The notes below the pieces were generated by a model. It saw nothing but the letters and a program-made list of their open reading frames with translations. It searched no databases and was not told the origin of the DNA. A stretch of DNA of 62,956 nucleotides, counting the filler, from Stramenopiles sp. TOSAG23-6 (Eukaryota): the NCBI GenBank assembly GCA_900128565.1. It is 6 parts of 6 records of this genome, joined end to end, with 100 filler letters (N's around TTAATTAATTAA, not from the genome) between each part and the next. Parts side by side here need not be neighbours in the genome. Positions count along the whole stretch, not along the records: positions 24,689 to 36,900 come from LT636211.1; 5 more parts are not named here. One strand, given 5' to 3'. Each line of letters opens with the position of its first letter. Within the stretch, counting starts at the first letter, position 1. This document shows, in pieces, positions 1 through 62,956 of the stretch. The translations under genes and the position numbers were made by a program.

Positions 1-56
1 TTAGGTACAAAATTTCGTACGAAAAATAAATTCGAAATTGAAAAAAATAAAAATAC
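1..56 (-). mobile_element. Introner-like intron, 5' part (truncated by window)
   Basis: AT|GTATTTTT donor plus TTTCGTACGAAATTTTGTACCTAA core. Confidence 0.85.
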
Positions 57-1330
57 ATATCCCTTTTGAGTAAGAATTTTTCCAAGTTGACCTTCTTCGT
101 TGTAGTTATCAATGTCTTCGAATTGACCCACACAAATATGTATCGTGAAAAAATGATGTTAAAAAATTCGTTACAAAAACATTTTACGAAAAAAAAATAA
201 ATTCCGAAATTCAATTTTTAGAACGTACATTATCAACAAAAAGTTGAGGATATTTTGCTCGCTCGCCAATTTCAAAAAGCTCATTACGACGATCCTTTAA
301 CATCGAATCCATTCCATCAACAACTTCGAGTTTACCTGATGCGACTAAAGCCTCTTGGTTACCGCCCATGTAAAACAAAAAAGTTTGTCAAATTTGAAAT
401 TCGTTAGGGTAAATTTTAAAAAAAAGTTTGTCAAATTTGAAATTCGTTAGGGTAAATTTTAAAAAAAAGTTAGGTAAAAATTGTCATGAAAACGTACATA
501 TGTGTTGTAACCCAAGTAGTCACGTCGGATACCTGAGACCAAACTGGTTGTTGTTGCCCTGAAGTGATTAATAGGGTAACTTTATCTGGTGCATCGGTTG
601 AATCTGGAAGCGCATTCTTTGAAATTGATAATTTTTCAACTTCCTTCTCCACTGTTTTTTCAGTCACAACATCGTTACTTTTTGTCGTTGACGCGTTTTG
701 AGCGGTGTATGTTTCACCATGTGATACAGTAGTGACATTGCCACCTACTTCACCGCTGTAACCATTTCGAAAGTCGTATTTTTGCACTTGATGCGCAGCG
801 CCAGCTGACCGTAATTGTTTCTCAAGATCTTTTACAGTGATATCGTTACGACAGTGCGCTTTCAGAGTAAGATGAACACCGTCAAAATACTCTTTTACAC
901 CACTTGTGAAAGAAGATAACTTCGCCTTTACTAAGTTTGGCACATTTTCCCCAGTCCAACAAATAAAACCTAATTTAGTGCGTCTGCTGGTGACACCGCC
1001 ACGTTCATCGATACCAGTAACACGGAAACCAATAAAGGTTATCTCATCATCACTCACTTTAGACAAAAAATCAGGAACACCACCTATACAATGCGGGTAA
1101 TATGCGATGGTAATACAGGTAAATAAACAATAATTTTATCAAAAACAATTCAAGTATGTAATAAATACAAAATATGGTCCCCAACACTTGACTTGTAAAC
1201 GTTGCTTTTTTGGGTTTTTTTTCTTTTTTTTCAGAAAGTTACATATAACCCAACTACAATCTGTATCATCGGCATCAACAATCCGCTTCCATAACGCAGG
1301 AAGCTCCGCAGCAGGTTGGACAAGAGACAT
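57..1330 (-). CDS. Coactosin-like ADF-H domain protein with C-terminal SH3BGR/glutaredoxin-like domain (3' end may run off window)
   Basis: ADF-H motifs (WVIC, FIGFRV, RTKLGFICWTGENV, KAKLSS); after splicing 368-497 and 138-228 reads YPQLFVDNICVGQFEDIDNYNEEGQL. First intron (~1085-1170) boundaries unresolved. Confidence 0.7.
138..228 (-). mobile_element. Introner-like intron GT-AT (degenerate core)
   Basis: AAT|GTACGT...CGATACAT|ATT restores PQLFVDN-ICVG. Confidence 0.8.
368..497 (-). mobile_element. Introner-like intron GT-AT with internal tandem duplication
   Basis: AT|GTACGT...TTACAT|G joins two open frames; ~45 bp internal segment duplicated. Confidence 0.75.
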
Positions 1331-1708
1331 TCTAAGGTTCTACTTCACAAATGGCTACCAAAATCAAGAGTAAAAGAAGACAATCTCAAAAATATGGCCA
1401 TTCGAAAAAAAAAAATGTCAAAATCTGAAGAACAACACGAAAAATGAAAAATTATTTTGTGTGAATTTTGTAACGTTTTCCTCAGAACCTTCAGAAAGTT
1501 GTACTTAAGTATATACTAGTCAAAACTGAGCTTCAACACAACATCTTCTAAACAATCTGTGTTGTAAGGTGTATTTAGAACACTGGAACTCCCTTTTAGT
1601 GCACCTAGGTTGAACTAGTGATTATATTATTATTATTGTACAGAGATTTATAAAAAGTGAGAAATTGGCTGTTTAACTAGTAGAGAAACTCTCAAGATAT
1701 CAAAAAGA

Positions 1709-2590
1709 ATGGCTAATATGCAAAACGGTTTAGATATGGTAGAGGAGCAGGTACCTAAGGAATCACTCATTAAATCGGATATTCACACTCCCAATACAAA
1801 AGTAAATGAGTCTAGAAAGTTACCTTTCAGCGATGATACTCTCATAGACTCTTTGTGGGGTTTTACTACAGAAATTTTATCAGCGGCTCGGCAAGATTTG
1901 ACTAGTATAGGTGCAAAAGCTACACAAGATTTATCTGACTTTGGAAATATTCTCATTGCTGATACAAATGAAATTGCAAAGACAACAGCAACTTCATTGA
2001 GTGAACTCGCAAATATGTTACTCCAAGTAGATGATCTTTGTCATGAAAATGTTGACGAAGGAAAAGAAATGACTGATTTTTCAGAAAAAAGAAAACTTTT
2101 ACAGAAATCCTTCAAAAAAGTGTGTCCAAATGATTCACTATTCACAGAAAATAAATACGAGAAGAATAATTCTTCGACGCCAGTTGATTCTATAACAAAA
2201 CAGGCTATAGTGTCTCCAAATGTTAAAGAATGGGGAAAACATAAACAAAATAAATCTTGCTCTTTTCTAGGTCTCAAAACTGAAGGAGAGAGCGTTGTTG
2301 GAAATGCCGGTGGACTGAATGATATTCTTAGTCTCGCATTACAAGGACAACAATTTATTGATTATACTCTCAAAAGTGATGAAAATGGAGAAACTAAATC
2401 AGAGAAAAAAATAAAGAAAAGGAGTAAACCGCAAATATCTGAAAAACAAAAAAAAGCAGTACACCAAAACAATAAAGCATCATCTTCTGAAAATGATAGC
2501 TGGTGTGAAGTAGATTCTGAAGAAGATTCTTCGGGCATGAGCAGCTGGGGCGAAGTTAGTGATATCCCAGAGAAGGTACCTGTAGAATAA
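1709..2590 (+). CDS. Hypothetical protein (293 aa, acidic/Ser-rich C-terminus)
   Basis: Uninterrupted ATG-initiated ORF; no family recognised. Confidence 0.65.
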   Translation: MANMQNGLDMVEEQVPKESLIKSDIHTPNTKVNESRKLPFSDDTLIDSLWGFTTEILSAARQDLTSIGAKATQDLSDFGNILIADTNEIAKTTATSLSELANMLLQVDDLCHENVDEGKEMTDFSEKRKLLQKSFKKVCPNDSLFTENKYEKNNSSTPVDSITKQAIVSPNVKEWGKHKQNKSCSFLGLKTEGESVVGNAGGLNDILSLALQGQQFIDYTLKSDENGETKSEKKIKKRSKPQISEKQKKAVHQNNKASSSENDSWCEVDSEEDSSGMSSWGEVSDIPEKVPVE

Positions 2591-2700
2591 ATATTTACAA
2601 AAACACACAACTTTGTTGTAAGATTCAATAATAAACAAAATTTTATGGTGACTTTCTGAAGGAACTATTCGTCAATTTGTTTGAGTTTGTTCCTTTAAAT

Positions 2701-3084
2701 TTACTTCATTGGACCCTCTAATATTTCTTTACTAAACTCTACCTTTTCTTTCTTACGCCCACCAAATGTGATAGCACCTGTTTTCCCTTCGCGGATGGGT
2801 GTTTCCTCAATAAGAGCAGCTGCTGCCACACGTTCCTTTTCTTCTAATTTTTCTAACTCTACGCTTTTTATTGGGACAATCCGAGGTTTGCACAGCACTT
2901 CACTGAGATTCCCTTTTTCAGAATAAACTAAGCCTGCTTTAGGCAAAACATGTAATGTAAATGTATAAATAGAAACTTCAGTTGAGAATACAGTTTTCTG
3001 TAGGAAAAGATAATGCCTTGAGTACAATACCATCTACTATAAAAAGTTCATAAACTTACCAATTACTTCAGAGAGCTCTTCCAT
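2701..3084 (-). CDS. BBIP1: BBSome-interacting protein 1 (BBIP10)
   Basis: VLPKAGLVYSE...VLCKPRIVPIKSVELEKLE resembles BBIP1; short first exon MEELSE at 3067-3084 inferred. Confidence 0.8.
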
Positions 3085-3586
3085 AATTCTTAAAAACCCA
3101 AAGTTTGAAATATAATAATGATTAAAAAAAAATAATCAAATAAAATTTCAATGAAATACAACTTAATTATGGTGGGGTCGACACTTGAGCAAACACAATC
3201 TGCAATAACAAAGAGAGACAAAAGACGATTTTCTACGTTGTAATAAATAGGAAGGACTAAAATGACATTGTGGATATTGTGGATGATTGTTTACTTTAGT
3301 GATACCCGGTACCACTCTTTGAATCTTGAGATTTGCTACCTTTCAGCGTCAAAGAACAAATTTTAATTTTTTTTATCGAAAATTTTTGACATTTGAGCAA
3401 CAAATTTGCTACCTTTCTGTTCGCGTCAGGCAGAGCGGAGCGGGGTTTTTTTGTTTGGTGCGAACACCATTATTTAATTAGTAGGGCAGATACATTACGG
3501 CAGATAATATATTACAACAAGGCAATTCTCTAAAAACAAAACCTAAAAACAAAGTTTATCCCTGTGAAAGTTCGAATTGGCTCTGG

Positions 3587-5976
3587 ATGCCAGGAGCCAA
3601 GAGGTCCTCAAAAAGGACTAAACCTGGGCCAGAGCCAACTGCTTGTCGCTGGTGTCATTTAACTACATGCAAGCATTGTCAGTGTCCAAGTTACCGAAAA
3701 TGCACACATGCTCCAGGTGAACCATGTGCAAAAGAGCGTTATGGGCGACGCCGAGTTTGCAACACATGTGAACGTCGCAAGCTCCTTCACTCGCAGAACG
3801 GGAAAAGCAAGCGTAAGCGCTCGAACACGAACTCCCAACGAGGCTTAAAAAATCGTTCTAGAAAATATAGTAAAACCGCGAACAATATTGGATCAAATTT
3901 CAATAGTGATGGCCGTCACCGCCTAAATCGCAATATCGGCAATGAACACTTATTGAATAAGTATCATCCAGGTTTGAATTCTTCTTCTGGAATAGTTCAA
4001 TTAAGAGGGAGTAATTCACTTGCCCCGGTGATGGATGGGCTACCTGGTGGAGATTCTATGTTGGGAACACGAGGTAATATGAATGGTATTAATTCTCTAA
4101 CTGAAGTCATAACAAACCGAGGGAACGTTCTTAAACCAATGAAAAGTGTACCAACATTGGTACCGGGTGTGGGTTCTAAAGCTATGATGAGATCTATCAC
4201 AGAAGCTGATGCATTACTACGCCAAAATGGTACAAACTGTTTTCCTAGTACAGAGGGTATTTTACCTCAGCCAACTTTGGGTCGTATGAGCTCTTTTGAG
4301 GGTATTTTATCTCAACCATCTTTAGGTCGTGCGAGTTCTTTAGAAGGATTTTTATCAAGAGAAAATTCCTTTATATCGAGTGGGTGTGGATCTACTTCAA
4401 AACCTCGAGGAACCCCTGGAACGGGAGAGGTGTTGATGATGCGACAAAATTCACTACTGCCTAGTGGAACAAGTGCGTTATCTGGTACAGAAGCTATCAC
4501 AGCAGCAAGGACAAGTTTTACACGAGGTGGTTCTTTGAGTGGAGGTTTAATTGGTGGAGGGGATGTTACAAATCCATCTATGTTTGCTTCTCCTACTTCT
4601 CTACCTAGAAGAAGTTCATGTACGTTGTCATCATCAATTTCAATTTTTTTTTCACAAAAAAAATTCATACTTAACATATTTTTTCTTACATTATTTTTCA
4701 CAATACATTATGTGGTTTAGCACCGATGCTAGCATCAACTTCGAGTATTAATTCCATAAACAGTGTTATTTTTGATAATGTAAATAATGTAAATGGACCA
4801 GACGAAAACTTACAGCGTAGTAAAAGCTTGAGGTTTGAGGATTCTTGTGCGAAGGATATTGGAAATGTCTCAGATCTTTGGCATTTTTTTAAAGGAAATA
4901 GCACCCCATCAAGTCTAGGAATGCAAATGATATCTACAGGTGATTTGAATACTGGCTCTATATCGACGTACAGCGCATCTAGTCCTTCGTCCACTGAAAA
5001 AATGTATGTTTTATTTTTTTTCAAATTCGATTTTTTGTTTCGTACGAAATTTTGTACCTAACGATTTTAATGTTTGAAATATTTTTTCATAATCCATGAA
5101 TCCAAATCAAAATGTTGTGAAATTCGGTCAGAGTACATCATTTGATTCCTCTTTTTCCCGAAAGATGCTTTCCCCAATCATTTCTCGAAAAGATGATGAT
5201 TTATCGCAGGATACGCTTCGCCGTAGTCAACTCGATCGACAGTTATCTTTAGATCAGCAGTGCAAAAAAATTACATTTGAAAAATCCGTCACAACAAGTG
5301 TAGACAAACCTGCTTCTAAAGATCAAACGGTTGCTTCTATTGAACAATCGATGTCACCTGTGTCATCCGAAGGTGAGTGGAGAGAAGCGACAGATCCAAA
5401 GTCAGGTCGATTGTATTATTGGAATGTACATTTTCATCATACAAATTCATTTTTTTTTACTATGAAAATTTCGTACCTAACGAATAAAAAAAATAACCCT
5501 AATTTTTCACAATATATGTTCTAACACGTGACGTCACGTGGGACAATCCGGTAAAAAAATATACTACAGAAAGAACAGTGACAAACACGAAATTTTATGA
5601 GAAAGACGAGAAAAATTCAAGTTTTTTGTCGTTTGCTACAAATGAAAATTTCGAAGATAAAAAAAGCAAAACATATTTTGATACTTCACGGAATTTTTTT
5701 GAATCCCAGGAAATTCGAGATAATCCTAACCCTAATGAAAAAAATGGTTCAATAAAGAATAATGATAAATTTAAATGTAAGTTTAACCCAACTGCTTTAA
5801 AAGATGTAACATACCAAAAGAATGGCGTGGAAAATGGTAATGTCAACCCTAATAATGCTACATTAAAAAAACAAATTAGGAAACAAAATTTGAAAATGGA
5901 ACCAGAAAATGCCAAAAATAATGTGTGTCAAGACTTACTTGAGATTGAGAAAGAGAACACCGTTGTCGTTGTTTGA
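3587..5976 (+). CDS. Protein with Cys/His-rich N-terminus, low-complexity middle and a WW domain; 4 exons
   Basis: Four ORFs join in frame on removing 4620-4708, 5004-5097, 5426-5517; WW motif WREATDPKSGRLYYWN|VLTRDVTWDNP is rebuilt across the third intron. Confidence 0.8.
4620..4708 (+). mobile_element. Introner-like intron GT-AT
   Basis: AT|GTACGT...CAATACAT; phase 1 join is in frame. Confidence 0.8.
5004..5097 (+). mobile_element. Introner-like intron GT-AT
   Basis: AT|GTATGT, full core, ...AATCCAT; phase 2 join is in frame. Confidence 0.85.
5426..5517 (+). mobile_element. Introner-like intron GT-AT
   Basis: Removal restores WW-domain spacing. Confidence 0.9.
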
Positions 5977-6425
5977 AAAACAAATGTTTTTATTTTCAAA
6001 ACTCAAAAATGTTTAATTAATTTAAATTACGGTGTTTAAAAAAAAAAAAAATAACACATGTAAGTAATATAAAACAAAATGAAACAAATTAAAAAGAAGA
6101 AAAAAAGAGTGGAATAGCGTGAGATGTAGAATAATAAATTTAAAAAAAAAACTTCCTACAAAAAAAAAATAATATAATAGAGCACATATATTTATAACAG
6201 TTGTAATTTCTTGAGGCTCTAATAGATATTGAATTTGGTATGTAATAGTATAATAAAAAGTAACTTTGAAAAAGCACGTAACTGTTTTTTTCATTTTTTT
6301 TTCAGCCGTTATGATTATTTGACATTTTCCAAAAATGACGTCGTGTAGTCGTCATTCATTCTGCTTGGTACTAGTAGCAAAAAGATTCCCAAAACGCCAT
6401 TTTAAAATTTCAAAAAACAAAGACA

Positions 6426-8374
6426 ATGTCAGATTTGAAAGAAAATGGAACAGAAGAGGAAATGAAATTACTTGCACCCCCTCTACCACCAGAAAAGGCA
6501 ACCCTCACATGTCGATGTCCACAGGCTGGTAGTAGTCGGTTCACAAAAGACGCATCTGGGAATATATTACGTGGTGTAGACAAAAACGGCAATCCAATCG
6601 TGTACCTTGATATTTATACACCACAAGGTCTGCTGCCTGTACCAATTCCTCACGATGTTACACCAGGTGAGAAATTTGAAGTTGATTATATAGTTCGAAT
6701 GCCTTCTTCTCAAGCAAAAATGAATAGAGAAGGCACCGAGGAAAAGAGTGAAGCATCTTTGCCAGTTGCAATTGCAGAGTACACAAGACCTATGATATCT
6801 TCACCGCCAGTTCCGAAAGACGCCCAATGTAACATCTGTGGTAAGGGACCAAACGAACGGGCGGATATGATCCGTCCTTGTAATTGCGCAGGATATGTTC
6901 ACCGGAAATGTCTTGATAATTGGCGTGCTACACAACCAAATGCTTTTACTAAATGCCAGCTTTGTAATTTTAAGTATATTTTTGAGCAAGTAACTCAGAA
7001 AGAAGAAGACGAAAAGACTAAGAAATGCAAGCAGCATAAATTTCGAGCCCTTGTTGCTAGAGATGTCATCTTTGTCTTTTTGGGTATACAGCTTATTATT
7101 GTTGGTCTTGCAGTACTAATTTGGCTCCTGGATGGAAAACAACATTTTGGAGATGCTTATGAAAGAGAAAAGTTTCCTGACAAGTACCAATGTGATGAAG
7201 GTTCTTTAATCAAATTCTTTGGATGTCCGCGATATTTTGGCAAATCATTTTATTATGCTTGTGGTCTTATTGTATTCCTATTTACCGTAGGATTTACTGC
7301 GATGACAAGCTATTTCTGTTGCAGTGGAGAAAACGCCTGCGGTGAGTGTTGTTCTCAATCAGGTTGTTCAGGTTGTTATTGGGATAGTTGGGATTGCTTT
7401 TATTTATGGTATTGTTGCAGTGGAAATGGAGGTGGGAATTCATATTATAGTGGGAGTAGTTCAGGCTGTCAATTATGTTGTGAGTCATGTCAATGCGCTG
7501 ATGCTTCCTGTAGTAACGCTGGTAACTGTAACTGCGGTGATTGTGACGGTGGTGGTGGAGGTGATGCCGCAGCTTTCATTCTAATGTTTTTTCTTGTAGT
7601 AGCTGTCATAGTCGTTGCTATTTTTGTGGTGATTGGGGTATGGATTGTTCTATTTGCTATAGTATCTGCAATACAACGGATACTTCAAAAACATATGCAT
7701 GTACTGCAAAAAAGAGAGTTATGTAAAAAATGGGTTGTTGAAGACCAAGCCGGGCGATTAGCCCTTGATAAGGTTGAAACAGAATACATTTCAACTGCAA
7801 ACCCAGTCAGTGTTAACGATAATTTGAGTGGCGTACAAGTTCCTGCTGGTACTCTTTGTGTTGGTGACTTTGTTGCCGCACGATATCCAGGGTTTGATGG
7901 AAACGCCGAAAATCCATGGTTTCAAGCTGAAGTTACGGCGATTTTAACGAGTGGCATAGAATTGAAATATGCTGACGGTGATGTTAGTCAAATAGTAAAT
8001 GAAAAGTTCAGTGATGTCAAGTTCGCACCTATGGCTCCAGCAACTTTGGGTAAAGGTAGTCATGTATGTTTTATTTTTTTTCAAATTCGATTTTTTTTTT
8101 CATACTAAATTTTGTACCTAAGCTAACGAGTTTTTTTTTGAAATATTTTTCCAAAATACATCGATCAAATGATTTAGCCACGGCACGAAGTAGTTATGGA
8201 ATGGATTCCTTTTCTGTTTACGATATTCCTTTGTCCAAGTCTGATCGCAACCTTGGACTCGACGCAGCTGCTAAAGAGGTAAAAGATGTGCGTGCTAGAG
8301 ACTCGTACTTCAATGAGAATGTAGTTATTTCAGTTGAGGATGATTTAAGGAAGTCAGGAATTACTGATTGGTAA
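6426..8374 (+). CDS. RING-CH (MARCH-like) membrane E3 ligase with Cys-rich loop and Tudor/Agenet-like segment
   Basis: CNIC...PCNCAGYVHRKCLDNWR...CQLC; several hydrophobic helices; last exon joined via 8064-8161. Confidence 0.8.
8064..8161 (+). mobile_element. Introner-like intron GT-AT
   Basis: CAT|GTATGT...AAAATACAT; phase 0. Confidence 0.85.
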
Positions 8375-8463
8375 TTTCAAAAATAATTCAAAAAGATTTA
8401 TAACAATTAAATTTTATGAACTTGTTATAAAAGTAGTATTCTCACATCTGTTACTAAAATTTC

Positions 8464-9877
8464 TTACAATATATTATCAACTTTATCTAAACACATTGCT
8501 AATAACGCCATTCGCAGTGATAGGCCACACCCTGCCTGTCGAAAATATGCTGCTCTATGTATTGTAGAAAAATATTTCAAAAAAAAATCGTTAGGTACAA
8601 AATATCGTATGAAAAAAAAATCGAATTTGAAAAAAAGTAAAACATACATGGTCATCATCAACAGCTACATCAATTTCATCCACTCTTGGCAGAGGGTGCA
8701 GAACGATCATATTGGAAGCAGCAAGCTTCATGTCTTCTGTATTTAATACATATAAACCTTTGCAGTTTTCATACTCCTCCAGACAGGAAAATCATGTATT
8801 GTGAAGAAATATTTTTTTCGTAAAAAAAAATCGTTAGATAGGGAATTTTTTTAATTTTAATTTTTTTTTTTTAGTAATTTTTGTATAAAAATGAAATTCA
8901 TCCTGAAAACGTACGTTCCCTTTGAATACGCGTCATATAGAAAACATCAGTTGAACCAATAATATCCCGATAATCTTCACTTTCTGACACTTGAACTCCG
9001 GCGTTTTTTAGTTCTTGAATGTATTTCTTTGGCATCCTTAAAATGTCAGATGTATTGTGAAAAATATTTTTTTTGTAAAATTTGTTAGGTACAAAATTTC
9101 GTATGAAAAAAAATTTAGACAAAAAATTGAAAAAAAATAAAACATACGTGCAACAAAATTGATTTTGACACCATCAAACCGAGAAAGCAAACGTGACAAA
9201 GAATGCACAGTGCGACCATTTTTCAAATCTCCCACCATTGTTACCGTTATATTATCAGGTGATTCAATGCCAAGCTCCTGGATTATTGTAAAAATGTCCA
9301 ACAAACTTTGTGTTGGGTGTTCACCAGCTCCATCTCCTGCGTTAATAACAGGGTTGTTCGCTAAGAGGGAAGCTGAGGCAACGCTACCTACTAGAGGGTG
9401 TCGCATTGCAATGATATTTGTATACTCCTCCATTATGCGAATAGTGTCCGAATATGACTCACCCTTTTGCGTAGAAGATGCTGTTGAATCTAGTTGAAGA
9501 ACTTGACCCCCAAGACGCATCATTGCAGCAGCAAAACTACTAGATGTCCGAGTTGAAGGTTCAAAGAAGAGGTTTCCAAGAATACAACCTTTGCAATAAT
9601 CAACTTGACTTTGAGTTTGTCTTACTTCATGCATATGCGCAGCGACTTTCATTACAGTTTCGATACTCTGGCGATCAAATTGATTGGAAGAAAGCACATG
9701 CGATTTTTTTAGAGGGTTCACCGAGTCACTCAACGGCACTCGCATGCTTGTCATTCTTTTTAGTTTTTGAAGTCGTGTATCGCGATCATCTGAAGGCAAA
9801 CTTATGGAAGAGAAAGCCTTGGATAACCCTGCATTCTGTGTGGGTAACCAACGATGAAATACTCGAATGGAACGCAT
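8464..9877 (-). CDS. pyrB: Aspartate carbamoyltransferase, monofunctional, with N-terminal presequence; 4 exons
   Basis: FFEPSTRT, MRHP, NAGDGAGEHPTQ, VGDLKNGRTVHSL, YMTRIQRERF, HPLPRVDEI, RAAYFRQA. Confidence 0.95.
8557..8647 (-). mobile_element. Introner-like intron GT-AT
   Basis: Restores VDDDH|RAAYFRQA. Confidence 0.92.
8794..8914 (-). mobile_element. Introner-like intron GT-AT
   Basis: C|GTACGT...AATACAT|GA gives the conserved Arg of QRERF. Confidence 0.92.
9050..9147 (-). mobile_element. Introner-like intron GT-AT
   Basis: C|GTATGT...AATACAT|CT gives the conserved Pro of FVAPDILRMP. Confidence 0.92.
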
Positions 9878-10162
9878 GTTGCTAAGAAGATTTCCTAATG
9901 TTAATCTTGTTGTTGAATAGGATAATTGTACGTACCCTGTGTACCCTGCAGTCAAATTTGAATTCTTTGAATTGTGTCTACAAACCACGCGTTTGAAATA
10001 TTCGTACCATTTTGGTACGGTTTTAAAATTATTGTGATGTTATATAATAATCACGTGATCATCAGATTCTACGTATACAGGAGGCAACTTGAACCTCTCC
10101 TCCTCATTCGTTCTCAAAAGAAAACACTATTGATCAAAAGAAAACATTATTTAAACAATCTA

Positions 10163-12202
10163 ATGATGCTCCGGACTTTGTTTAAGAATACGAAGCAGCA
10201 TTTCACAAAGAGGTCTTTAAATACCCTCAACTCAACGGCTGCAAAATGTACACCTCAAGCCAACGCAGAACTTGTTGAAGTTGAAGCAAAGGAAACTCAG
10301 TCAGCTAAACTCTGGGGTGGACGATTTGAGAAAGATACCGATGCTTCAGTTGTTTCCTGGGCAGAGTCGTTAACGTGTGATGAGGAAATGATTGTAGAAG
10401 ATTTATGGGGATCAATCGCACATGTTTCGATGCTAGGTCGACAAGGTGTCATTCCAGCGGATGAAGCAGCTCAAATTTTGACCACTCTTGTTGGTTTTCA
10501 AGACTCTGCCATGAGTGGGGAAATGGATTTTTTTGACAAAAAATTTTCCAACCATGATGACGTTCATATGAATATGGAAGCCCGTCTTATTGATGCTACG
10601 TCGATGGAAGTTGGAGGTAAAATGCATACGACACGTTCTCGCAATGATCAAGTACCTGTGAGTTCTCAGCTGCACACACGAAACCGGCTACTAGAATTGA
10701 GAGAAAACCTCGGAAAATCAATAACTGCTTTTCTTGATCGAGCCCGTGAGCCTGGTTCACTTGAAGCCGTCATGCCTGGATATACACACTACCAGCATGC
10801 ACAACCTATCTCAATTGCGTTTTGGATGTCACATTATGCCGCTGTGCTTGTGAGGGATCTGGAAAGACTTAAGGCTGCCTACGATGTCGTAGATGAAAAT
10901 CCTTTGGGTATTTTATATTCANTACAATTAATACTACTGTTTTTTTATTAGGTACAAAATTGCGTACAAAAAAAACTACATGAGCTCTTTTACAATGAGA
11001 CAACTATTTGAATATTACTTCTAATATATTTATATTACATAATTAACATATGACACACATTATAGGCTCAGGCGCAATAAGTGGTACGTCATTTCCTATA
11101 GACAGATTATGTATGTTTTATTATTTTTTTTACAAAAAAATCGAATTTATTTTTTGTACGAAATTTTGTACCTAACAATTTTTTTTAGATTTTTTTTCAA
11201 AATATTTTTCCAAAATACATTAACAACTGAACTTTTAGGCTTTCAAAATGTTCGCGCACACTCGCTTGATGCCACAGGTAACAGAGATTGGATGTGCCAA
11301 GTTCTCGCAGCTAATGCGACATTGCATAGCACATGGAGTCGTTTTGCTGGTGAGCTTATTACATGTATGTTTTCTTTTTAATTTCAATTTGTTTTTTCGT
11401 ACGAAATTTCGTACCTAACAATTCTTTTTGTGATTTCGTGTTTTTTCACAATACACGGAGTAGTTATGAGTATCGAACCGTTACTCTTGATGATGGTTTT
11501 GCGATGGGTTCGTCAATGATGCCTCAGAAGAAAAATCCAGGCCCATGTGAATTACTCCGAGGTCGTGCAGGTATCATGAATGGGTATCTAACTGCAGGAA
11601 TGACAATGGTACATGTATGTTTTATTTTTTTGAATTTCGAATTTAATTTTTTTTTCGTACGAAATTTTGTACCTAACGAATTTTTTACGAAAAAAAAAAT
11701 ATTTTTTTTACAATACATGGGCTTCCGTCTGGGTATAATCGCGACTTTCATGAAGAAAAAGAATTGCTATTTGCATCATGCTCAATGTACGTTTTCAAAA
11801 ATTGTTTTTCCTTTAGTACGAAATTTCGTACCTAACGCTTTTTTTTAGTGTTTGTTGGATGTTTTCAAAAATTGAAGTTTTACCTAATTTTTTTTTTTTG
11901 AACTAAAATGAAAATTCAATACCTAACAAAAACGTTTTTTTTATGTTTTATTTTTTTGAATTTCGAATTTATTTTTTTTTCGTACCACATTTTGTACCTA
12001 ACGATTTTTTTACTTACGAAAAATATGTTTCCCAATATATGGCGAATCGTGCAACTGAAGTTATTCCGTCGCTGGTAGCATCAACGACATTCAATACCGA
12101 TAGAATGAAGGAATTATGTGATAAAAACTTCATGACAGCGACAGAATTGGCTAATTATTTGGTATCAGATCATGATGTTCCTTTTCGAGCGACACATCAT
12201 AT
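10163..12202 (+). CDS. ASL: Argininosuccinate lyase (3' truncated at contig end)
   Basis: [83 protein letters not shown] across 6 exons. Confidence 0.95.
10908..11065 (+). other. Canonical GT-AG intron
   Basis: G|GTATTT...TATAG|GC restores NPLG-SGA. Confidence 0.9.
11111..11220 (+). mobile_element. Introner-like intron GT-AT
   Basis: Restores [12 protein letters not shown]. Confidence 0.92.
11365..11456 (+). mobile_element. Introner-like intron GT-AC
   Basis: T|GTATGT...AATACAC|GG gives the conserved Trp of ELITWSS. Confidence 0.9.
11615..11718 (+). mobile_element. Introner-like intron GT-AT
   Basis: Restores [12 protein letters not shown]. Confidence 0.92.
11787..12040 (+). mobile_element. 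Compound introner-like intron GT-AT (several partial copies)
   Basis: 254 nt, four TACCTAA motifs; phase 2 join is in frame. Confidence 0.85.
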
Positions 12203-12254
12203 GTATGTTTTATTTTTTTTTTTACAAAAAAATCGAATTTATTTTTCGTACGAA
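12203..12254 (+). mobile_element. Introner-like intron, 5' part (contig end)
   Basis: AT|GTATGTTTT...TTTCGTACGAA. Confidence 0.85.
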
Positions 12255-12354
12255 NNNNNNNNNNNNNNNNNNNNNNNNNNNNNNNNNNNNNNNNNNNNTT
12301 AATTAATTAANNNNNNNNNNNNNNNNNNNNNNNNNNNNNNNNNNNNNNNNNNNN
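12255..12354. other. Artificial contig linker
   Basis: N-run + TTAATTAATTAA + N-run, 100 nt. Confidence 0.97.
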
Positions 12355-13030
12355 CTCTCCATCTGAATATGCACAATCTTTACCTTCTTCACTAGGTTTC
12401 ACTATCACATAAAACTTTTTCATACACTGCGCATCACATTCTGAAAATGAACCTCGACAATCTTGCGTTTTGGTTCCACAGGCGGGTCCTTCATGTCCTG
12501 TACCAGAACAGTCACATATAGCTGTGCCTAACGCATTTGCTACACAAACTCCCTTGTTAAGACATTGAACACTAGAGCAATCAACGCATCGATCCGACTT
12601 GCTTTCATCAAATGTACACTTCGTTTGCTCTCCATCTGAATATGCACAATCTTTACCTTCTTCACTAGGTTTCACTATCACATAAAACTTTTTCATACAC
12701 TGCGCATCACATTCTGAAAATGAACCTCGACAATCTTGCGTTTTGGTTCCACAGGCGGGTCCTTCATGTCCTGTACCAGAACAGTCACATATAGCTGTGC
12801 CTAACGCATTTGCTACACAAACTCCCTTGTTAAGACATTGAACACTAGAGCAATCAACGCATCGATCCGACTTGCTTTCATCAAATGTACACTTCGTTTG
12901 CTCTCCATCTGAATATGCACAATCTTTACCTTCAGCAGTAGGTTTCACTTTCACAACATACTCTTTCATACAGTTCGTATCACATTCTGAAAATGAACCT
13001 TGGCAATCAAGAGTTTTAGTTCCGCAATCT
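12355..13030 (-). repeat. 273-bp (91-aa) tandem coding repeat, about 2.5 copies
   Basis: ctctccatctgaatatgcac recurs at 12355, 12628, 12901. Confidence 0.95.
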
Positions 13031-13149
13031 TTCCCTTCGTATCCATCTTCGCACTCTTGATCACGACTAGCTAAAATATCAGCGACTGAAGTAATAGAAA
13101 ATCCGGGTACTGTGCTCACAAGGAGCAAAATCACAGTGAGGCTCCTCAT
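12355..13149 (-). CDS. Secreted protein with tandem EGF-like + TSP1-like repeats (3' truncated)
   Basis: Signal-peptide-like start; CLNKGVC..CDCSGTGHEGPAC and DCRGSFSECDAQC..GKDC units. Confidence 0.8.
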
Positions 13150-13515
13150 AAATGTATTACTTATGAAAAAGTCACCGAGGTAATCCTTTTTAAGAGGAGC
13201 AACGAGTTAAGCGACGAAGATCAAAGCAGCGAGCGAGCGGAGAGCGAGTTCGAGTTGAGTTCAACTTCGAAGTTCTGACTTTCGACTGAAAAACAATTTT
13301 GAAATTTATTTGAGATTTTTGAACAGCTACTTTTTGATTAACTTGCAAGCCACGGATCTACAATGACCAAACAAATGTGTATCCTAATTGTTAAATACAA
13401 TTGATATTATATCTCTCAGATATAATATATAGTGAATACATTGGATTCATGATAATTGTTCAAAATATAGAAGAGTGCTGAATCCTTGAAATTATAATTT
13501 ATTTATTTTTCCGCT

Positions 13516-16500
13516 TCATCGGATAAGAAACTCGCCTCCACTGTAATGAATTGCTGTCAGCAATCTTTGTCGCATTACTTCATCAGAGGAATATGGTGGC
13601 AACTCAATTTGAAAGAAGCATGTGTGCGCTAATGGTAGCCTGCTGGTATCCGAATTTCCCTTAGTTAGCTTAAACGGGCGTGGCCATACGCTTTCTCTTG
13701 GTAGTCTACTTCTACCCCACACAAATTGTAAAAACTTTGATTTATCGTCTTGGGAAAAACTTTTCAAAACACGCCAAAATCGCCGACATGGTGAATCGCT
13801 TGCGGAATACCCGTGGTATGTTGTGTGTTTCTTAATTATTTCAATATCGATATTTGGATTTCCACAAACACAAACCTCCAATTCATTCCAATTCAGTAAA
13901 CGCAATGCTCTGTCGGGAACAAGGGTCACAATACCACGACGTATAGCAGCAACCTGTTGATAACTTTCATGGAGTAAATGTATTTTTGAAAAATATTTGA
14001 AAAAAAAATCGTTAGGTACAAAATTTCGTACGAAAAAAATCGAATTTGAAAAAAAAATAAAACATACATGTTTACGAGCCCTATTTACGTACTCTAGACG
14101 ATTGACCCAAGTGACGGCCACGTCTCTTCCCCCAGGTACTAATTCTGAAATCCAGGTATGAACGTCCAAATCATTATCTATTGCAGCAGTTGATGGTCCT
14201 AAGGTACCTATAGTAAAATTTAAATCAGGGAATTTTTCATGAAATGCCTTTTCAATCTCATTAAGTTCCATAGAAGAGTTTACAAAATTTATATGTGAAT
14301 CTTCTACTGCTTCTCCCGATTTATTATCATAGTATGCTGAAAATTCTTCTATCGATGCAAGACGTCGAGCTTCTACTACATGCACTGAAGCTAATCCAGT
14401 TTCTTGTGATGAATTTGAGTTAGGGTTTGCTAATTGTTCCCAGACTAATGGTGCAAATTCAAATGGTAAAGCAGCTGATGTTCGCAGAGAAATTCCAATT
14501 AATTTGCCTAAAAATTCAAACATTTCTATCGATATTTTAGAAGTATGACGTGGATCCGGAAGAAACTTGTCATTGTTGGTACCTTCGCCATTGCGACCAT
14601 TTGGGCAGAGCATCATAAGATTGATACTTCGAGAATCCCCAGAGAAAAGCTCTAGAACAATTCTCGATAAAGTGTCTCTGTACAATCCTCCCCAATCTAA
14701 CCCTTCTTCGCCTTTAAATTTTACCGAAAAAAGACGATTTCTGGAATCTAATTTTGCTCGAAGTCGACGACAAGAAACATGATGAAGTCTTGAAAATGCC
14801 TGTGCAAATAGACCTCGTGAAAATTGCGGGTCTCTTAATTTTTCACCTCCCTCTAATGTATGCCTAACAAGTTCATTATCAAGTTGTACAACTAAATTTG
14901 GAGGTTTTGCATTTAAAGCTTTTTCAACCACTGATGCTAATAAAGTTGATAATTCATTTATTTTCTGTTGCAGTTTTTTCTTTCTGGAGTCAGATATTGA
15001 TTTCTTATCAACCTGATTATTAATTGATGTTATTTGCCGTCGGATTCGTTTTATACGCCTATCAGTGCTAGGATTGACCCATTGAGATGCCTCTATTGCA
15101 GACCGCAATAATTTGGTTTTGACTTCGCGGAAAACACAATGGCTTAATGTCTCTGACAACAAGCAACCTACTGACCAACTTGAAGAAGATGCCTGTAAGT
15201 CCACAAGCTCAATACAGTCTGCGAATTTTTTATTCCAGAATTGAAGTAAAGCAAAGCGATATCTCAAATCTGACAGTGGGACATTTGAGATTGCATGGTA
15301 CTTTAGCTTGCATTTCTTTGTTAATGTAACTTGATCGCAATCCATAATCAGCAGCGACCCACCCTTTTCAATTTCTTGATTATTACACCAACAAATTAAA
15401 GATACATCCATTTGATATTTCCAGTGAGACATCGCAAGAACTCTTTGTTCACAATCATACTTTGCACTTTTTGATTTCAGCCGAGAAGTATTCTTATCTT
15501 TGTAACCATTCGCGTGTAACCAAATTCTGGATGCCATCGTATCCGATAATCGTGAACCGTGTAATAAAGTGTACGATATCTCAACCACAGCAATCAAGGA
15601 ATCAAGTTGGGTCTCTGAAACTCCATCTTTTGTATGATGCAAAAGGCGGTTAATCAGTGGAGGGTCAAGACCAGTTTCACTGCGCAATCCGAAAAGGCCT
15701 CTTGAATATTTTTTGGTTGTTGGTAGAGAAGGCGGCCACGAGAAATGCCACGTATCGTGACCACCTTGAGCGCGAGAAGGAAATGCTTTTACTGCTGCTG
15801 CTAGTTCAGCAAGTCGTTGCAAAGCTGGTGGCAAAAAAATATCGCCTTTTTTCTTTGCATGATCTACCATTCTGACTACTGCAGTCGGAAGATATCGAAG
15901 AGGTCTTAAATCTAAAATACCAACATACATTTTGCGTTCATTGGATACCCCTTTCGACATTTTAGATTTTGTATTTGAATCACTGCTTCCAATATTCAAT
16001 GAAGATGTACTTCGAAACTTCTCAGGACTTGAGAGAAGCTGTGTTAGCACCGCTACAATGCGCGATTTATATGGAGCTCCAGGAGTCCGAAGATAGCGTG
16101 AAAGAGCCGCTACAACATCGGCACAATATACACCGTTTCTGTTGCACTTTAAATCTGTAGAAATACTACCTACATTTCTAGTATTATCATTGGTATTTCT
16201 TTGAATTAGATTTTTTTGTTGTTTTTGATGATTAAAAAAATGTACTTGGTGTTTCTGTCTTGCAAGCTTGTTTTCTTCTTCAAGTAAAACTCCAAGCATC
16301 CAGCACGCCCACTCCAGAGAAGGTGAGTTTAATACTTGCTCTTCCCGAAGCCATTGTAGGCCTCGCATCGGAGAAACATCAAATCGAAATCCCCAATCCA
16401 TTCCCCCAAAACGATTTGATGAGCATCGACTATTGTCAGTGTTGGTATATCTAGGAACAGACCAAAATCTGTACATGAAAGCTTCGTTATGCACTACATA

Positions 16501-19500
16501 GTTCTCTCCTTTGAATGGATCGCCGTTTTCATCTTCTTCAAATCGAAATCTCCGGATAAGTTTTTTTTCATGAAACACACCTGCAGCAGCTTCAAGTAAT
16601 GTAACTTGGTCTGCTTGATATATTTCTAGCGCAGTATCATGCGTACTAAGGCTTCTAATACCCAAAGCGCAACGCGGATCGAAACGTAATTGAAGCGCCT
16701 TTGCACCTTCAAAACGGACAACACCAAAATAATCACAAATGGGAAAGTATGGATGAAGACTCTCTACAGTACGGGATGTTATAGCAATACCGGTGATGAG
16801 ACTAGTTGACTCCATCACATGCCACGCACAATCTCTCACAAAAATAGATTCTGCATCATTATTACTAAGTTGAAGAGCCTGCCTCAATTTTGATTTAAGA
16901 ACTCGCACAAAACTTGAACTGGAATCTTCTGATATAAAAGAATCGTGGTTCCCTTTATCTCGAGATGCTTCCTTTTTCGCAGCTATTTTTTTACTATAAC
17001 CTGGATAATCCCCATATCTCGATGAACTCTCTGTTGCTATCATTAACTTAGATAATATTAAAAGTCTCTCACAACCACCTATAGTATCGAGAAACATAGT
17101 AAATGGTTTACGCGCAGACCATGCAGACATTAAACCAATCATCGCACGTCGGGCATATTGTATGACAAGGTTAGAATTTGTATCCTGGTGAAGTTTGAGC
17201 AAGTTTAACATTTCAGCGTAGTTGCTTTGATTCTTTCCTCCTCTTCCACCCAATCTTGTGCCGAATATGAGCATATGTCGTCTGCATTGACCAATTGGCA
17301 CACATTGAGTGTAGTGCAAGCCAATATCGGCATCAAATATTTTCAATACGACAGATTGTGATGATACGACAATATCTTCTGAACTTTCTTCATTGCCAGC
17401 CTCGTCTTCTGAAATATTATTTTCATTTACATCATTTGTTTGTAAGGAACACACAACACCTGTGATGCCTGCGACACTAGCAATTGGTCCAACTTTTGAT
17501 GTCACAGTAATTAATGTTCCCGGGCGAAGAAACCTTGCCACTGCCGCTGTATCTCCCGTTAGCCTTTCAAGAAGTCCTGTAGCCGCACCCCGAGATCCAC
17601 CAAAATATTCTTGGAACATTTCATTTTCTGAAGCTAAACAAGAAGATATTCCATTCTCCGAATTTTTATCCATGCGACCAGAGCCGCCATCTTCATCATG
17701 TCTTTCTGAGGATGATTCCGCCATCGTCGTAGCATCATATTCGTCGTCAAACACATCTTCACACATTGCAGCATTTCCTTCATCCTCGGACAACGACCTA
17801 TTAAAGTTATCACCAACAAACTTACCTGAGTATTTGCCGTCAGATATTCCAGGTAAGTATTGTTGGCCGTAATCCAATAACCAACCCATCGCCCTGTCTG
17901 CTTCATCGTGTGAAATTTCTAATGCAAGACTACACAGTTTGGGAGGAAGACCCGCTGTTAACGCCAGTTGTCTCGCTGTTGCTTCTCTTGTTTCATTACG
18001 ACCACCAAATGATATTTGACTTTGATTCATTCGATTTGCAGTACAATTGCTGACATCACCGGTAGTTGAAATATCGTCATCATTAGAATCACCATACATC
18101 CCCCCACCCATTACATAAGCACCTGCATGTGTTAAAAGCCATTCCGCAGCACGATTAATATCATCACCGTTCATGGCAAGCGACCGTTGGCATGTCTGCA
18201 GATTATACGTACCACCAACTAGATGCATTAATGTATTTGCAGATTCCATGCGTTTGATTTGTTTTGTATTTCCAGAATCTCCCTGCTGAGGATCAGATCC
18301 GCTAGATTGTCTGGAATCCTCAACGAAAAAATTATAATCTTTTGACTCGATAATTCTCTGTTCAAGTATTACTGCGCGAGCTTCAAGCCAACGTAACGAT
18401 ATCAAAGATGGTAAATTTGTGGCAGATGTCGACAAAGAAGAAAGTAAATGTAAAAATTGTGGCATTTTGATACTATCTTTTTTTTGATATTTTTTTTGTG
18501 TATCTCCTGCATAATTTGGGATGATATTTATTAGAGGTTTATCATACGTGCAACAACTTAATATTTGTTCTGCAAGAATTGTATGAGAGCATATTCTGGA
18601 TAATAAACGAATAACACAAACGTGAAATGAAGATTGCCATTGCTTGAGATTTGCCGATAAAAGAAGTGGATCAGTTTGCTCTGTGTGTGTAGGATTACCC
18701 GGGAAATTATCTTTTGAGTTTATAGTTGGCGATGTATCTGTTTTATCCTGTTGCATATTTTGAAGAACAGTAATAAATAACCGTAAAAGTAATGGTTTGG
18801 TAGAAGTATCATTGCTAGCAAGCCCAAACGAATTGGTTTTTCGAGTGTTGCGTTTTCCAAGTAAGTGTGATGCAAGTTTACTTCCTGGTCGTAAAAGATT
18901 TGCGAGCTCTGTTGGGAAAGATGAAGTCGTAACAGGTACCAATGTGTGTATTGGCATCTTTATTATTGTTGCATCGATACCGATTCCAAAAATACGATTG
19001 ATACTCCCAACTTCGTCAATTTCTGAGAAAACATCATCATTGACATTCATTTGAAAAGAATTTTCAGGATAATATACATGAACAATATCTCCACGAACAT
19101 TGTGGAATAAATATGTTCCCATGTTTGCAGCGTCCTCGCGATTTGAGATTCCGAGTAAACGCATTGTGTCTGTATTCTCTTGGGCAACTGGAAGCGGAAG
19201 TACGCGACATCCACGAAAGCAGTATGGAGCAATGCCACCAATGACACATATCGCACCCACAGCTGCAATATGGGAAGAAATCTGGTACGATAATTCATCT
19301 GTATCTTTATACTCAATTGCCAGGTCTTCATACATTTCATGAATATTTGAAAGTTGAAGAGAAATTTCATCTGCAACAATCGATGACCACGACACAGATA
19401 TGCCATTTCCAACATCAATATTTGATTTAACTTTAAGTAGAGTTTGAAGCAGAAGTACTGTATCAGATGAAATAGCTTGCTGGGTCACTCCGGATCCAAA

Positions 19501-22500
19501 ACCTCGACTCTCCCAAACACGCGAATCTGGAATATTACTCAAAGGGGAGGGTTTCCCATCATGATAAATGGTATCAATACAAACAGATTTCCCAATCAGA
19601 CGGATCATGTCTTTAACCATTGCATTGGCTTTAAATTTTGAACCCTCCTTTGTTACCTTGAAATCTGATTTGACATGTGGGTTTTCTTCCCGAAATGGTG
19701 TTTTGCTGCTTGGTAGCTCTCGGCGTAAAAATAATAATGTGAGTCGCTTACATCGTGGGGACGACCATTCTAATACTGAAAGTAATGTGTCTAGTCCAAT
19801 ATTTTGTAAAATACTAAAATGATCAATTGTTTCATTATCTGCATACATTTGAAGATTGAATTCAACCAGAAGCATTAATCGACTAAACAATATATTCTCT
19901 AAACTTCGGCCTTCATGAAAGGATTTAATTTTCGGGTTGATCGATATAGACATTTCTCTCAACGTTGTAGTTGCCAAGGATATATCTGATCTTAACTTTT
20001 TGAGAATTGTAGTGTATAGTGGGGCAATCATTTTGGGTCTGCGTATATACGTATTTTGATCGAATGTAGAGGATCGGGTACAACCCATCGATATCATTCC
20101 TAAAAGCTTAAAAGCTCCCCAAGCAGCTCTTTTGATGATAGGCAATGCATCTTTCAAATGCTTTGACTCTTGTAAATTATTAAAGTTTGGTTTTGAAGAA
20201 AATTCCTTTTCTGTACGATAAGACATACCCTCATCATTATCATCTTCATCAACGCCAAATAATATATCTAGTTCATCATCAAGCTCCGTGTTACCACTAC
20301 AGTTTGACCCTTCAGCCCTTCCTGGCACAGATGAGATACAAGTTTCATCCTGTGCTTTTACATGCGTCTTTGCTAATGTTGAGACGTCAAGATACGACAA
20401 CAAACATGATAAGAGAGATGACTCTGTCGTTTTCGTTGATTTTTCGATCTTGTCAAACTTCATAGGCATTAATAATAGTATATCTATATCATTTTTGTTC
20501 CAGTCAAATGCAAATGCACCAAAAATATTCTCGCAAAGCTTTGCATGTCCTAAATCATCACAATTATTTGGCGAATGCCTTAATGAATGAATCAGTTGGG
20601 GTAACCAACTAAAAATCATTTTATGCAAAGAATAAAATGTATTCTGAACTTCATGTTGCGTACTTGTTGAAGCCCCTGTAATATCTGCTAGATAGTGTGT
20701 ATAATTTGTGAAAGAGCGCAAATACACACTTGCGTTTTTATTATTTTCAGCTTTTGTGAAGTGAGATACTAATGCACTTCGTATTCGAGGCAAAATTTCA
20801 TTGAAATCGGAAACCATTGTGGTTTTAGAATCATCCGTATCACACGATAAAAAGGAATTTCGAGTACACTGATAAAACAATTCAGATATTGCATTCAACC
20901 CGAAAGCTCGACTGCGAGCACGAGCATTTCGCTTACGCATCATTTTACTTAATACCTTTGGTGGCGCTCGAAAACCTTCAAGAGCATATTTTATTGCAGA
21001 TTCAAGTACTTTATCTAATTCATCCTTTTTGTAAAATTTCTTATCATATAATGGCATTAATTTTAAAGCAAAATCCAGTCGTTCTTCGGCTTGTGATTTA
21101 GCTTCTTCATATGATTTAGGAATATCAAAATGACAAAAATGAACGGTTCGAAGTTTGTAAATTCTAAGTTTACGAGATCGATTTTGAGCCTCTTTATCTT
21201 CCCATTCTCTATGATTAGATACACTATGTGTTTTAGATTGACTCCTCTCAGATTCATACTTCTTTTCCTCTTCCAACAAACGTAGAAGTTCAACTTGTTC
21301 ATTGAAAAGTTCTATTTCTGGCGACCGGCTATTTTTGAATTCTGCATTTTTTTGTTTCATTAGCTTTCGCATCTGTTTGATATTATTCCATACTATCATC
21401 ATTTTTTCTGAAGGATCTTTTGATCTTATAAAGAACTCGCTGTCAACATTGGATTCTTTACCGCGAAAAATATCCATGACTTCTATGGATAAAGATACAC
21501 CGCTTCGCCGAATTGCAATGTTGAATAATTTTCTATCCAATTCAGGAATAAGACACTGATTTCTTCGCTGTAGTTTCGATAAGGGTTTTTTACATTCTAA
21601 CCATTTAATTGCTGTATCAATGACTTCACTAGTTATCTTTTGGTATACTGAAAAAACAGGGCTATTTATCTGTTGTGTCTGTTGTATTTCGTTTTGTACT
21701 TCTGCTGCTTGAACATGAACATTTTTTCCACTTCCGCTACTATCTAAATCATTTGCTACGTTAATACCTGACCATGATTTTTTCCATGTCAAGTCATTCT
21801 TCTGATCTTCAGAAATATATTCAGTGTTGTGCGGATTAGGTCCATTCGACTGCGAATTTCCACCACCAGTTTTACTTTCTAAATCCATTTCTAATCCAAG
21901 ATTATCTTGGCGTCTATTTATGCAATTGAATATAGGTGAATGCAACCATCCAACTAAATTTGATTCTACTGAAGATATTTTTGACCCTCTGATTAGTATC
22001 TCGGACATGTTTGAAATAATGCCGATGACAGTTTTGTGCAATGATAGGAACCAATGAATATTTAGCGGTTCCTTTGAATGTATACAATTGTCTTTAGCAT
22101 TTTGATCCCGTTTCAAAGAATTCACACTGAAACAATCCGAAGAATGTTTTATGTGCGAGAGTCTCTCTTTCTTTCTTCTATTGCAGAATTGGGATTCAGA
22201 TGCGAGTATGTCTGGAAAACATACACACACTTGATACGATAGTGTTGCAAACCGAACCATTATCGGCAATATGTCTACAATAGATCGAGTAGGTAAAACA
22301 TGATTACTATTGCTAGTAAGTAATAAAGAAAGCTCAGCAATAATATACGGCATTGATGTTCCTACAATAGAATCCTTCAATAGCATTTCAATGGCTGTGT
22401 ATTTCCTATAATTTGTGTCTACTTTTCTTTCTTTTATGTCTGTTGAAAAATTCTCTGAAGATAAAACATCTATAACTTCACTACAAATACTACTCGCACA

Positions 22501-24588
22501 TTTTGTAAAATGTATACAAAACCACTCGATATAATTTTTGATACTTCGATGAGACTCATTTCGAGATAATTTAATTTTTACATTTTTGTTTTTGTGCAAA
22601 ATAATAGGAATGACTGAACCAAGAAGAAGACCAGATGCAGCTAATATAGAATCCGGTGGGCGAACATCATCTGATTTCTTTTTAAATTCTGCCAGACTTG
22701 ATATTTTTGATATATTCAACAATTGTAAAAGAAGAAGTGGCTCTTTCGCGAAACTCTCTGTGGACGGATCATGATCAGCTACAGAGTAAATTGCATTCAT
22801 CAACCTTCCATGAACCGTATTTGGGAAAATCATCATTTGTTCTCGGAGCTCAGTTAGACGATGTCTTCCGATAGAAGGGAGTAATAAACGCGAACACGCG
22901 CGGGCTCCTACATATGCATTATGAAAGTCGACATCATTATTCTCGGTGTTTTCTTTCTGAAGAGAAGAAGCAATTGACAGTAATGCATAAACAAGGTTTT
23001 GTGCAGTATCAACACTCGGCTGTGTGTATGAGTAACTAACTCCCGCAGAGGAAACTAGCTGAAAATGATTATTGATCATATTGACTATTTGGCATGTAAT
23101 ATATCTACTTTTGTACTGTTTTGGTTCATCAAATATTTCGTCTTTATGGATTTGCTTCTTGTTTAGTAGCGGTGATTTTGGTGGTATTGGTGGAATCTCA
23201 TCTGATTTAATGGAATTTTCATCAGATGAAGTAATGACATCAACGCTATCCTTTGTAAGTAGATGCTGGCTATATTTTTGATCTTGAATTTCTTCATTGT
23301 GATCAATGGATGCAACAGACGATGAATTTATGAGAACACTAAGTTCAGAAGCACGCGTAGGAGATGCAATCCATTCTCTAGGCCAATCTTCACAATGTGT
23401 GATAGATTCATCAATTCTTAACTCTTTTGATAGAATTTCAATTGAATGGGAATCATCGAAAACACATTTCTTATCAGGTATTTTTACCTTTGAGTGAGAC
23501 AAGGGCAAAGCTAATACTAATCTTGCTCCTACCAATGATCCTAACGCCTTCTTTAAAGCTTCAAATGGACTGGACACAACACTTTTTTCATCTATAGATA
23601 TAAGGTGCATCCCTTTTAAGATACCTGCTTCTTTGTTCATTGAACCTCGCTTCTTTGAAAATCCACTTATTTTTATACCTGTTTGTCTAAATTTATCAAT
23701 ACTCTTCACTTTGATTCCTAATCGTAAACCGTCTAATACAAAGGCACACCTAGCATCAAGATCATATTTGTAATTATATATTGAGGGGGGATATTTTATT
23801 TGACTAGTGTGTACCTCAAGCTTTTGTCCTCGGTCTGATATATCAAGAAGTTCATTGGTTCCTTCTTTGGATATATATTTTATGACTATATAGTTGTCAG
23901 TTTCATTTGGTATATCGATAATAATTGCGCGACGAAAATTCGCAATGCCATCGACAAATTCAATGTCGTTATTATTTTTACACAGAAAAACTACTTGCCC
24001 GACCGTAAGATTCTTCTGATATTCATCGAGAGAGTTATCACATCCTTCGGTTACAATATTTGCCGACTCAGTAATGTAATCGTGACTTTTATTTACATCA
24101 TTGAAATCTGAATGGACAGATTCCTCGATATTATTTTGCTTGTTTGAGAAAGCTAAAGAAGGCTCAATTGTAATAAGACAACGATATAAAATACTCCATA
24201 CTAAAGGATTACTAGTTTCAAGAGCCATGGGAACATCAACAACACCACTTGGCAAAACAGACTGTTCAGCGAAAGCCTTTGGTCTATCATTTGCTTTTAT
24301 ATTTGCTATTGAACTTGTCACAGACCCAGAAAGATTTTTACAACCTGAAAGGGTTGCAAGTGTTTTCATTTCCGCTAGAAGTTTCGATACATATTCCATA
24401 TATGTTTTAGGCTCTATTATATTTGGTTTACTATACGGCGTAGAATCATATCTTGTTTCATCTTCGATACTTCTAGTTGTACTAATATTATCTTCATTAT
24501 TATTTTGGGTGTAAGATTCTACAATATTATCCTCAGTTTTGCTTTCGGTCGAGGAAGAGTCCTCACAGCTGTTTGAATCGTTCCTTCT
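13516..24588 (-). CDS. Giant HECT E3 ubiquitin ligase (HERC/HECTD4-like; PDZ-like and two UBA-like segments; 5' truncated)
   Basis: C-terminal HECT (VKFKGEEGLDWGGLYRD, FLQFVWGRSRLP, LPLAHTCFFQIELPPYSS); frame stays open to the contig end; one in-frame intron. Confidence 0.9.
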   Translation of the reverse strand, partial: RRNDSNSCEDSSSTESKTEDNIVESYTQNNNEDNISTTRSIEDETRYDSTPYSKPNIIEPKTYMEYVSKLLAEMKTLATLSGCKNLSGSVTSSIANIKANDRPKAFAEQSVLPSGVVDVPMALETSNPLVWSILYRCLITIEPSLAFSNKQNNIEESVHSDFNDVNKSHDYITESANIVTEGCDNSLDEYQKNLTVGQVVFLCKNNNDIEFVDGIANFRRAIIIDIPNETDNYIVIKYISKEGTNELLDISDRGQKLEVHTSQIKYPPSIYNYKYDLDARCAFVLDGLRLGIKVKSIDKFRQTGIKISGFSKKRGSMNKEAGILKGMHLISIDEKSVVSSPFEALKKALGSLVGARLVLALPLSHSKVKIPDKKCVFDDSHSIEILSKELRIDESITHCEDWPREWIASPTRASELSVLINSSSVASIDHNEEIQDQKYSQHLLTKDSVDVITSSDENSIKSDEIPPIPPKSPLLNKKQIHKDEIFDEPKQYKSRYITCQIVNMINNHFQLVSSAGVSYSYTQPSVDTAQNLVYALLSIASSLQKENTENNDVDFHNAYVGARACSRLLLPSIGRHRLTELREQMMIFPNTVHGRLMNAIYSVADHDPSTESFAKEPLLLLQLLNISKISSLAEFKKKSDDVRPPDSILAASGLLLGSVIPIILHKNKNVKIKLSRNESHRSIKNYIEWFCIHFTKCASSICSEVIDVLSSENFSTDIKERKVDTNYRKYTAIEMLLKDSIVGTSMPYIIAELSLLLTSNSNHVLPTRSIVDILPIMVRFATLSYQVCVCFPDILASESQFCNRRKKERLSHIKHSSDCFSVNSLKRDQNAKDNCIHSKEPLNIHWFLSLHKTVIGIISNMSEILIRGSKISSVESNLVGWLHSPIFNCINRRQDNLGLEMDLESKTGGGNSQSNGPNPHNTEYISEDQKNDLTWKKSWSGINVANDLDSSGSGKNVHVQAAEVQNEIQQTQQINSPVFSVYQKITSEVIDTAIKWLECKKPLSKLQRRNQCLIPELDRKLFNIAIRRSGVSLSIEVMDIFRGKESNVDSEFFIRSKDPSEKMMIVWNNIKQMRKLMKQKNAEFKNSRSPEIELFNEQVELLRLLEEEKKYESERSQSKTHSVSNHREWEDKEAQNRSRKLRIYKLRTVHFCHFDIPKSYEEAKSQAEERLDFALKLMPLYDKKFYKKDELDKVLESAIKYALEGFRAPPKVLSKMMRKRNARARSRAFGLNAISELFYQCTRNSFLSCDTDDSKTTMVSDFNEILPRIRSALVSHFTKAENNKNASVYLRSFTNYTHYLADITGASTSTQHEVQNTFYSLHKMIFSWLPQLIHSLRHSPNNCDDLGHAKLCENIFGAFAFDWNKNDIDILLLMPMKFDKIEKSTKTTESSLLSCLLSYLDVSTLAKTHVKAQDETCISSVPGRAEGSNCSGNTELDDELDILFGVDEDDNDEGMSYRTEKEFSSKPNFNNLQESKHLKDALPIIKRAAWGAFKLLGMISMGCTRSSTFDQNTYIRRPKMIAPLYTTILKKLRSDISLATTTLREMSISINPKIKSFHEGRSLENILFSRLMLLVEFNLQMYADNETIDHFSILQNIGLDTLLSVLEWSSPRCKRLTLLFLRRELPSSKTPFREENPHVKSDFKVTKEGSKFKANAMVKDMIRLIGKSVCIDTIYHDGKPSPLSNIPDSRVWESRGFGSGVTQQAISSDTVLLLQTLLKVKSNIDVGNGISVSWSSIVADEISLQLSNIHEMYEDLAIEYKDTDELSYQISSHIAAVGAICVIGGIAPYCFRGCRVLPLPVAQENTDTMRLLGISNREDAANMGTYLFHNVRGDIVHVYYPENSFQMNVNDDVFSEIDEVGSINRIFGIGIDATIIKMPIHTLVPVTTSSFPTELANLLRPGSKLASHLLGKRNTRKTNSFGLASNDTSTKPLLLRLFITVLQNMQQDKTDTSPTINSKDNFPGNPTHTEQTDPLLLSANLKQWQSSFHVCVIRLLSRICSHTILAEQILSCCTYDKPLINIIPNYAGDTQKKYQKKDSIKMPQFLHLLSSLSTSATNLPSLISLRWLEARAVILEQRIIESKDYNFFVEDSRQSSGSDPQQGDSGNTKQIKRMESANTLMHLVGGTYNLQTCQRSLAMNGDDINRAAEWLLTHAGAYVMGGGMYGDSNDDDISTTGDVSNCTANRMNQSQISFGGRNETREATARQLALTAGLPPKLCSLALEISHDEADRAMGWLLDYGQQYLPGISDGKYSGKFVGDNFNRSLSEDEGNAAMCEDVFDDEYDATTMAESSSERHDEDGGSGRMDKNSENGISSCLASENEMFQEYFGGSRGAATGLLERLTGDTAAVARFLRPGTLITVTSKVGPIASVAGITGVVCSLQTNDVNENNISEDEAGNEESSEDIVVSSQSVVLKIFDADIGLHYTQCVPIGQCRRHMLIFGTRLGGRGGKNQSNYAEMLNLLKLHQDTNSNLVIQYARRAMIGLMSAWSARKPFTMFLDTIGGCERLLILSKLMIATESSSRYGDYPGYSKKIAAKKEASRDKGNHDSFISEDSSSSFVRVLKSKLRQALQLSNNDAESIFVRDCAWHVMESTSLITGIAITSRTVESLHPYFPICDYFGVVRFEGAKALQLRFDPRCALGIRSLSTHDTALEIYQADQVTLLEAAAGVFHEKKLIRRFRFEEDENGDPFKGENYVVHNEAFMYRFWSVPRYTNTDNSRCSSNRFGGMDWGFRFDVSPMRGLQWLREEQVLNSPSLEWACWMLGVLLEEENKLARQKHQVHFFNHQKQQKNLIQRNTNDNTRNVGSISTDLKCNRNGVYCADVVAALSRYLRTPGAPYKSRIVAVLTQLLSSPEKFRSTSSLNIGSSDSNTKSKMSKGVSNERKMYVGILDLRPLRYLPTAVVRMVDHAKKKGDIFLPPALQRLAELAAAVKAFPSRAQGGHDTWHFSWPPSLPTTKKYSRGLFGLRSETGLDPPLINRLLHHTKDGVSETQLDSLIAVVEISYTLLHGSRLSDTMASRIWLHANGYKDKNTSRLKSKSAKYDCEQRVLAMSHWKYQMDVSLICWCNNQEIEKGGSLLIMDCDQVTLTKKCKLKYHAISNVPLSDLRYRFALLQFWNKKFADCIELVDLQASSSSWSVGCLLSETLSHCVFREVKTKLLRSAIEASQWVNPSTDRRIKRIRRQITSINNQVDKKSISDSRKKKLQQKINELSTLLASVVEKALNAKPPNLVVQLDNELVRHTLEGGEKLRDPQFSRGLFAQAFSRLHHVSCRRLRAKLDSRNRLFSVKFKGEEGLDWGGLYRDTLSRIVLELFSGDSRSINLMMLCPNGRNGEGTNNDKFLPDPRHTSKISIEMFEFLGKLIGISLRTSAALPFEFAPLVWEQLANPNSNSSQETGLASVHVVEARRLASIEEFSAYYDNKSGEAVEDSHINFVNSSMELNEIEKAFHEKFPDLNFTIGTLGPSTAAIDNDLDVHTWISELVPGGRDVAVTWVNRLEYVNRARKHVCFIFFSNSIFFVRNFVPNDFFFKYFSKIHLLHESYQQVAAIRRGIVTLVPDRALRLLNWNELEVCVCGNPNIDIEIIKKHTTYHGYSASDSPCRRFWRVLKSFSQDDKSKFLQFVWGRSRLPRESVWPRPFKLTKGNSDTSRLPLAHTCFFQIELPPYSSDEVMRQRLLTAIHYSGGEFLIR
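13978..14067 (-). mobile_element. Introner-like intron GT-AT, 90 nt, in frame and stop-free
   Basis: Removal gives EYVNRARKH|LLHESYQQVAAIRRG with normal HECT spacing. Confidence 0.92.
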
Positions 24589-24688
24589 NNNNNNNNNNNN
24601 NNNNNNNNNNNNNNNNNNNNNNNNNNNNNNNNTTAATTAATTAANNNNNNNNNNNNNNNNNNNNNNNNNNNNNNNNNNNNNNNNNNNN
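24589..24688. other. Artificial contig linker
   Basis: N-TTAATTAATTAA-N. Confidence 0.97.
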
Positions 24689-27600
24689 ATGTTTTTGAGT
24701 CAGTAAAATATAACTGTACGTTTTCATGATGAATTTTTTACCTGAATTTTTTACCTAAATTGTTTTTCACAGAAAATCGAAAGATTTTGAATCTAACGTA
24801 TTACAAACAAACATATTTTTTAACTATACATGTTTATTACTCGCTGGCCCAGGACTCTTAATCACTACAGCAATTACAGGTGGATTTGTCAAAGGTGTTG
24901 TCTATCCTGATTGGTCATGGGAATTATCGTTTTTGTTCGGGACGTTATTGTCAGCAACGGATCCCGTTGCTGTTGTCTCAGTCTTAAAAGAGTTAGGTTG
25001 CAAAAGTTTGTCCGTTACTATTGAAGGGGAAAGCTTACTCAATGATGGTGTTGCTGTTGTTATTTTTTCAATATTATTTCCATTTGTATCAGACAACGAA
25101 AATTTTGATGAGTCTTTTGAAAATATTTTTGTATTTTTTCTTCGAATGGCTCTCCTTGCCATAGTCTACGGTGCAGCCTCTGCTTGGTTAACATCGACAT
25201 GGCTGTATTATATATTCAATGATGGTATTTTAGAAGTAACAATTACTTTATTTTCAACATACTTGTTGTATTTCATTGCCGAATTTTATATACACACCTC
25301 CGGTGTACTGTCTGTAGTGGCATATGGTTTATATTTTGCGTCAATACATGTGACGTGCATTTCTATTTTGCACCTAACTTTGCACCTAACGATTCTTTAA
25401 AAATATTTTTTCGCAGTACATGAGCATGTGGTTACAGTATGGGAAGTATTTTCTTTTTGTGGTAACACTATATTATTTGGGTTAACAGGTTATGTTATAG
25501 GTAATTTCGACTTTTCGTATGTAGAGACGTATGATTGGCTGATTCTTTTTGTCTTATATGGTGTATGCACGGGTGCCCGTATTGTTGTCTTTGCCTCGAC
25601 ATATCCAATTCTAAAGAAAGGTGTGAATGGAATGACACCTGGTGATTGTATAGTTAGTATTTGGGGCGCTTTGAGAGGTGCTGTAGGTTTAGCACTTGCT
25701 CTGATGGTTCATAGTGATGCATTTACTATAGGAAAGTCATCCAAATATAACGAAGAAGGACGTTTGGTTCTATTCCACACATGTGGTATTGTTGTTCTCA
25801 CACTATTGGTGAATAGTACTTCAATTGAGAAATTATTGGATCATTTGGGATATACCTACATTCCACCCCAACAACAAAAAATTGTACAACTGGCATTAAA
25901 GCAGCTTCATGACGTAGCTGAAGATGAAATCCAACTTCTACAAAAAGACCCACTTCTGGCTTGTGCTAATTGGGATCATATCAAGAGTGTCGTGTTCGCC
26001 ATGGATGATATCCATATCGCTGATCAGTTAAGTGAAGAGCATCTAAACAAAGAAATCACTGATTCTCATACTATTGCAGAATCTCGAAGACGATTTCTAT
26101 TGTCAGTAAAGGCTGGGTATCATAAAATGTTTGAACACGGAATTCTTTCACCACAAGCTTTACGACATTTACTTGAAGCAAATGAAACTGCATATGATCA
26201 TCAGTATAGGCTTCATGATGAATGGGAAGCACTATTGGATGAAACGCCATTTTTAGCATATATTGCAAGAGATACAACACTTGCCCAGCATGAGCATGAT
26301 GATATTATGCAAAATACGAGAAAGAAGAAGAGGGGATTACATAAAGTTCTTAGCGAGAACGCAAAAACAATGCTATCTAGTATCCTTCCTGGCCAAGAAG
26401 GTAAAAAGGTGCGCGAGCAAGAGAGAGCGAGTATGTTTGCTTGGATGGCTGATTTATACCTCAAAGAAGTTGTCGTTGAAGAAAGTGGGCAGCGTCAAGG
26501 AGTTTTTGCATGGCTTTTACGGCGATTACTTGCAAGTCATGTATGCCTATGTTGTAACATGGTATCTGGATTTTTACATGCGCGTGAAGAATCTATGGAT
26601 GTTATCGTCAAATTTCTACATAATCATGGTGACAAGCAATCGTCTGGTCATGCACATGCAGATGCTGATGCTGTATTTGAAGCACAACGTACTTGGTTAC
26701 CCGCTTTGAGAGGGATGTATGTTTTCATCATTGCTTTGTTTTTTTTTTTTTCTTACGAAATTTCATACCTAACCCTTTCCTTTGTAAATAATTTTCACCG
26801 TACATGGTACACAGAGATATGAGTACAGCAACTCGAATACTTCTTCGTTGTCAAGAACTATTTCCTGATATTGCAGCTCAGAGTGAAACGCTTATTGGTG
26901 GACGTCATGCAATCAATATACAAAGAATAACAGTTCGCGAGTTGTGCCATGAAGGTCTTTTAGATAAAGAAGAAGAAGAAAAATTAATACATCAGCTTAA
27001 TGCGAAAATCAAACGATCACGGATGTGGTTACCACCCGCGGGTACTGGAGGAAGCCACAAAGCCATTATGTTACATAGTCTATCTTGGCTGAAATCATTA
27101 GGAGAAGAAACAAGTACAGTGTGCAATAGCCCTAAAGAACATAAAATAGTAGACGAGGAAGGCAAGGAAAAGATGTTTGAAAAGTTATTAGAAAACACAA
27201 AAACACTGAGTTTTTCTCGTATGGGATCTCATATTTTAGAGGCGAATGAACTTTGTAATACTGTATTTGTAGTTGCTCGTGGTAGTGTAGAAGTGGTTGT
27301 TCCTGAGACGATGTTACAAGCTGATAAAATACCAAAAAACGACAATTACAATGAGGAGAAATTTTCTAGTGTTACTGAAACTGAGGACTCCGGTAAGAGA
27401 AGTCAAGGAGGAATTCGTGTACTACAGTTAGGTAGGGGTAGTCCATTTAATCAATTGGCTTTTCTTACTCAAACAAAGAATCCATTTATGATACGAACTT
27501 CGTCAAGAATTTGTGTTGTTTTTGCAATTAGTGGAGACTTTGTTCGCACCCAACAGAGTGTTATATCCGCATTATGGCAGCAAGTTGCAACGGACATGGC

Positions 27601-28402
27601 TCTCCCTCTTCTTAGTAAGGCCTCGCCATGGAAAGATTGGACGCCTAGAGGTCTTCGGCGAGCTTTGACTTCGTGGATAGTGACAATGCCTGCAGGAAAA
27701 CTGTCAACGGATCCAGTTTTAGCAGAAAAAATGAAAAACAAAGCGGCAATTCCAGTTCATTTTAAACGACCGGTAATACTATTAACTGGATCAGCGACAC
27801 AACCAGAGCATGAGCATTTAAATGATGATATTGATCAAGATCATGATTTTGAGGGTGAAGCTAGTATCAACTATTCACCACCATGTGTTATGCGTTCTCA
27901 AGATTCCGGATTACCAAATGCACATTATATTGTTTGGTTAACCCCTGGATCTCGTGTCTTTGGTCAAAAACAAGCATTAGTTGGCGTCATTAGATCTGCA
28001 GAAGAAATGCTTGAAGCTCACATTTCTAGAAAAGATCAAAATATAATGTGTAAAAGAATGGAAAATAATGATTCTGGTAATGTTCAAAATATGGCTAGAT
28101 CCATGATGACAATGATTGCGTCAAATTCACAGGCAAATTCTACGGATACCGATGATAAAATAGAAAAAGCATTAGCCGATATGAGGCATGCGCATCATGA
28201 AGCCGCAATACATCATAAACAGCATCATGGAATATTGGATAATGATGACATTGATGACATTACAGAAGAGGGTAAGAAACAGAAAAAGAAATTATTCAAT
28301 AGATCCAGGTGGCAAAAAAGTATGGATAGAGTCCGGGGTAAAGATTTTCTGAAAAAGTTAAGACCAACAAAAATAGAACCAACTACACAAAAAAAATCTT
28401 AA
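24689..28402 (+). CDS. SOS1/SLC9C-like Na+/H+ exchanger with C-terminal cyclic-nucleotide-binding-like domain (5' truncated)
   Basis: LLAGPG, LSATDPVAVV, IEGESLLNDG, SGVLSVV, WGALRGAVGLALAL; CNBD-like VFVVARGSVEVV. Confidence 0.9.
24716..24831 (+). mobile_element. Introner-like intron GT-AT (degenerate)
   Basis: T|GTACGT...TATACAT|GT gives NCLLLAGPG. Confidence 0.75.
25350..25421 (+). mobile_element. Short degenerate introner-like intron GT-AT
   Basis: Two CACCTAAC motifs, AAATATTTTT, ends GTACAT; phase 0; donor uncertain. Confidence 0.6.
26717..26805 (+). mobile_element. Introner-like intron GT-AT
   Basis: AT|GTATGT...CGTACAT|G joins two long ORFs. Confidence 0.85.
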
Positions 28403-28550
28403 ACCTGGTTATAAAAAACAAGATGAAATTAGATAGTTTTAGATGAAATTGAATTTTTGGAAAGACAATAACAAAAACAGCTGTTGATGTTTAAATTATT
28501 TTATAATATTATATATAAAATTGAGCAATGTATATCATACTCTCAATTAA

Positions 28551-29859
28551 TTACTCAACTTTAGTTGTTAAATCAGCTAACAAGGTACCATGTGAATGAA
28601 AAAATATGTCAATTTTAGGTGTTTTTTTGTTAGGTACAAAATTTACTATGAAAACAAATTCAAAAAACAGCCAGAAAGAAAAATAATCGTTGGGTCAGAA
28701 TTTTCTATCCAAGAAAAAGATAAATGAATTTGAAATTCATCTTGAAAACACACCCTAGGGATTGGGATAAACCAATATAAAGAAAAATGTTCCCCAAATA
28801 TTTCCACAAGTCCTACATGTATTTTGGAAAAATATTTCAAAAAAAAAAAAAAAAAAATTTGTTAGGTACAAAATTTCGTACTAAAAAAAAAATCGATTTT
28901 TTTGTAAAAAAAAAGATAAAACATACATATACACTGCGGTCATCTTTTCCATCTTTATTTTGCATTCTATCGATTGTTGACAAATCATCGCGAACGGCGT
29001 CGTACTGGTCACAAGACATGTATTGTGAAAAAATATGTTGCATTCGGAATTGTAAAACAAAATCATTAGGTACGAAATTTCATACTAAAAACAAAAATTT
29101 GAAATTGATAATGAAAATGTACATTGCACAGACAAATGCAAGAAAGAAGATAGAGCATATGCACATTATGATGCAAACTAACATTCCCCATGGCGGAAGC
29201 GGATCAATACATATAGTATCTCGACTTAAGCAAAAAATGCCACGTGATAAAAACATAGTCACTGCAAAGGCTTCACCTAAAATTACATAAAACAGAAATA
29301 ATAGAAAATATTTCTGATTATATTTCCCCACACAATTGTTAACCCAAGGACAGTGGTGATCCATTCTTTGGACACACCGATTACAAGTACTACAATGATG
29401 TACCCCTGGCGTCTTATAGTTCAGACAATGTCGGCATATTCTTAAATAGCTATCTTGTAAGTATGGCTCCGCGCTCTGGCGCGATTTAAGATATTCTTTG
29501 TAATCCTCTAAAGTAACTTTATTCAATTCTTGACAACCTGGGTCAGTGAGCATACACCGTAAGTGGCATAGTGCAGACATAAAAGATAAAAATGTTATTA
29601 CAAGCACACATAATATTCCAGGCAAGGACCACTTGAACCATGGTAATATCACTATGTTAACGACAGACCACTCCGTCAACGCAATAACGAAGAGGCCTAA
29701 TCCAGCACAAAATATTCCACAACAGTCGAGATGTACACACCATGCAGACAAGCCACAACTATTACAATGTGGACTGTCATCGGAACATTTAAGACCAAAA
29801 ATTCGCCAACACGACAGCCACGCATCACAACATGGCTCTTCTAAACCATCACAACACAT
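28551..29859 (-). CDS. DHHC palmitoyltransferase (ZDHHC3/7-like); 4 exons
   Basis: HHCSTCNRCVQRMDHHCPWVNNCVG; spliced C-terminus STIDRMQ...EIFGEHFSLYWFIP. Confidence 0.92.
28590..28753 (-). mobile_element. Introner-like intron GT-AT
   Basis: GTGTGTTTT donor, AAATTTTGTACCTAAC core, ends TTCACAT. Confidence 0.7.
28817..28926 (-). mobile_element. Introner-like intron GT-AT
   Basis: TAT|GTATGT...AAAATACAT|GTA. Confidence 0.88.
29018..29122 (-). mobile_element. Introner-like intron GT-AT
   Basis: AT|GTACAT...CAATACAT|G. Confidence 0.88.
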
Positions 29860-30065
29860 GGTAATGATTTCCCAAAATCAATTGATGAGAGTCTCTTTTT
29901 TACATTGCTTAAAAAAAAAGAAAATTGACTACCCATAACCCTAACCCTAGTGACCAATTAAACCGATGAACGGTTAATTTACTCTATCTTACGCGTATCT
30001 TCTTATTTATTTTGCAATTATACGAACCATTGTATCCACCCAGAGAGACAAAATTGACTTAGAAG

Positions 30066-32451
30066 ATGAATTGCAGACACGTTAAAACTGGAGTAATGTT
30101 GTTTTTGTTGTATTCAACACAACTTATCAATTGCGCAAAAATGGTAGTGTTTATGTTACCAGGAGAACAGCCAGGCTCAACTTTTGATGAGAAAAACCCG
30201 TTCGAAACGAATCCACGTCTTGAAAATAAACAGTGGGATTGGATTAAAGCTGTAAATGACTGGCATTATGCGATGCTCAACGACGACTCTCGAAATCATG
30301 CTTTCAATAACGCACTCAAGGAGGTTGTACGTCCAGGATCAATTGTTCTTGATGTTGGCACAGGTTCTGGGCTTCTTGCAATGATGGCAGCGCGTGCTGG
30401 CGGGCCTACGTGCGCTGTAGTAGGTATAGAAGGAAATAGCGACATGGCTGAGATAGCCAAGCTTGTTGTTCAGGATAACCAACTACAGGATCAAATTACT
30501 GTTTTAAATAAGAGATCTAACAAATTTTCCGTTGAAGAATTTCATTCCACCGTTGAAAATATTTTCGAGAGACAATCTCTAAATGTTGAATTACCTACAA
30601 GTCCAAGTAAAAATAATGAGAAAGATTTAGCTGACGTCATAGTTGCTGAGTTATTTGGTTCTGCACTATTAGGTGAAGGAGCATTATATTTCATTCGCGA
30701 TGTTAGGAAACGGTTGTTAAAACCTGGTGGGACGATCATTCCAGCAGCTGGCGCACAAAATTTACGATTAGTAAACTCAAAATCTTTAGGAAAAATTACG
30801 AGTGTTGACAATTGGGATGGATTTGACTTGAGCCGTATGTACGTGTTTACCATGATTTTCTAATTTATATTTTTGTACCCATTTCAAAGGTAACTTATTA
30901 CCTAATGAATTTCCAATTTGATATATTTCCCTAAAATATATGAATATAGCACGAGATACTGACACATTATTTACAAAGCGATTGGGTGTACCACGTACGT
31001 TTTCAAAATTGAATTTTAACCTAACTTTTTTTTTTATAGAAAATCTTGTACCTAACGATTTTTTTTCTCCAAAAAAAAATATATATTTTTTTACAATACA
31101 GATTATATGCTTGGACTAGAATCGCTCGCCGTTGATATTCCAATATATGACATAGACTTTCATACTTGTAACCCCGAAGATATTCCAGATTCTACAATAT
31201 ATTTTCGAATTAGGGTTTTGAAAGCAGGAATAATCCATGCTGTGTCTAATCATTTTACCCTTTTTCTTGATCGAAATAGAAAGATTACAATAAGTTCTGA
31301 TGTACGTTTTCATTTTTTTTTGCCTAATTTTGTTTCGTACGAAATTTTGTACCTAATAACAAAAATCTTGTAATATTTTTTCACAATACATGCACCTGAG
31401 ATACCAAGATGGGTTCATTGGGGGCCAAGAATGCAGTTGATTGAAGACTGGGACTTTTCTGAGGATGGATCTGGTGTAGAAGAAAAACGTTCACATAATT
31501 TACCTAAGTTGTTTCATGTTGAAAAGGGTGAATTTATTGAAGTTATAGTAAATTTCGCTGGGCATCACGGTCAGTACGGAGCTATGCAAATACGACTAAA
31601 TAGAGTTGATCCACCATTGCCTAATTTATATAGTGTACTTCATAGTAATCTTGGTATAGTTAATACAAATGAAACATATGAGAATGACATTCATGCCTTA
31701 CAAAAATTATGTAATACAGATATAATTATTGAAGTTTCTGTTACAAATGCAAAACAAATAACTTTGTATGTTTTATATGAATTTCTAATTTAATTTTTTT
31801 TCATACGAAATGTAGTACCTAACGATTTTTTTTTTGAAATATTTTTTCACAATACTTGTTTCAAACGAGAGGACCGAAGTGGCAAATCAAAAAAGACGCG
31901 GACACGTTTTGCAGAAACAACTTTTTACTTGGAAAGGGTGTTTCGTGTATCAAGACTTTAACAAAAACTGCAGAAAATATCCGTGCAAACTATGTACGTT
32001 TTCAAATTTAAATTCGACTATATTGTTTTTGTACTTAATTTTATACCTAACGAATTTCATTTTTTTTGAAATATTTTTTCTCAATGCATGATGATTCTGA
32101 GGACATATGCAAAATGGGAAAAGTAAATTTCAGTAATAAAGAAGACTGTGGTAATTACATATCATCTCAGTGTGGTTGGCTACATTTTCACGAAATTGAA
32201 GGCATTTTATCGAGCGACGACAAAAATAAAGAAAAACGTATTGTTAAAGATAGTATATATAAAAGGCGGGGAAGTACTAGCAATGATGTATGTTTTATTT
32301 TTTTTCAAATTCGATTTCTTTTTTCGTACGAAATTTTGTACCTAACGATTTTTTTTTGAAATATTTTTCCAAAATACATACCATTTCAGAACGTCCTGAA
32401 TTACAGGATATGGGTGGAATTGAGTTAGAGGGACCCATGGCAAGTTGGTAA
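30066..32451 (+). CDS. Protein arginine methyltransferase-like (PRMT7/9-type SAM domain) with hydrophobic N-terminus; 7 exons
   Basis: WHYAMLNDDSRN, VLDVGTGSGLLAMMAARAG, ADVIVAELFG, LLKPGGTIIP, RWVHWG; six element introns give one open frame. Confidence 0.82.
30839..30941 (+). mobile_element. Introner-like intron GT-AT (degenerate)
   Basis: AT|GTACGT...AAATATAT|G gives FDLSRMN. Confidence 0.78.
30995..31101 (+). mobile_element. Introner-like intron GT-AG
   Basis: Same body, ends CAATACAG; phase 1 in frame. Confidence 0.88.
31302..31391 (+). mobile_element. Introner-like intron GT-AT
   Basis: GAT|GTACGT...CAATACAT|GCA. Confidence 0.88.
31766..31857 (+). mobile_element. Introner-like intron GT-TT
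   Basis: TT|GTATGT...CAATACTT|G; next exon open in that phase. Confidence 0.75.
31994..32089 (+). mobile_element. Introner-like intron GT-AT
   Basis: TAT|GTACGT...CAATGCAT|GAT. Confidence 0.8.
32288..32379 (+). mobile_element. Introner-like intron GT-AT (near-consensus copy)
   Basis: GAT|GTATGT...AAAATACAT|ACC. Confidence 0.88.
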
Positions 32452-32544
32452 TGTTGTATCATTTATAATAAAAAAGAAATTCAAATGTATAAAATAGTTC
32501 AATTATACTAGCTTGAACCAAATGTATAAAATAGTTCAATTATA

Positions 32545-35404
32545 CTAGCTTGAACCAAAAGTTTTCTCCCACTCTTTGAAGCGCGTGCAGAGCTCCGGTG
32601 ACACAGAATATCGAGTTTTCGATATTGCATCTGAAAAGTCAGACACTCGGACACACCCAATCTTATTTTTATTATTGCATTGGTGATCCATATTTTCTTG
32701 TCGAAGACGAGCAAAGTCTTGGGGAGAACATTTGCTGATAAGTCGCCGCATAGGCATCATTGAAGCTTCACGACAGACAACACGAATATCTGAACCGGAT
32801 AATCCTTCCGTTTGATTAGCGAGTTTGGCTACTGAAAGGTCAGCACTCACGGATATATCAGATAAATTCAACTCGATCATCTCTTTGCGAGTTTTAACAT
32901 CAGGCAATGGAATATAGATACGTTTTTCCAGTCTTCGTAATAGAGCACCATCGAGGTCCCATGGAGTATTGGTGGTAGCCAGAACCATTACATGGTTAGA
33001 TTCACTTTCACTAACAAGTCCATCCATTTGCGTAAATATTTCAGACTTTAGACGTCGACTCGCTTCATGCTCTGCTTCCTTGCCGCGCTTTGAAACTAAA
33101 GCATCAATTTCATCTATAAAAATAATTGATGGACTCCTTTCCCGTGCCATTTCAAATAACGTTCTCACTAAACTTTCACTTTCGCCTCTCCATTTTGTGA
33201 CCAATGTGGAAGCAGACATATTGAAGAAAGTTGTTCCTGAAACACCAGCTGTTGCTTTGGCAAGCATTGTTTTCCCAGTTCCTGGTGGGCCAAATAGCAA
33301 TACCCCCTTCCAGGGCTGGCGCAAGCCAGTGAACAAATCAGGCATTAGTAGAGGTAATACTACGGCCTCGCTGAGCAATTCTTTTGCTCGACTAAGGCCT
33401 GCAATATTATCATATGTAACTCCTACATTATGAACAATAATATCTTGCTCTATTATTCGTTCTTGCGATGTTATATTCCGTTTTGTTCTATTTCGCGTTT
33501 TTCTTTGTGTAGTACGTCGCGTGTTACGTCCATTTTGTATATTATATTTATGCTGATTTTGTTTATTTCGAGGCAGTTTGGTAATTTTGTGTGGGGTTTT
33601 GATTTTTCGCACCTTTGAAATATTTGAGACATTATTAGAAAGTTGTTGAGGTACACATGGAGTCATTGTGGTAGATGTTATCATTCTCCTGCGGGTGATT
33701 TTTCTTTCTGATGAAGCACATTCATTGCGTCTATTTGTTTTGCTGTTAGCACATTCATTGCGTCTATTTGTTTTGCTGTTAATTCTTTGTTTACCCTTTA
33801 AAGACATTACACCAACATTTGATACAATAGATTTTGTCTTTGACTTTGACTTTTGGTTTTCTTTTTTATCTATATAAACATCAACAAGTCTCTCTATAAG
33901 ACTCTTTGATACCGTAGAAGTAGAATGTACCGTCGACGCTTTTTTAAAAGTAGTGCACTTTGTAGCCAATGTTGGCGGAATTTGTTTTTTTTCANCNTNA
34001 AAAANAACATGTTTTNAAAAAGGGCCACTCTCCCAAAATGTTCTTACGTTGAGGATTATCAGGGATTTGATTCATTTTAACTTGCTTCGATATTACATTT
34101 TCACTATTTTTAATGGATGAGATATTCGTCTTGTTCGATTGATTTTGTTCTATCATAATGTTTGAATTCATTATTATTTCTTTGAACTTCATTTTAGATA
34201 TTTTAGTTGATGGTATACCGCAGGCTATATCCCAGAGTTTTCTATTTACGTGGTTTCCTACATGGCTCAAAGGTATAGAGTAGCTTCGGTTGTATTTGTT
34301 CTCAATACTACTATTTTTATATTTCGTTTCCTGTGAAATAATTTTAGTATCTGGTATTATTGGCAATTTAGACAATTTGAGTACCGACGAAGTTTTTGTT
34401 CGATTTACTTCAAATTTAGTAAAATTAATACGACTTTGTGCTGCGGCTGCAATACCAACTTCCCCATGTAATTTGTTTGTTGAAACATTGATATTTTTCA
34501 TAATGTCAAATCCATTTAGATTTACATCAACTTTATCTGTGCTATGTCGGATCTGAACGTAAATATCATGTAAATGATCCGTGGCTACATCGAAACATGA
34601 TTGCGATAGTTTAGTCGTATATATAATTGACCAACAATTTTTCGGGATACAATTTGTAGGATTACAAGGTGTTGTATACAAAAGTAATCGTGCAGTTCCT
34701 TCAAAATCTCTCTCTTTTACATCCGAATCTGATTTTTCGTCCGATGAACTTTTTGCTTCTTTATAGTCTATATTCATGATTATAAATGAGCCTTTTGGCG
34801 TATTTGATACCAAAGTGTTTGATACAGAATATCCTAGCACTAATAAAATCCTTCGTACACCTGAAGTGTCACAGTCACAACAAATTTGTGTGTGAATTTC
34901 AAAGTCATCATTTAAAATTGGTGGAGGAACTTCAACTGGCTCTAAAGGCTTAACAGAAGTATCTCTTGCACTTTGTACTTTTGAATTAAATGTACCAATG
35001 AAAAGTCTATTTATTTCATGACTGGTATTCTCTATGGATGTGAATAATTGTGTTTCTTCCATCCGACCGTTGAACGTTTTCTTCTCCCAGAGTTTACCCA
35101 CAGCGAGCGGCCTCGACAAAAACTGCGGAACGCCTAAACTAAAAATTAACGAGTCTTCTTCTGGAGTTAAACATGTTTCTTCTGCATTTAAAATATGCTT
35201 ATTTCCTTTTTCACTATCGATAGATTTCTGTAAATCAAATTTGAATTCAGAAAAATTCGTTGTAGACTTTGTCAATATCGTTTTTGCTGAGAATGTTTTC
35301 TCGTGTTTTGAATTGTTTTTGTGAAGACTTTCATCACAAACATTTTTATCACTCTTTAAAAAATCAAAAGCGTTTACTTCTTCATTTTTTCTGACTGATA
35401 TCAT
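32545..35404 (-). CDS. Katanin p60-like (KATNAL2-type) AAA ATPase, probably one gene with the upstream ORF
   Basis: PWKGVLLFGPPGTGKT, KWRGESE, IFIDEID, EHEASRRLKSE, RRLEKRI; break at ~33970-34020 coincides with N bases. Confidence 0.8.
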
Positions 35405-35687
35405 TATGTATAATGTATACCTATCCGAGGTGGAATTTTGGATAGAAACTAGTCGATATCTTTGAAGAAGAAAACAAAGAAGTCTACTGTAGTTAAAAAA
35501 TTAACCGTTGTATTTGAATATAATTTTCAACGGATGCCCACGATTACACGAAATTGCTAAAAATCGTGGAACAAACCTGTCAATTTATAATTTTTAGATA
35601 GTCAGTCAGTTTATCTGGATAGTAGTTCAATTTGATTATTACAAGTTTGGAAAAGTCAATTATTGACTCTAGAAAGGCTGTACCAAG

Positions 35688-36812
35688 ATGGCGAAACCAG
35701 GGAAGGGATCGTCAAAGAAATTAACTAAACGAACCGATATACAGCTAAAGAAGAATGAGTCAATTAAAAGAGAAGGCAAACAAATTCTTGTTGCTGCTAC
35801 AAGTGGAATGTGGTCTGATGACGACTCTACGTTGGATGCAGAAAAGGAGGAAAGCGTTATCTCGGAGAAGGTATGTCAGGAAGAATCTGATACCGAAGTT
35901 GTGTCTATCGCTACACGTGATAATTTAATGAGTTCTGATTCAGATGAAGACGAACTTCAGCCTAGTCATGATGGTAACGACAGTAAAGAAGAAGAATCCG
36001 ACGACTTAGGGTTAGGGTCTGATGAGTCTTCGGACGATGAAGACGAAGCCCTTGAAAAGAAATCCCAACGTATTCGTGAGGAAATGGCAGCAAATGCTGC
36101 TCTCCCTACCCATGATGCTGATGCAGAGCAAGAAGTCATTGCTCTTCCAACAGCAGAACAGCTACAGATAGAAGAAGCTGAAGGAGCGGATCTAGCCATT
36201 GTTCGCCGGCGTATTAACGACATTGTTGGAACTTTGAGTGATTTCAAACGCCGTCGCGACATTAATCTCACTCGCCGCGAATATATACAGGCTTTGAAAC
36301 GTGATTTGAGTGTATACTTTGGTTACCTTCCTGAACTAGTACAGCTTTTGTTGGATCTTTTCTCACCAGCCGAGGCTTTGGAGTTTTTCGAGTCCAATGA
36401 AGAGGAGAGACCTGTGGTATTACGGACCAATACTTTAAAAACTCGTCGCCGTGATTTAGCCCAGGCTCTTATCGCACGTGGTGTAAACCTTGATCCTGTT
36501 GGTCCATGGACCAAAGTGGGACTGAAAGTGTATGAATCATCCGTACCATTAGGTGCAACACCTGAATATCTCTCAGGTCAGTATATGCTGCAAAGTCCTT
36601 CTTCATTTCTTCCGGTCATGTCTCTTGGACCTCTTCCTGGAGAAAAGTGTCTCGATATGGCATCAGCACCAGGTGGGAAAACAACACATATGGCACAACT
36701 TATGAATAATACAGGTCTTTTATTTGCAAATGAGTTGAGAAAGGAACGAGTTCCTGCGTTGGTAGCGAACTGTGCACGACTTGGTGTTCAAAATGTTGTT
36801 ACAACCTGCCAT
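35688..36812 (+). CDS. NOP2: 25S rRNA m5C methyltransferase NOP2/NSUN1 (3' truncated)
   Basis: RTNTLKTRRRDLAQALIARGVNLDP, GATPEYLSGQYMLQ, LDMASAPGGKTT. Confidence 0.95.
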
Positions 36813-36900
36813 GTATGTTTTATGTTTTTTTCAATTTCGAATTAATTTTTCGTACGAAATTTTGTACCTAACGATTTTTTTTTTGAAATATTTTTCCAAA
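36813..36900 (+). mobile_element. Introner-like intron (cut by contig end)
   Basis: CAT|GTATGT plus full core. Confidence 0.88.
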
Positions 36901-37000
36901 NNNNNNNNNNNNNNNNNNNNNNNNNNNNNNNNNNNNNNNNNNNNTTAATTAATTAANNNNNNNNNNNNNNNNNNNNNNNNNNNNNNNNNNNNNNNNNNNN
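36901..37000. other. Artificial contig linker
   Basis: N-TTAATTAATTAA-N. Confidence 0.97.
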
Positions 37001-37054
37001 ACAAAATTTCGTACGAAAAAAATACATTCGAAATTGAAAAAAAATAAAACATAC
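37001..37054 (-). mobile_element. Introner-like intron, 5' part
   Basis: CT|GTATGTTTT...TTTCGTACGAAATTTTGT. Confidence 0.85.
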
Positions 37055-37417
37055 AGCAGATTAAATGTTTCTGGAGAATATAGACGGGTTAATTTCAGTC
37101 CACCAGAAGTGTGCTCGTTTGTAATTGGTATCACACTTTCACCTATGATTCTATTAATTTTATAGGGCTGACTATTCATATTTCGTGTCGCCATTTCTTT
37201 TTTTGTAAGTGCTTCAAATGCACAATCATAAACTCTAACAGAAATTTCTGGACAGTTCAAATCTTTTATGGAAAGCCACAAATCATCATTCCACACTGGA
37301 CTTATTACACTTTGAACACTTCTTGTACGGCATAGGTATTTCGAATTGTTTTGAAGAGTTTTCATTTTAGTACTCCACGATCTACCAGCCTCGCCAACTA
37401 AAAGTTCCACCACAGTA
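37055..37417 (-). CDS. Internal exon encoding a C2-domain-like segment
   Basis: RTRSVQSVISPVWND...ISVRVYD...IIGESVIPI resembles C2 strands. Confidence 0.6.
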
Positions 37418-37520
37418 ATGTATTTTGGAAAAATATTTCAAAAAAAAAAACTAAAATTTGTTAGGTACAAAATTTCGTACGAAAAAAATAAATTCGAAAT
37501 TGAAAAAAAATAAAACATAC
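37418..37520 (-). mobile_element. Introner-like intron GT-AT (possible chimeric junction)
   Basis: Near-consensus copy between racemase and C2-like exon. Confidence 0.85.
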
Positions 37521-38344
37521 ATGAGTGGAACATCAAATAATTCCTTTTCAGGTAAAGCAATTGGGATTTCAGTGCAACCTAAAATAATAACTTCTGCACC
37601 CATATCTTTCAAATCATTTACGCAGTTAACAAATATATTTCGTGCTTTTTTTGTGACGGGAAATGTTGCTTTTACACCCCATTCTGGATTATAAATTGCG
37701 TCATGTAATGTAGATTGCGCATCATTGGAGACTTCAATGAATTGAAATTCACAAAGTGTATCAGGGTATACATTTGATAAACGAGTACCACTGGTTGACA
37801 TTAATCCAACTTTTTTTGTTTTTGGAGAAACTTTGCGAATGAAGTTTGCAGTTTCATCAATCATGTGCAACAATTTAACGTTTGGTAAAGTGGATATTTT
37901 TTCTTTAAAAGGATCCCATATCACCGATGCATGAAATGTGTTACATGGTACACCTATAACAACGTGATTACTTCTATTTGTAACATTACTATTTACCGCA
38001 GAAAATATTGAATTAACTACTTCAAACATTGCATCACCAGGATTTTCCAAGTCTTCTCCTTTCTTCTGTGTGATAAAATTTGTACGGTCTGGAATTATGC
38101 GAGATTTAGATAAATGAAATATATCGAGATGCCCTTGATCACCGCCTCCAAGAGTTAACGTGTTTTCTATTATCATTTTGTGTAAAAGGCAACCAGCCAT
38201 TGGGCCGACACCTCCGGCTATACCAATTGCAGACTGAGCAGCCGAAGTCGCAATAGTATTCCGAATATTCCTTTGAAACAAATCATTCTTCCCAATGTAG
38301 CACATACGATGCATAATGCGACGATATAGTATTGGAACGATCAT
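37521..38344 (-). CDS. Aspartate/glutamate racemase family protein (cofactor-independent)
   Basis: IGIAGGVGPMAG, DQGH, IPDRT, VPCNTFH, VGLMSTSGT, IILGCTEIP (both catalytic Cys). Confidence 0.9.
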
Positions 38345-38612
38345 GGCAATATTTATATGATCTTTAGAAGCTTTTGTTTAATAGTGTTTTTTTGTTCGCG
38401 TTGTGATTGTTTATTTTTCATTTTTCATTTTTGAGTTTTGACCATCATTTTTTGACAACACAAGACTTAGCTTAGTTCTCGCAGCTGCATTTCTGTTATG
38501 AACTTATTTATGATAAAAAATTGAAAATTATACGATGACCTATAATATATCTCAGCTTTGTGCCGACCGTTTTGTAATTATATATTATGATGTATTTGAT
38601 TGTGCCCACCGT

Positions 38613-38975
38613 TTAAACTTTATTGTACCATGCAGATATATCCTCTATAGAATATCCATATACGAAGAAAAGTTTCGCCAAGTGTAAAATGACGATGCAA
38701 AACTTAAAATCTCGATTCTTCAGACTACTCATTATGTCAATTTGTAATTTGTGTAAAAATGGTTCTTTTTCAAACACGATTTCTTTTTCAAAATTCCTTT
38801 TATCGCCTTTTTTAGGGTTATAGTTTATTGTGTTGGATTTCTGCAATACCTCGAATATAACCGTTGATATTGCAACGAATTGAAATAATTTCGATACTAC
38901 TAAAATTAATCTTGTATGATTGTCAATTTCATTATTTTCTATACTTCGAGGAACTCCAACATAATTGCTGATGTC
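38613..38975 (-). CDS. Terminal exon of an unidentified gene
   Basis: 120-codon open frame (phase 0) directly after an element 3' end. Confidence 0.45.
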   Translation of the reverse strand, partial: DISNYVGVPRSIENNEIDNHTRLILVVSKLFQFVAISTVIFEVLQKSNTINYNPKKGDKRNFEKEIVFEKEPFLHKLQIDIMSSLKNRDFKFCIVILHLAKLFFVYGYSIEDISAWYNKV

Positions 38976-39166
38976 ATGTATTTTAGAAAAATATTTCAAA
39001 AAAAAATCATTAGGTACAAAATTTCGTACGAAAAATAAATTCGAAATTGAAAAAAAATTTCGTATGAAAAAAATAAATTCGAAATTGGTAAAACGTTCAA
39101 TTTTGAAAAAAAATCTAAAAAAATTTCTTAGGTACAAAATTTCGTACGAAAAAAATTAAAACATAC
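38976..39166 (-). mobile_element. Double-core introner-like sequence (probable chimeric junction)
   Basis: Two TTTCGTACGAAATTTTGTACCTAA cores; flanking phases incompatible. Confidence 0.8.
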
Positions 39167-39861
39167 ATGAGACTTTGTCTTGGAGCGGCTTCACCACTTG
39201 GTCTAAACTCCTTACTAAGAACATCAATACAACAAGCTATTATTGTATGAGCACGTGTAGCCATTGATACAGGAAAACTTTCACCCAAAGCGCCTAAAAG
39301 GCGAAGCATTTTCCCTCGAAGGTTAGCTCTATCATGCTTTGTGCTCCCGACATAAAAGTCATAGATCACCTTGATCAAGGATGGAGCACCCAAGGTAACA
39401 CTATCAAAGATCTGCAATTTTACTACTCGATAAATTGGGCTTAATGCCTGCTCTTTAGCTGAATTATTTGGTTCCCTTCGGAAAGCTTGAGAACAAACAC
39501 TAATCATACGCACTGCTGACTGACCAATGTCTGCCGATAAAGCATTAACGTACGAATCAAATAAATCATATAAAACACACCGCGCAGCCTCCAGATCTTT
39601 ATCTTTACTTATCGATGAAGCTAAGGAGCTATCGATAAATTCAAGTACACTTGGTGGGCTTTTTGACACAAATAAGAGGGAATTACAGAGAGCTATTCGT
39701 GTTGCAGACTTAGATTCGGCCTCTTGCATGACTCTCTCACTTAAAGTATGCGCTATATCGCACGCGCTAAGCATATACATTTTATCATCTCCCTTTAGTG
39801 TAACATGTAGATTTACTAATAGCTCCTGTATATTGTCATCTACTTGTTCAGTAGAAGTCAT
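39167..39861 (-). CDS. PRKDC: N-terminal exon of DNA-dependent protein kinase catalytic subunit
   Basis: IALCNSLLF..SVLEFIDSSL, SAVRMISVCSQAFRRE..AKEQAL, LLGALGESFPVSM resemble the DNA-PKcs N-terminal HEAT region as I recall it. Confidence 0.7.
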
Positions 39862-40140
39862 TTTAAGCTCTCTACTAAGATTTTTTACACTGTCATGAAG
39901 ATGGCAGAATTTTGAGATGTTTTTTCGGTACCTTCGATTAAATTTTGACATTTNGACCGAGAAAAAAAAAATTTTTTGGCACAAACCTGGAAAATGAGGA
40001 TATATATAGTCAGCGGCTGTCGGATCCATCTACTACGCCTACCTATATACAGCTAAAGGCGGTTGTAGATATATACTAACCAACAAACCAATTTACAAAG
40101 GCGATTTGTTATAATTGGAACGGGTATAGATATCTCAGAA

Positions 40141-42966
40141 ATGGTTAAACACAAAACTAATCTCGAGAATCCATGGGATGGTGAGGACTGGCAATCTGTT
40201 GATGTCACTATGGAAACAGCCATGTCTTGGAGTGAAGGGGGATTTCTCGGTCTTGAAGTTTTAGATGGCAGCACTGTTGAAGTAAAGAAGGGTAAAGGTG
40301 GAGTATGCACGATCAAATCCCGTAGGCCAAAGAAAACAAGTAAGCGTAAGCGTAAGAACACAAGCAAATCAATGTCTTTTGATTTGTCTTCAAAAAGTAC
40401 GACAATTCCGAAAGACTATGCAACAGGAAAGCCATCGTTGTCAAAAGATGTAGAAGAATCTCCTTTGATAACTCGTCCTTCAACTATCGACAGTAAGGAG
40501 GAATTACGCTCTATAGATGCCCAGATAGCTTTTCTCGAAGCGAAAAAAATTGATGCTCAGATCAAAGCGTTACAGGCAAAGAAATATTCGCTCACTAAAA
40601 GGATAACAGTGACAACTAATTCAGCAAATTCTGAGTCTGAGCCTAATCCTAACACTCAGAAAGAAAAGTGTAATAATGTAAATAGTACAACAGTATCAAG
40701 TGAAAAGAAGAAGAAGAAACGCAAACGTGACCGAAGTAAAGAACGAGCAGCACGGAAACGCCGCAAGGCATCTGGAATTACAGTAGCTGAAGAGCGAAAA
40801 TTATTGAAAAAGAATTTATCTGGTACTGTTCAGAAAAATACGAGAAACAATTCGTTAGGTACGGAATTTCGTACGAAAAATCATTGTGACATGAGTGCGT
40901 GGGAATCTCTTAATCTTCACTCAGATCTTATAGCTAATTTGCAAAAATTAGGTTTCGATACCCCAACTCCGATACAACTTAAATGTATTGCTGCTGCTGT
41001 AACGACAGGCAAAGATGTTCTTGGTGCTGCTGAAACAGGATCCGGTAAAACTCTTGCGTTTTCATTACCGATTCTTGTACGTTTTAATCTTGAATTTCGA
41101 ATTTCAATTTTTTTTTCATACGAAATTTCGTACCTAACAAATATTTTTTCTTAAAATTGTTTTTTCACAATACATCATCGTTTATTAGAAGAACGTGACA
41201 TTTTTGAAGCAAAACGAGCACGAGATACTATGGATGGTATTGTAGAACAAGAACAACAATCTGAAGATACACGTCTTCGATGTTTGATCATTTGCCCTAC
41301 TAGAGAACTTGCACTTCAGGTAACCCGTCATATTATAAAAGTATCATGTGATACTGGTATTAATGTTATGGCTCTTGTAGGTGGTATGGCACAAGTGAAA
41401 CAGGATCGATTACTTGCGAAACGTCCTGAGATTATTGTTGGAACTCCTGGACGTTTATGGCAATTAATGAGAGATGGTCAAGAGCATTTAAATGATCTTT
41501 CAGCAGTTAATTTTCTAGCAATAGACGAAGCGGATCGAATGGCATCTCCTGGAAGTTATCCAGAATTAAAAATGATTTTTGAAAAATTGAAAAAATCAGA
41601 TGAATTAGTTGAATCAGGATCAATGTTTAGTAGAAAGGCGCAAATGTTTAATGATCTCGCTGATTTTGATGACGATGTAGTGAATTTGTCTGAGGATGAT
41701 GAAGATGACATTGTATCTAGTGATGTGAATGATGATGTAAATGAAGAAGAAAATCGTACAAATTCATTACCAATGAATGCTGTTTCTCCAAATACTCAAA
41801 AACAAAAGAAACAATTAAAGAAACAAGGTCGAAGATATAGTAGAGTACATCGCCAAGTACTTCTCTTTTCAGCAACTTTAACAATTGGTCAAGAAGGACG
41901 TGAACAACGAAAAAGTAACAAAAACAATAATCAAAATGTACAAAACTCTGGTAGTATTGATAAGAATATTTATTCTTTAGCTCTTCTTTGTGGTTGTGGC
42001 AAATTTTCTACACCTGCAATCATTGATGTTACTACGGCATCTACAAAAACACCATCCAAGACTGAAATAATTCAATATGGGAAAAAAAAATCTCAATTTT
42101 CACTTCCTGATGGTCTTGAACTTTGTCAAATATTTTGTTCGGATGATGAGAAAGATGCATATCTTTATTATTTTTTTTCAGAATATGCTGGGAGGACACT
42201 TATTTTTGTGAATGCTATATCACATGTAAAACGATTAACTGTTTTATTACAACTTTTGAAACTTCCTGCGTACTCTTTACATGCAAAAATGCAGCAACGT
42301 GCGCGCCTTAAAAATCTTGATCGATTTCGTGCAGAAAAAAATACTATCTTAGTTGCGACTGACGTTGCTGCTCGTGGATTAGATATTCCTTTAGTGGAAC
42401 ATGTTGTTAATTATCATTTGCCACGATCTACTGAATTATTCGTTCATCGTAGTGGACGTACAGCTAGAGCAAATACAGAAGGAATTAGTATTTCGCTTGT
42501 GGCAGCACAGGAACAATCTCTATATAGAACAACATGTAATGTTTTAGGAATGCCTCAAGGTCTTGCTGCGTTCCCTGTAGATTTGTCTTCTATGAAACAA
42601 TTACACACTCGTTGTAATATAGCCAAAAAATTAGCAATTTTACAAGTAAAACTTTCTAAAAAAAAAAGTAAAAATAATTGGTTAATTCAAGCTGCAAGGG
42701 ACGCTGATATTGTTATGGATGAAAATCTTCGACACGAAATGTCTAATAATGGTTCTGATGAAAAACGTCAAAAAGTTTTAGTTGCTCAATTAGCAGCGGA
42801 AATGAATAGACCTTTACTTGGTCGAGTCAGAGGAGGGATGTTGAAGGTTAAGGTAGCACATGCCGAAGCAAGTACAAAAAAGAAAAGATCTCAGGAAAAA
42901 GCGAAACTAACACGAAAAGCAGCAAGCGATCTCCGATATTCCGGTTCAATGAATGGATTTAACTGA
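40141..42966 (+). CDS. DDX24: DEAD-box RNA helicase DDX24/MAK5; 2 exons
   Basis: [61 protein letters not shown]. Confidence 0.92.
41077..41175 (+). mobile_element. Introner-like intron GT-AT
   Basis: CTT|GTACGT...AATACAT|CAT restores LPIL-HRLL. Confidence 0.92.
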
Positions 42967-43118
42967 TATAAATTTAATAAAGAAGAAAAATAAAAATAAA
43001 GATTTACTCGCAAACAGAATTGAAACTTAATGTACAATGTCTCTCAACGTCAACAACAAAACAGCACCCAATCTCAATCGAGTTCTCTTACATCATTCCT
43101 GTGATAATTTTATTTTTA

Positions 43119-45565
43119 TTAATCCTTGTACATATTCTCCTTTCTCGCAATCTTCGCTTTTGACTCGGTAGTTCTACGTAGATGTCTCGTAAAAGATGTA
43201 CTTGCACCATTTGAATAAAGGTCCTTAGCAAGATCCGAAAGATCATTCATTGAACTTTCGAAATCGAGTCCATTAATCGTGTTTCTAATTGCTCGCCCGT
43301 TCAATCCGGCAGCTTTTTCACCTTCAGGCGTATCCGGATATACAAAACACATAGCCCCGGGTAATCCAGGGGGGGCAAAGCAAGAAAATATCCCATATCT
43401 CGCCTTATAATCAAAATAGGTGAAGTCACCCAATACTTCAGGAAGCACATGAATGATCACTGCATCACCAAGCACTGCACACGATTCCTGCTTTATCTTT
43501 GTTAGCGTTCGTTTTTCAGTGAGAAGACAAGCAGCACGAGCATTTGGTTTACTATCGGTTCTGGAAAATTCTCTCTTTACAAAAACAATTTTTATTTCAC
43601 CCTCCAATCCTGAATTTTCTCGTCTTGACGTTTCAATAGCTAGCTTATCAACAGATACATCAAATACTGTATTCGCAATGTTTGCTATACAGCCATTGAC
43701 ATTTGTACTCGACGACACAAACGTTGCATAAGGCATTTTAGATGAATCACCAGGAAACACAACAATAGAAATTAAATTACCTCGATGTTCACTTCGTCGC
43801 TTTGTTTTACAAACCTGTTTGTGGGAATAATTGTGCATTGTTGACTTACCTTTCCAGTCTAGTTTTTGACCTATGTTGATTGTTATAAAGAATGAAATAT
43901 TAGTTAGTACACAACTTGTGAATATCATAGATGAAATCTTGGATTCTGTCAAATAATGCTCCAATGTAACGTACACGTTTTCCCACAATATTTCACGGAT
44001 TCACATCTTCCGCAGCTAAAAAATGTATTTTTTAAAGATTCTTTTGTTCCACAATTTGCACATATATTTACAGGCATAGGCAATTGAATAATCCGACCAG
44101 TATTAGCAGCATCTTGACCTTCTTCGTCCTCTGACTCATTATATGCACCTGCCGCATTTTGTCTCTCACGAAATTTTGCACGCATTTCAGGTTGTTTTTC
44201 CAATACTTTCGACTGCATTGTCACTCCTTTATCCTCCTCTTGCTGTTCCATTATAATTGTTCTACCACATATTTGATCCTCTGAATACGACTGGGTTACC
44301 CAAAAGGTCGCAAAAATCGAGCCTTGATCAGCAAATTCTTGAAGTTTCTCTTTCGTTGAGAGATCCCACATCTTTTCATCATACAGAAATCCCTCCGCTT
44401 TACTAGCATGTTTCATTCTCCCATAGCCATATCGCAATTTTTCCCAACCTTTCAGAACCTTTTCTAACTCTAACCTTAATGCAGACTTGTCTTCTACAAG
44501 CCTAATCAAACGTTTCAATTCCTTGCGAATAGTTTTAAACCGTAAGATAGAGCTCCAAAACTGTTGCGGGTCTACCGCTGCAAATATAGTTGGTTCAAGG
44601 CGGTTCGTGTCACCAATAGCCACAGCGGTTCTTAAGTACATTAAAGCCTCCTCAGGACCATAATCAAGAAATCTCTCTTGACGTGCAACAGATTTTTTTG
44701 TCTTGTCAGCAGAAAGGTGCATATATCGCACCTCTAAAGAGTCGTCACGCTCAGGATGTGGACAGGGGTATATTAAGTAAGAGCCGTTAGTCACGGCACC
44801 CATGCGCTCTGCGGAAAGGTCTTCCTTAGCATCGCGAATGCGATGAGGTGTAAACTTACCATAGATAGAGCCTTTTGCTTTTTTTCGTCTTGCAATTGAT
44901 TTACGTAGAAGTGCATCATCATCGGCAATTTTACAAAAATTAGCCAAGATTGATTCATCGAGAAGCGGAAAATCATCATTGCACTGGAGTTTATTACAAT
45001 ATCTTGCAACATTTAAATCGGTAAAGTCTAGAACAACTTGTTTCGAGAGAGGTGAAGTATGAACTAAGCCTGAAATTGCCATTTTCAAGTTACCACGAAA
45101 CCGACAGCAATCCCCAGAAAGATACTGCCGATCAGTTTCTTGCCCAAGGATGCAAATAGCATTGAAGTTTTTCGTTCGCAGATTTTTACGGCCTACACCA
45201 ACACCACATGGTGTGCACTCTAATATATCGAAATTCGCAGGTTGCAGTGATTTTTTTCCTTTTTGACCGTCTAGATGACATGCAAATCGTCCATTAGTCT
45301 GCTTGTTAATAATTTCACCTACACTGCCATTACATTTACGACCGGTCTCACTCTTTAACCCATGCACACAAATCAATGAACGAGGTTTTGGTCCCATCCC
45401 TTGACTTACAAGAAACTGGCGGTATTCCTCAGGAGTGAAAAATGATTTCAAAGCATCCCAGCCTTTCGGACTTTTTGTGCACTCACCTAGAAGCCTTTTG
45501 AATTCTGCTTTTCGGCCTTCCTGCATCATACTCAATAATTTCTCGAATTCTGCATCATTTCCCAT
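43119..45565 (-). CDS. MYND zinc-finger protein; 2 exons
   Basis: CANC..CGRC..YCGKT|CQKLDW..HKQVC completed by intron 43871-43974. Confidence 0.85.
43871..43974 (-). other. Canonical GT-AG intron with TACTAAC branch site
   Basis: GTACGT donor, TACTAAC at 43903-43909, CATAG acceptor. Confidence 0.92.
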
Positions 45566-45839
45566 GATCAAAGAATAGCAAACTGGTTAATTAAATTTTC
45601 TCTTTGAATGGATGGATACTACTGGAAAAATATAGTTTAAAGAAAAGAAACAAAATACTAGTAGATTGAACTGGATCAACATTTATATAAATCCCATTAT
45701 TTCGTGTTTTGTTGACTAGCAAAAGTAGCAGATGTCTTACATCATTCGCGGATGGTTCTTCTTACGCAAGAAAGACATAGATCATTACTGAATTGGGATT
45801 TATTCACGTGTTTTTACCCACGACATTGTTATCACAAGT

Positions 45840-46475
45840 ATGGCACTTCCTGCAAAACTTGGTTTAATGATTCTAAAGGTTGGTGTAAAGCCATTTGCGA
45901 ATGCTTTAAAAGAAAGAGCTGCCACGAATGAAGCCTTCGCAAAAACTTGTGCTTCATTGGGCCGAAGGGCCACTCGTATGACTGCTTATTTAAAAATTCG
46001 CGCAGCTGGCCATGAACCCAAGGTAATTAAGGACACATTATCTAACAAAGCCGCGGTGAAGCGGGGTAGTGAAGTAATTGCTGAGCTCCTAATATTTAGT
46101 ATAGTGGGTACAGCTACAGTTGGTGTATTTTCCCAAAAGTCTTACCAGGAAGAAATAGAGAAGAAAGAAAAAGAAGAAAGGTTGGACGCTAGATTTAGAG
46201 CTTTAAGCGAGTCTGTAGATAAATTACAACAACAAATCAATGAATTGAGAAATACTTTGGAAGATACGAAGGCCAAAGTGTCTGTAGAAAAATTGAAAAA
46301 AGGTGGTAATGTTTTGAGTGTTTCACGTGCAACCAAAGAAATTGAAGATAATAGGTCAATGTTGAATAGTAAGTTTTATTTTTGGTGGGATGATGCTTAT
46401 GCATTGATGTGTTCAAGGATCAATGGCTTGGTGTATTCATGTGGACAAATGTTAATGCAATGGTATCGATATTAA
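45840..46475 (+). CDS. OPA3: OPA3-like protein
   Basis: LPAKLGLMILKVGVKPFANALKERA...AVKRGSEVIAELLIFS followed by a coiled coil. Confidence 0.85.
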   Translation: MALPAKLGLMILKVGVKPFANALKERAATNEAFAKTCASLGRRATRMTAYLKIRAAGHEPKVIKDTLSNKAAVKRGSEVIAELLIFSIVGTATVGVFSQKSYQEEIEKKEKEERLDARFRALSESVDKLQQQINELRNTLEDTKAKVSVEKLKKGGNVLSVSRATKEIEDNRSMLNSKFYFWWDDAYALMCSRINGLVYSCGQMLMQWYRY

Positions 46476-46604
46476 TATAAACTTTTCTTTGTAGACTTTT
46501 TTTAAATCTTTTATTCTTTTCGTTGAAGCAAAGAAGACGAGTTTTTTTTTTTTTTTTTTAAATCTTTTATTCTTTTCGTTGAAGCAAAGAAGACGAGGTT
46601 TCTT

Positions 46605-48557
46605 TTATTCTTTTCGTTGAAGCAAAGAAGACGAGGTTTCTTCAAAACGTCTACGAACTTCACTTATCCACTCAGGCATTGATGATGACTGTTTCGTTTT
46701 CCCCCATTCATGTATTGAATGATATGTAGTTTCTTCTTTACTAGTTTTGACATTTTTTATTTTTCGTTGATTTAGTTTTATATTTTGATTTTGATTTGAT
46801 TTTCGATCTTTTTTATTTTCCTCATTTGCTTTTTGATTACATTGAATTACATTTTGCTTAATATTTTCCTGACACTGATTTTCTTTAGTACAACCTTCTT
46901 TCATAGAAGATACTTCAAATGCTGGTTTTTGCTTTATTAAACTATGCTTCACTTTTTTTGGAATGGTGAATTCTTCTGGATTTTCTGCATTGGCTTTCAA
47001 ACAAAGATTCCCAAAACAACCATTAGGAAAACTGTTCATACTATTATTATTATCATTCTTTTTCACAGAATCATTTTGTTGCTTTTTATTAATTTCGATA
47101 GCATCCAAACTATTTAGAACTGATGGTTCATGATCAGTAACTGTTGGTAGAACTGAATTTACTTTCTTCTCTATTTGTTTTTCTAGGTGATTTAGTCTCA
47201 TTTTTATCAAAGTAAAAGAGTCATTTTGCTGAGAAGCAGGTTTGCTCACAATGTTGTTGCGTTCCACTTTATTCATTCTTCCTTCTAACAATAGCATTCT
47301 AGCCGATAAAGTTTCCGCCACGTCTTTCATTTGTTTTGCAATTTCTGCAACTTGACGAGTTATACTTTCCAAGACGAAGACATTTTGTATATTTTGTGTA
47401 TTTTCTTCGTTTTGTGTATTTTGTGTATTTTGTATATTTTGTGTATCTTGTATATTTAGTGTATTTTGTATATTTTGTGTATTTAGTGTATTTTGTATAT
47501 TTTGTGTATTATGCGTGTTTTGTATATTTTGTGCATTGTGTATGTTTATTTTGTTTGTATATGTATTCTCCTCTTCTTTTTCTTTCTGTGGTACAACCGT
47601 CAGATCCAGAGGGGTAAAACTTGACGAATTTGAATCCGTACTACATTTCGAACCTAATGAATTTCGACTTTGCTGAGTGTCACCTTCTTTATTATTATCC
47701 TCTTGGACGAGCTGTTCAGGTTTATTCTCCAATGTATAACATACTCTATTTTCTTGAATTATATTAGATGTATTATCAGTTGCATAACGATTATTTGAAG
47801 AGTCATCAAAATTAATACTTTGCTGAAGCGGGCTAGGGTTAGGGTTAGTCATCGTTTTTTTCTGAAGCATTTCCTTATAAATACTCTGCTGTAGCGTAGG
47901 CTGCTTAACTTTTTCATCGACTCGTCGTTTCATCCATAACTTATCAGAAGATAATCTTGCCTCTGCACGAAAGACTGCGGAGTTTGTTGCAGCGCGACCA
48001 CTCTCTCGCTTTCCTTTCAAAGCATTCCGTCGATTCAATACAACTTTTTGTTTTTCTGTGATAAGTTTACCTTCCTTTACAGCTTTTACAGCCGCAATGC
48101 GTTGAGCCCTTCTTACATTTACATCAGTGGTATCCAATTTTCTGTCTTTTCTGGGTCTCTGAATATTCTTTAGTTTACGTTGACGCTCAGTGTGCTTTTG
48201 AAAACACAAATCAATGCACTCACAAAGAAAGATTATTTTCTGTTCTACAAAACCATTGGAAAGTAATTGTTGCGAGGTTAGCCGAAGCCGATGATTAAAA
48301 CTTCGCTGTATTACACGGAGGATTCCACTCACAAAATCTGAATCTGTCTTTGCATACAGGTCGAAACCACTATCAGTAATTAATCTAGCGACATGGCGTG
48401 AATAGTCAAGAAAAATATAGTGTAATAGGGGGAGAAAAGACTTTGGGTCACCAAGAGATAGAGATTCAAAAGAGATTTCACGAGGATACGCTATTCGCTT
48501 TAATTGCCCCTTTAATTTGATGAAATTGTTCTGCATGTCACCTGTAGAGTGTAACAT
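46605..48557 (-). CDS. CEP44: Centrosomal protein CEP44-like
   Basis: TGDMQNN..LKRIAYP..GDPKSFLPLLHYIFLDYS..DLYAKTD..GFVEQKI. Confidence 0.85.
   Translation of the reverse strand: MLHSTGDMQNNFIKLKGQLKRIAYPREISFESLSLGDPKSFLPLLHYIFLDYSRHVARLITDSGFDLYAKTDSDFVSGILRVIQRSFNHRLRLTSQQLLSNGFVEQKIIFLCECIDLCFQKHTERQRKLKNIQRPRKDRKLDTTDVNVRRAQRIAAVKAVKEGKLITEKQKVVLNRRNALKGKRESGRAATNSAVFRAEARLSSDKLWMKRRVDEKVKQPTLQQSIYKEMLQKKTMTNPNPSPLQQSINFDDSSNNRYATDNTSNIIQENRVCYTLENKPEQLVQEDNNKEGDTQQSRNSLGSKCSTDSNSSSFTPLDLTVVPQKEKEEENTYTNKINIHNAQNIQNTHNTQNIQNTLNTQNIQNTLNIQDTQNIQNTQNTQNEENTQNIQNVFVLESITRQVAEIAKQMKDVAETLSARMLLLEGRMNKVERNNIVSKPASQQNDSFTLIKMRLNHLEKQIEKKVNSVLPTVTDHEPSVLNSLDAIEINKKQQNDSVKKNDNNNSMNSFPNGCFGNLCLKANAENPEEFTIPKKVKHSLIKQKPAFEVSSMKEGCTKENQCQENIKQNVIQCNQKANEENKKDRKSNQNQNIKLNQRKIKNVKTSKEETTYHSIHEWGKTKQSSSMPEWISEVRRRFEETSSSLLQRKE
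47382..47542 (-). repeat. 9-bp coding tandem repeat (NIQ/NTQ)
   Basis: Repeated ttgtgtatt/ttgtatatt units. Confidence 0.9.
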
Positions 48558-48741
48558 TGTGTAGAATAACCCGGGGGTTCGGAATTCACGAAGCTCTCTT
48601 TTTTGGCTGTAAATTTTCTTCAATTTTTTTCTTGCCAAAATCTCCGTTTATTTCAAATTCGAAAATGTTGAGATTTTCTCAGAGGCAAAATTTTTACTAA
48701 TACTAATAAATGAAACGATTATTATATAAGTCTACTACATA

Positions 48742-48906
48742 ATATTTTCAAGACTTTTTTATTTTTTGTTTTTTTTACCCTAAAATTTAAAAATATTTTC
48801 AAGACTTTTTTATTCTTTTTGGTTTTTCAAATATTTTCAAGACTTTTTTATTCTTTTTGGTTTTTTAAATATTTTCAAGACTTTTTTATTCTTTTTGGTT
48901 TTTTAA
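48742..48906. repeat. Intergenic ~38-bp tandem repeat, about 4 copies
   Basis: aatattttcaagacttttttatt(c)tttt repeated. Confidence 0.85.
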
Positions 48907-49040
48907 ATGGTTAAAACCAGCAACATCTCCTTTTTCTGTAATGGCAAATGCTTTGTATATATGACCCATTTCCTGTGGCTCCATCAATCTTTTATATCCA
49001 TCCACGATATTTTTTGCTTCTTCTTCATCAGCAGCATGCC

Positions 49041-49129
49041 ATGTAAAGAAATATTTGAAATTATAAATTTGTTAGGTACAAAATTTGGTGCGAAAAAAAT
49101 TAAAATTAAAATTCATGATGAAAATGTAC
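49041..49129 (-). mobile_element. Introner-like intron GT-AT before a short unidentified terminal exon
   Basis: AT|GTACATTTTCATCATG...GTACCTAAC...TTTACAT; a second partial copy lies at 49131-49195. Confidence 0.7.
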
Positions 49130-49195
49130 ATGGCAAAAAAAAAAAAAAAAAAAAAATAAAAAATTTGTTTAGGTAAAAAATTTTGTACCAAAAAA

Positions 49196-49295
49196 NNNNN
49201 NNNNNNNNNNNNNNNNNNNNNNNNNNNNNNNNNNNNNNNTTAATTAATTAANNNNNNNNNNNNNNNNNNNNNNNNNNNNNNNNNNNNNNNNNNNN
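49196..49295. other. Artificial contig linker
   Basis: N-TTAATTAATTAA-N. Confidence 0.97.
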
Positions 49296-49361
49296 TTTCG
49301 TACGAAATTTTGTACCTAACAAATTTTAGTTTTTTTTTTGAAATATTTTTCCAAAATTCAT
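49296..49361 (+). mobile_element. Introner-like intron, 3' part ending AT
   Basis: Core plus ...CCAAAATTCAT. Confidence 0.8.
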
Positions 49362-49945
49362 CTGTTCAAACAGTTGATAATCGTGGCAATTCCGCTCTAA
49401 TGTGTGCAGTACAATGCGGTAATATATCAGTTGTAAGTAGATTATTAGATTTTTCAACAACTTTTAAATATTCAAAAACATTATTTTATTTAGATACAAA
49501 AAATCACGCTTCTGAAACAGCTCTAATGATTGCAGCAAAATGCGGTCGACCAAAATTAACACGAAGACTTCTTATAGCTGGTGCCTGTATTGATACAGTA
49601 AATGATAACAAAGTAGGAGCTCTAGAATTGGCTATAGAAGGAGGATATAGAAAAACTGCATTGCAAATACTTGAATTCAAACTTCTCCAAGAGGACTCTA
49701 ACCTCACAGATCAAGAAAGTAATAATTATAGTAGTAGTAGTAGTAGTAGTAGCACTGACGAATGTACTGATGAAGATGATTCTCAAAATATTATACAAAA
49801 TAAAAGAAGATCTGGGCCCAGCACTAAGGCTGCTACTTGTAGCGAATTAGAAAAAAATATCGCGATAAAAAAAGATCTTGAATTCTCGAAACGTTTACAA
49901 CATAGACTAGATGACTTATTTCATTCTCATTTGGATAAAAAATAA
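49362..49945 (+). CDS. Ankyrin-repeat protein, last exon
   Basis: GNSALMCAVQCGN, ETALMIAAKCG..LLIAGA. Confidence 0.85.
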
Positions 49946-50106
49946 AACAACATAGACTAGATGACTTATTTCATTCTCATTTGGATAAAAAATAAATATT
50001 TTTATTGTTGAGCGTACAATTTTTTCACATTGGCCATTGCATGATGCGCCAAGCTTTTTTACTTTCCCTTCGAGATTCTCAGTTTTAGATCAGTTTTTAG
50101 ACAAGT

Positions 50107-51150
50107 TTATATTCTTCGAGCAGCAAACCATATTCTGCCACAGACTTCAGCATCATGCGCAGCATTATGATGATCAAATCCATTAATAGCATTTTCCGAT
50201 GATGAGGGATCAACCCAACGTTTATAGGCTCTTTTAAGATCTATAGTTCTCCACTTTATATTTGTGCACATTGCCATAGTACAGTTTTTTTTTACATTCC
50301 AAAGTATTTCCCCCCAATCATCTCTGCATAATCGTTGAATTTCGGAGTCAATTATTCCCATATCAAATTCTAGTTTATGTGCAACAACTCGACCACCTTC
50401 CAATTGACATTGTTTTACGTCACTAATAAAATTCTGTAAAGCTGTTGCCACAGGAATTCCATTGCTTCTAAGTATTTCATCTTTTATTTTATGATATTGT
50501 GAAGCTTTCTCTGATATCGTAGGACAATCACTAATGTAATGTTTATTCCTTTTAAGCAATATACCTTCTTCGTTAAATACACACCAGGAAAGTTCAACCA
50601 TTCTTGCATAGCCGAATATTCTTTTTCCATTAATCCAATCGTGGGTCTCAACATCCACTGATAGTATACAAATTTTGCGATCAACATTATTTAAAGTGCA
50701 AACATCTGCAGGGCGCATGGGAAAGTGATAATGAATATTTTTCTTCGAAGAAGTGCGAAACCTAGTAAAAGATACTGCTCTTTCTCCAATAGGATTGAAC
50801 CCCCACCATTTGTCAGAGATTTTGATGAGATCACTGGAAGAAGGTGGGTGCCATTCTGCGTATTTTGGATGAAACTTTGGAGTAGTAATGGTGTAGCTCT
50901 TTTCGTGCTTACGGGGGAAAACATACTGAGGTATTCTTTTTACACTAAAAAACCTTTCACAGAGATTTACTTTTGAAATCTTCTGTTTCTTACAATTATC
51001 CAGGCAAGTCCTTTTAAGTGAAGTGCTTCGATCATTTTCTTTCGAAAGTCCACGTTTGAGTGCGCAATTCGCCGATAAAGTCCCTAGCTTGACATCATCA
51101 TCGCGGGAACTTTCCCAATTTTCAATTCGTACTTTTATACTTTTCTCCAT
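50107..51150 (-). CDS. DEDDh (DnaQ-like) 3'-5' exonuclease
   Basis: VDVETH, VAHKLEFD, CTM, HNAAHDAEVC. Confidence 0.85.
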   Translation of the reverse strand: MEKSIKVRIENWESSRDDDVKLGTLSANCALKRGLSKENDRSTSLKRTCLDNCKKQKISKVNLCERFFSVKRIPQYVFPRKHEKSYTITTPKFHPKYAEWHPPSSSDLIKISDKWWGFNPIGERAVSFTRFRTSSKKNIHYHFPMRPADVCTLNNVDRKICILSVDVETHDWINGKRIFGYARMVELSWCVFNEEGILLKRNKHYISDCPTISEKASQYHKIKDEILRSNGIPVATALQNFISDVKQCQLEGGRVVAHKLEFDMGIIDSEIQRLCRDDWGEILWNVKKNCTMAMCTNIKWRTIDLKRAYKRWVDPSSSENAINGFDHHNAAHDAEVCGRIWFAARRI

Positions 51151-51443
51151 ATTTTATAATCTCTGTCGTAGTGTCATGTCAATTGAAAAAAGTAAATCAA
51201 ATAAAAAATCGAAATGCAATCGAAATGGCGCGGTCAAGTGTTCACATAAATAAATAAAATCGCGCGCAAACCTGCTCAGCAGTTTTGCGCAATCATTAAT
51301 TCGTGTGACGTCGAAGACACGAACACCAACGACACGCGACTGTTCTCGTAACATAAACACTGCGCTACTATACCGCCCCTGAATTACTAGCATTACGCCA
51401 GGCAGTGAAGGGCAGCTTGCATTGAGCCTTTTCTCTTCTGGAA

Positions 51444-54400
51444 ATGTCGCAGCCGATGAAGCGAAGCTTAGATAGCGCAGAAAAAAATGAGCCACCTATA
51501 AAGCGCACGAGAATGACGTAAGTAAATTTTCTTAATTTTGTCCTTATTTGCCATCTTTTCTCCCCAGTAGCTTACGGAGGACTACTCACAAGTATTTTTG
51601 CTCGTCGTGACGAGTTTCATGCTACTACTGCATTCACATTGTATTCCCTCTCTCTCTTTATGCCTAGTGTTTTTCATTGATTATACTTTCTTGGCTTTAC
51701 AAATATTTCATCTTTCCTATCTTTGTGTTTGTTGAATCCCATACACTTTGTCCCCTGTTTTTGTCTCCCTATCAGTGATTTTCACGAAGAATTTCGAATG
51801 ATCATCACGCTTTTTTAACTACTTGTCATTATGCTTATCTCAGTAAGAAATATAGAGTTTCAACTAACTTTTTAATATATTTTTTATTACCGTGTCAACA
51901 GTGATGGGAAGTCTGTTGCTCCTACGAACGATACACTACCGCCTTTACCAAAAGGACCACCCCCAGCTGACCATGACGTACCAGCGAGCGGAAATATAAA
52001 TGGAAATACGCAGCAAGCTGAAACGAGTCCTGTTGAGATCACTAGTGTTTCGAATGTACCACCTCAGAAAGTTGAAGTCGAGAAAGCTCCACCTGCACCA
52101 GCGGACCTACCTCCGCCACCAGCCCTAACCCTACAACAACAACTTCAGCAGCAACAACAACTTCAGCAACAACAACAACAACAACAACAACAGCAAATGA
52201 TGCAACAACAGCAAATGATGCAAAATAATATGCAAAATATGATGCAACAACAAATTCAGCAACAACAACAGCAAATGATGCAACAGAACATGATGCAAAG
52301 TAATATGATGCAGCAAAATATGATGCAAAATTTAACTCCAGAACAACAGGAACATATGTTGAAACAACAGCAACATATGCAACAGCAAATGTTTTTGCAG
52401 CAACAGTCAGCAATGATGAATGATGTGACACCAATTTGTGTACAAACTAATCCCGCGCAACATCCTTATCGTCAATTAAAAGTAGAAGATGCACTGGAGT
52501 ATCTTGACAAGGTAAAAAAGCAATTTGGTCATATTCCAGAAATTTACAATCGATTTTTGGATATTATGAAAAACTTCAAAGCTCAAGCAATTGATACACC
52601 TGGTGTTATTGGACAAGTGTCAAAACTATTCCATGGACATAACAATTTAATTCTTGGCTTTAATACATTTTTACCTCCAGGGTTTAAAATTGAATTGCCG
52701 TCGCCACAAAATCATATGAATGCTGGTGCACAGCAAATTATGGGGATGCCAATGCAAGGCTTAGTTCAACCTGATTACATGATGAATCCAATGGAAAATA
52801 TGATGACTGATGGTAGTCAAGTAGCTAGTGGAACTCCTGCTCCACCTGCATTTGACAAAGCTGTTACTTATGTAACTCGTATAAAGGAGCGTTTTAGTGG
52901 TGATAATAGTGGGACTTATAAAGCATTTTTAGATATACTTCATACGTATCAAAAGGAACAACGGTCTATTAAGGATGTATTAGATAAAGTTGCCGACTTG
53001 TTCAAACATCATCCTGATCTTCTTGAGGAATTCACTTATTTCTTACCCGATGCGGTTCAAGATGAAGCTAAAGTAAGGTTACAACGTGCTGCCAGACAAA
53101 TTCGTGCGAGGATGGGTGAAGCGAACAAACGAACTAGTGATAGAGACCGCCGTCATCGACGTAAACATCTTGATGATGGATATCATTTACCTGAACCTGA
53201 ACGTCGTTTTTTTCAACGTGTGAAAAGTGCAATTGGTAAAGATCAGTGGGTTGAATTCATTAAATGTCTTGAATTGTTTTGTCAAGAAGTTATTAATCGT
53301 CAGGAATTATTAGATCTCGTGGGTGACTTATTTCGTGGTAAAAGTTCCGGCCTTTTGGAACAGTTCAAACGTGTCCTGGTCGAGCGTGGTGTTGTGGAAA
53401 CCCCAATGGAAGAGGTATGGTTTTCAATGCCATTATCAGAAATTGATTTCAATAATTGTCAATCATGTACTCCTTCGTACAGGGCTCTTCCAGAAGGTTA
53501 TCCAATTCCTGTGTGCTCCGATCGTACTCCTGAAATGATGCCCTTTTTCAATGATTGTTGGGTGTCTGTACCAACAGGAAGTGAAGATTTTGCATTTAAG
53601 AATTCTCGGAAAAATGTGTATGAGGAAGCTCTATTCAGGTGTGAAGATGAAAGATATGAAATTGATATGGTGATTGAAGCAAATCTTGCAACGATTCGTC
53701 TTTTGGAACCACTTGCGCTTGACATACAAGAAATGCGAGAAAAAGACAAGGCAAATTCTGGTGAAAGTTCTGGTCAATTGCAATATCGTTTAGATCGTCG
53801 TACCTTATCTGTGACTCATCTTAAAGCTATTGCTCGAATTTATGCTGATCATGGACACGAAATACTTGAACTTCTGCGTAAAAACCCTGCTGGTGCAATC
53901 CCTATTGTATTGAAGAGATTGAAACAGAAAGATGTCGAATGGAAGCGAGTTCGTAAAGAGTTGGAAAATGGATGGCGTGAAGTATTGAAGAAAAACTATG
54001 CTAAATCTTTGGATCATAGATCATTTTACTTCCGGCAACAAGATAAGAAACAAGTAACTACAAAATATATGCTATCGGATCTAAAGAGTAAAAGTGACCG
54101 ACAAGATAAACGTCGACGTCGTGAAAACCGCCGAGCTTCTGAAGGCACCGACGCAGAAGGTGAATCTTCTGCGTTAGACTTGGATAATACAGATGAAGAT
54201 GCATCAGCTTCAGCATCAGGTGTGAATAACTCCGAAGTTGAAAAGGATATGTCTTCTTCTGGTAGTCCTCTTATTGATATCGCAGCTATTTGTATTGATC
54301 CTGAAAAGCCTCACTTTTCTGTGAAATTACCAGATTTCTCCGTTCATAGAGACGTTTATGCTTTACTTCGCCATGGAACACTTAAAATGGGTTCTTTGCC

Positions 54401-55823
54401 AGTTGAAGGTAAGAAAAAAGTAGCAGAACTCTGGCGGACGTTTGTCCAACCTTTACTTGGCTTTCCCATTAAAATGATTGATGATAAATTTGCTCTCTCT
54501 ATTTCTAGAGCAAAGCCAAAGAAGACCGAACGTGTGAACTCTGGTGATTTCGTGTTGGGTAATGATATAAATACTTCATTTGGTGAAGGTAAGGTTAGCG
54601 GTGGACGTCGAACTTCTTTTGGCTCTATTATTGATGTAAAACTTCCATATGGTAGTGCTTTTGTCAATAAAGACAAAGTAGCTTCTTCTGGTGACAAAGA
54701 AGATCAAGGTATAGCTCAAGAAGAATCTGGTAGTGGAAATGAGGACGAATCGAGTGATGAAAATGATTCGATGTTTTTGACGACTGAAGAATTAAAAGCT
54801 GCGTGGAAAATTGGAAATGTTCAGAAACCACATCGGCGCTCCGTGTACGGCAATTCGACACTTTATTTATTTGTGCGTTTGTATTATGTGCTATATGATC
54901 GTATCTCTAAAGCAAAACAGTTGTGTTCTGAACAAAGAAAGAACTCGCGTAATTTTGTGTTGCATCCGATTGAAGAAGTTAAATCTGAAAAGTGGTTATT
55001 GGAGCATAAGAAAAACAGTTATTCTGACTATACTTCATTTTTGACATCAGTGTGTAATTTATTGGATGGTACTATTGGAACTACAGAATTTGAAGGAACA
55101 TTAAAGAACACGATGGGATCCGGTTCTTTTGTCCTTTTTACCGTTGACAAATTAATTCAATCTACACTGAAGCAATTACATTCTCTTGCCACTGGTGAAA
55201 AACAGTCAAATGAAATTGAACTTGCAAGATCGGAGGGAATTACTTCGCCATATAATAGCAACGAATCATATCGTGCCGCAGCTAGTAGATTACTTGAAAA
55301 CCAAGAAGAAGATGCTTATAGACTTGATATTACTGATGGTGTTGCAGCAAAAGAGGGTGAAGAATCTGTTGAAGGAGATGTCTATCCATTATTGCAAAAA
55401 CAGAAATTGAAAGCTGGCCTTCCACAACCATTACCAGATGAATTCGGACCAAAGTATGGTTGGCGTGAACCACCAACTATTTCATTTTGGTATAAGCCAT
55501 TTACGACTGGTCGGCAACCTAAGCCGAAGGAAAAGAAAGACAGTGATACTGGAACTGGAACTGGAACCGAAAAAGAGAAAGATAATGCAACTAGAACTTC
55601 AAGTGATTTAGATAAAGATGAGACTACCAATGTTTCTTCATCCGAAAGTGCTTTACTTAAATTTGGATCATCACCTACAAAGAATTCAGCGACAAGTATG
55701 GATGTTGATGAATCTAAAGAAGTTGAGAAAGATACGAAATCTGAGAAACCTGAAAGAACAGGACCAACTAGACGTCCACGCCGTGGTGCAGCTGTTCAGG
55801 CATCACAAAAGATGAGGAAATAA
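51444..55823 (+). CDS. SIN3: SIN3 transcriptional corepressor; 2 exons
   Basis: PAH domains (LKVEDALEYLDKVK, LILGFNTFLP), HID (CTPSYRALP, EEALFRCEDERYE), KSLDHRSFYF; 5' exon joined through 51518-51901. Confidence 0.95.
51518..51901 (+). other. Canonical GT-AG intron
   Basis: AC|GTAAGT, ACTAAC near 51863, CAACAG|T; phase 2 in frame. Confidence 0.85.
52134..52405 (+). repeat. Poly-Q / QM-rich low-complexity coding tract
   Basis: CAA/CAG runs and ATGATGCAA units. Confidence 0.9.
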
Positions 55824-56201
55824 TAAGAGTGGCTTTTTCATTTCTTAACATGAAAAAATGTACATAAAATGTCTGCTATAAAAGCTTTAAATGAGTTTGG
55901 CTTTGCCGTGTAAATAGCTTATTCTTATGACAATATCCGATTAAAATTTAATAGTCAAGTGAATTTGATGAATAGTGAATTTGATGAATAGTTTAATGTT
56001 ATTGATAAAATAATCTTTCAACGCCTTTTTTTAAATTTTTTCACGAAATTATTAGCTATATATTATAGCTATTATAATATATCAAAAAATGTTTGGTACC
56101 GGGTAACGCTTCGAGTCAGTTCAGAGTTCCAAATTGTATGACTGGAAGTATACACAGTATTTCCATAGTGCCGTAGTTTCTAACGAAAACATACAATCGG
56201 T

Positions 56202-57197
56202 ATGACCACTAAAGCTCAGGACATAGCCACTGCCGTATTTTCGGGTGCATCTATACATCACGCTGAAGAGCGTGAGGATGATCTTGAGTACGACTTGGGA
56301 AACCTTGCTGCTTTTGACGCCCATCCTGTTGACGCTTCAAAAGTTGTAGGGGTGAAAATCTCGAAACGTGAGAAATATTTACGCAAACTCTCGACTAAAA
56401 ATGTGCAGCTACTTATCAAGCACATATTTGCACTTGAATCTAAGAGTGGTGAATTTGCTATGATGGCTCAGCTTCCAAAACCCGAGACTAAATTACCTCG
56501 TGAGAAACACGTTCCCGCCAACGCGGACCTCACCAAATGGCAACAGTTTGCAAAAGAAAAAGGAATTCTCAACCGTAAGCGTAGTCGCATGGTTTTCGAC
56601 GAAATTTCACAGACATGGCGTCCGCGGTATGGTTATAAACGTGATGCTGAAGTGAAGGATTGGCTGATTGAAGTTGAAGACCATGAAGATATTTATACTG
56701 ATAAGTTTGCAGAGAAAAAGTTGGCTAAAAAAAAACGCGTTCTTAAGAATCAGATGGCACAACTTTCTAACTTGGAGCGTGCTGAGAAAGCGAAGCTCGC
56801 CGCTAATAAAAATACTTTGACTGCATCACGTATGCCTGCTGGTGTTGCTTCAACATTAGGCATGGGGCGTCCTGTCAAAGGAGCTCGCGGGAATAGTGCG
56901 AAACGAGGAATGATGTCCTCTAAAGCGGCACTTGGGAAAGCCTCAGTTTCGACTGCCTCTTTAGGTCAATTTGATAATATTCTAGACGGGGAAGCTCCAC
57001 GTAAGATAGGTAAAAGAAGACGGTTTCTTGATAGTAATTCTAGTACAAAGGAACGCGATTTACAATTGATGCAACTTGCTGTTAGTGGAAAGACTGGTAA
57101 CCGAGCTAGCATCAAAGACAAACGTAAATTAAAAGCTGGGGGAGTTAGAAAATCTAGAAAAAAGATGAAGAAAATGAAGAGTTCTAAACAGCGATAA
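56202..57197 (+). CDS. RRS1: Ribosome biogenesis regulatory protein RRS1
   Basis: YDLGNLAAFD, LPREKHVP, TKWQQFAKEKGI, WRPRYGYK. Confidence 0.93.
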   Translation: MTTKAQDIATAVFSGASIHHAEEREDDLEYDLGNLAAFDAHPVDASKVVGVKISKREKYLRKLSTKNVQLLIKHIFALESKSGEFAMMAQLPKPETKLPREKHVPANADLTKWQQFAKEKGILNRKRSRMVFDEISQTWRPRYGYKRDAEVKDWLIEVEDHEDIYTDKFAEKKLAKKKRVLKNQMAQLSNLERAEKAKLAANKNTLTASRMPAGVASTLGMGRPVKGARGNSAKRGMMSSKAALGKASVSTASLGQFDNILDGEAPRKIGKRRRFLDSNSSTKERDLQLMQLAVSGKTGNRASIKDKRKLKAGGVRKSRKKMKKMKSSKQR

Positions 57198-57514
57198 ATA
57201 GATATAATTTGTATACTAACAATGAAAATGTGCTATGGAGCAGTTTTTGTTATTTATTATATATTAAATAACTCTTTTTGTATTAGCTTAGCCTAGCTAG
57301 CACCCATTGTTTTTTTTTTATTTATTTCATTAGGTACCGTTAGATGCGGAAATTATTTGCATCAACAAAAAGTGCAAATCGACACGAAAAATAAAATAAC
57401 TGCAAACTATAGTTTTCTTTTGATTGATGTTAACTGCCATCAGCATTAAAATGTACTACTAGCTAGCTGATAGAAATCATCTGCGAGAGTTTCTTGTCAA
57501 GCATATCTGCAACT

Positions 57515-58994
57515 ATGAGTACAAATGGAGTTGTTCTTAAAGTGAAAGAAGCCACATTTTTTGCGATATGTATTGTAGGTTTCATCATTCGGAATCTAGT
57601 AGCACGGCAAACAAAAAAACAAAAAATTTCATGTATTGCTACATGGCGATTTGGAAGTATAGCTGTTGAAGCGGCTGCAAAGAAGCTTTGTGATGGGGGT
57701 TCTGCTTTAGATGCGGTTGAAATTGGCACACGTGCTGTGGAGTTATTATCTTTAGAAGAAAATGCTCAACAACTTTGTGTTGGTTGGCGTGGAAATCCAA
57801 GGTCGGATGGTAGAATGTATTATGATAGTGCAATCATGTGTGGGAAAACACATAGATATGGTGCTGTGATGTCAATGCCAAAGTGTAGTACTCCTGTTCA
57901 AGTTGCGCGAAGTGTTTTGCAAAATTCTCCACATAATGTTTTTGTTGGTGAAGGAGCCTTGAGATTTGCACAAGAATGTAGTGCTAACACTCTTACAATC
58001 ACCGATAAGCTGCATCCAAAAAGTCGTATAGAGTATAACCAGTGGAAAAAAAAACTCCAAAAGGGCAAAACTAGCAAGAATGTTCCACTTGGTCAGGGTG
58101 CACATTCTAATCAGAAGAAAGCATCGTCATTTCAACATGATACCGTTGGTGTGATTTGTTTAGATAGAAATGGAGATCTTGCTGTCGCTACTTCGACTTC
58201 AGGCTGGGCGTTTGTACGTGAAGTTCACGTTTTTCATCATGAATTTTAAATTTGTTTTTTTTTTTGGTACGAAATTTTGTACCTAAATATATATACTTTT
58301 TTTTTACATAAATATTTTTCACAATTTTTGCACCTCCTGGACGAGTTGGTGATGCTCCTCTGATAGGTGCTGGTTTATATGTAGATAATGATGTTGGTGC
58401 TGCTGTAACAACTGGAGATGGTGAAGAAATTATGAAACATTGTACGTCTTTCTTTCAGTATGATTTTTTTCCAATTGGATTTTTTTTGTACCAAAATTTG
58501 TACCTAACAAAAAAAATCAAATTTTTGAAATATTGTCTGACAATACATGTCTGTCGTTTCTTGTTGTTGAATTAATGCGGGGAAATAAAGAAACAAATTC
58601 TATATCACCTCAAGAAGCTTGTCAACTTGGATTGTTTCGAATGTTGCAAAAAGTTTCTCCTGAAATAAGAAAAAAATGTACAGTTGGTGTAATTGCAATG
58701 AATACGAGAGGTCTTTCAGGTGCCGCGAGTACAATATCTTCTACAAATCCGCATTTCCAAGAAGCTGCTAATGTACGTTTTATTTTTTTTTCAAATTTAT
58801 ATTTTTTTTTTTATAAAAATTTTGTACCTAACGATTTCAAATGTTTGAAATATTTTTTTACAAAACAGAAAGATCCTTTTTCTTTTGAATGGGCAAAATA
58901 TACTAAAATTATTAGTAAAGATGAAAATCCATTGTATGAAAAAGCAGATCTTATTTTTGAAAATGTACTAAACCCTGTTTTATTTAACCCATAA
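57515..58994 (+). CDS. Glycosylasparaginase / type-2 asparaginase (Ntn hydrolase); 4 exons
   Basis: [48 protein letters not shown]. Confidence 0.9.
58214..58329 (+). mobile_element. Introner-like intron GT-TT
   Basis: TTT|GTACGT...CAATTTTT|GCA restores [13 protein letters not shown] spacing. Confidence 0.8.
58442..58548 (+). mobile_element. Introner-like intron GT-AT
   Basis: Restores [15 protein letters not shown]. Confidence 0.88.
58773..58868 (+). mobile_element. Introner-like intron GT-AG, 96 nt, in frame
   Basis: AAT|GTACGT...AAAACAG|AAA. Confidence 0.8.
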
Positions 58995-59453
58995 AGAAGA
59001 TAATATGGCTATCAAAAAAACGATAAATCTATTAATTAATAATCAAAAATATTTCAGTACAAAATTTCGTAATGTTTTCTTTTAATATTTTATTATTTCT
59101 TGCTACTCTTCTGTCGGATATGAACATTTGCTTGACACATACGCAGAACGAAACTTAGTTCGATTTACTCAAGTTTGTGACACTATCTGTACTACTATAA
59201 TTTTCCATACCTTGGAAATGTATATACAATACAAGTTTCGTAGCATTAAAGTTGCCACTAGCAGATTCGCGTGCACCATAGCCCTAACCCTAGCTAATAA
59301 TACCGTGACTCGAGTCCATCGATATCTTTGTAACCGTTTGAGATTTATTTTTGACACTTCTTATGACTTAGTAGTACTACTTATACTCTATGCGACGCGT
59401 CATGGAAGTTTTCATCTCCATCTCAAAGAAAATGGGAATGAATAATCAGTAAA

Positions 59454-61114
59454 ATGTCTGACGTTGTAAATGAATTTCCAGTATTAGCTATGCTTAATCA
59501 ATCGCAGCATAGTTCTATGGGTAAAAAAGAAAAAAAATCTAAAGTGATTGGACTCGCACAATTTGCTAGTGCCAAAAATAGAAACACTACTCCGCAGACG
59601 AACCTGTCTTTACAAGATCGATTACAGAAAAAAATGTCTGGTTATGGAAGTACACTGTCTCTGGAATCGGAAAATATCTGTGATAGTGGTGTAGCTCTGT
59701 TAGTCGAAAAAAGTGAAAAGCTACAACGATTTGACTCAATCAATTTAAAGTCTAACTCTATTAGCTCCACAGGGGCAACATCAATTTCGGAAATTATNAA
59801 AAAAAANANAANAAACTTACGTGCCTCAATTTAGAGTATAACAGTATTACTTCCCAGGGAATTTCACGTATTGTAAATGCGATTCTCGAAAATCCTTATG
59901 AGAGAAAACTAAAACCAGTTGAAGTTGCTGCTGATTTAAAGAATAATATAGTGAATAGTGCCTTGACTGAACTTAACATTAGTAGTAATGGAATCGGTGA
60001 AGAGGGTGCCCAAAGTCTTGCGTTATTACTCGATGGAAGCAAGTTAAAAAAAACTAAAAAAAATGAAAAACAGAAAAACAAAATGAATAGTAAAGGTGAA
60101 AACGGAAAGACAAATCTGAAATATTTAGATGCAGCATATTGCAGCATGGGTTTTAATGGTGCAACAATACTCGCGAAAGCTCTTGAAAAAAACAAATGCT
60201 TATTGCGCCTCAATATTAGTTGGAATGGAATTGGATTTACTGGAGCTGAAGCAATTGCTATTGCACTCGGAAATAATCCAAGATCTTGTCTGACAAATCT
60301 AAATCTGAAAGGAAATAGCATTGGTGATAGAGGAGTACAGGCAATAGCAAAATCAATTATAGACCAACATAATAGTTCTCTTGCATGTATTAATCTTGAA
60401 TGGAATAATGTTGGTAATGATGGTGCGATATCATTGGCTGAACTAATTTGCACAAACCGAACTCTTCAACGTATTCAACTTGCACGCAACTGCATTTGTG
60501 ATGCTGGAGTTCAAGCTTTAAGAGATGCTATGAGCAATAACGAAACCATTACGACTTTATCCTTACATGAAAATATGATGAATGAAGAATCTCATGCAGA
60601 TATTTTGAAAGTAACAGATGCAAATCGGGAAAAGCGAAAAGGAAAATCTCTGAAACGCTTAAAAAGAAGAGCTTTCATGGTGAGTTTATTACAAAATAGT
60701 ATTCGATCAATGACCATCGGAAAAGAGAAAAAAGAACATGAAAAACATGTAGAAACCACTTCAAGATACGAGAAAATAAAATATGTTGCAATGGGATATA
60801 AAGAAACTGGTAGAATTGTATCTAACACAATTAAGGAAGAAAATGTAGTTAATCGCACTAAATTGTTACCTTGTATAGTAAAATCGAAGAAAACGAAGAA
60901 GAAATATTCACAGCCTATGGCCAATCATAAAAAAGAGGAAAAGGTTCAACGTTGTTACAATTTTACACCACATCGATTAGATCAAAGTAATCAAGATTCA
61001 TTGAAAAATGATAACATTCTTGATAATCTTCGGAAATTGCATGAGCTAAAAGTTGTAGAAGCAATTACGCAAGAAGAATTTATCTTATTAAAAGAAAAGA
61101 TATTAAAAGTGTGA
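59454..61114 (+). CDS. RI-like leucine-rich repeat protein with C-terminal SHOCT-like motif
   Basis: LxxLNLxxNxIGxxG repeats; LRKLHELK..AITQEEF..LKEKIL; frame break at N bases near 59800. Confidence 0.82.
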
Positions 61115-61245
61115 TTCACTTGAAGATTTTATAAGATGAAATAAATTATATAAATATGAACTATGACTTCTATGATGTTTATTAACTTTCTTCTTCGCTA
61201 ACATCTCAACTGCTTCCACTGTCTGTGTTTTTGTTGTGTTCTTTT

Positions 61246-61450
61246 TCATTCATCCGAATCTTCTTTACTTCTAGATGTATCTTCAGCATCTTCGCCACCT
61301 TCAGATTCACCATCATCTTGTTCGTCTTCAGATGTATCATCATCATCTTCGCCACCTTCAGGTGTACCATCAGCATCTTCGCCACCTTCAGATTCACCAT
61401 CATCTTCGCCACCTTCAGATTCACCATCAGCTTCACCATCATCATCTTCA
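61246..61450 (-). CDS. Acidic D/E/G-rich repetitive C-terminus of a truncated gene
   Basis: Frame reading (DGESEGGED)n...SKEDSDE*; 24-27 bp repeats. Confidence 0.55.
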
Positions 61451-61550
61451 NNNNNNNNNNNNNNNNNNNNNNNNNNNNNNNNNNNNNNNNNNNNTTAATT
61501 AATTAANNNNNNNNNNNNNNNNNNNNNNNNNNNNNNNNNNNNNNNNNNNN
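61451..61550. other. Artificial contig linker
   Basis: N-TTAATTAATTAA-N. Confidence 0.97.
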
Positions 61551-61613
61551 TTTTCGTACGAAATTTTGTACCTAACGAATTTTACAAAAAAAAAATATTT
61601 TTTCACAATACAT
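61551..61613 (+). mobile_element. Introner-like intron, 3' part ending AT
   Basis: Core plus CACAATACAT. Confidence 0.82.
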
Positions 61614-62312
61614 ATAGAGTATAAATCTCAATTTTATTACTTTGAAATTTATGATTATTTTCGTAAATTATTATTGACAGTTTCTGTAGCAGGGGTTTCA
61701 AATGAAAGTTATGATCAAATATTTTTTTCATTAGTTTGTGTAATACTTATGGTTGTGATGTAGGTTATTTTTTTATGTTTTGAAAAAAAAAAAATTTGAA
61801 TTTTTTTTTTTTTTGAAATTTTTTTTTGAATTTTTTTTTTGAAAATTTTTACTAAAAAAAAAAAAATATATATATATATATATATGTTTTCACAATACAG
61901 ACATATTACAGTACAACCATATGCACTACAATCAATGAATGTGTTTGCATTTATTACAATGATTGCATACATTTTTGTGTTGTTGATTACTTTATTAATG
62001 AAAAAAATAGGAAATACAAAAGCAGAATTTGTAGGTTTTTAGTATGAAATTTTGTACCTAACAAAATTTTTTTGTTTTTTTGAAATTTTTTTTTTTTTTG
62101 AAAATTTTTTTTTTGTTTTTTTTTTACTATGAATATTCAACAAAAATTGATTCTTTTTTTTTAAATCCTATATAGTATGTACATATCTAACATTATAAAC
62201 ACAAACATATTTATCACTTTTTAGAGTGTAGCAACAACAATACTGAATACATCAACAAATTTAGATGTGAATGATGTATGTTTTATTTATTTTTTTTTTA
62301 AATTTGAAATTG

Positions 62313-62343
<31 letters not shown>

Positions 62344-62842
62344 NNNNNNNNNNNNNNNNNNNNNNNNNNNNNNNNNNNNNNNNNNNNNNNNNTTTTTTTG
62401 AAATATTTTTCCAAAATACATAGTCATATGATTGTTCCAAATGTCAGTATTGAATCCTCAATTTCTAATTTATGTGGATTAGTATTAGTTTTTGTCATTT
62501 CGGCAATTTTATTATTATTTGTTTTTCTTGTTACTTGCCATATTTTAGGTATTAAAATACCATTTACAGTATTTAGTGATATTGAAATTATAAGTGGTGG
62601 TGTATGTCAATTTTCAATTTCGATTTTTTTTTTTTGGTTTTCGTACGAAATTTTGTACCTAACAAATTTTTTTTTTTTTCAATTTCAACATATTTTTCAC
62701 AATATTGGAAGGCTTAAGTAAAATGTCATCTGAATATGAAATGGAAAAAGCATTGCCACGTGTCACATCAGTTGGTTCACAAACACAAGGTGATCCACAT
62801 CCTGATCAATTACTCTCTGAAAATAAAGCAACAGCTGATATG
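61614..62842 (+). CDS. Fragment of a multi-pass membrane protein, intron-rich
   Basis: EYKSQFYYFEIYDYFRKLLL, HITVQPY and hydrophobic helices; exons separated by element copies; one junction crosses an N gap. Confidence 0.6.
61760..61900 (+). mobile_element. Degenerate introner-like intron GT-AG
   Basis: AT|GTAGGT...CACAATACAG|A; in frame. Confidence 0.7.
62276..62421 (+). mobile_element. Introner-like intron GT-AT spanning an N gap
   Basis: GAT|GTATGT...CCAAAATACAT. Confidence 0.65.
62602..62707 (+). mobile_element. Introner-like intron, apparent GT-TG
   Basis: GTATGT, full core, CACAATATTG|GAA; next exon open in phase 0. Confidence 0.6.
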
Positions 62843-62956
62843 GTACGTTTTCAAAAATTTTAAAAATTTTTAAAAATTTTTGAATTTTTTTACGAAATTT
62901 TTTTTTTTTTTTTTTTAAAATTTTTTTACGAAATTTTTTTTTTTTTTTAAAATTTT

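What the first reader, a model, noticed from the sequence alone, without database searches (positions are those of the whole stretch)
1..62956. High-copy introner-like family forming mostly GT-AT (non-AG acceptor) introns
Seen: about 45 related ~90-120 nt copies (GTAYGTTTT...TTTCGTACGAAATTTTGTACCTAAC...AAATATTTTT..AATAC-NN), nearly all sense-oriented inside coding regions of unrelated genes, including conserved housekeeping ones (ATCase, ASL, DDX24, NOP2). Removing GT through AATAC+2 nt restores the frame at nearly every complete copy. My acceptor count is about 29 AT, 3 AG, 2 TT, 1 AC, 1 TG. Known: U2 introns almost always end in AG; introners are intron-generating transposons; GTAYGT and CTAAC are U2-type donor and branch signals. 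Inference: a mobile-intron burst in a lineage whose spliceosome tolerates any terminal base, so non-AG introns outnumber canonical ones here. I do not know whether this family is described.
Basis: partly seen in the sequence, partly recalled or inferred. Interest (0 to 1): 0.96.

Follow-up and report, generated by a model that had tools for sequence, protein, structure and literature searches.

The report
Mobile intron family ending in AT
An uncultured marine protist carries dozens of near-identical ~100-base inserts in unrelated genes that look like ordinary introns at their start and branch point but end in AT instead of the near-universal AG, so published gene models for it are mis-spliced.

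Summary
A profile of the family finds 44 copies in the window. I curated 34 complete copies, and all start with GT. They end in AT (28), AG (2), TT (2), AC (1) or TG (1).

Removing GT through the "AATAC"+2 end gives one continuous reading frame in 12 of 13 gene models, or 29 of 30 introns. Length shifts of 1 or 2 bases do not restore it.

Homologues fix the register at the four copies whose flanks differ:
- Two in aspartate carbamoyltransferase.
- One in argininosuccinate lyase.
- One in DDX24.

At these, GT..NN restores conserved residues. The rival register NN..AC gives wrong residues or a stop.

Public gene models for this assembly force GT-AG and lose conserved residues at 4 of 4 introns checked.

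Direct RNA proof is missing. The single read-laying run was swamped by the repeat. It showed RNA-library contigs that retain intron sequence and, in the rows printed, no clean exon-exon joint.

Best reading: an introner-like (MITE-like) family in a MAST-3-type stramenopile, spliced by a U2-type spliceosome that accepts A-T at the 3' end. "Any terminal base" is overstated. This is a new variant of a known kind.

The parts
138..228 (-). complete copy, 91 nt, AT|GT..AT, cofilin-domain gene
   Evidence: with 368-497 removed as well the gene reads as one 285-aa ORF (maximum 285)
368..497 (-). complete copy, 130 nt, AT|GT..AT (internal duplication)
4620..4708 (+). complete copy, 89 nt, AT|GT..AT
   Evidence: 3-intron gene gives a 738-aa ORF of 743 possible
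5004..5097 (+). complete copy, 94 nt, AT|GT..AT (AATCC variant)
5426..5517 (+). complete copy, 92 nt, AT|GT..AT (AATAT variant)
8064..8161 (+). complete copy, 98 nt, AT|GT..AT, RING-variant gene
8557..8647 (-). complete copy, 91 nt, AT|GT..AT, aspartate carbamoyltransferase intron 3
   Evidence: junction residue R identical in 7 of 7 homologues
8794..8914 (-). complete copy, 121 nt, AC|GT..AT, carbamoyltransferase intron 2 (informative flanks)
   Evidence: GT..AT gives RE[R]F, matching 7 of 7 homologues; NN..AC gives a stop codon
9050..9147 (-). complete copy, 98 nt, AC|GT..AT, carbamoyltransferase intron 1; the only register giving the conserved Pro is GT..AT
   Evidence: VA[P]D in 7 of 7 homologues; NN..AC gives Ser
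11111..11220 (+). complete copy, 110 nt, AT|GT..AT, argininosuccinate lyase
11365..11456 (+). complete copy, 92 nt, AT|GT..AC, lyase (informative flanks)
   Evidence: GT..AC gives Trp (6 of 7 homologues Trp, 1 Phe); AT..AC gives Arg
11615..11718 (+). complete copy, 104 nt, AT|GT..AT, lyase
11787..12040 (+). composite (two-copy) element, 254 nt, AT|GT..AT, lyase
   Evidence: colinear with P0122 across the junction
13978..14067 (-). complete copy, 90 nt, AT|GT..AT, in the 3700-codon gene
24716..24831 (+). complete copy, 116 nt, CT|GT..AT
   Evidence: frames link; upstream exon too short to be informative
25350..25421 (+). short diverged copy, 72 nt, AT|GTGACG..AT
26717..26805 (+). complete copy, 89 nt, AT|GT..AT
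   Evidence: 1135-aa ORF of 1142 possible; DNA contigs run into it from both sides
28590..28753 (-). composite copy, 164 nt, GG|GTGTGT..AT, DHHC gene last intron
28817..28926 (-). complete copy, 110 nt, AT|GT..AT
29018..29122 (-). complete copy, 105 nt, AT|GT..AT
30839..30941 (+). diverged copy, 103 nt, AT|GT..AT, methyltransferase gene
   Evidence: six introns removed gives a 602-aa ORF of 609 possible
30995..31101 (+). family copy ending in AG, 107 nt, AC|GT..AG
31302..31391 (+). complete copy, 90 nt, AT|GT..AT
31766..31857 (+). complete copy, 92 nt, TT|GT..TT (flank equals terminal dinucleotide)
31994..32089 (+). complete copy, 96 nt, AT|GT..AT (AATGC variant)
32288..32379 (+). complete copy, 92 nt, AT|GT..AT, best match to the profile
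37418..37520 (-). complete copy, 103 nt, AT|GT..AT, racemase-family gene
   Evidence: 424-aa ORF of 424 possible
38976..39166 (-). composite copy, 191 nt, AT|GT..AT; the one case where the rule does NOT restore the frame
   Evidence: needs -1 or +2; host is a short DNA-PKcs_N-like gene
41077..41175 (+). complete copy, 99 nt, TT|GT..AT, DDX24 (informative flanks)
   Evidence: GT..AT gives LPIL|HRLLEER, relative P0273 has LPILHRLLEEM; TT..AC gives LPIHH
49041..49129 (-). complete copy, 89 nt, AT|GT..AT, 5' region of the CEP44 gene
   Evidence: ambiguous frames
58214..58329 (+). diverged copy, 116 nt, TT|GT..TT (flank equals terminal dinucleotide)
58442..58548 (+). complete copy, 107 nt, TT|GT..AT
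58773..58868 (+). family copy ending in AG, 96 nt, AT|GT..AG
62602..62707 (+). complete copy, 106 nt, GT|GT..TG; a register 2 nt upstream would read GT..AT with the same length
61760..61900 (+). family-like 3' end (CACAATAC) with AG, 141 nt, AT|GTAGGT..AG
1..58 (-). 5' part of a copy cut by the window start (AT|GTATTT..)
12203..12254 (+). 5' part of a copy cut by an assembly gap (AT|GTATG..)
36813..36900 (+). copy cut by a gap, NOP2-type gene (AT|GTATG..)
37001..37054 (-). 5' part of a copy cut by a gap (CT|GTATG..)
49296..49360 (+). 3' part of a copy after a gap (..AATTC+AT)
61551..61613 (+). 3' part of a copy after a gap (..CACAATAC+AT)
62276..62421 (+). copy interrupted by a 49-N gap (AT|GTATG .. 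CCAAAATAC+AT)
62843..62956 (+). 5' part of a copy cut by the window end (TG|GTACG..)
10946..10976 (-). antisense fragment lying inside a canonical GT..AG intron of the lyase gene
40823..40883 (-). antisense fragment read in frame in the DDX24 N-terminal coding region
   Evidence: public models contain [13 protein letters not shown]
43871..43974 (-). non-family canonical intron (GTACGT..TACTAAC..CATAG) for contrast; end coordinate approximate
   Evidence: restores GKTC|QKLDWK of a MYND finger

Best explanation
The window comes from an AT-rich, gene-dense marine stramenopile. The protein database's own label for the identical gene model reads like a MAST-3 assembly.

**What it is.** The window carries a high-copy, introner-like (MITE-like) element of about 90-110 nt.
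- Each copy brings a U2-type 5' splice site (GTAYGTTTT).
- It brings a strong branch site (TACCTAAC) about 36 nt from its end.
- It brings a T-run and a conserved 3' motif (TTCACAATAC).

**How it inserts (inferred).** It enters DNA at a short target, usually C-AT-G, and duplicates the two middle bases.

**How it is removed.** The intron is the element plus the downstream copy of that duplication, so it runs GT...AATAC+NN and NN is usually AT. Excision leaves the gene exactly as it was before insertion.

**What this implies.** This organism's major spliceosome must cut after A-T (less often A-G, rarely others) at a site set by the extended 3' motif, not by an AG.

**Shown:**
- The family exists and lies in the sense orientation.
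- Removing it restores the reading frame.
- Splice junctions are confirmed to the residue by homologues in three genes.
- The GT..NN register is right at the four informative copies.
- The copies are present in population DNA.

**Inferred:**
- Removal happens at the RNA level by a U2-type spliceosome.
- Spread is by DNA transposition with a 2-bp duplication.
- The 3' motif defines the cut site.
For: **Family**
- The core has 30 matches against 0 in shuffles, and the profile gives 44 hits.
- The 12 youngest copies average 85% pairwise identity, range 72-97% over 66 pairs.
- At one variant position of the element, 113 distinct contigs of a seawater DNA run and 53 and 51 contigs of two RNA-library runs carry it (table 3).

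**Intron behaviour**
- 29 of 30 introns in 13 gene models restore one ORF, and length shifts of 1-2 nt do not.
- 42 of 44 hits lie in the sense of their host gene.

**Exact junctions**
- Carbamoyltransferase junction residues P, R and R are identical in 7 of 7 homologues.
- The lyase is colinear at 4 junctions. The junction Trp is found in 6 of 7 homologues. PDB numbering leaves exactly one residue for the split codon.
- DDX24 reads LPIL|HRLLEER against LPILHRLLEEM in a relative. The final Leu matches 3 of 3 PDB alignments that reach it.
- The NN..AC register gives Ser for Pro, a stop, Arg for Trp and His for Leu.

**Signals**
- GT in 33 of 33 copies; A at +3 in 31; G at +5 in 29; T at +6 in 32.
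- A at -2 in 30; T at -1 in 29.
- The branch A lies a median 36 nt from the end.

**Nearby AG not used**
- The first AG after the branch site coincides with the end in only 2 of 32 copies.
- It would be in frame in 9 of the other 30.

**Duplication**
- The upstream dinucleotide equals the terminal dinucleotide in 23 of 33 copies (permutation p 0.011).
- This includes both TT-ended copies (p 0.033).

**Independent DNA**
- A 2024 seawater metagenome contig runs straight through introns 30839-30941 and 30995-31101. Other contigs run into 26717-26805 from both sides (table 8).
- One further copy, in metagenome contig L029, obeys the same rule: AT|GT..AT, with a Trp codon restored.
Against: **No spliced RNA was seen.**
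- In the only read-laying run, the rows shown contain no exon-exon joint at any predicted junction.
- Three contigs from RNA libraries contain intron sequence: X5 record 11 runs through 26717-26805, X8 record 26 runs 15 nt into 25350-25421, and X8 record 32 starts inside 31994-32089.
- These may be pre-mRNA or carried-over DNA. They are also what retention would look like.

**Other points against**
- One composite copy (38976-39166) does not restore the frame.
- No transposase or autonomous partner is in the window.
- Terminal inverted repeats are only 4-6 bp.
- The duplication signal rests mostly on AT/AT pairs plus two TT/TT pairs. Two young copies break it by one base (AC/AT and AT/AC).
- A simple rule of 'first CAT or CAG after the branch' explains only 19 of 32 ends, so how the site is chosen is unknown.
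- No spliceosome gene or snRNA could be inspected, because no genome is held.
Confidence: 0.7

Rival explanations
1. The family is made of spliceosomal introns with GT..AT ends, but it is not a DNA transposon. It spreads by reverse splicing or intron transposition. Alternatively, the likeness reflects a very long species-wide intron consensus kept by selection. On this view the upstream AT is a splice-site or target preference, not a duplication.
For: - No transposase is present, and inverted repeats are only 4-6 bp.
- The conserved blocks are exactly the splicing signals: 5' site, branch site and 3' motif.
- Two young copies have unequal flanks, AC/AT and AT/AC.
Against: - A 25-base internal stretch with no known splicing role is identical in 10 copies.
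- Nested or composite copies exist (11787-12040, 38976-39166, 28590-28753).
- Antisense fragments exist (10946-10976, 40823-40883), which reverse splicing into mRNA would not give.
- Flank and terminal dinucleotides co-vary (p 0.011; both TT ends match).
Confidence: 0.15
2. The true register is two bases upstream (AT..AC), or the introns are U12-type (minor spliceosome), where AT-AC and rare GT-AT termini are known.
For: - 23 of 33 copies can be read as AT..AC with the same mRNA.
- The branch motif ACCTAAC resembles the U12 branch consensus (the consensus is recalled, not from a call).
- GT-AT is listed as a rare minor-intron subtype, and a related stramenopile, Blastocystis, has hundreds of mostly AT-AC minor introns (bioRxiv 10.1101/2022.09.24.509304, passages).
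Against: - At all 4 copies with unequal flanks, the NN..AC register gives a wrong residue or a stop. This includes 11365, whose upstream flank is AT.
- The 5' site is GTAYGT, not RTATCCTT.
- The branch A lies a median 36 nt from the 3' end, far beyond the short spacing typical of U12 introns (that spacing is recalled).
Confidence: 0.05
3. The elements are cut out of DNA (like ciliate internally eliminated sequences), or are not removed at all because the host genes are disrupted or the inserts are assembly artefacts.
For: RNA-library contigs contain intron sequence, and no spliced joint was shown. The window is a patchwork of contigs, and 5 of 6 gap blocks abut element copies.
Against: - The strong sense-strand bias (42 of 44) and the spliceosomal signals are not needed for DNA excision.
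- Independent metagenome DNA contigs carry the introns in place, and no element-free DNA form appeared in the rows shown.
- Single-copy housekeeping genes would all be broken.
- Exact frame restoration at 29 of 30 introns is not expected of random insertions or artefacts.
Confidence: 0.05

Closest known systems
Introners (intron-generating transposons) of Micromonas, Aureococcus and the wider surveys (PMC9860276 and PMC12130899, passages read)
   Same: - Short, non-autonomous, high-copy elements that make up whole introns in unrelated genes.
- They are sense-biased.
- They often carry target-site duplications that supply part of a splice site.
   Different: Those families are reported with familiar termini. 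The 2025 survey's curation step lists AG and AC as the expected 3' ends and discards families whose odd sites lack RNA support. Here the 3' end is AT in about 28 of 34 copies. The duplication is only 2 bp and is itself the acceptor dinucleotide.
Amoebophrya introner elements / non-canonical introns (PMC7789003, passages read)
   Same: - Repeated introns with non-canonical ends.
- Direct repeats overlap the exon-intron boundaries, so the boundary is ambiguous.
- They spread in a transposon-like way.
   Different: Amoebophrya has highly variable motifs at both ends, 8-20 nt inverted repeats, 3-5 nt direct repeats and predicted hairpins. Here the 5' site and branch site are textbook U2-type and only the 3' dinucleotide departs. 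The inverted repeat is 4-6 nt, and folding is no better than shuffles (z -1.35 to +0.51 for 6 copies).
Fritillaria borealis non-GT/AG introns handled by the U2 spliceosome with divergent U2AF paralogues (PMC13326754, abstract and introduction read)
   Same: A lineage in which most introns break the GT/AG rule yet are removed by the major spliceosome. Altered 3'-end recognition is the proposed enabling change.
   Different: Fritillaria is an animal in which both ends depart from the rule (fewer than 10% of introns are GT/AG). Here GT is kept in all copies and only the acceptor changes, to one dominant dinucleotide. Whether U2AF is altered here is unknown.
U12-type introns with rare GT-AT termini (bioRxiv 10.1101/2022.09.24.509304, passages read)
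   Same: The same terminal dinucleotides. The 3' end is tolerated as non-AG.
   Different: The 5' splice-site consensus and the branch-to-3' distance do not fit. See the membership test.

Membership tests
Introner (intron-generating transposon) | Many near-identical copies, each making up essentially a whole intron, in unrelated genes | tested here: met
   There are 44 profile hits. I curated 34 complete copies in at least 14 unrelated genes. The youngest 12 copies average 85% identity.
Introner (intron-generating transposon) | Copies are spliced out of transcripts | tested here: inconclusive
   Frame restoration at 29 of 30 introns and residue-exact colinearity at 8 junctions imply removal. 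The one RNA look showed no clean joint, and three RNA-library contigs held intron sequence.
Introner (intron-generating transposon) | Transposon hallmarks: target-site duplication, terminal inverted repeats, autonomous partner | tested here: inconclusive
   A 2-bp flank/terminal match occurs in 23 of 33 copies, p 0.011. Inverted termini reach only GTAT/ATAC, or 6 bp counting the duplication. No transposase is in the window. The rest of the genome could not be searched.
U2-type (major) spliceosomal intron | 5' GT with GTRNGT-like consensus | tested here: met
   GT in 33 of 33 copies, with the GTAYGT consensus.
U2-type (major) spliceosomal intron | CTRAY-type branch site some 20-50 nt upstream of the 3' end, followed by a pyrimidine run | tested here: met
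   TACCTAAC is present. The branch A lies a median 36 nt from the end, with 29 of 32 copies between 25 and 48. A T-run lies at -12 to -11 and upstream.
U2-type (major) spliceosomal intron | 3' terminal AG | tested here: not met
   AG ends 2 of 33 copies; AT ends 27. Use of a nearby AG is excluded at the 8 junctions checked against homologues.
U12-type (minor) intron | 5' site RTATCCTT (consensus recalled) | tested here: not met
   Positions +5 and +6 read G and T in 29 and 32 of 33 copies.
U12-type (minor) intron | Branch site close to the 3' end (about 10-25 nt, recalled) | tested here: not met
   The median distance is 36 nt.
U12-type (minor) intron | Minor snRNAs present in the genome | not testable with these tools
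   No genome is held. Rfam found nothing in the window.
Ciliate-type internally eliminated sequence | Removed from DNA; no dependence on transcription strand | tested here: not met
   42 of 44 hits are sense-oriented. Metagenome DNA contigs keep the elements.
Euglenid-type nonconventional intron / Amoebophrya hairpin introner | Stable structure pairing the two intron ends | tested here: not met
   Six copies were folded, with z-scores of -1.35 to +0.51. Only a 5-6 bp end stem formed in 4 of the 6 (the copies with AT/AT flanks), and none formed in the copies with unequal flanks.

The most novel reading that the evidence does not exclude
In this stramenopile lineage the major spliceosome no longer needs AG. 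It places the second cut two bases past an extended intronic motif (..TTCACAATAC), keeping only A at -2.

This lets a tiny transposon that duplicates 2 bp be excised together with one copy of its duplication. Every sense insertion is then scarless and nearly neutral. The element has reached thousands of copies, and GT-AT has become the majority intron class of the genome.

That would be a third, independent lineage with mostly rule-breaking introns, after a tunicate and a parasitic dinoflagellate. It would also be the cleanest of the three, because only one position of the splice code has moved.
Probability: 0.5. Interest if true: 0.88.

Novelty: new variant of a known kind. Interest (0 to 1): 0.8.

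Why it matters
**For splicing biology.** The terminal AG is among the most conserved signals in eukaryotic gene expression. A free-living protist in which most introns keep a normal start and branch point but end in AT would be a natural single-variable experiment on how the 3' splice site is chosen. It would bear on U2AF, on second-step factors and on the pairing between the first and last intron bases.

**For intron origins.** It shows how a transposon can make its own insertion harmless. It lets the spliceosome remove the element plus one copy of its target duplication.

**For annotation.** Public gene models for this assembly force GT-AG and lose or alter conserved residues at all four introns I checked. 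Gene sets, orthologue tables and metatranscriptome mapping for this abundant ocean lineage are therefore probably systematically damaged.

Tried and rejected
**Searches that found nothing**
- Whole-genome search: no genome is held for this window.
- Rfam on the window: no family reached its gathering score.
- Earlier notes of this scan: none for this genome or these words. One unrelated giant-virus note shared 4 of 21 short words.

**Read laying**
I asked for the N-free part 24689-33994 instead.
- The output was dominated by cross-joins between repeat copies. 240 joints and 11,658 pieces were not shown.
- No joint at a predicted junction appears in the rows shown.
- X8 record 27 fits up to 26714, 2 nt before the donor, with 43 letters left that do not fit the intron. 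X7 record 19 starts at 26804, 2 nt before the acceptor.
- Both come from one study, so this is no more than a weak hint and I do not count it.
- Parts without RNA cover say nothing.
- I did not use depth figures as copy number or expression, as the tool warns.

**Looking for transcript-derived proteins**
- A search with the exon upstream of 26717 scored none of 49 candidates.
- No 100%-identical transcript-derived protein turned up for the carbamoyltransferase or DDX24 genes either.

**Metagenome contig scans**
- The exact 25-mer gave 0 matches.
- A gapped branch-site-to-3'-motif pattern gave 43 loci. Only 1 (L029) holds a real copy by the profile; 42 are chance.

**Ideas tested and dropped**
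- RNA structure as the splice-site guide: not better than shuffles.
- 'First CAT or CAG after the branch point' as the rule: 19 of 32.
- My first crude tests mislabelled multi-intron genes with short exons: the longest-flanking-ORF orientation test and the longest-run frame test (18 of 21 informative copies linking). I replaced them with whole-gene chain tests.

Full report
**What the window is**

The window is 62,956 bases, about 35% G+C. It is a chain of contigs joined by N44-TTAATTAATTAA-N44 linkers. It is gene-dense, with long ORFs on both strands.

The one protein in the large database that is 100% identical to a gene here carries the source's own name 'GSMAST32.ASY1.ANO1.1631.1 assembled CDS'. 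The best named relatives of the DDX24 gene are oomycetes. I therefore take the organism to be a MAST-3-type marine stramenopile.

A small 2015 DNA run and 2024 seawater metagenomes hold the stretch, and marine metatranscriptomes hold parts of it. No whole genome is held for the window.

**Is the family real?**

Yes.
- The 25-base core matches 30 times at 3 or fewer mismatches, against none in 100 shuffles.
- I aligned 26 clear copies, and the profile built from them finds 44 hits at E<=1e-3. The seeds match by construction.
- A few diverged copies are missed, for example 138-228.

Two sub-types grade into each other:
- A young type reads GTATGTTTTATTTTTTTTC...CCAAAATAC+AT. Twelve copies average 85% pairwise identity, range 72-97% over 66 pairs.
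- An older type reads GTACGTTTTCAT...CACAATAC+AT.

Five of the six gap blocks in the window abut a truncated copy. This is what a high-copy repeat does to a short-read assembly. At one variant position of the element, 113 distinct contigs of a seawater DNA run cover it (table 3).

**Do they behave as introns?**

I removed GT through the position two bases past the AATAC-like motif from 13 gene models holding 30 such inserts.
- Twelve models then read as one ORF within 0-19 codons of the maximum possible length.
- Shifting all intron lengths by -2, -1, +1 or +2 never does this in those twelve.
- A further model, with 138-228 added, is fully open.
- The exception is the composite 191-nt copy at 38976-39166, in a short DNA-PKcs_N-like gene. 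It needs -1 or +2.

By these chains, 42 of the 44 profile hits lie in the sense of their gene. The two antisense hits are fragments. One is inside a canonical GT..AG intron of the lyase gene. One is read in frame in the DDX24 N-terminal region.

**Where exactly are the boundaries?**

Most copies read ..AT|GT....AC|AT|.., so GT..AT, TG..CA and AT..AC all give the same mRNA. This holds for 23 of 33 copies. Only copies with unequal flanks can decide, and homologues decide all four in the same direction.

*Aspartate carbamoyltransferase*
- GT..AT at 9147 gives VA[P]D and at 8914 gives RE[R]F. Both match 7 of 7 homologues.
- The NN..AC register gives Ser and a stop codon.
- At 9147, no other register can supply the Pro codon.

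*Argininosuccinate lyase*
- All four junctions are colinear with a full-length relative.
- PDB numbering leaves exactly one residue for the split codon.
- Intron 11365 read as GT..AC gives the Trp found in 6 of 7 homologues (Phe in the seventh). AT..AC gives Arg.

*DDX24*
- GT..AT gives LPIL|HRLLEER. A relative has LPILHRLLEEM, and three PDB helicases have Leu at that last position.
- TT..AC gives LPIHH.

Nearby AGs are not used. The first AG after the branch site coincides with the end in 2 of 32 copies, and would be in frame in only 9 of the other 30.

**Anatomy** (33 copies)

| Feature | Count |
|---|---|
| GT at +1/+2 | 33 |
| A at +3 | 31 |
| G at +5 | 29 |
| T at +6 | 32 |
| Last CTAAY branch A | median 36 nt from the end |
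| Last twelve bases | TTCACAATACAT |
| A at -2 | 30 |
| T / G / C at -1 | 29 / 3 / 1 |
| Terminal AT / AG / TT / AC / TG | 27 / 2 / 2 / 1 / 1 |

- The TG case (62602) can also be read as GT..AT two bases upstream.
- Canonical GT-AG introns exist beside the family: the first lyase intron, the MYND-gene intron at 43974, and 61760-61900.
- In this window non-AG introns outnumber AG introns by about 35 to 6.
- 'Any terminal base' is too strong. The picture is A at -2, mostly T at -1, within a long conserved motif that older copies also keep.

**Is it a transposon?**

*For*
- The exon context is C-A-T | intron | G: -3 is C in 13 copies, -2 is A in 26, -1 is T in 29, and +1 is G in 22.
- So the filled site reads CAT-GTAT...ATAC-ATG and the emptied site reads CATG.
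- The two bases before the intron equal its last two bases in 23 of 33 copies (permutation p 0.011). Both TT-ended copies have TT upstream (p 0.033).
- This fits a 2-bp target-site duplication, with the intron being the element plus the downstream copy. Splicing would then restore the pre-insertion sequence.
- Composite or nested copies and antisense fragments also point to DNA-level insertion.

*Against*
- No transposase is in the window.
- The inverted termini are very short.
- Two young copies have flanks differing by one base.
- Folding gives no structure beyond a 5-6 bp end stem, in the four folded copies with AT/AT flanks. It is no better than shuffles.

**RNA**

This is the weak point. 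The single read-laying run (three RNA-library runs and one DNA run on 24689-33994) was swamped by the repeat.

*Shown for DNA.* Contigs keep the introns in place. One runs 30414-31306 through two of them.

*Shown for RNA libraries.* Contigs hold intron sequence:
- X5 record 11 runs through 26717-26805.
- X8 record 26 runs into 25350-25421.
- X8 record 32 starts inside 31994-32089.

*Not shown.* No exon-exon joint at a predicted junction appears in the rows printed. Two contigs of one study break exactly at the two ends of intron 26717, but I do not count that.

RNA-level removal is therefore inferred from orientation, signals, frames and homology. It has not been observed.

**Known or new?**

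Full-text searches found nothing on such introns in this group:
- introner + non-canonical + splice site (23 papers)
- MAST-3 + single-cell + introns + splice (2 papers)
- uncultured stramenopiles + MAST-4 + introns (1 paper)
- GT-AT + introns + non-canonical + protist (2 papers)
- Incisomonas + intron (11 papers)

What the papers I opened say:
- A paper on single-cell genomes of uncultured stramenopiles, including MAST-3 lineages, does not contain the words 'splice' or 'canonical' (PMC5778133, passages).
- The main texts of two introner surveys do not mention MAST or stramenopiles (PMC9860276 and PMC12130899, passages). Their species lists are in supplements I could not open.
- Public gene models bearing the same assembly label force GT-AG. 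They use the second GT of GTATGT or a later one, and an AG inside the next exon. They lose or change conserved residues at 4 of 4 introns checked: NFVA-RM-MPKK for NFVAPDILRMPKK, loss of VFYMTRIQRERFSCLE, HVSAYF for HRAAYF, and loss of [12 protein letters not shown].

The closest known systems are classical introners, the Amoebophrya introner elements with boundary-spanning direct repeats (PMC7789003), and the Fritillaria non-GT/AG introns with divergent U2AF (PMC13326754). GT-AT is also a rare minor-intron subtype, but the 5' consensus and branch spacing here do not fit U12 introns.

I class this as a new variant of a known kind.

**Verdict**

The tolerance is narrower than claimed, the acceptor is probably a target-site duplication, and spliced RNA has not been shown.

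Noticed in passing
window 8440-10039 (-) and 40069-42966 (+): Public gene models with the same assembly label (P0001; P0271 and P0272) force canonical GT-AG introns. They delete or alter conserved residues at all four family introns checked. Two models of 737 and 720 aa exist for the one DDX24 locus.
   Followed up: yes
window 40823-40883 (-): An antisense fragment of the element lies in the open DDX24 N-terminal reading frame. It is translated in the public models as [13 protein letters not shown]. This looks like an exonised antisense insertion.
   Followed up: partly
window about 10917-11060 (+): The first lyase intron is canonical (GTATTT..TTATAG) and holds an antisense fragment of the family at 10946-10976.
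   Followed up: partly
window gaps 12255-12354, 36901-37000, 49196-49295, 61451-61550, 62344-62392: Five of six gap blocks abut truncated element copies, so the repeat appears to be what breaks the assembly. The sixth gap block (24589-24688) has a copy 28 nt away.
   Followed up: partly
window 38560-40029 (-): A gene with a DNA-PKcs N-terminal match ends after about 430 codons. It carries the only family intron that does not restore the frame. It may be a decaying gene, or there may be an assembly error in a composite element.
   Followed up: partly
proteins P0123 and P0125 (relatives of the lyase): Two related lyase fragments carry 11- and 37-residue inserts at exactly the codon that intron 11365 splits. 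Closer relatives (P0121, P0122, P0128) are uninterrupted there. This suggests an intron at the same site in another lineage, read through by gene callers.
   Followed up: no
window 25364: A DNA contig (X2 record 1) and an RNA-library contig (X8 record 26) both stop fitting the window at 25364, inside the short 72-nt intron 25350-25421. The natural population seems to carry a different version of this intron.
   Followed up: no
L029 2475-2580 (-): A 3.2-kb marine metagenome contig (35% G+C) holds one copy in a different gene, with AT|GT..AT ends and a restored Trp codon. It was the only real hit among the 43 pattern matches.
   Followed up: partly
window 47387-47560 (+): A tandem array of GTATATTTTGTGTATTTT-like units lies within the span of the long minus-strand ORF that holds the CEP44 domain.
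   Followed up: no
window 13516-24636 (-): A 3,706-codon open frame is interrupted only once by the family (13978-14067). Intron density is very uneven between genes.
   Followed up: no

Follow-up and report, generated by a model that had tools for sequence, protein, structure and literature searches.

How are the short repeated elements that interrupt genes in this stramenopile DNA removed from transcripts, and where exactly do the resulting introns begin and end? The window that we analysed, a stretch of 62,956 nucleotides from Stramenopiles sp. TOSAG23-6, has about 40 copies of an element of approximately 90 to 120 nt, all in the sense orientation where they lie within genes. Our evidence places the boundaries at GT...AT or GT...AC, and it points to a transposon-derived intron that would be spliced out with little regard for a terminal AG.

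Results

A short repeated element interrupts unrelated genes

The element is A+T-rich and nearly palindromic, with the consensus GTAYGTTTT ... CGTACGAAATTTYGTACCTAAC ... AATACAT. Its termini are GTAT/ATAC, its subterminal blocks are TTTCAAA/TTTGAAA, and there is a palindrome at its centre. Copies were found in genes with ATCase (aspartate carbamoyltransferase), ASL (argininosuccinate lyase), DEAD-box, DHHC, cofilin, HECT, and Na/H-exchanger domains, among others, and best-partner identity between copies in unrelated genes was as high as 0.87. All N-linker gaps of the assembly fall at or within element copies, and the ASL contig ends inside another copy at 12203. In the DNA run X1, element bins had roughly 400 to 1500 times the depth of unique bins, a summed depth that does not equal copy number. 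A search of the whole window gave no Rfam family match, and we found no description of a GT...AT element family in print.

For counts of termini and flanks we used a catalogue of 30 complete copies. All of these begin with GT (the hexamers are GTATGT in 14, GTACGT in 12, GTACAT in 3, and GTGACG in 1), and their last two bases are AT in 26 cases, AG in 2, AC in 1, and TT in 1. In 22 of the 30, taking out the copy opened a reading frame over ±40 codons. For the remaining 8, the span tested runs into a second intron, a gap, or the end of a gene.

The main features are listed in Table 1. When the ATCase gene was assembled in the GT register, the product aligned without gaps to P0003 (336 aa, 67% identity). 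Similarly, ASL minus five introns was gapless against P0121-P0124 and P0129 (71 to 80% identity over 395 to 417 aa). Three element copies in ATCase and four in ASL are predicted to be removed from mRNA.

Table 1. Features of the window discussed in the text (positions count along the whole window; slashes separate upstream flank from intron end, or mark an exon junction)
Feature	Position	Strand	Flank and ends	Remarks
ATCase gene, 367 aa	8464..9877	-		exons 9877-9148, 9049-8915, 8793-8648, 8556-8464
ATCase element intron A	9050..9147	-	flank AC, GT...AT	junction codon CCT = Pro
ATCase element intron B	8794..8914	-	flank AC, GT...AT	CGA = Arg in GT register
ATCase element intron C	8557..8647	-	AT/AT	removal gives DDDH/RAAYFRQAG, as in P0002-P0006
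ASL gene, first six exons	10163..12202	+
ASL intron 1, ordinary	10908..11065	+	GT...AG	antisense element fragment over the first 74 nt (10908-10981)
ASL element intron 2	11111..11220	+	AT/AT
ASL element intron 3	11365..11456	+	flank AT, GT...AC	Trp in GT register
ASL element intron 4	11615..11718	+	AT/AT
ASL element intron 5	11787..12040	+	AT/AT	two or three element copies combined
Element intron, DEAD-box helicase gene	41077..41175	+	flank TT, GT...AT	motif I region
Element intron, cofilin/ADF-domain gene	368..497	-	AT/AT	sole copy seen removed in RNA
Element copy	30995..31101	+	flank AC, AG end
Element copy	58773..58868	+	flank AT, AG end
Element copy	31766..31857	+	upstream TT, last two bases TT	co-varying flanks
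Ordinary non-element intron	43871..43974	-	GTACGT...TACTAAC...(33 nt)...TAG

Copies with unequal flanks select the GT register

The flanks are equal in 22 of the 30 complete copies (21 AT/AT and 1 TT/TT). An earlier note on this DNA had observed that most copies sit between AT repeats, as the 21 AT/AT copies bear out, and the register cannot be read from such copies. It had also claimed that copies with unequal flanks fix the boundaries as GT...AT/AC, rather than AT-AC or TG-CA, and all four of the sites that it cited were found where it had placed them. Introns running from the AT before GTAYGT to ...ATAC, either minor-spliceosome-like or U2 AT-AC, would belong to the classic non-GT-AG class and would leave an identical mRNA in the 21 AT/AT copies. 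The unequal-flank copies argue against them.

The single uniquely decisive copy is ATCase intron A (9050-9147), which reads ...GTTGCAC/GTATGT...AATACAT/CTGAC, with slashes at the intron ends. The GT register gives FVAPD, shifts of -1 or -2 give FVASD, and a shift of +1 gives Arg. All three shifts change the residue, so this one copy fixes GT...AT, and the Pro that the earlier note had assigned to the GT register alone was present in 119 of 119 homologues; the AT-AC register would put Ser in its place. (ATCase homologue counts use P0002-P0120 and exclude P0001, the public CDS of the window itself.)

ATCase intron B (8794-8914) reads ...GGGAAC/GTACGT...AATACAT/GATTTT. Here, the GT register gives GAA CGA TTT (E-R-F), and the -1 and -2 registers give GAA followed by a TGA stop, which AT-AC introns would likewise introduce into ATCase. 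Arg occupied this site in 114 of the 114 homologues aligned there, from the set of 119. However, a +1 shift (TA..TG) yields the same mRNA because G follows the intron. Therefore, the claim that only the GT register gives CGA is correct against -1 and -2 but not against +1.

ASL intron 3 (11365-11456; ...ATTACAT/GTATGT...AATACAC/GGAGT) behaved in the same way. GT...AC gives ELITWSS, -1 and -2 give ELITRSS, and +1 is equivalent to GT...AC. The Trp that had been attributed to GT...AC alone is thus shared with +1, but Arg was found in 0 of 120 homologues (W in 111, Y in 5, and F in 4). The AT-AC register would place Arg at this W/Y/F position (120/120), although a perfect AT...AC is available there.

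At the helicase copy (41077-41175), the upstream flank is TT and the terminal dinucleotide is AT. The AT-AC register turns LPIL into LPIH, as had been claimed, and so replaces a Leu in helicase motif I with His. LPIL comes from the GT register and equally from the TG register, so on its own this copy does not separate GT from TG-CA. The residue is L or I in both printed PDB alignments that reach the last position (LPLL and VPII). At three other copies with unequal flanks (24716-24831, 58442-58548, and 28590-28753), the registers differ only at non-conserved residues.

The GT register therefore restores family-invariant residues at each unequal-flank copy that homology can judge (ATCase junctions A and B, ASL junction 3, and the DEAD-box motif I region). 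Judged by protein conservation, three independent sites agree on one register, to a degree far beyond what chance would give, and we consider AT...AC introns very improbable.

RNA and DNA contigs at the element copies

We aligned environmental RNA and DNA contigs to positions 1 to 12254. In one poly(A) metatranscriptome contig (X8 record 16), position 366 is joined directly to 497, with flanks of 138 and 90 nt and 1 differing letter. It skips 367-496, which is equivalent to 368-497. This copy, in the cofilin/ADF-domain gene, is removed at the RNA level. It provided the one clean splice joint among the joints listed for these positions, in a table dominated by matches of one element copy to another (8587 to 9076 is an example). 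As an AT/AT copy, this sole junction seen in RNA cannot separate the registers. We also observed that element sequence was very abundant in the RNA libraries, which could reflect inefficient splicing, excised introns that persist, or carried-over DNA.

Among the matches listed, none of the RNA contigs whose sequence could be read spanned a junction that decides the register. RNA contig X9 record 27 aligned to 8914-9048 and stopped there, with 17 further letters unaligned. The end of its match, 8914, is the position expected in the GT register, and this amounts to a weak version of the cDNA junction reading that the earlier note had proposed. On the basis of protein conservation at the unequal-flank copies and this one RNA contig, the intron boundaries are GT...AT/AC.

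A short A+T-rich element that has inverted ends and is bordered by a duplicated dinucleotide also looks like the sequences that ciliates eliminate from their DNA, in which case the window would be a germline-like copy. However, the elements are kept in environmental DNA. Metagenome contig X1 record 1 retains intron 368-497 apart from a 43-nt repeat unit, and contig X1 record 7 runs into element copies at 9118 and 11135. We saw a joined form once, in a poly(A) RNA library, and the strictly sense orientation and conserved splice signals also argue against excision of DNA, which we regard as extremely unlikely.

The public ATCase CDS (P0001) was built on GT-AG introns, and for several copies a GT...AG alternative that uses a nearby AG keeps an open frame. 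Against this, P0001 has gaps at residues 243 and 278 of the 367-aa model, which are junctions A and B, whereas the GT...AT model has none relative to P0003. P0001 lacks residues at these junctions that are common to all relatives (FVAPDILRMP and VFYMTRIQRERFSCLE). In addition, the RNA contig at 368-497 places the intron end at ...TACAT, with no AG. There is very little chance that these are ordinary GT-AG introns, and gene models restricted to GT-AG are wrong in the element-bearing genes of the window. Two further searches concerned ATCase. A metagenome scan for relatives returned one distant locus (L001, 37% identity), which was uninformative at the junctions, and a search for transcript-derived short peptides across exon 2 returned no candidate.

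Splice signals carried by the element

In an alignment of 26 copies, the 5' GTA and the TAA of a CTAAC motif were invariant. The motif, as a branch-point-like ACCTAAC, lies 31 to 48 nt before the element end in those copies in which we could place it, and the element also has a T-rich tract. An ordinary GT-AG intron that is not an element (43871-43974) serves as an example of the normal splice signals of the host, and the element signals match it, including a branch site that is 33 nt from the end in the ordinary intron.

U12-type introns are characterized by a 5' [GA]TATCCTT, a branch motif about 9 to 15 nt from the 3' end, and the U11, U12, U4atac, and U6atac RNAs. The minor spliceosome is known to tolerate GT-AT termini and is flexible at 3' ends, so it might be thought to remove the element. 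However, the U12-type 5' site was found in 0 of 30 copies, which carry GTAYGTTTT, and the only conserved branch-like motif is the distant CTAAC. The 5' site and branch layout are also common to the ordinary GT-AG intron of the host. Removal by the minor spliceosome is quite unlikely.

Pairing of the inverted termini could instead guide a non-spliceosomal removal, as has been proposed for the nonconventional introns of euglenids and the introner elements of Amoebophrya. Our element is close to a palindrome, GUAU/AUAC was paired in 4 of 6 minimum-energy folds, and the last two bases vary (AT, AC, TT, and AG), as if position sets the cut. Even so, the RNAalifold consensus had 0 pairs across 26 copies. 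The six single folds had z scores of -2.17 to +0.82, and their only recurrent helix was the 4-bp GUAU/AUAC. The 5' GTA, CTAAC, and T-tract are retained even in diverged copies, and copies that form introns are sense-only, which fits with asymmetric spliceosomal signals. We think it unlikely that pairing guides removal, although we would allow it some small probability.

Discussion

We favour, with a probability of roughly 0.75, a transposon-derived introner that is removed by U2-type splicing tolerant of a non-AG 3' end. By the mechanism that we infer, a high-copy MITE-like introner would insert into many genes and leave their transcripts as an intron. It would supply a standard 5' splice site (GTAYGT), the branch-point-like ACCTAAC, and the T-rich tract, and the U2-type spliceosome would remove it with a choice of 3' splice site that is independent of AG. 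The last two bases of the intron probably arose by a 2-bp target-site duplication and represent its downstream copy, the target being about (C)AT/G. Splicing would then take out the element plus one duplicate and restore the original coding sequence.

The main hint of a 2-bp duplication is the TT/TT copy at 31766-31857, with its co-varying flanks. Copies with unequal flanks are more diverged than those with equal flanks (median best-partner identity of 0.65 versus 0.755; n = 8 versus 18; one-sided Mann-Whitney P = 0.016). However, among the 7 complete copies whose upstream flank is something other than AT, 5 nevertheless have AT at their end, so simple target duplication would need later mutation. 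An alternative that needs fewer changes is an element that has AT as its own terminus and does not duplicate the target on insertion.

U2-type removal of the introner has to contend with nearby AGs. One, unused, is 2 nt downstream of ATCase intron C (8557-8647), and at 25350-25421 another is 5 nt upstream. The splicing machinery has to skip both, which is contrary to the behaviour of an ordinary AG-scanning spliceosome. A broader interpretation, to which we give slightly less than an even chance, is that this uncultured, abundant marine stramenopile has perhaps thousands of U2-type introns with a 3' splice site chosen without AG. The cut would fall two bases beyond the ...AATAC terminus, whether these are AT, AC, TT, or AG, and a changed second-step or U2AF-type recognition of the 3' site might have evolved alongside the spreading transposon.

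If the introner reading is true, a transposon does not need to create an AG in order to proliferate as an intron, and the major-type spliceosome of a free-living protist is permissive at the 3' end. If 3' sites are also chosen without AG throughout, most public gene models of the lineage would be wrong at element junctions. The public ATCase model already lost conserved segments at two junctions under GT-AG-only annotation, and such mis-building would cause systematic small deletions in the proteomes of the lineage, affecting phylogenomics and metatranscriptome mapping. Surveys that start from annotated introns would overlook a GT...AT element family. The rule for the 3' cut would then be open to testing by standard RNA-seq and by the mapping of lariats.

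Among routes to rapid intron gain, introners have the best support, and to our knowledge the families catalogued so far are GT-AG. Here, many similar intron copies were found in unrelated genes of one genome, with precise, frame-restoring removal (seen in RNA for one copy and predicted from homologue alignments for three ATCase and four ASL copies). Canonical GT/GC-AG sites are the exception, with AG in only 2 of 30 copies. Because 28 of the 30 have non-AG 3' ends, we file the family as a variant among introners.

The introners of Micromonas and Aureococcus, as described in the literature cited here, are also short and non-autonomous, with inverted termini and many intron copies in unrelated genes, and they have one splice site borne by the element and the other end in the duplicated target (PMC11282704, PMC9860276), as is probable here. 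However, they are canonical GT-AG introns with 3- to 9-bp duplications (PMC11282704, PMC9860276). The putative duplication here is a dinucleotide, usually AT, and the intron therefore ends in AT instead of AG. U12-type GT-AT introns, such as those noted in Physarum, share the terminal pair (10.1101/2020.10.12.336362), but our element has no U12-type 5' motif and the wrong branch-site spacing.

Euglenid nonconventional introns are similar in being probably MITE derived, with duplicated-looking junction sequence and non-AG ends (PMC11282704, PMC4770533). In the accounts cited, however, they have no pyrimidine tract or consensus borders and need stable pairing of their ends (PMC11282704, PMC4770533), whereas our element has GT, a T-tract, and a branch motif and showed no stable, conserved end-joining RNA structure. 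The repeated introns of the marine protist Amoebophrya carry inverted repeats, and short direct repeats overlap their exon-intron boundaries (PMC7789003). Those introns, as far as that source describes them, have no preferred terminal dinucleotides and depend on hairpins of 8 to 20 nt (PMC7789003). By contrast, we found GT in 30 of 30 copies and AT in 26 of 30, with weak predicted structure and strong spliceosomal motifs.

The tunicate Fritillaria borealis likewise has transposon-derived introns with non-AG 3' ends (AC and AT) on a genome scale, for which a modified major spliceosome and divergent U2AF paralogues have been reported (PMC13326754, PMC11282704). Its introns mostly start with AG (AG-AC and AG-AT) (PMC13326754, PMC11282704), whereas ours have a textbook GTAYGT and are odd only in the 3' dinucleotide. 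Fritillaria is an animal and the host here is a stramenopile. If 3' splice sites in this lineage are indeed chosen without AG, a protist would have arrived independently at a parallel to the Fritillaria system.

An abundant repeat with a constant GT start

The window is A+T-rich (GC 0.29 to 0.41 along its length) and tightly packed with eukaryotic housekeeping genes, among them ATCase, argininosuccinate lyase (ASL), a DEAD-box helicase, a HECT ligase, Sin3, and DHHC. A 22-nt core, CGTACGAAATTTTGTACCTAAC, occurs with its variants about 40 times in 63 kb. Full copies of the element read GTAYGTTTT, a T-rich part with TTTCAAATTCGA, then CGTACGAAATTTYGTACCTAAC, a second T-rich part with TTTGAAATATTTTT, and finally CACAATACAT. 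Best-partner identity between copies in unrelated genes reaches 0.87, an underestimate because the comparison took in flanking sequence and scored gaps as mismatches. The 30 complete copies are 72 to 254 nt long, and multiples of three are not favored (7/30). All begin with GT (GTATGT in 14, GTACGT in 12, GTACAT in 3, and GTGACG in 1), and the last two bases are AT in 26, AG in 2, AC in 1, and TT in 1. A 26-copy alignment shows no variation in the initial GTA or in the TAA of CTAAC. Where it was located, the last CTAAC-like motif lies 31 to 48 nt from the 3′ end, so the branch-to-end distance spans 17 nt. No Rfam family matched anywhere in the window. Five pairs of 44-N linkers (12255-12354, 24589-24688, 36901-37000, 49196-49295, and 61451-61550), each pair enclosing TTAATTAATTAA, and a 49-N run (62344-62392) all lie at or inside element copies, as expected if a high-copy repeat breaks assemblies.

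Wherever a copy forms an intron within a coding region, it has the sense orientation. Reverse copies start with GTAT, end with ATAC followed by AT, and have no branch motif, so this bias fits asymmetric signals. Two antisense pieces were found. One (10908-10981) forms the first 74 nt of ASL intron 1, a GT...AG intron; its GTAT terminus provides the 5′ splice site, and splicing uses an AG 84 nt past the fragment. The other, 70 nt long (40823-40892), lies within the open N-terminal frame of the plus-strand helicase gene and translates without a stop. It may have turned into coding sequence; alternatively, the gene may really start at the ATG directly downstream.

Two observations concern other parts of the window. 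Two long minus-strand open reading frames of an AAA ATPase gene (32545-34071 and 33992-35500) overlap in different frames where single Ns are scattered (33995-34016), probably a sequencing-quality frameshift and not an intron. A run of an approximately 9-nt unit (GTGTATTTT / GTATATTTT) at 47387-47560, opposite a minus-strand CEP44-domain frame, recurred in the 5′ splice-site scan.

Conserved residues favor a GT register

The earlier note had described most copies as lying between AT repeats. This is so: AT precedes the GT and also ends the element in 21 of the 30, and for these copies the AT-AC, TG-CA, and GT-AT registers give identical mRNA. One copy is TT/TT, and eight have unequal flanks. 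At four unequal copies, whose coordinates in that note proved exact, each register was translated and the homologue residues opposite the junction codon were compared (Table). The ATCase homologues were P0002 to P0120, leaving out P0001, the public CDS of the window's own ATCase.

Table. Register sites and degenerate copies of the element
Feature	Position	Upstream flank / terminus	Outcome by register	Homologues or remark
ATCase junction A	9050-9147	AC / AT	GT: Pro; -1, -2: Ser; +1: Arg	Pro 119/119
ATCase junction B	8794-8914	AC / AT	GT: Arg (CGA); -1, -2: TGA stop	Arg 114/114 aligned (of 119)
ASL junction 3	11365-11456	AT / AC	GT: Trp; -1, -2: Arg	Trp 111, Tyr 5, Phe 4, Arg 0 of 120
Helicase	41077-41175	TT / AT	GT and TG: LPIL; AT-AC: LPIH	L or I in 2/3 printed PDB alignments
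Degenerate copy	30839-30941			Read by eye, beyond the 30
Degenerate copy	58214-58329	TT / TT		Read by eye, beyond the 30

At junction A, the GT register alone gives the conserved Pro, as had been claimed; no neighboring register yields the same mRNA, so GT...AT is fixed uniquely. The same had been claimed for the Arg at junction B and the conserved Trp at ASL junction 3. There the -1 and -2 registers do fail, but the +1 register (TA..TG at junction B, where a G follows the intron) is equivalent to GT. At ASL junction 3, the perfect AT...AC intron that is available is evidently not the protein-making one. In the helicase, the AT-AC register replaces LPIL with LPIH as foreseen, and the two printed PDB alignments that reach this residue read LPLL and VPII (the third ends one residue short). 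The homologue residues at the register sites contradict both AT-AC and TG-CA. Support for the GT register comes from protein conservation at four sites, only one of them strictly unique.

With these boundaries, the ATCase gene (8464-9877, minus strand) would encode 367 amino acids, aligning with homologue P0003 in one block without gaps (336 amino acids, 67% identity). ASL, after removal of one GT-AG intron and four element introns, aligns gap-free with five relatives (395 to 417 amino acids, 71 to 80% identity). The public model, which is the single 100%-identical protein in a large collection, contradicts a reading of the copies as ordinary GT-AG introns that use nearby AGs. Its source name (eukprot GSMAST32...), the one basis for an organism label, suggests an assembly from a MAST-3-type marine stramenopile. 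P0001 has only 304 amino acids, and its alignment with the 367-residue model is gapped at junctions A and B (residues 243 and 278). Conserved segments there, including VFYMTRIQRERFSCLE, are missing, and NFVARMMPKKY takes the place of the NFVAP[ED][VI]L[AR]MP..Y of relatives. At junction C (8557-8647), it has DDDHVSAYF versus DDDHRAAYF in our model. P0001 looks as if it was built under a GT-AG-only intron rule. The paper behind assemblies of this kind reports transcript-guided gene prediction, and neither "splice" nor "canonical" occurs in its main text (PMC5778133).

RNA and DNA contigs

The runs matching the window were seawater metagenomes and small runs of one coded organism (DNA) and seawater metatranscriptomes (RNA); the evidence comes from contigs of four runs. 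Among the matches listed, there was one clean splice joint. Record 16 of the poly(A) metatranscriptome X8 matches 229-366 and then 497-586 (138 and 90 nt, one differing letter), skipping 130 nt, the minus-strand copy 368-497 (GTACGT...TTTTACAT). This one environmental contig shows removal of that copy at the RNA level, and it is compatible with four placements, which the AT/AT flanks and the following G make equivalent. The joint also disagrees with the use of nearby AGs, a reading that we consider contradicted.

RNA contig X9 record 27 matches 8914-9048 (four differences, all internal), followed by 17 unplaced letters. A stop after C8915 plus one base is predicted by the GT register, whereas other registers would stop at 8916 and unspliced RNA would run on; with those 17 letters unplaced and other X9 contigs having adapter-like ends, the contig is only consistent with GT. 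X7 record 8 (420-641) retains part of intron 368-497, which points to unspliced RNA or to DNA within the library.

DNA contigs carry the element, which contradicts its elimination from DNA. Metagenome contig X1 record 1 spans intron 368-497, and X1 record 7 starts within the copy at 9118, crosses ASL intron 1, and reaches the copy at 11135. Intron 368-497 contains two tandem 43-nt units (one at 377-419), each with a ACCCTAAC motif; X1 record 1 has one unit, indicating length polymorphism in the wild population.

Element sequence was hundreds of times deeper than exons in all three RNA libraries and the DNA run (for example, 7772-8180, 8999-9407, and 11044-11861). Excised introns that are stable, unspliced RNA, or carried-over DNA could account for this depth, which is summed across many copies and perhaps across related organisms.

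How the element would be removed

An ordinary non-element intron (43871-43974) reads GTACGT...TACTAAC...33 nt...TAG. The element matches it in the 5′ site, the branch motif and its spacing, and the T-tract; only the last base or two differ (CAT| versus YAG|). Carrying these host signals points to the major spliceosome, and we infer U2-type removal. Neither the 5′ motif nor the spacing of the branch matches the minor, U12-type spliceosome. Hairpin-guided, nonspliceosomal removal has been proposed for euglenids and Amoebophrya (PMC11282704, PMC7789003). It is weakened here, since the 26 aligned copies have no common consensus structure and individually folded copies do not stand out (z, -2.17 to +0.82).

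An AG 2 nt downstream of 8557-8647 is passed over. In the diverged copy 25350-25421, which has a duplicated TTTGCACCTAAC motif, an AG that precedes the end by 5 nt (CGCAGTACAT) seems to be skipped, because the long frame downstream is kept with the ...ACAT end alone. Possible determinants of the 3′ cut are the ...AATAC motif or short GUAU/AUAC end pairing.

The terminal dinucleotide may be the second, downstream copy of a duplicated 2-bp target. In 22/30 copies, including the TT/TT copy, it is identical to the upstream flank, and all eight aligned copies with a best-partner identity of at least 0.8 are AT/AT. Unequal-flank copies are more diverged (median identity, 0.65 versus 0.755; one-sided Mann-Whitney P = 0.016; n = 8 versus 18; values not independent). 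A G follows the intron in 18/30, so the target looks like AT|G. Removal of the element together with one duplicate would give back the original codons. Alternatively, the element may carry a terminal AT of its own and insert behind an AT with nothing duplicated. This would need fewer later mutations, since the AT end is kept in 5/7 copies with a non-AT upstream flank. A target duplication is the origin that we infer.

Comparison with known introners

Among the papers listed in searches of the open literature on introners with MAST-3, or on noncanonical introns with stramenopiles (the latter judged by title or abstract), none describes this family. In the main text of two large introner surveys (PMC9860276, PMC12130899), "MAST" and "stramenopile" are absent, as are "intron" and "non-canonical" from that of MAST genome papers (PMC12614181, PMC8163842). 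The later survey states that it retained families with unfamiliar splice sites only upon confirmation by transcript alignment (PMC12130899). Micromonas and Aureococcus introners, as described in a review (PMC11282704), follow the same logic, in which the element and one duplicate are removed and codons restored. However, the co-opted duplicate here is not AG. The element would be an introner whose 5′ end is canonical and whose 3′ end is not AG.

Follow-up and report, generated by a model that had tools for sequence, protein, structure and literature searches.

Results

An AT-rich family of GT-starting introns

The window, by which we mean the whole 62,956-nt stretch of Stramenopiles sp. TOSAG23-6 DNA that was analysed, contains an argininosuccinate lyase gene and an aspartate carbamoyltransferase gene arranged head to head (8460-12202). 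An exon of the transcarbamylase gene is 100% identical to the public protein P0121, the label of which suggests a MAST-3 stramenopile, and the close relatives of the two genes, P0009 and P0123, hint at an intron-free locus with the same gene order. The sole clear GT-AG intron found in the window is an ordinary one in the lyase gene (10908-11065, plus strand). It harbours an antisense remnant (10947-10976, minus strand) of the element described here.

Motif and profile searches of the window recovered one AT-rich insert in about 45 copies, some of them whole and some partial. We catalogued 31 complete in-frame copies in 63 kb as a single intron family, in addition to three doubtful copies and further partial ones. 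All 31 copies start with GT and are oriented in sense to their own gene. All family counts refer to copies in the window and leave out copy 25350 (boundaries unsupported), copy 39166 (two units, joined out of frame), copy 49129 (a T run beside a gap as the 5' flank), the copies cut by a gap or a window edge (47, 12203, 36813, 37054, 49196, 49315, 61571 and 62393), the two antisense remnants and a degenerate stretch around 62057.

The donor reads GTAYRT or GTGTGT in every family copy (non-GT donors, 0/31), with G at +5 in 29/31 and T at +6 in 31/31, and is compatible with U1 and U6. Judged by motif only, the branch site is CTAAC in 25/31 copies and a near variant in six. The 3' ends depart from this ordinary picture: 25 introns end in AT, two in AG, two in TT, one in AC and one in TG, and 26/31 end in a YAY triplet. 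Thus, 29/31 family introns lack the terminal AG of U2-type introns. The two AG-ending copies (30995-31101 and 58773-58868, both plus strand) carry CAG at the family position, as judged from their in-frame joins, suggesting that AG is accepted there. A U12 type was rejected since the family shows neither the RTATCCTT donor nor the CCTTAAC branch site: ATATCC and GTATCC occur at no intron start, and the single CCTTAAC of the window lies outside the family copies. No RNA families were found in the window, and exact scans for element motifs were without a match both in viral and in metagenome contigs.

Several features bear on a possible mobile origin. The family consists of many similar introns at unrelated gene positions, as is characteristic of introners. 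Eight related lyase loci are uninterrupted at all five intron positions, although several of them may be transcripts or bacterial. The flanking dinucleotides agree as direct repeats in 21/31 copies (permuted mean 17.3, P 0.013), which is a weak signal of target-site duplication. The terminal inverted repeat covers four bases inside the element and six with the flanks, and is complete in 9/31 copies.

Placement of the intron ends

Most copies have AT on both sides, so that GT...AT and AT...AC readings give identical mRNA. The GT register is fixed by three asymmetric copies. A GT...AC copy in the lyase gene (11365-11456, plus strand) keeps W and not R in this register (749.3 versus 742.9 bits), and the W-containing motif is found in 61/70 lyase homologs. 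A GT...AT copy in the transcarbamylase gene (9050-9147, minus strand) keeps P and not S (469.2 versus 465.1 bits), and a register shifted by two gives a stop at a third copy, also GT...AT (8794-8914, minus strand). The AT-AC register was therefore rejected at all three, where it costs a conserved W, costs a conserved P and brings in a stop, respectively.

Homolog profiles showed the family position to be the best acceptor of 91-100 positions at 4/4 lyase and 3/3 transcarbamylase family introns. For two exchanger introns, it was the best among the few alternatives tried. In an asparaginase-family gene, a GT...TT copy (58214-58329, plus strand) has an end with neither A nor G, and the residue spacing fits: the flanking exons reach glycosylasparaginase residues 175 and 179, which leaves a spacing of exactly three residues. 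The remaining ends were placed by family alignment and frame only. Standard gene models of this lineage are wrong with respect to these introns, as P0121 misses 3/3 transcarbamylase junctions.

AG dinucleotides at individual acceptors

The transcarbamylase intron at 8557-8647 (minus strand; GT...AT, 91 nt) was identified at the best acceptor of 100 positions. As the first-pass annotation had noted, an AG follows the AT end by 2 nt (8555-8556) and would shift the frame of the RAAYFRQ segment. The AGs at +2, +4 and +7 are all out of frame and gave 424-427 bits as compared to 469.2 bits for the AT end, and the in-frame AG at +21 loses RAAYFRQ (435.8 bits). Of the three examples, this is the strong one, since the skipped site at +2 is a TAG.

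The lyase intron at 11111-11220 (plus strand; GT...AT, 110 nt) ends at the best acceptor of 91 positions in a profile of 70 homologs. Its CCTAAC motif (11171-11176) places the branch A, by inference, at 11175. A TTAG (11185-11188) lies between this motif and the AT end, and its use shifts the frame and gives a stop after 11 codons; the resulting product of 274 aa scored 403.9 bits against the argininosuccinate lyase profile, versus 440 aa and 749.3 bits for the AT acceptor. The earlier description was correct in these respects, but the TTAG is not next to the acceptor, being 32 nt away, and its skipping is borderline evidence because just 13 nt separate its G from the branch A. Branch points in human introns lie 17-50 nt from the acceptor (PMC12081236), and the shortest natural branch-acceptor distance in yeast is 10 nt (10.1101/2023.01.12.523824). 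Since 13 nt exceeds the yeast minimum, the TTAG is not certainly out of reach. Downstream, an in-frame exonic TTTTAG (11233-11238), 18 nt past the AT end, is a better competitor that the first-pass annotation did not mention, and is apparently unused. Its use would delete six conserved residues and lower the score from 749.3 to 723.9 bits, and the 7-residue spacing at this site occurs in 48 of the 49 lyase homologs that match the pattern (21/70 homologs are unmatched). Homology thus disfavours the TTTTAG, against which frame alone is insufficient.

The third example, a shortened family copy in a Na+/H+ exchanger gene (25350-25421, plus strand), had been put forward as a bypass of a GCAG close to the acceptor. 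The GCAG is present (25413-25416), but comparison with homologs does not support the intron as drawn and leaves its boundaries doubtful. Removal leaves 15 residues where 50/50 aligned homologs (59 examined) have 23-27, and deletes TCIS, which is common to the closest homolog P0241; nine homolog-kept residues are lost. The GCAG is in frame with a GC donor at 25357, a reading that scores slightly above the intron as drawn (576.1 versus 573.2 bits), and the best-scoring removals are of 45 nt and lack GT. The copy looks as if it was shortened at its 5' side by deletion or mis-assembly, and is unusable as evidence.

The proposed bypass of AGs therefore holds for exonic AGs past the intron end, which are ignored. 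It does not hold for the two upstream examples, neither of which shows the bypass of a usable AG, since one is branch-proximal and the other has doubtful boundaries.

RNA contigs at the lyase and transcarbamylase genes

Seven metatranscriptome runs contained 5-13% of the sampled words, and contigs of four runs were aligned to positions 500-12250. A contig from run X4 (record 30; 227 letters, depth 6) matches 8435-8556 with its first 122 letters, with one difference at 8521. The leftmost joint is predicted at 8556 for a cut after AT, and at 8554, 8552, 8549 or 8534 for the AGs. The contig retains the AGs, including the TAG at +2, and leaves the genome sequence at the intron edge, as predicted by the AT cut, although the strain might lack the insert; the support is a single contig, known from its first 122 letters. 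Among the RNA joints listed for the four runs over 500-12250, none falls at a family intron, an absence that carries no weight, and none of the contigs listed spans 11110/11221. A contig from run X1 (11492-11640) runs unchanged into the next intron at 11615, which shows that the insertion exists in another sample.

These data bear on the reading that nothing is spliced, the inserts being removed from DNA, strain-specific insertions or assembly artefacts. Contigs do end within elements, and one join at the least (39166) loses the frame, as such a reading would have it, but RNA splicing alone makes sense of the strand bias and of the donor and branch motifs, and an independent RNA run carries the insertion at 11615 without a difference. 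We regard this reading as highly improbable.

Contigs from X2 and X4, representing two studies, share a joint at 7842/8268 and thereby skip 425 nt (7843-8267, plus strand). This joint keeps the frame of the long form only with the AT-defined length of the intron at 8064-8161; the two AG alternatives shift the frame. The support that this gives to the AT end is indirect. The skipped segment has 5-nt direct repeats at its edges and GT in no register, its removal keeps the frame, and it comprises one family intron and a module that we take to be Tudor-like. Either other strains carry a DNA indel here, or the splice is an unusual one. Contigs of the element core were very deep in X1-X3 (bins to ~3700) and below 40 in X4, with exon bins alike (~1-5). 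Such depth means that the family must be present at many further loci or in many relatives.

Distribution of AGs around the acceptor

An exonic AG occurs within 12 nt after the end in 12/31 introns, with 17 AGs in +2..+12. Their density is close to ordinary, at 0.050 per nt in this interval versus 0.061 further out. The first exonic AG is out of frame in 21/29 introns that end in a non-AG dinucleotide. Strict first-AG scanning, against which the first-pass annotation had argued, thus fails: 29/31 introns do not end in AG, and the exonic AGs are ignored.

An alternative is that the real cut lies at in-frame AGs further downstream, or that retention is frequent and leads to transcript degradation. 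In 8/29 non-AG introns, 11111 included, the first exonic AG is in frame, and one RNA contig is unspliced into the intron at 11615. Both fit this alternative, but the 21 out-of-frame cases do not; the in-frame alternatives delete conserved residues, and core metabolic genes with three or more family introns are otherwise intact. Taken together, this makes a downstream cut or frequent retention improbable.

Upstream of the end the pattern differs. Only three AGs follow the branch site in the 31 introns, at branch+4, +10 and +13. From branch+14 to -3 there are 0 AGs in 745 nt, versus 16 in the 1763 nt before the branch (p 0.005), but the cut-off at branch+14 was chosen after the AG positions had been seen, which inflates the exclusion p values, and the copies are related. 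The region before the branch is itself AG-poor compared to shuffles (16 versus 39.9). A test based on rare Gs gave 0/13 versus 3/28 (p 0.54), and a test of A-to-G changes gave p 0.024 over -22..-3 and 0.30 over -10..-3. An exclusion of AGs before the end is thus suggestive, with mixed tests (p 0.005-0.54).

Such mixed results are also expected if the machinery is blind to AG, with a dedicated factor that binds the whole 3' block, AGs being irrelevant and the AG-free zone being inherited from the element. The family consensus has no AG in the zone, and the TT-ending copies lack both acceptor bases. On the other hand, each of the 27 Gs in the distal zone is preceded by T or C and none by A, and 3/4 last-base changes are to G, as if G were still favoured. 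We therefore consider AG-blindness unlikely, while giving it some weight; the machinery is probably not AG-blind, and the AG-free zone suggests that an AG within its reach would be used.

Position of the acceptor relative to the U tract

The acceptor had been proposed to be set by a conserved block at the intron's 3' end, or by pairing between the intron ends. The first proposal is supported, but its best-kept parts are a U/pyrimidine tract at -15..-11 and the last five bases, not AAATAT. Among the 16 more diverged copies, conservation was 0.91 for the U tract, 0.85 for TAC, 0.75 for CACAA and 0.61 for AAATAT. In the lyase intron the tract corresponds to 11206-11210, where it would act as the acceptor ruler, and the terminal TACAT to 11216-11220; position counts and the direct-repeat test suggest that its last AT is probably the duplicated target site. 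The tract has 5/5 pyrimidines in 28/31 copies and 4/5 in three, and the T run stops 9-11 nt before the cut in 27/31.

The distance from branch to end is 33-48 nt in 30/31 copies, and length changes fall mostly between the branch and the U tract. Some copies are lengthened or compound (11787-12040, 8794-8914, 28590-28753 and 368-497), a few of them with several branch-like motifs, the last of which stands as far from the end as in other copies. A leave-one-out profile of -15..-3 ranked the true end first in 29/31 introns and none of 54 competing AGs scored as high as the true end, a test that is partly circular, as a family profile had been used to locate most ends; common descent also gives young copies the same block. 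Taken by itself, the U tract ties for best in only 20/31 copies.

Pairing of the intron ends could instead position the cut, as in euglenid nonconventional introns. A helix of 5-6 bp between the ends is part of the minimum-energy fold in three of the six copies that were folded, including 11111 and 8647, and in copy 28753 the G+3:C-5 pair looks compensatory. In the three folds that contain the helix, however, z is -0.6 to -1.3, and at most four of the six pairs are kept in 10/31 copies (58214 keeps two). The covariation that the first-pass annotation had suggested looking for is absent: positions +4/-6 are C:A in 15 of the 31 copies and T:A in 13, with no compensating change for the mismatch. 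Moreover, the agreement of the flanks as direct repeats includes both TT/TT cases, in which pairing is impossible, and a transposon origin explains the inverted repeat. Positioning by end pairing thus has little probability. The euglenid type itself was rejected, as there is no covariation between the ends and both donor and branch motifs are present.

A hairpin between branch point and acceptor could hide AGs and shorten the distance, as in yeast COF1 and UBC13, where the mechanism is established (PMC3239191). The AAAATATTTT block is a palindrome, and would be suited to such a structure. Yet it is the least conserved part in older copies, and the segment is no more stable than shuffles: mean folding z was -0.04 at 20 C and -0.02 at 37 C, with z below -1 in only 4/31 and 6/31 copies, respectively, and no shared structure. 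The hairpin was therefore rejected as very improbable.

A separate 16-nt near-palindrome precedes the branch motif in 25/31 copies (11155-11172 in the lyase intron, and equivalents). No two-sided change between standard pairs was found in it, and it may for this reason be a DNA-level binding site.

Further element copies in the window

Five of the six gaps in the window adjoin an element. At 38976-39166 (minus strand) two element units form an out-of-frame join, and at 37418-37520 (minus strand) an element links a racemase to another frame, presumably C2-like; both may be assembly chimeras formed inside the repeat. An antisense remnant at 40833-40886 (minus strand) is read in frame in the N-terminal part of a DEAD-box helicase, and has apparently been turned into coding sequence. 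At 13978-14067 (minus strand), a 90-nt stop-free copy forms a continuous in-frame part of a 3700-codon gene, whose terminal domain we take to be HECT-like. As the copy is free of stops and in frame, its retention would escape gene callers. A gap-interrupted 273-nt tandem repeat at 12355-13206 (minus strand) encodes a cysteine-rich repeat protein.

Discussion

Our results are best accounted for by transposon-derived introns that the major (U2) spliceosome excises with relaxed fidelity at the acceptor, an interpretation that we hold to be probable without being secure. The introns begin with GTAYGT and have a CTAAC-type motif 33-48 nt before the end and a U tract at -15..-11, and homology places the acceptors at a fixed offset whatever the last two bases (AT, AC or TT). 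The donor and branch site would be read normally by U1/U6 and U2. A factor that binds the U tract, U2AF2-like or in the Prp8/Slu7/Prp18 region, may then hold the RNA such that the active site receives the bond lying about 10 nt behind the tract, with the last five bases helping. Base checking in the second step would be relaxed, with CAT taken best and TAT, CAG, CAC and TT accepted as well. AGs past the end would be out of register and ignored, those within ~13 nt of the branch A would be too close, and those in between probably compete and are selected against. As to origin, the family would derive from a small DNA transposon whose ends read GTAY...RTAC and which, by duplicating AT, supplies its own acceptor.

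A bolder version is that a wild-type spliceosome uses the U tract as a ruler with single-nucleotide precision for most acceptors, prefers CAT over a TAG at +2 and cuts after TT, as a natural and precise counterpart of prp18-deficient splicing. We put this forward tentatively, as a possibility that falls somewhat short of even chances. If true, it would separate acceptor positioning from acceptor chemistry. The choice among nearby acceptor sites is usually confounded with the need for AG; in a genome where the donor and branch site of most introns are normal and the 3' end is AT, AC or TT, the positional rule could be read directly. Thousands of near-identical substrates, with natural AG variants at many offsets, would expose it.

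Literature on non-canonical introns in MAST-3 or marine stramenopiles did not yield the family, which the supplements of introner surveys might list, and two MAST genome papers do not mention splicing. AT-ending transposon introns are already known from tunicates, and the family is a variant of this kind of intron.

The non-canonical U2 introns of Fritillaria borealis and F. pellucida are likewise transposon-derived, with a duplicated target and inverted ends (PMC13326754, PMC11282704). AT is the commonest 3' end also there (34% and 44%), and the YAY intron end is shared. The major classes in Fritillaria start with AG, whereas all 31 introns studied here start with GTAYRT or GTGTGT, and the present introns belong to one dominant family in which the branch motif is strong and the U-tract offset fixed, in an unrelated lineage. 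In Fritillaria, the AT ends are accompanied by a duplicated and divergent U2AF (PMC13326754). Introners of the Chrysochromulina type similarly carry the 5' splice site in the element, obtain the 3' site from target duplication and occur in many copies at unrelated positions, but their duplication is of 4 bp, as compared to 2 bp here, giving AT and not AG (PMC9860276).

With respect to the acceptor, the closest parallels come from yeast lacking Prp18, in which the best non-G acceptors, CAU and UAU, rely on poly(U) tracts (10.1101/2023.01.12.523824). The use of CAU, UAU and BG acceptors, the help from poly(U) and a minimum branch distance are common to both systems. In the yeast mutant such acceptors arise as minor errors, and slippage to +1 and +2 occurs (10.1101/2023.01.12.523824), whereas the non-AG sites of the family are apparently the main and exact ones, even against a TAG at +2. 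The 3' splice site of C. elegans, recognized by both U2AF subunits, is defined by a short, fixed-offset U tract that can also support acceptors other than AG, but the tract adjoins the AG and AG is the rule, unlike the ~10 nt between tract and cut in the family (PMC4484395). Human introns share the scarcity of AGs between branch and acceptor and a branch A 17-50 nt upstream (PMC12081236, PMC11482624). They proceed to the next AG, in contrast to the family, which stops at a non-AG end despite an AG within 2-12 nt.

What the first reader, a model, noticed from the sequence alone, without database searches (positions are those of the whole stretch)
31760..31860. Acceptor dinucleotide looks like a 2-bp target-site duplication; short terminal inverted repeats
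Seen: the exon before the donor ends in AT in about 29 of 42 copies, and those introns mostly end in AT. Both TT-ending introns (31766-31857, 58214-58329) follow exons ending TT. Element ends GTAT(G)TTTT / AAAATAC are an imperfect inverted repeat (ATGTAT...ATACAT with flanks). Inference: a non-autonomous DNA transposon (MITE-like) inserts at ApT, carries its own donor and branch site, and uses the duplicated target as the 3' splice site, giving scarless splicing. Several copies do not match (e.g. AC/AT, TT/AT, AT/AG), which could reflect later mutation.
Basis: partly seen in the sequence, partly recalled or inferred. Interest (0 to 1): 0.82.

Follow-up and report, generated by a model that had tools for sequence, protein, structure and literature searches.

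The report
Mobile introns ending in AT, not AG
A marine protist's genes are peppered with near-identical 90-base introns that start with the usual GT but end in AT instead of AG, and that AT may be a small duplication left by a jumping DNA element.

Summary
The window holds 35 complete and 7 partial copies of one ~90-110 nt intron family: GTAYGTTTT, a TACCTAAC branch site, then ATAC plus two bases. The exon before the donor ends in AT in 29 of 42 copies. Of the 35 complete copies, 29 end in AT, 2 in TT, 2 in AG, 1 in AC and 1 in TG. Both TT-ending introns follow exons ending in TT.

- **Boundaries:** Reading frames fit GT...AT splicing in 30 of 35 copies. Gapless protein alignments show scarless removal at |GT...NN|, including copies where exon end and intron end differ. 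This rules out an AT-AC register.
- **Organism:** It is a marine stramenopile. The best named relatives are MAST-labelled coding sequences, then oomycetes.
- **Abundance:** In seawater DNA and RNA contigs the element's depth is thousands of times that of its flanks.
- **Target-site duplication:** This is only moderately supported. Exon end and intron end match in 25 of 35 copies, against 21.0 expected (permutation p 0.009), and the excess rests on the two TT/TT copies. Ten copies mismatch, and conserved residues show several of them inserted at non-AT sites yet end in AT.
- **Terminal repeat:** It is 6 of 7 bases in the youngest copies.

Transposon-made introns that take a splice site from the target duplication, and non-AG acceptors made this way, are published for Micromonas and Fritillaria. 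This is a new variant. I found no report of it for MAST.

The parts
31766..31857 (+). Focal intron, 92 nt, family copy. The exon ends TT and the intron ends TT.
   Evidence: Removing it together with five neighbouring introns gives one ORF. The spliced model aligns with P0241 with no gap at the junction.
31764..31765 (+). TT at the end of the upstream exon, the candidate upstream copy of the duplicated target.
31766..31774 (+). Donor GTATGTTTT, carried by the element.
31816..31823 (+). Branch-site motif TACCTAAC, carried by the element, 35 nt from the 3' end.
31856..31857 (+). Terminal TT of the intron, serving as a non-AG 3' splice site. Candidate downstream copy of the target.
58214..58329 (+). 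Second TT/TT intron, an older copy with a T-run at its 3' end (..CACAATTTTT).
   Evidence: The junction is gapless against Asparaginase_2 homologues.
32288..32379 (+). Copy closest to the family model, AT/AT, 92 nt.
   Evidence: HMM score 68.5. Inverted repeats. Summed contig depth of 49,934 in X2 over its bin, against about 5-12 on most bins without a family copy.
5004..5097 (+). Family intron, AT/AT.
8557..8647 (-). Family intron, AT/AT, in the aspartate carbamoyltransferase gene.
13978..14067 (-). Family intron, AT/AT, in the HECT ligase gene.
37418..37520 (-). Family intron, AT/AT. An internal TAG is skipped.
8064..8161 (+). Family intron, AT/AT.
41077..41175 (+). Family intron, exon TT / intron AT (mismatch), in a DDX24-like helicase gene.
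   Evidence: Frame is unique. GT..AT removal gives LPIL|HRLL, identical to relative P0003.
38976..39166 (-). Composite 191-nt copy, AT/AT. Flanking reading frames disagree by 1 nt.
   Evidence: Unexplained.
11615..11718 (+). Family intron, AT/AT, in the argininosuccinate lyase gene.
28817..28926 (-). Family intron, AT/AT.
11111..11220 (+). Family intron, AT/AT, in the argininosuccinate lyase gene.
9050..9147 (-). Family intron, exon AC / intron AT (mismatch).
   Evidence: GT..AT removal rebuilds the proline codon C|CT in ..FVA|PD.. of the carbamoyltransferase.
58773..58868 (+). Family intron, exon AT / intron AG.
11365..11456 (+). Family intron, exon AT / intron AC.
   Evidence: GT..AC removal rebuilds the TGG tryptophan codon of argininosuccinate lyase. 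A shift of 2 destroys it.
31302..31391 (+). Family intron, AT/AT.
31994..32089 (+). Family intron, AT/AT.
30995..31101 (+). Family intron, exon AC / intron AG.
11787..12040 (+). Composite 254-nt intron, AT/AT. A truncated copy is followed by a copy with a dead donor (TTATG).
62602..62707 (+). Family intron, register uncertain: GT/TG, or 62600-62705 as GT..AT.
29018..29122 (-). Older copy (GTACATTTTC..), AT/AT, in the DHHC gene.
58442..58548 (+). Family intron, exon TT / intron AT (mismatch).
   Evidence: The junction rebuilds the cysteine codon T|GT. The alignment to homologues is gapless.
49036..49129 (-). Older copy, AT/AT, abutting another partial copy and an N gap.
25350..25421 (+). Degenerate copy (GTGACG..GTACAT), AT/AT, in the Na/H exchanger gene.
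26717..26805 (+). Family intron, AT/AT.
   Evidence: Frame flanks of 438 and 531 codons. One RNA contig ends at 26714 and another starts at 26804. A third retains the intron (table 8).
28590..28753 (-). Degenerate copy, exon GG / intron AT. Flanking ORFs are short.
5426..5517 (+). Older copy, AT/AT.
8794..8914 (-). Older copy, exon AC / intron AT (mismatch).
   Evidence: GT..AT removal gives ..RIQRE|RF.. of the carbamoyltransferase. A shift of 2 gives a stop codon.
4620..4708 (+). Older copy, AT/AT.
30839..30941 (+). Older copy, AT/AT.
138..228 (-). Older copy, AT/AT.
62276..62421 (+). Copy with an N gap inside, AT/AT.
368..497 (-). Older copy with a duplicated inner part, AT/AT, in the cofilin gene.
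24716..24831 (+). Older copy, exon CT / intron AT, just after an N gap. The frame could not be tested.
43871..43974 (-). The only clear intron outside the family: GTACGT..TACTAAC..ATAG, a canonical AG end, with the exon ending GT.

Best explanation
This is an introner: a short mobile element of about 90 nt that has colonised the protein-coding exons of a marine stramenopile.

Each copy brings three things:
- a strong donor (GTAYGTTTT);
- a branch site (TACCTAAC) placed in the right arm of a central palindrome;
- T-runs (the tract just before the 3' end is A-rich).

It sits almost always right after an exonic AT. The host spliceosome cuts at the element's 5' G, and again about 32-48 nt downstream of the branch site, right after ATAC plus two bases. 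Those two bases are usually AT, and sometimes AC, TT or AG. The intron is therefore GT...AT and its removal leaves no scar.

The two terminal bases are most likely the downstream copy of a 2-bp target-site duplication made by a cut-and-paste DNA transposase acting on short inverted ends (GTATGTT / AAAATAC). In copies that landed at non-AT sites, later change towards the preferred A-T end would be needed.

Shown here: the family itself, its sense-strand position in genes, the GT...NN boundaries, non-AG ends, and scarless removal.
Inferred: mobility as DNA, the duplication, and recognition of the 3' site by position rather than by AG.
For: **A repeated family**
- 89 nhmmer matches (E up to 10) were found in 63 kb.
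- 35 complete copies sit in unrelated housekeeping genes.
- Summed contig depth over the 32288 copy's bin is 49,934 in seawater DNA run X2, against about 5-12 on most bins without a family copy. Depth is also high in the RNA runs.
- One more copy, AT|GTATG..ATACAT|, lies on an unrelated metagenome contig, L001.

**Boundaries**
- With the donor fixed at GT, the end right after the two terminal bases joins in-frame ORFs of 20 or more codons on both sides in 30 of 35 copies.
- Six introns of one gene, removed this way, give a single ORF. It aligns end to end with P0241 at 40% identity over 389 residues.
- Junctions are gapless against homologues at 41077, 58214 and 58442.
- Conserved residues are rebuilt across 11365 (Trp), 8914 (Arg) and 9147 (Pro). 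A 2-nt shift destroys them.
- 28 of the 33 copies scored have no AG between branch site and 3' end. In the other five, internal AGs are skipped.

**Duplication**
- Exon end equals intron end in 25 of 35 copies, against 21.0 expected, p = 0.0087.
- Both TT ends sit on TT exons, p = 0.010.
- 11 of the 12 best-scoring copies match.

**Other support**
- Inverted ends pair at 6 of 7 bases in the youngest copies, and include an A-run where a pyrimidine tract would be expected.
- Base preferences flanking the AT are roughly strand-symmetric: C at -3 in 13 of 35 copies, G at +1 in 22 of 35.
- Precedent: the target duplication supplies a splice site in Micromonas introners, and supplies non-AG 3' ends in Fritillaria. 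Source: review PMC11282704, section 6 read in full plus a figure-legend passage, and NAR 2026 PMC13326754, section 21 read in full.
Against: - Ten of 35 copies mismatch.
- At 41077, 9147, 8914 and 58442, conserved residues show the original target was TT or AC, yet the intron ends in AT. A later change to AT must be assumed each time.
- The covariation signal rests on only two copies. One of them (58214) has a degenerate ..TTTTT end that allows several registers.
- The match rate does not fall steadily with model score: 11 of 12, then 6 of 12, then 8 of 11.
- The inverted ends are short. They drop to 2-5 of 7 in the GTAC-type copies, and GTA at the 5' end is needed for splicing in any case.
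- No transposase or long copy is in the window.
- No empty allele was seen.
- Direct RNA evidence for splicing is thin. Two contig break points fit the 26717 intron, but other RNA contigs retain introns, and the joints table was swamped by repeats.
- The composite copy at 39166 does not fit the frame, by 1 nt.
- A 2-bp AT duplication fits no transposon superfamily that I can recall. Published introner duplications are 3-9 bp (PMC9860276, passage seen).
Confidence: 0.55

Rival explanations
1. The family is the same mobile intron, but there is no target-site duplication. The terminal AT belongs to the element, whose unit is GT...ACAT (or TG...CA inserted between the A and the T). The exonic AT reflects an insertion-site preference, or a donor-side splicing preference of the form (C/A)AT|GT. 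Spread could be by a transposase that makes no duplication, or through RNA by reverse splicing and reverse transcription.
For: - It explains the six mismatched copies that end in AT after TT, AC, CT or GG exons without any extra mutation, including the four where conserved residues fix the original target.
- The terminal CAT is kept even in very degenerate copies such as 25350, 26717, 28590 and 497. That fits a splicing signal.
- Upstream base -3 is A or C in 23 of 35 copies, and +1 is G in 22 of 35. This resembles the usual exon pattern MAG|GT...|G with T in place of G.
- All 35 complete copies lie on the sense strand of their genes.
Against: - Both TT-ending introns lie after TT exons, p about 0.01.
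- The short inverted ends, with an A-run inside a T-rich intron, are not needed for an RNA route.
- Sense-only orientation is also what selection would leave behind after DNA insertion.
Confidence: 0.3
2. These are AT-AC introns read two bases to the left (ATGTA...ATAC), of the U12 kind or a U2-type AT-AC class.
For: In the 23 AT/AT copies the registers GT..AT, TG..CA and AT..AC all give the same mRNA. An aligner placed the break points of two RNA contigs in the AT..AC register, at 26714 and 26804.
Against: - At the mismatched copies, only |GT...NN| keeps conserved residues. The 2-nt shift gives a stop codon at 8914, loses Trp at 11365, loses Pro at 9147, and turns LPIL into LPIH at 41077.
- The branch site lies about 36 nt from the 3' end (median). 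As I recall, U12 introns place it 10-20 nt away.
- The 5' motif is GTAYGT, not ATATCC.
- Copies ending in CAG at the same aligned position (30995, 58773) mark where the cut falls.
Confidence: 0.03
3. It is not a mobile family. These are ordinary old introns that look alike because this organism demands long, rigid splice signals (donor, branch site, 3' motif).
For: Intron-poor protists often have extended, uniform splice signals (recalled). Degenerate copies keep mainly the donor, the branch site and the CAT end.
Against: - Similarity runs through parts with no known splicing role: AAATTCGA, TCGTACGAAATTT and TTTGAAATATTTTT.
- Composite or partly duplicated copies exist, at 11787, 39166 and 497.
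- Assembly gaps fall inside copies.
- Contig depth over the element is thousands of times that of its flanks.
- The one clear non-family intron shares only GTACGT and a TACTAAC branch site.
Confidence: 0.05

Closest known systems
Introner elements of Micromonas pusilla and Aureococcus anophagefferens (Huff, Zilberman & Roy 2016). I did not read the paper itself. I know it through review PMC11282704.
   Same: Short non-autonomous elements with inverted ends, present in many copies inside genes. The element brings one splice site and the other lies in the target duplication, so splicing removes the element plus one duplicate and leaves no scar.
   Different: Those elements use canonical GT/GC...AG sites and duplications of 3 bp or more. 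Here the candidate duplication is 2 bp (AT), so the 3' splice site is not AG. The duplication itself is not yet proven here.
Non-canonical introns of the tunicates Fritillaria borealis and F. pellucida (Henriet et al. 2019, not read; Soo et al. NAR 2026, PMC13326754, section 21 read).
   Same: Most introns break the AG rule. A 3' AT is the commonest end (44% in F. pellucida, 34% in F. borealis). A Y-A-Y triplet forms the last three intron bases and often precedes the donor. Here the last three bases are Y-A-Y in 30 of 35 copies, and the exon's last three in 17 of 35 (read from the table). An origin from miniature transposons with duplications is proposed.
   Different: The tunicate 5' ends are mostly AG (AG/AC, AG/AT), whereas here the donor is a strong canonical GTAYGT. 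The host here is a stramenopile protist, not a chordate. One family accounts for nearly all introns in the window. Whether the U2AF duplication reported for F. borealis has a parallel could not be tested, because no genome is held.
Introners of Amoebophrya (Farhat et al. 2021, PMC7789003, passages read).
   Same: Repeated introns with direct repeats of 3-5 nt across the exon-intron borders and inverted repeats that can pair the intron ends. Splice sites are non-canonical.
   Different: In Amoebophrya no dinucleotide pattern dominates and the inverted repeats are 8-20 nt. Here the pattern is uniform (GT...AT), the inverted ends are about 7 nt, and a normal donor and branch site are present.
Tc1/mariner-type miniature elements (Stowaway-like) with a 2-bp TA duplication (recalled).
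   Same: Small size, short inverted ends, and a 2-bp duplication of an A/T dinucleotide.
   Different: The repeat here is AT, not TA. A TA register would require the invariant G and C next to it to be host sequence, which scarless splicing excludes (my reasoning).

Membership tests
Introners (transposon-derived spliceosomal introns) | Many similar intron copies in unrelated genes | tested here: met
   35 complete copies in housekeeping genes. One more on contig L001. Very high contig depth over the element.
Introners (transposon-derived spliceosomal introns) | Copies are removed as introns and restore the coding frame | tested here: met
   Frame fits in 30 of 35 copies. Homology supports seven junctions. 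Direct RNA support is weak.
Introners (transposon-derived spliceosomal introns) | Target-site duplication flanking the element | tested here: inconclusive
   25 of 35 match against 21.0 expected, p = 0.0087. The signal rests on two TT/TT copies, and 10 copies mismatch.
Introners (transposon-derived spliceosomal introns) | Terminal inverted repeats | tested here: inconclusive
   6 of 7 bases in the youngest copies (9 nt at 89% with flanks). 2-5 of 7 in the others. The 5' arm overlaps the donor signal.
Introners (transposon-derived spliceosomal introns) | Autonomous partner encoding a transposase, or presence/absence polymorphism | not testable with these tools
   No genome is held. No transposase among window ORFs. 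No empty allele seen in the shown part.
Fritillaria-type non-canonical introns | Non-AG 3' end inside a Y-A-Y triplet | tested here: met
   33 of 35 ends are not AG. 30 of 35 end in Y-A-Y.
Fritillaria-type non-canonical introns | Non-GT 5' ends (AG/AC and AG/AT classes dominate) | tested here: not met
   All 35 copies begin with GT.
U12-type AT-AC introns | ATATCC donor, a branch site close to the 3' end, and AT...AC boundaries | tested here: not met
   The donor is GTAYGT. The median branch-to-end distance is 36 nt. The AT..AC register breaks conserved residues. The defining motifs are recalled, not looked up.
Tc1/mariner miniature elements | TA duplication and a family transposase | tested here: not met
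   The flanking repeat is AT. No transposase in the window.

The most novel reading that the evidence does not exclude
An abundant, uncultured marine stramenopile has in effect dropped the AG rule. Its spliceosome cuts at a set distance after an element-borne branch site, whatever the last two bases are (AT, AC, TT or AG). This has let a 90-nt transposon with a 2-bp AT duplication, the shortest known for an introner, fill coding exons in thousands of copies and become nearly the only kind of intron. It would be a convergent parallel, in a protist, to the Fritillaria tunicates, and would mean that published gene models for these organisms are wrong at most introns.
Probability: 0.45. Interest if true: 0.8.

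Novelty: new variant of a known kind. Interest (0 to 1): 0.68.

Why it matters
- **Spliceosome biology:** It would add a second, independent eukaryotic lineage, a protist, in which most introns end without AG. That would allow a comparative test of how 3' splice sites can be recognised without AG. Here the case is cleaner than in Fritillaria, because the donor and branch site stay canonical.
- **Intron origins:** It bears on how transposons create introns. A 2-bp duplication acting as an acceptor would show that the spliceosome, not the element, sets the limit on which insertions survive.
- **Annotation:** It matters in practice. Predicted coding sequences of close relatives delete 12-18 residues, or read into the intron, at exactly these sites. 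Gene catalogues of these ocean grazers are therefore probably damaged at most introns.
- **Assembly:** The assembly gaps in this window fall inside copies of the element.

Tried and rejected
**Data sources that gave nothing**
- Whole genome: none is held, so the genome-wide table could not be made.
- Collection scans with the element core: the metagenome scan gave one locus only and the viral scan gave none. The record behind L001 is not held.
- Rfam and tRNA scans of the window: nothing found, so no snRNA to inspect.
- Earlier scan notes: nothing for this genome. One unrelated giant-virus note shares low-complexity words.

**RNA and DNA runs**
- The joints, loose-ends and pieces tables were swamped by other genomic copies of the element: 240 joints, 679 loose ends and 11,658 pieces were not shown. 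No clean list of splice junctions and no empty site could be read.
I then laid 24689-33994 only, so the mismatched copies at 41077, 8914, 9147, 11365 and 58442 were not covered.

**Searches that failed or were too noisy**
- Homologue search with exon 31392-31763 against longer proteins found nothing. The exhaustive search then gave P0241.
- A generic scan for other GT...AG introns was too noisy. Of 286 candidates, almost all lay inside long ORFs, and only 43974-43871 is convincing.

**Weak or rejected readings**
- RNA folding of seven sequences (six copies, one of them also with its flanks): z-scores from +0.8 to -2.9, with no strong structure.
- A 3- or 4-bp duplication (ATG or CATG): rejected. 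In the 12 best-scoring copies only the AT is shared. Base -3 is C in 7 of 12 and +1 is G in 5 of 12 (read).
- A Helitron-like reading, with insertion between A and T: considered. The ends would be TG...CA, not TC...CTRR (recalled), and it does not explain the TT/TT pairs either.
- My early guess that the organism was a tunicate, based on animal-like Sin3 look-alikes, was dropped.
Full report
**What is there.** The window is eukaryotic, about 35% GC and gene-dense. Its ORFs encode ordinary housekeeping proteins: Sin3, a DDX24-like helicase, an AAA ATPase, CEP44, a HECT ligase, aspartate carbamoyltransferase, argininosuccinate lyase, a PRMT-like methyltransferase, an Asparaginase_2 protein, RRS1 and others.

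At 31766-31857 lies a 92-nt insert between two in-frame exon pieces. It begins GTATGTTTTA, holds TACCTAAC 35 nt from its end, and ends CACAATACTT. It is one copy of a family. Aligned copies share GTAYGTTTTA, AAATTCGA, TTTTCGTACGAAATTTYGTACCTAACGA and TTTGAAATATTTTTCMAAATAC plus two bases. A profile built from 16 copies finds 89 matches (E up to 10) in the window.

After curation I count 35 complete copies. Seven partial copies still show a 5' end, and three more fragments show only a 3' part. All of these lie at window edges, beside N gaps, or are degenerate.

**The organism.**
- The exon at 41176-42966 is 88% and 84% identical to two coding sequences that the EukProt source labels with a MAST prefix, and 56% to a third unnamed one.
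- Oomycete helicases follow at about 40%.
- The stretch is held in seawater DNA and RNA runs.
- I therefore read it as an uncultured marine stramenopile of the MAST kind. No whole genome is held.

- The exon ends in AT in 25 of the 35 complete copies and in 4 of the 7 partial ones, 29 of 42 in all.
- Intron ends are AT 29, TT 2, AG 2, AC 1 and TG 1.
- Both TT-ending introns, 31766 and 58214, follow TT exons.
- AT is 9.5% of window dinucleotides. Upstream base -2 is A in 28 of 35 copies and -1 is T in 31 of 35.
- The ends ATGTATGTT / AAAATACAT form a 9-nt inverted repeat, 89% complementary.

**Are these introns, and where are the cuts?**
- With the donor fixed at GT, cutting right after the two terminal bases joins ORFs of 20 or more codons on both sides in 30 of 35 copies.
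- The five exceptions are:
  - 24716, next to a gap;
  - 28753, with short flanks;
  - 49129, next to another copy and a gap;
  - 62276, with an N gap inside;
  - 39166, which is off by one base.
- In the PRMT-like gene, removing six copies that end AT, AG, AT, TT, AT and AT gives one ORF. That ORF aligns over 389 residues, to its last residue, with P0241 and has no gap at the 31766 junction.

Copies where exon end and intron end differ can tell the possible registers apart:
- **41077 (TT|GT..AT|):** gives LPIL|HRLL, identical to relative P0003 and gapless against oomycete sequences.
- **58214 (TT|GT..TT|) and 58442 (TT|GT..AT|):** give gapless junctions against eleven Asparaginase_2 homologues.
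- **11365 (AT|GT..AC|):** rebuilds the lyase tryptophan codon.
- **8914 and 9147 (AC|GT..AT|):** rebuild an arginine and a proline codon of the carbamoyltransferase. A 2-nt shift gives a stop codon or loses these residues.

The introns are therefore GT...AT, with AC, TT and AG variants cut at the same aligned position. They are not AT...AC. Removal is scarless.

Direct RNA support is thin. At the 26717 intron one RNA contig stops at 26714 and another starts at 26804. Those are the predicted junction in the equivalent register. Other RNA contigs retain introns, and the joints table was swamped by repeats.

**Abundance and age.**
- In one search the bin holding the 32288 copy has a summed contig depth of 49,934 in DNA run X2, against about 5-12 on most bins without a family copy.
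- The same bin reaches 7,187, 11,662 and 436 in the three RNA runs. The tool warns that this is not a copy number, but it shows a very abundant repeat.
- The majority letters at 31812 and 31814 in those contigs make the core GTACGAAATTTCGTAC, a perfect 16-nt palindrome that ends where the branch motif begins.
- Copies range from near-consensus (scores 50-68) to barely recognisable (scores 5-20). That points to spread over a long time.
- Composite copies exist at 11787, 39166 and 497.
- Only one clear intron outside the family was found, at 43974-43871. It reads GTACGT..TACTAAC..ATAG.

**Is the terminal AT a duplicated target?**

For:
- Exon end equals intron end in 25 of 35 copies, against 21.0 under shuffling (p 0.0087).
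- Both TT ends sit on two of the four TT exons (p 0.010).
- 11 of the 12 best-scoring copies match.
- The inverted ends include an A-run in a T-rich intron.
- Flanking preferences are roughly symmetric: C at -3 in 13 of 35, G at +1 in 22 of 35.

Against:
- Ten copies mismatch.
- In four of them the conserved protein shows that the exon base is ancestral. The target was therefore TT or AC, and the intron end must have changed to AT afterwards.
- The 58214 end is a degenerate T-run.
- Match rates by score tercile are 11 of 12, 6 of 12 and 8 of 11.
- The upstream pattern (A/C)-A-T also resembles the usual exon-end pattern, with T in place of G.

A model in which the element carries its own AT and inserts after or within an AT needs fewer mutations, but leaves the TT/TT pairs to chance. 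Because splicing is scarless, empty sites look the same under both models. Only a large contingency table can decide. I put the duplication at about 0.55 and the no-duplication model at about 0.3.

**How it most likely works.** The element supplies the donor, the branch site and the T-runs. The spliceosome cuts 32-48 nt after the branch site in most copies (median 36), at the position after ATAC plus two bases.
- Internal AGs, present in 5 of the 33 copies scored, are skipped.
- The first downstream AG lies 2-52 nt into the exon and is not used (with the frame and homology results above).
- The base before last is A in 32 of 35 copies. The last base is T in 31, G in 3 and C in 1.
- So the site looks like Y-A-N chosen by position. 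This is inference. No splicing factor could be examined.

**Comparison with what is known.**
- Introners whose target duplication supplies a splice site are described for Micromonas and Aureococcus. I know this from review PMC11282704 (section 6 read in full, plus a figure-legend passage). I did not read Huff 2016.
- Non-AG ends made this way are described for Fritillaria borealis (same review). The 2026 NAR paper (section 21 read) reports a 3' AT in 44% of F. pellucida introns and 34% of F. borealis introns, and a Y-A-Y triplet both before the donor and at the intron end.
- Here Y-A-Y ends 30 of 35 introns and precedes 17 of 35 donors (read). But every 5' end is GT and the host is a protist.
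- Amoebophrya introners have direct and inverted repeats, but no uniform dinucleotides (passages read).
- Published introner duplications span 3-9 bp (passage read).
- The large introner surveys accept only familiar splice sites unless RNA data support others (methods passage in PMC12130899).

**Is it in print?**
- No paper in the library holds both 'introner' and 'MAST-4'.
- Six papers hold 'MAST-4' and 'splice' (listing seen). In the one I opened, the word occurs only in a reference.
- The MAST genome papers I opened say nothing about intron type in their main text. One of them reports few, long introns for MAST-4.
- I did not see supplements or the two key primary papers, so prior mention cannot be excluded.
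- Predicted coding sequences of the close relatives skip 12-18 residues after the 41077 site. They also mis-join at the 58214 site and read into the introns at 58442 and 58773. This suggests that the relatives carry the same kind of intron and that the annotation missed it.

**Verdict.**
- The reading as a mobile, self-splicing-signal-carrying element with a non-AG acceptor and scarless removal is supported.
- The duplication and the inverted repeats are plausible but not settled.
- It is a new variant of a known kind, of real interest to people who study intron gain and splice-site recognition.

Noticed in passing
12255-12354, 24589-24688, 36901-37000, 49196-49295, 61451-61550, 62344-62392: Five scaffold gaps are built as 44 N + TTAATTAATTAA + 44 N, a linker with stop codons in all six frames. 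A sixth is a plain run of 49 N. Most of these gaps cut through copies of the intron family, so the repeat seems to break the assembly.
   Followed up: partly
38976-39166 (-): A composite 191-nt copy with internal duplications. The long ORFs on either side disagree by one base if it is cut GT..AT. A cut one base earlier or two later would fit. This could be an assembly error or a different junction.
   Followed up: partly
proteins P0001, P0002, P0122 (relatives' predicted coding sequences) against 41077, 58214, 58442, 58773: Gene models of close relatives delete 12-18 residues, mis-join, or translate T-rich intron sequence at exactly the sites of these introns. Public annotations of these organisms therefore appear to be wrong at such introns.
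   Followed up: partly
32326-32341 and the same part of other copies: The core GTACGAAATTTYGTAC is a palindrome, perfect in the majority letters of the seawater contigs. It ends where the branch motif CTAAC begins. A hairpin there might present or mask the branch site.
   Followed up: no
33995-34016 and 59798-59812: Clusters of single N bases lie inside coding sequence. The first splits one AAA-ATPase gene into two overlapping ORFs (32545-34071 and 33992-35500).
   Followed up: no
13516-24636 (-): A single 3,706-codon ORF with a C-terminal HECT domain. In the part seen, it is interrupted only by the family intron at 13978-14067.
   Followed up: no
49036-49196 (-): One copy starts directly after the ..TTTTGCCAT end of another partial copy, with no exon between them. 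This could be a tandem insertion or an insertion into the terminal AT of an older copy.
   Followed up: no
25364 (+): A seawater DNA contig and an RNA contig both stop matching the window at 25364, 15 nt inside the degenerate intron 25350-25421. The intron sequence therefore differs between populations.
   Followed up: no
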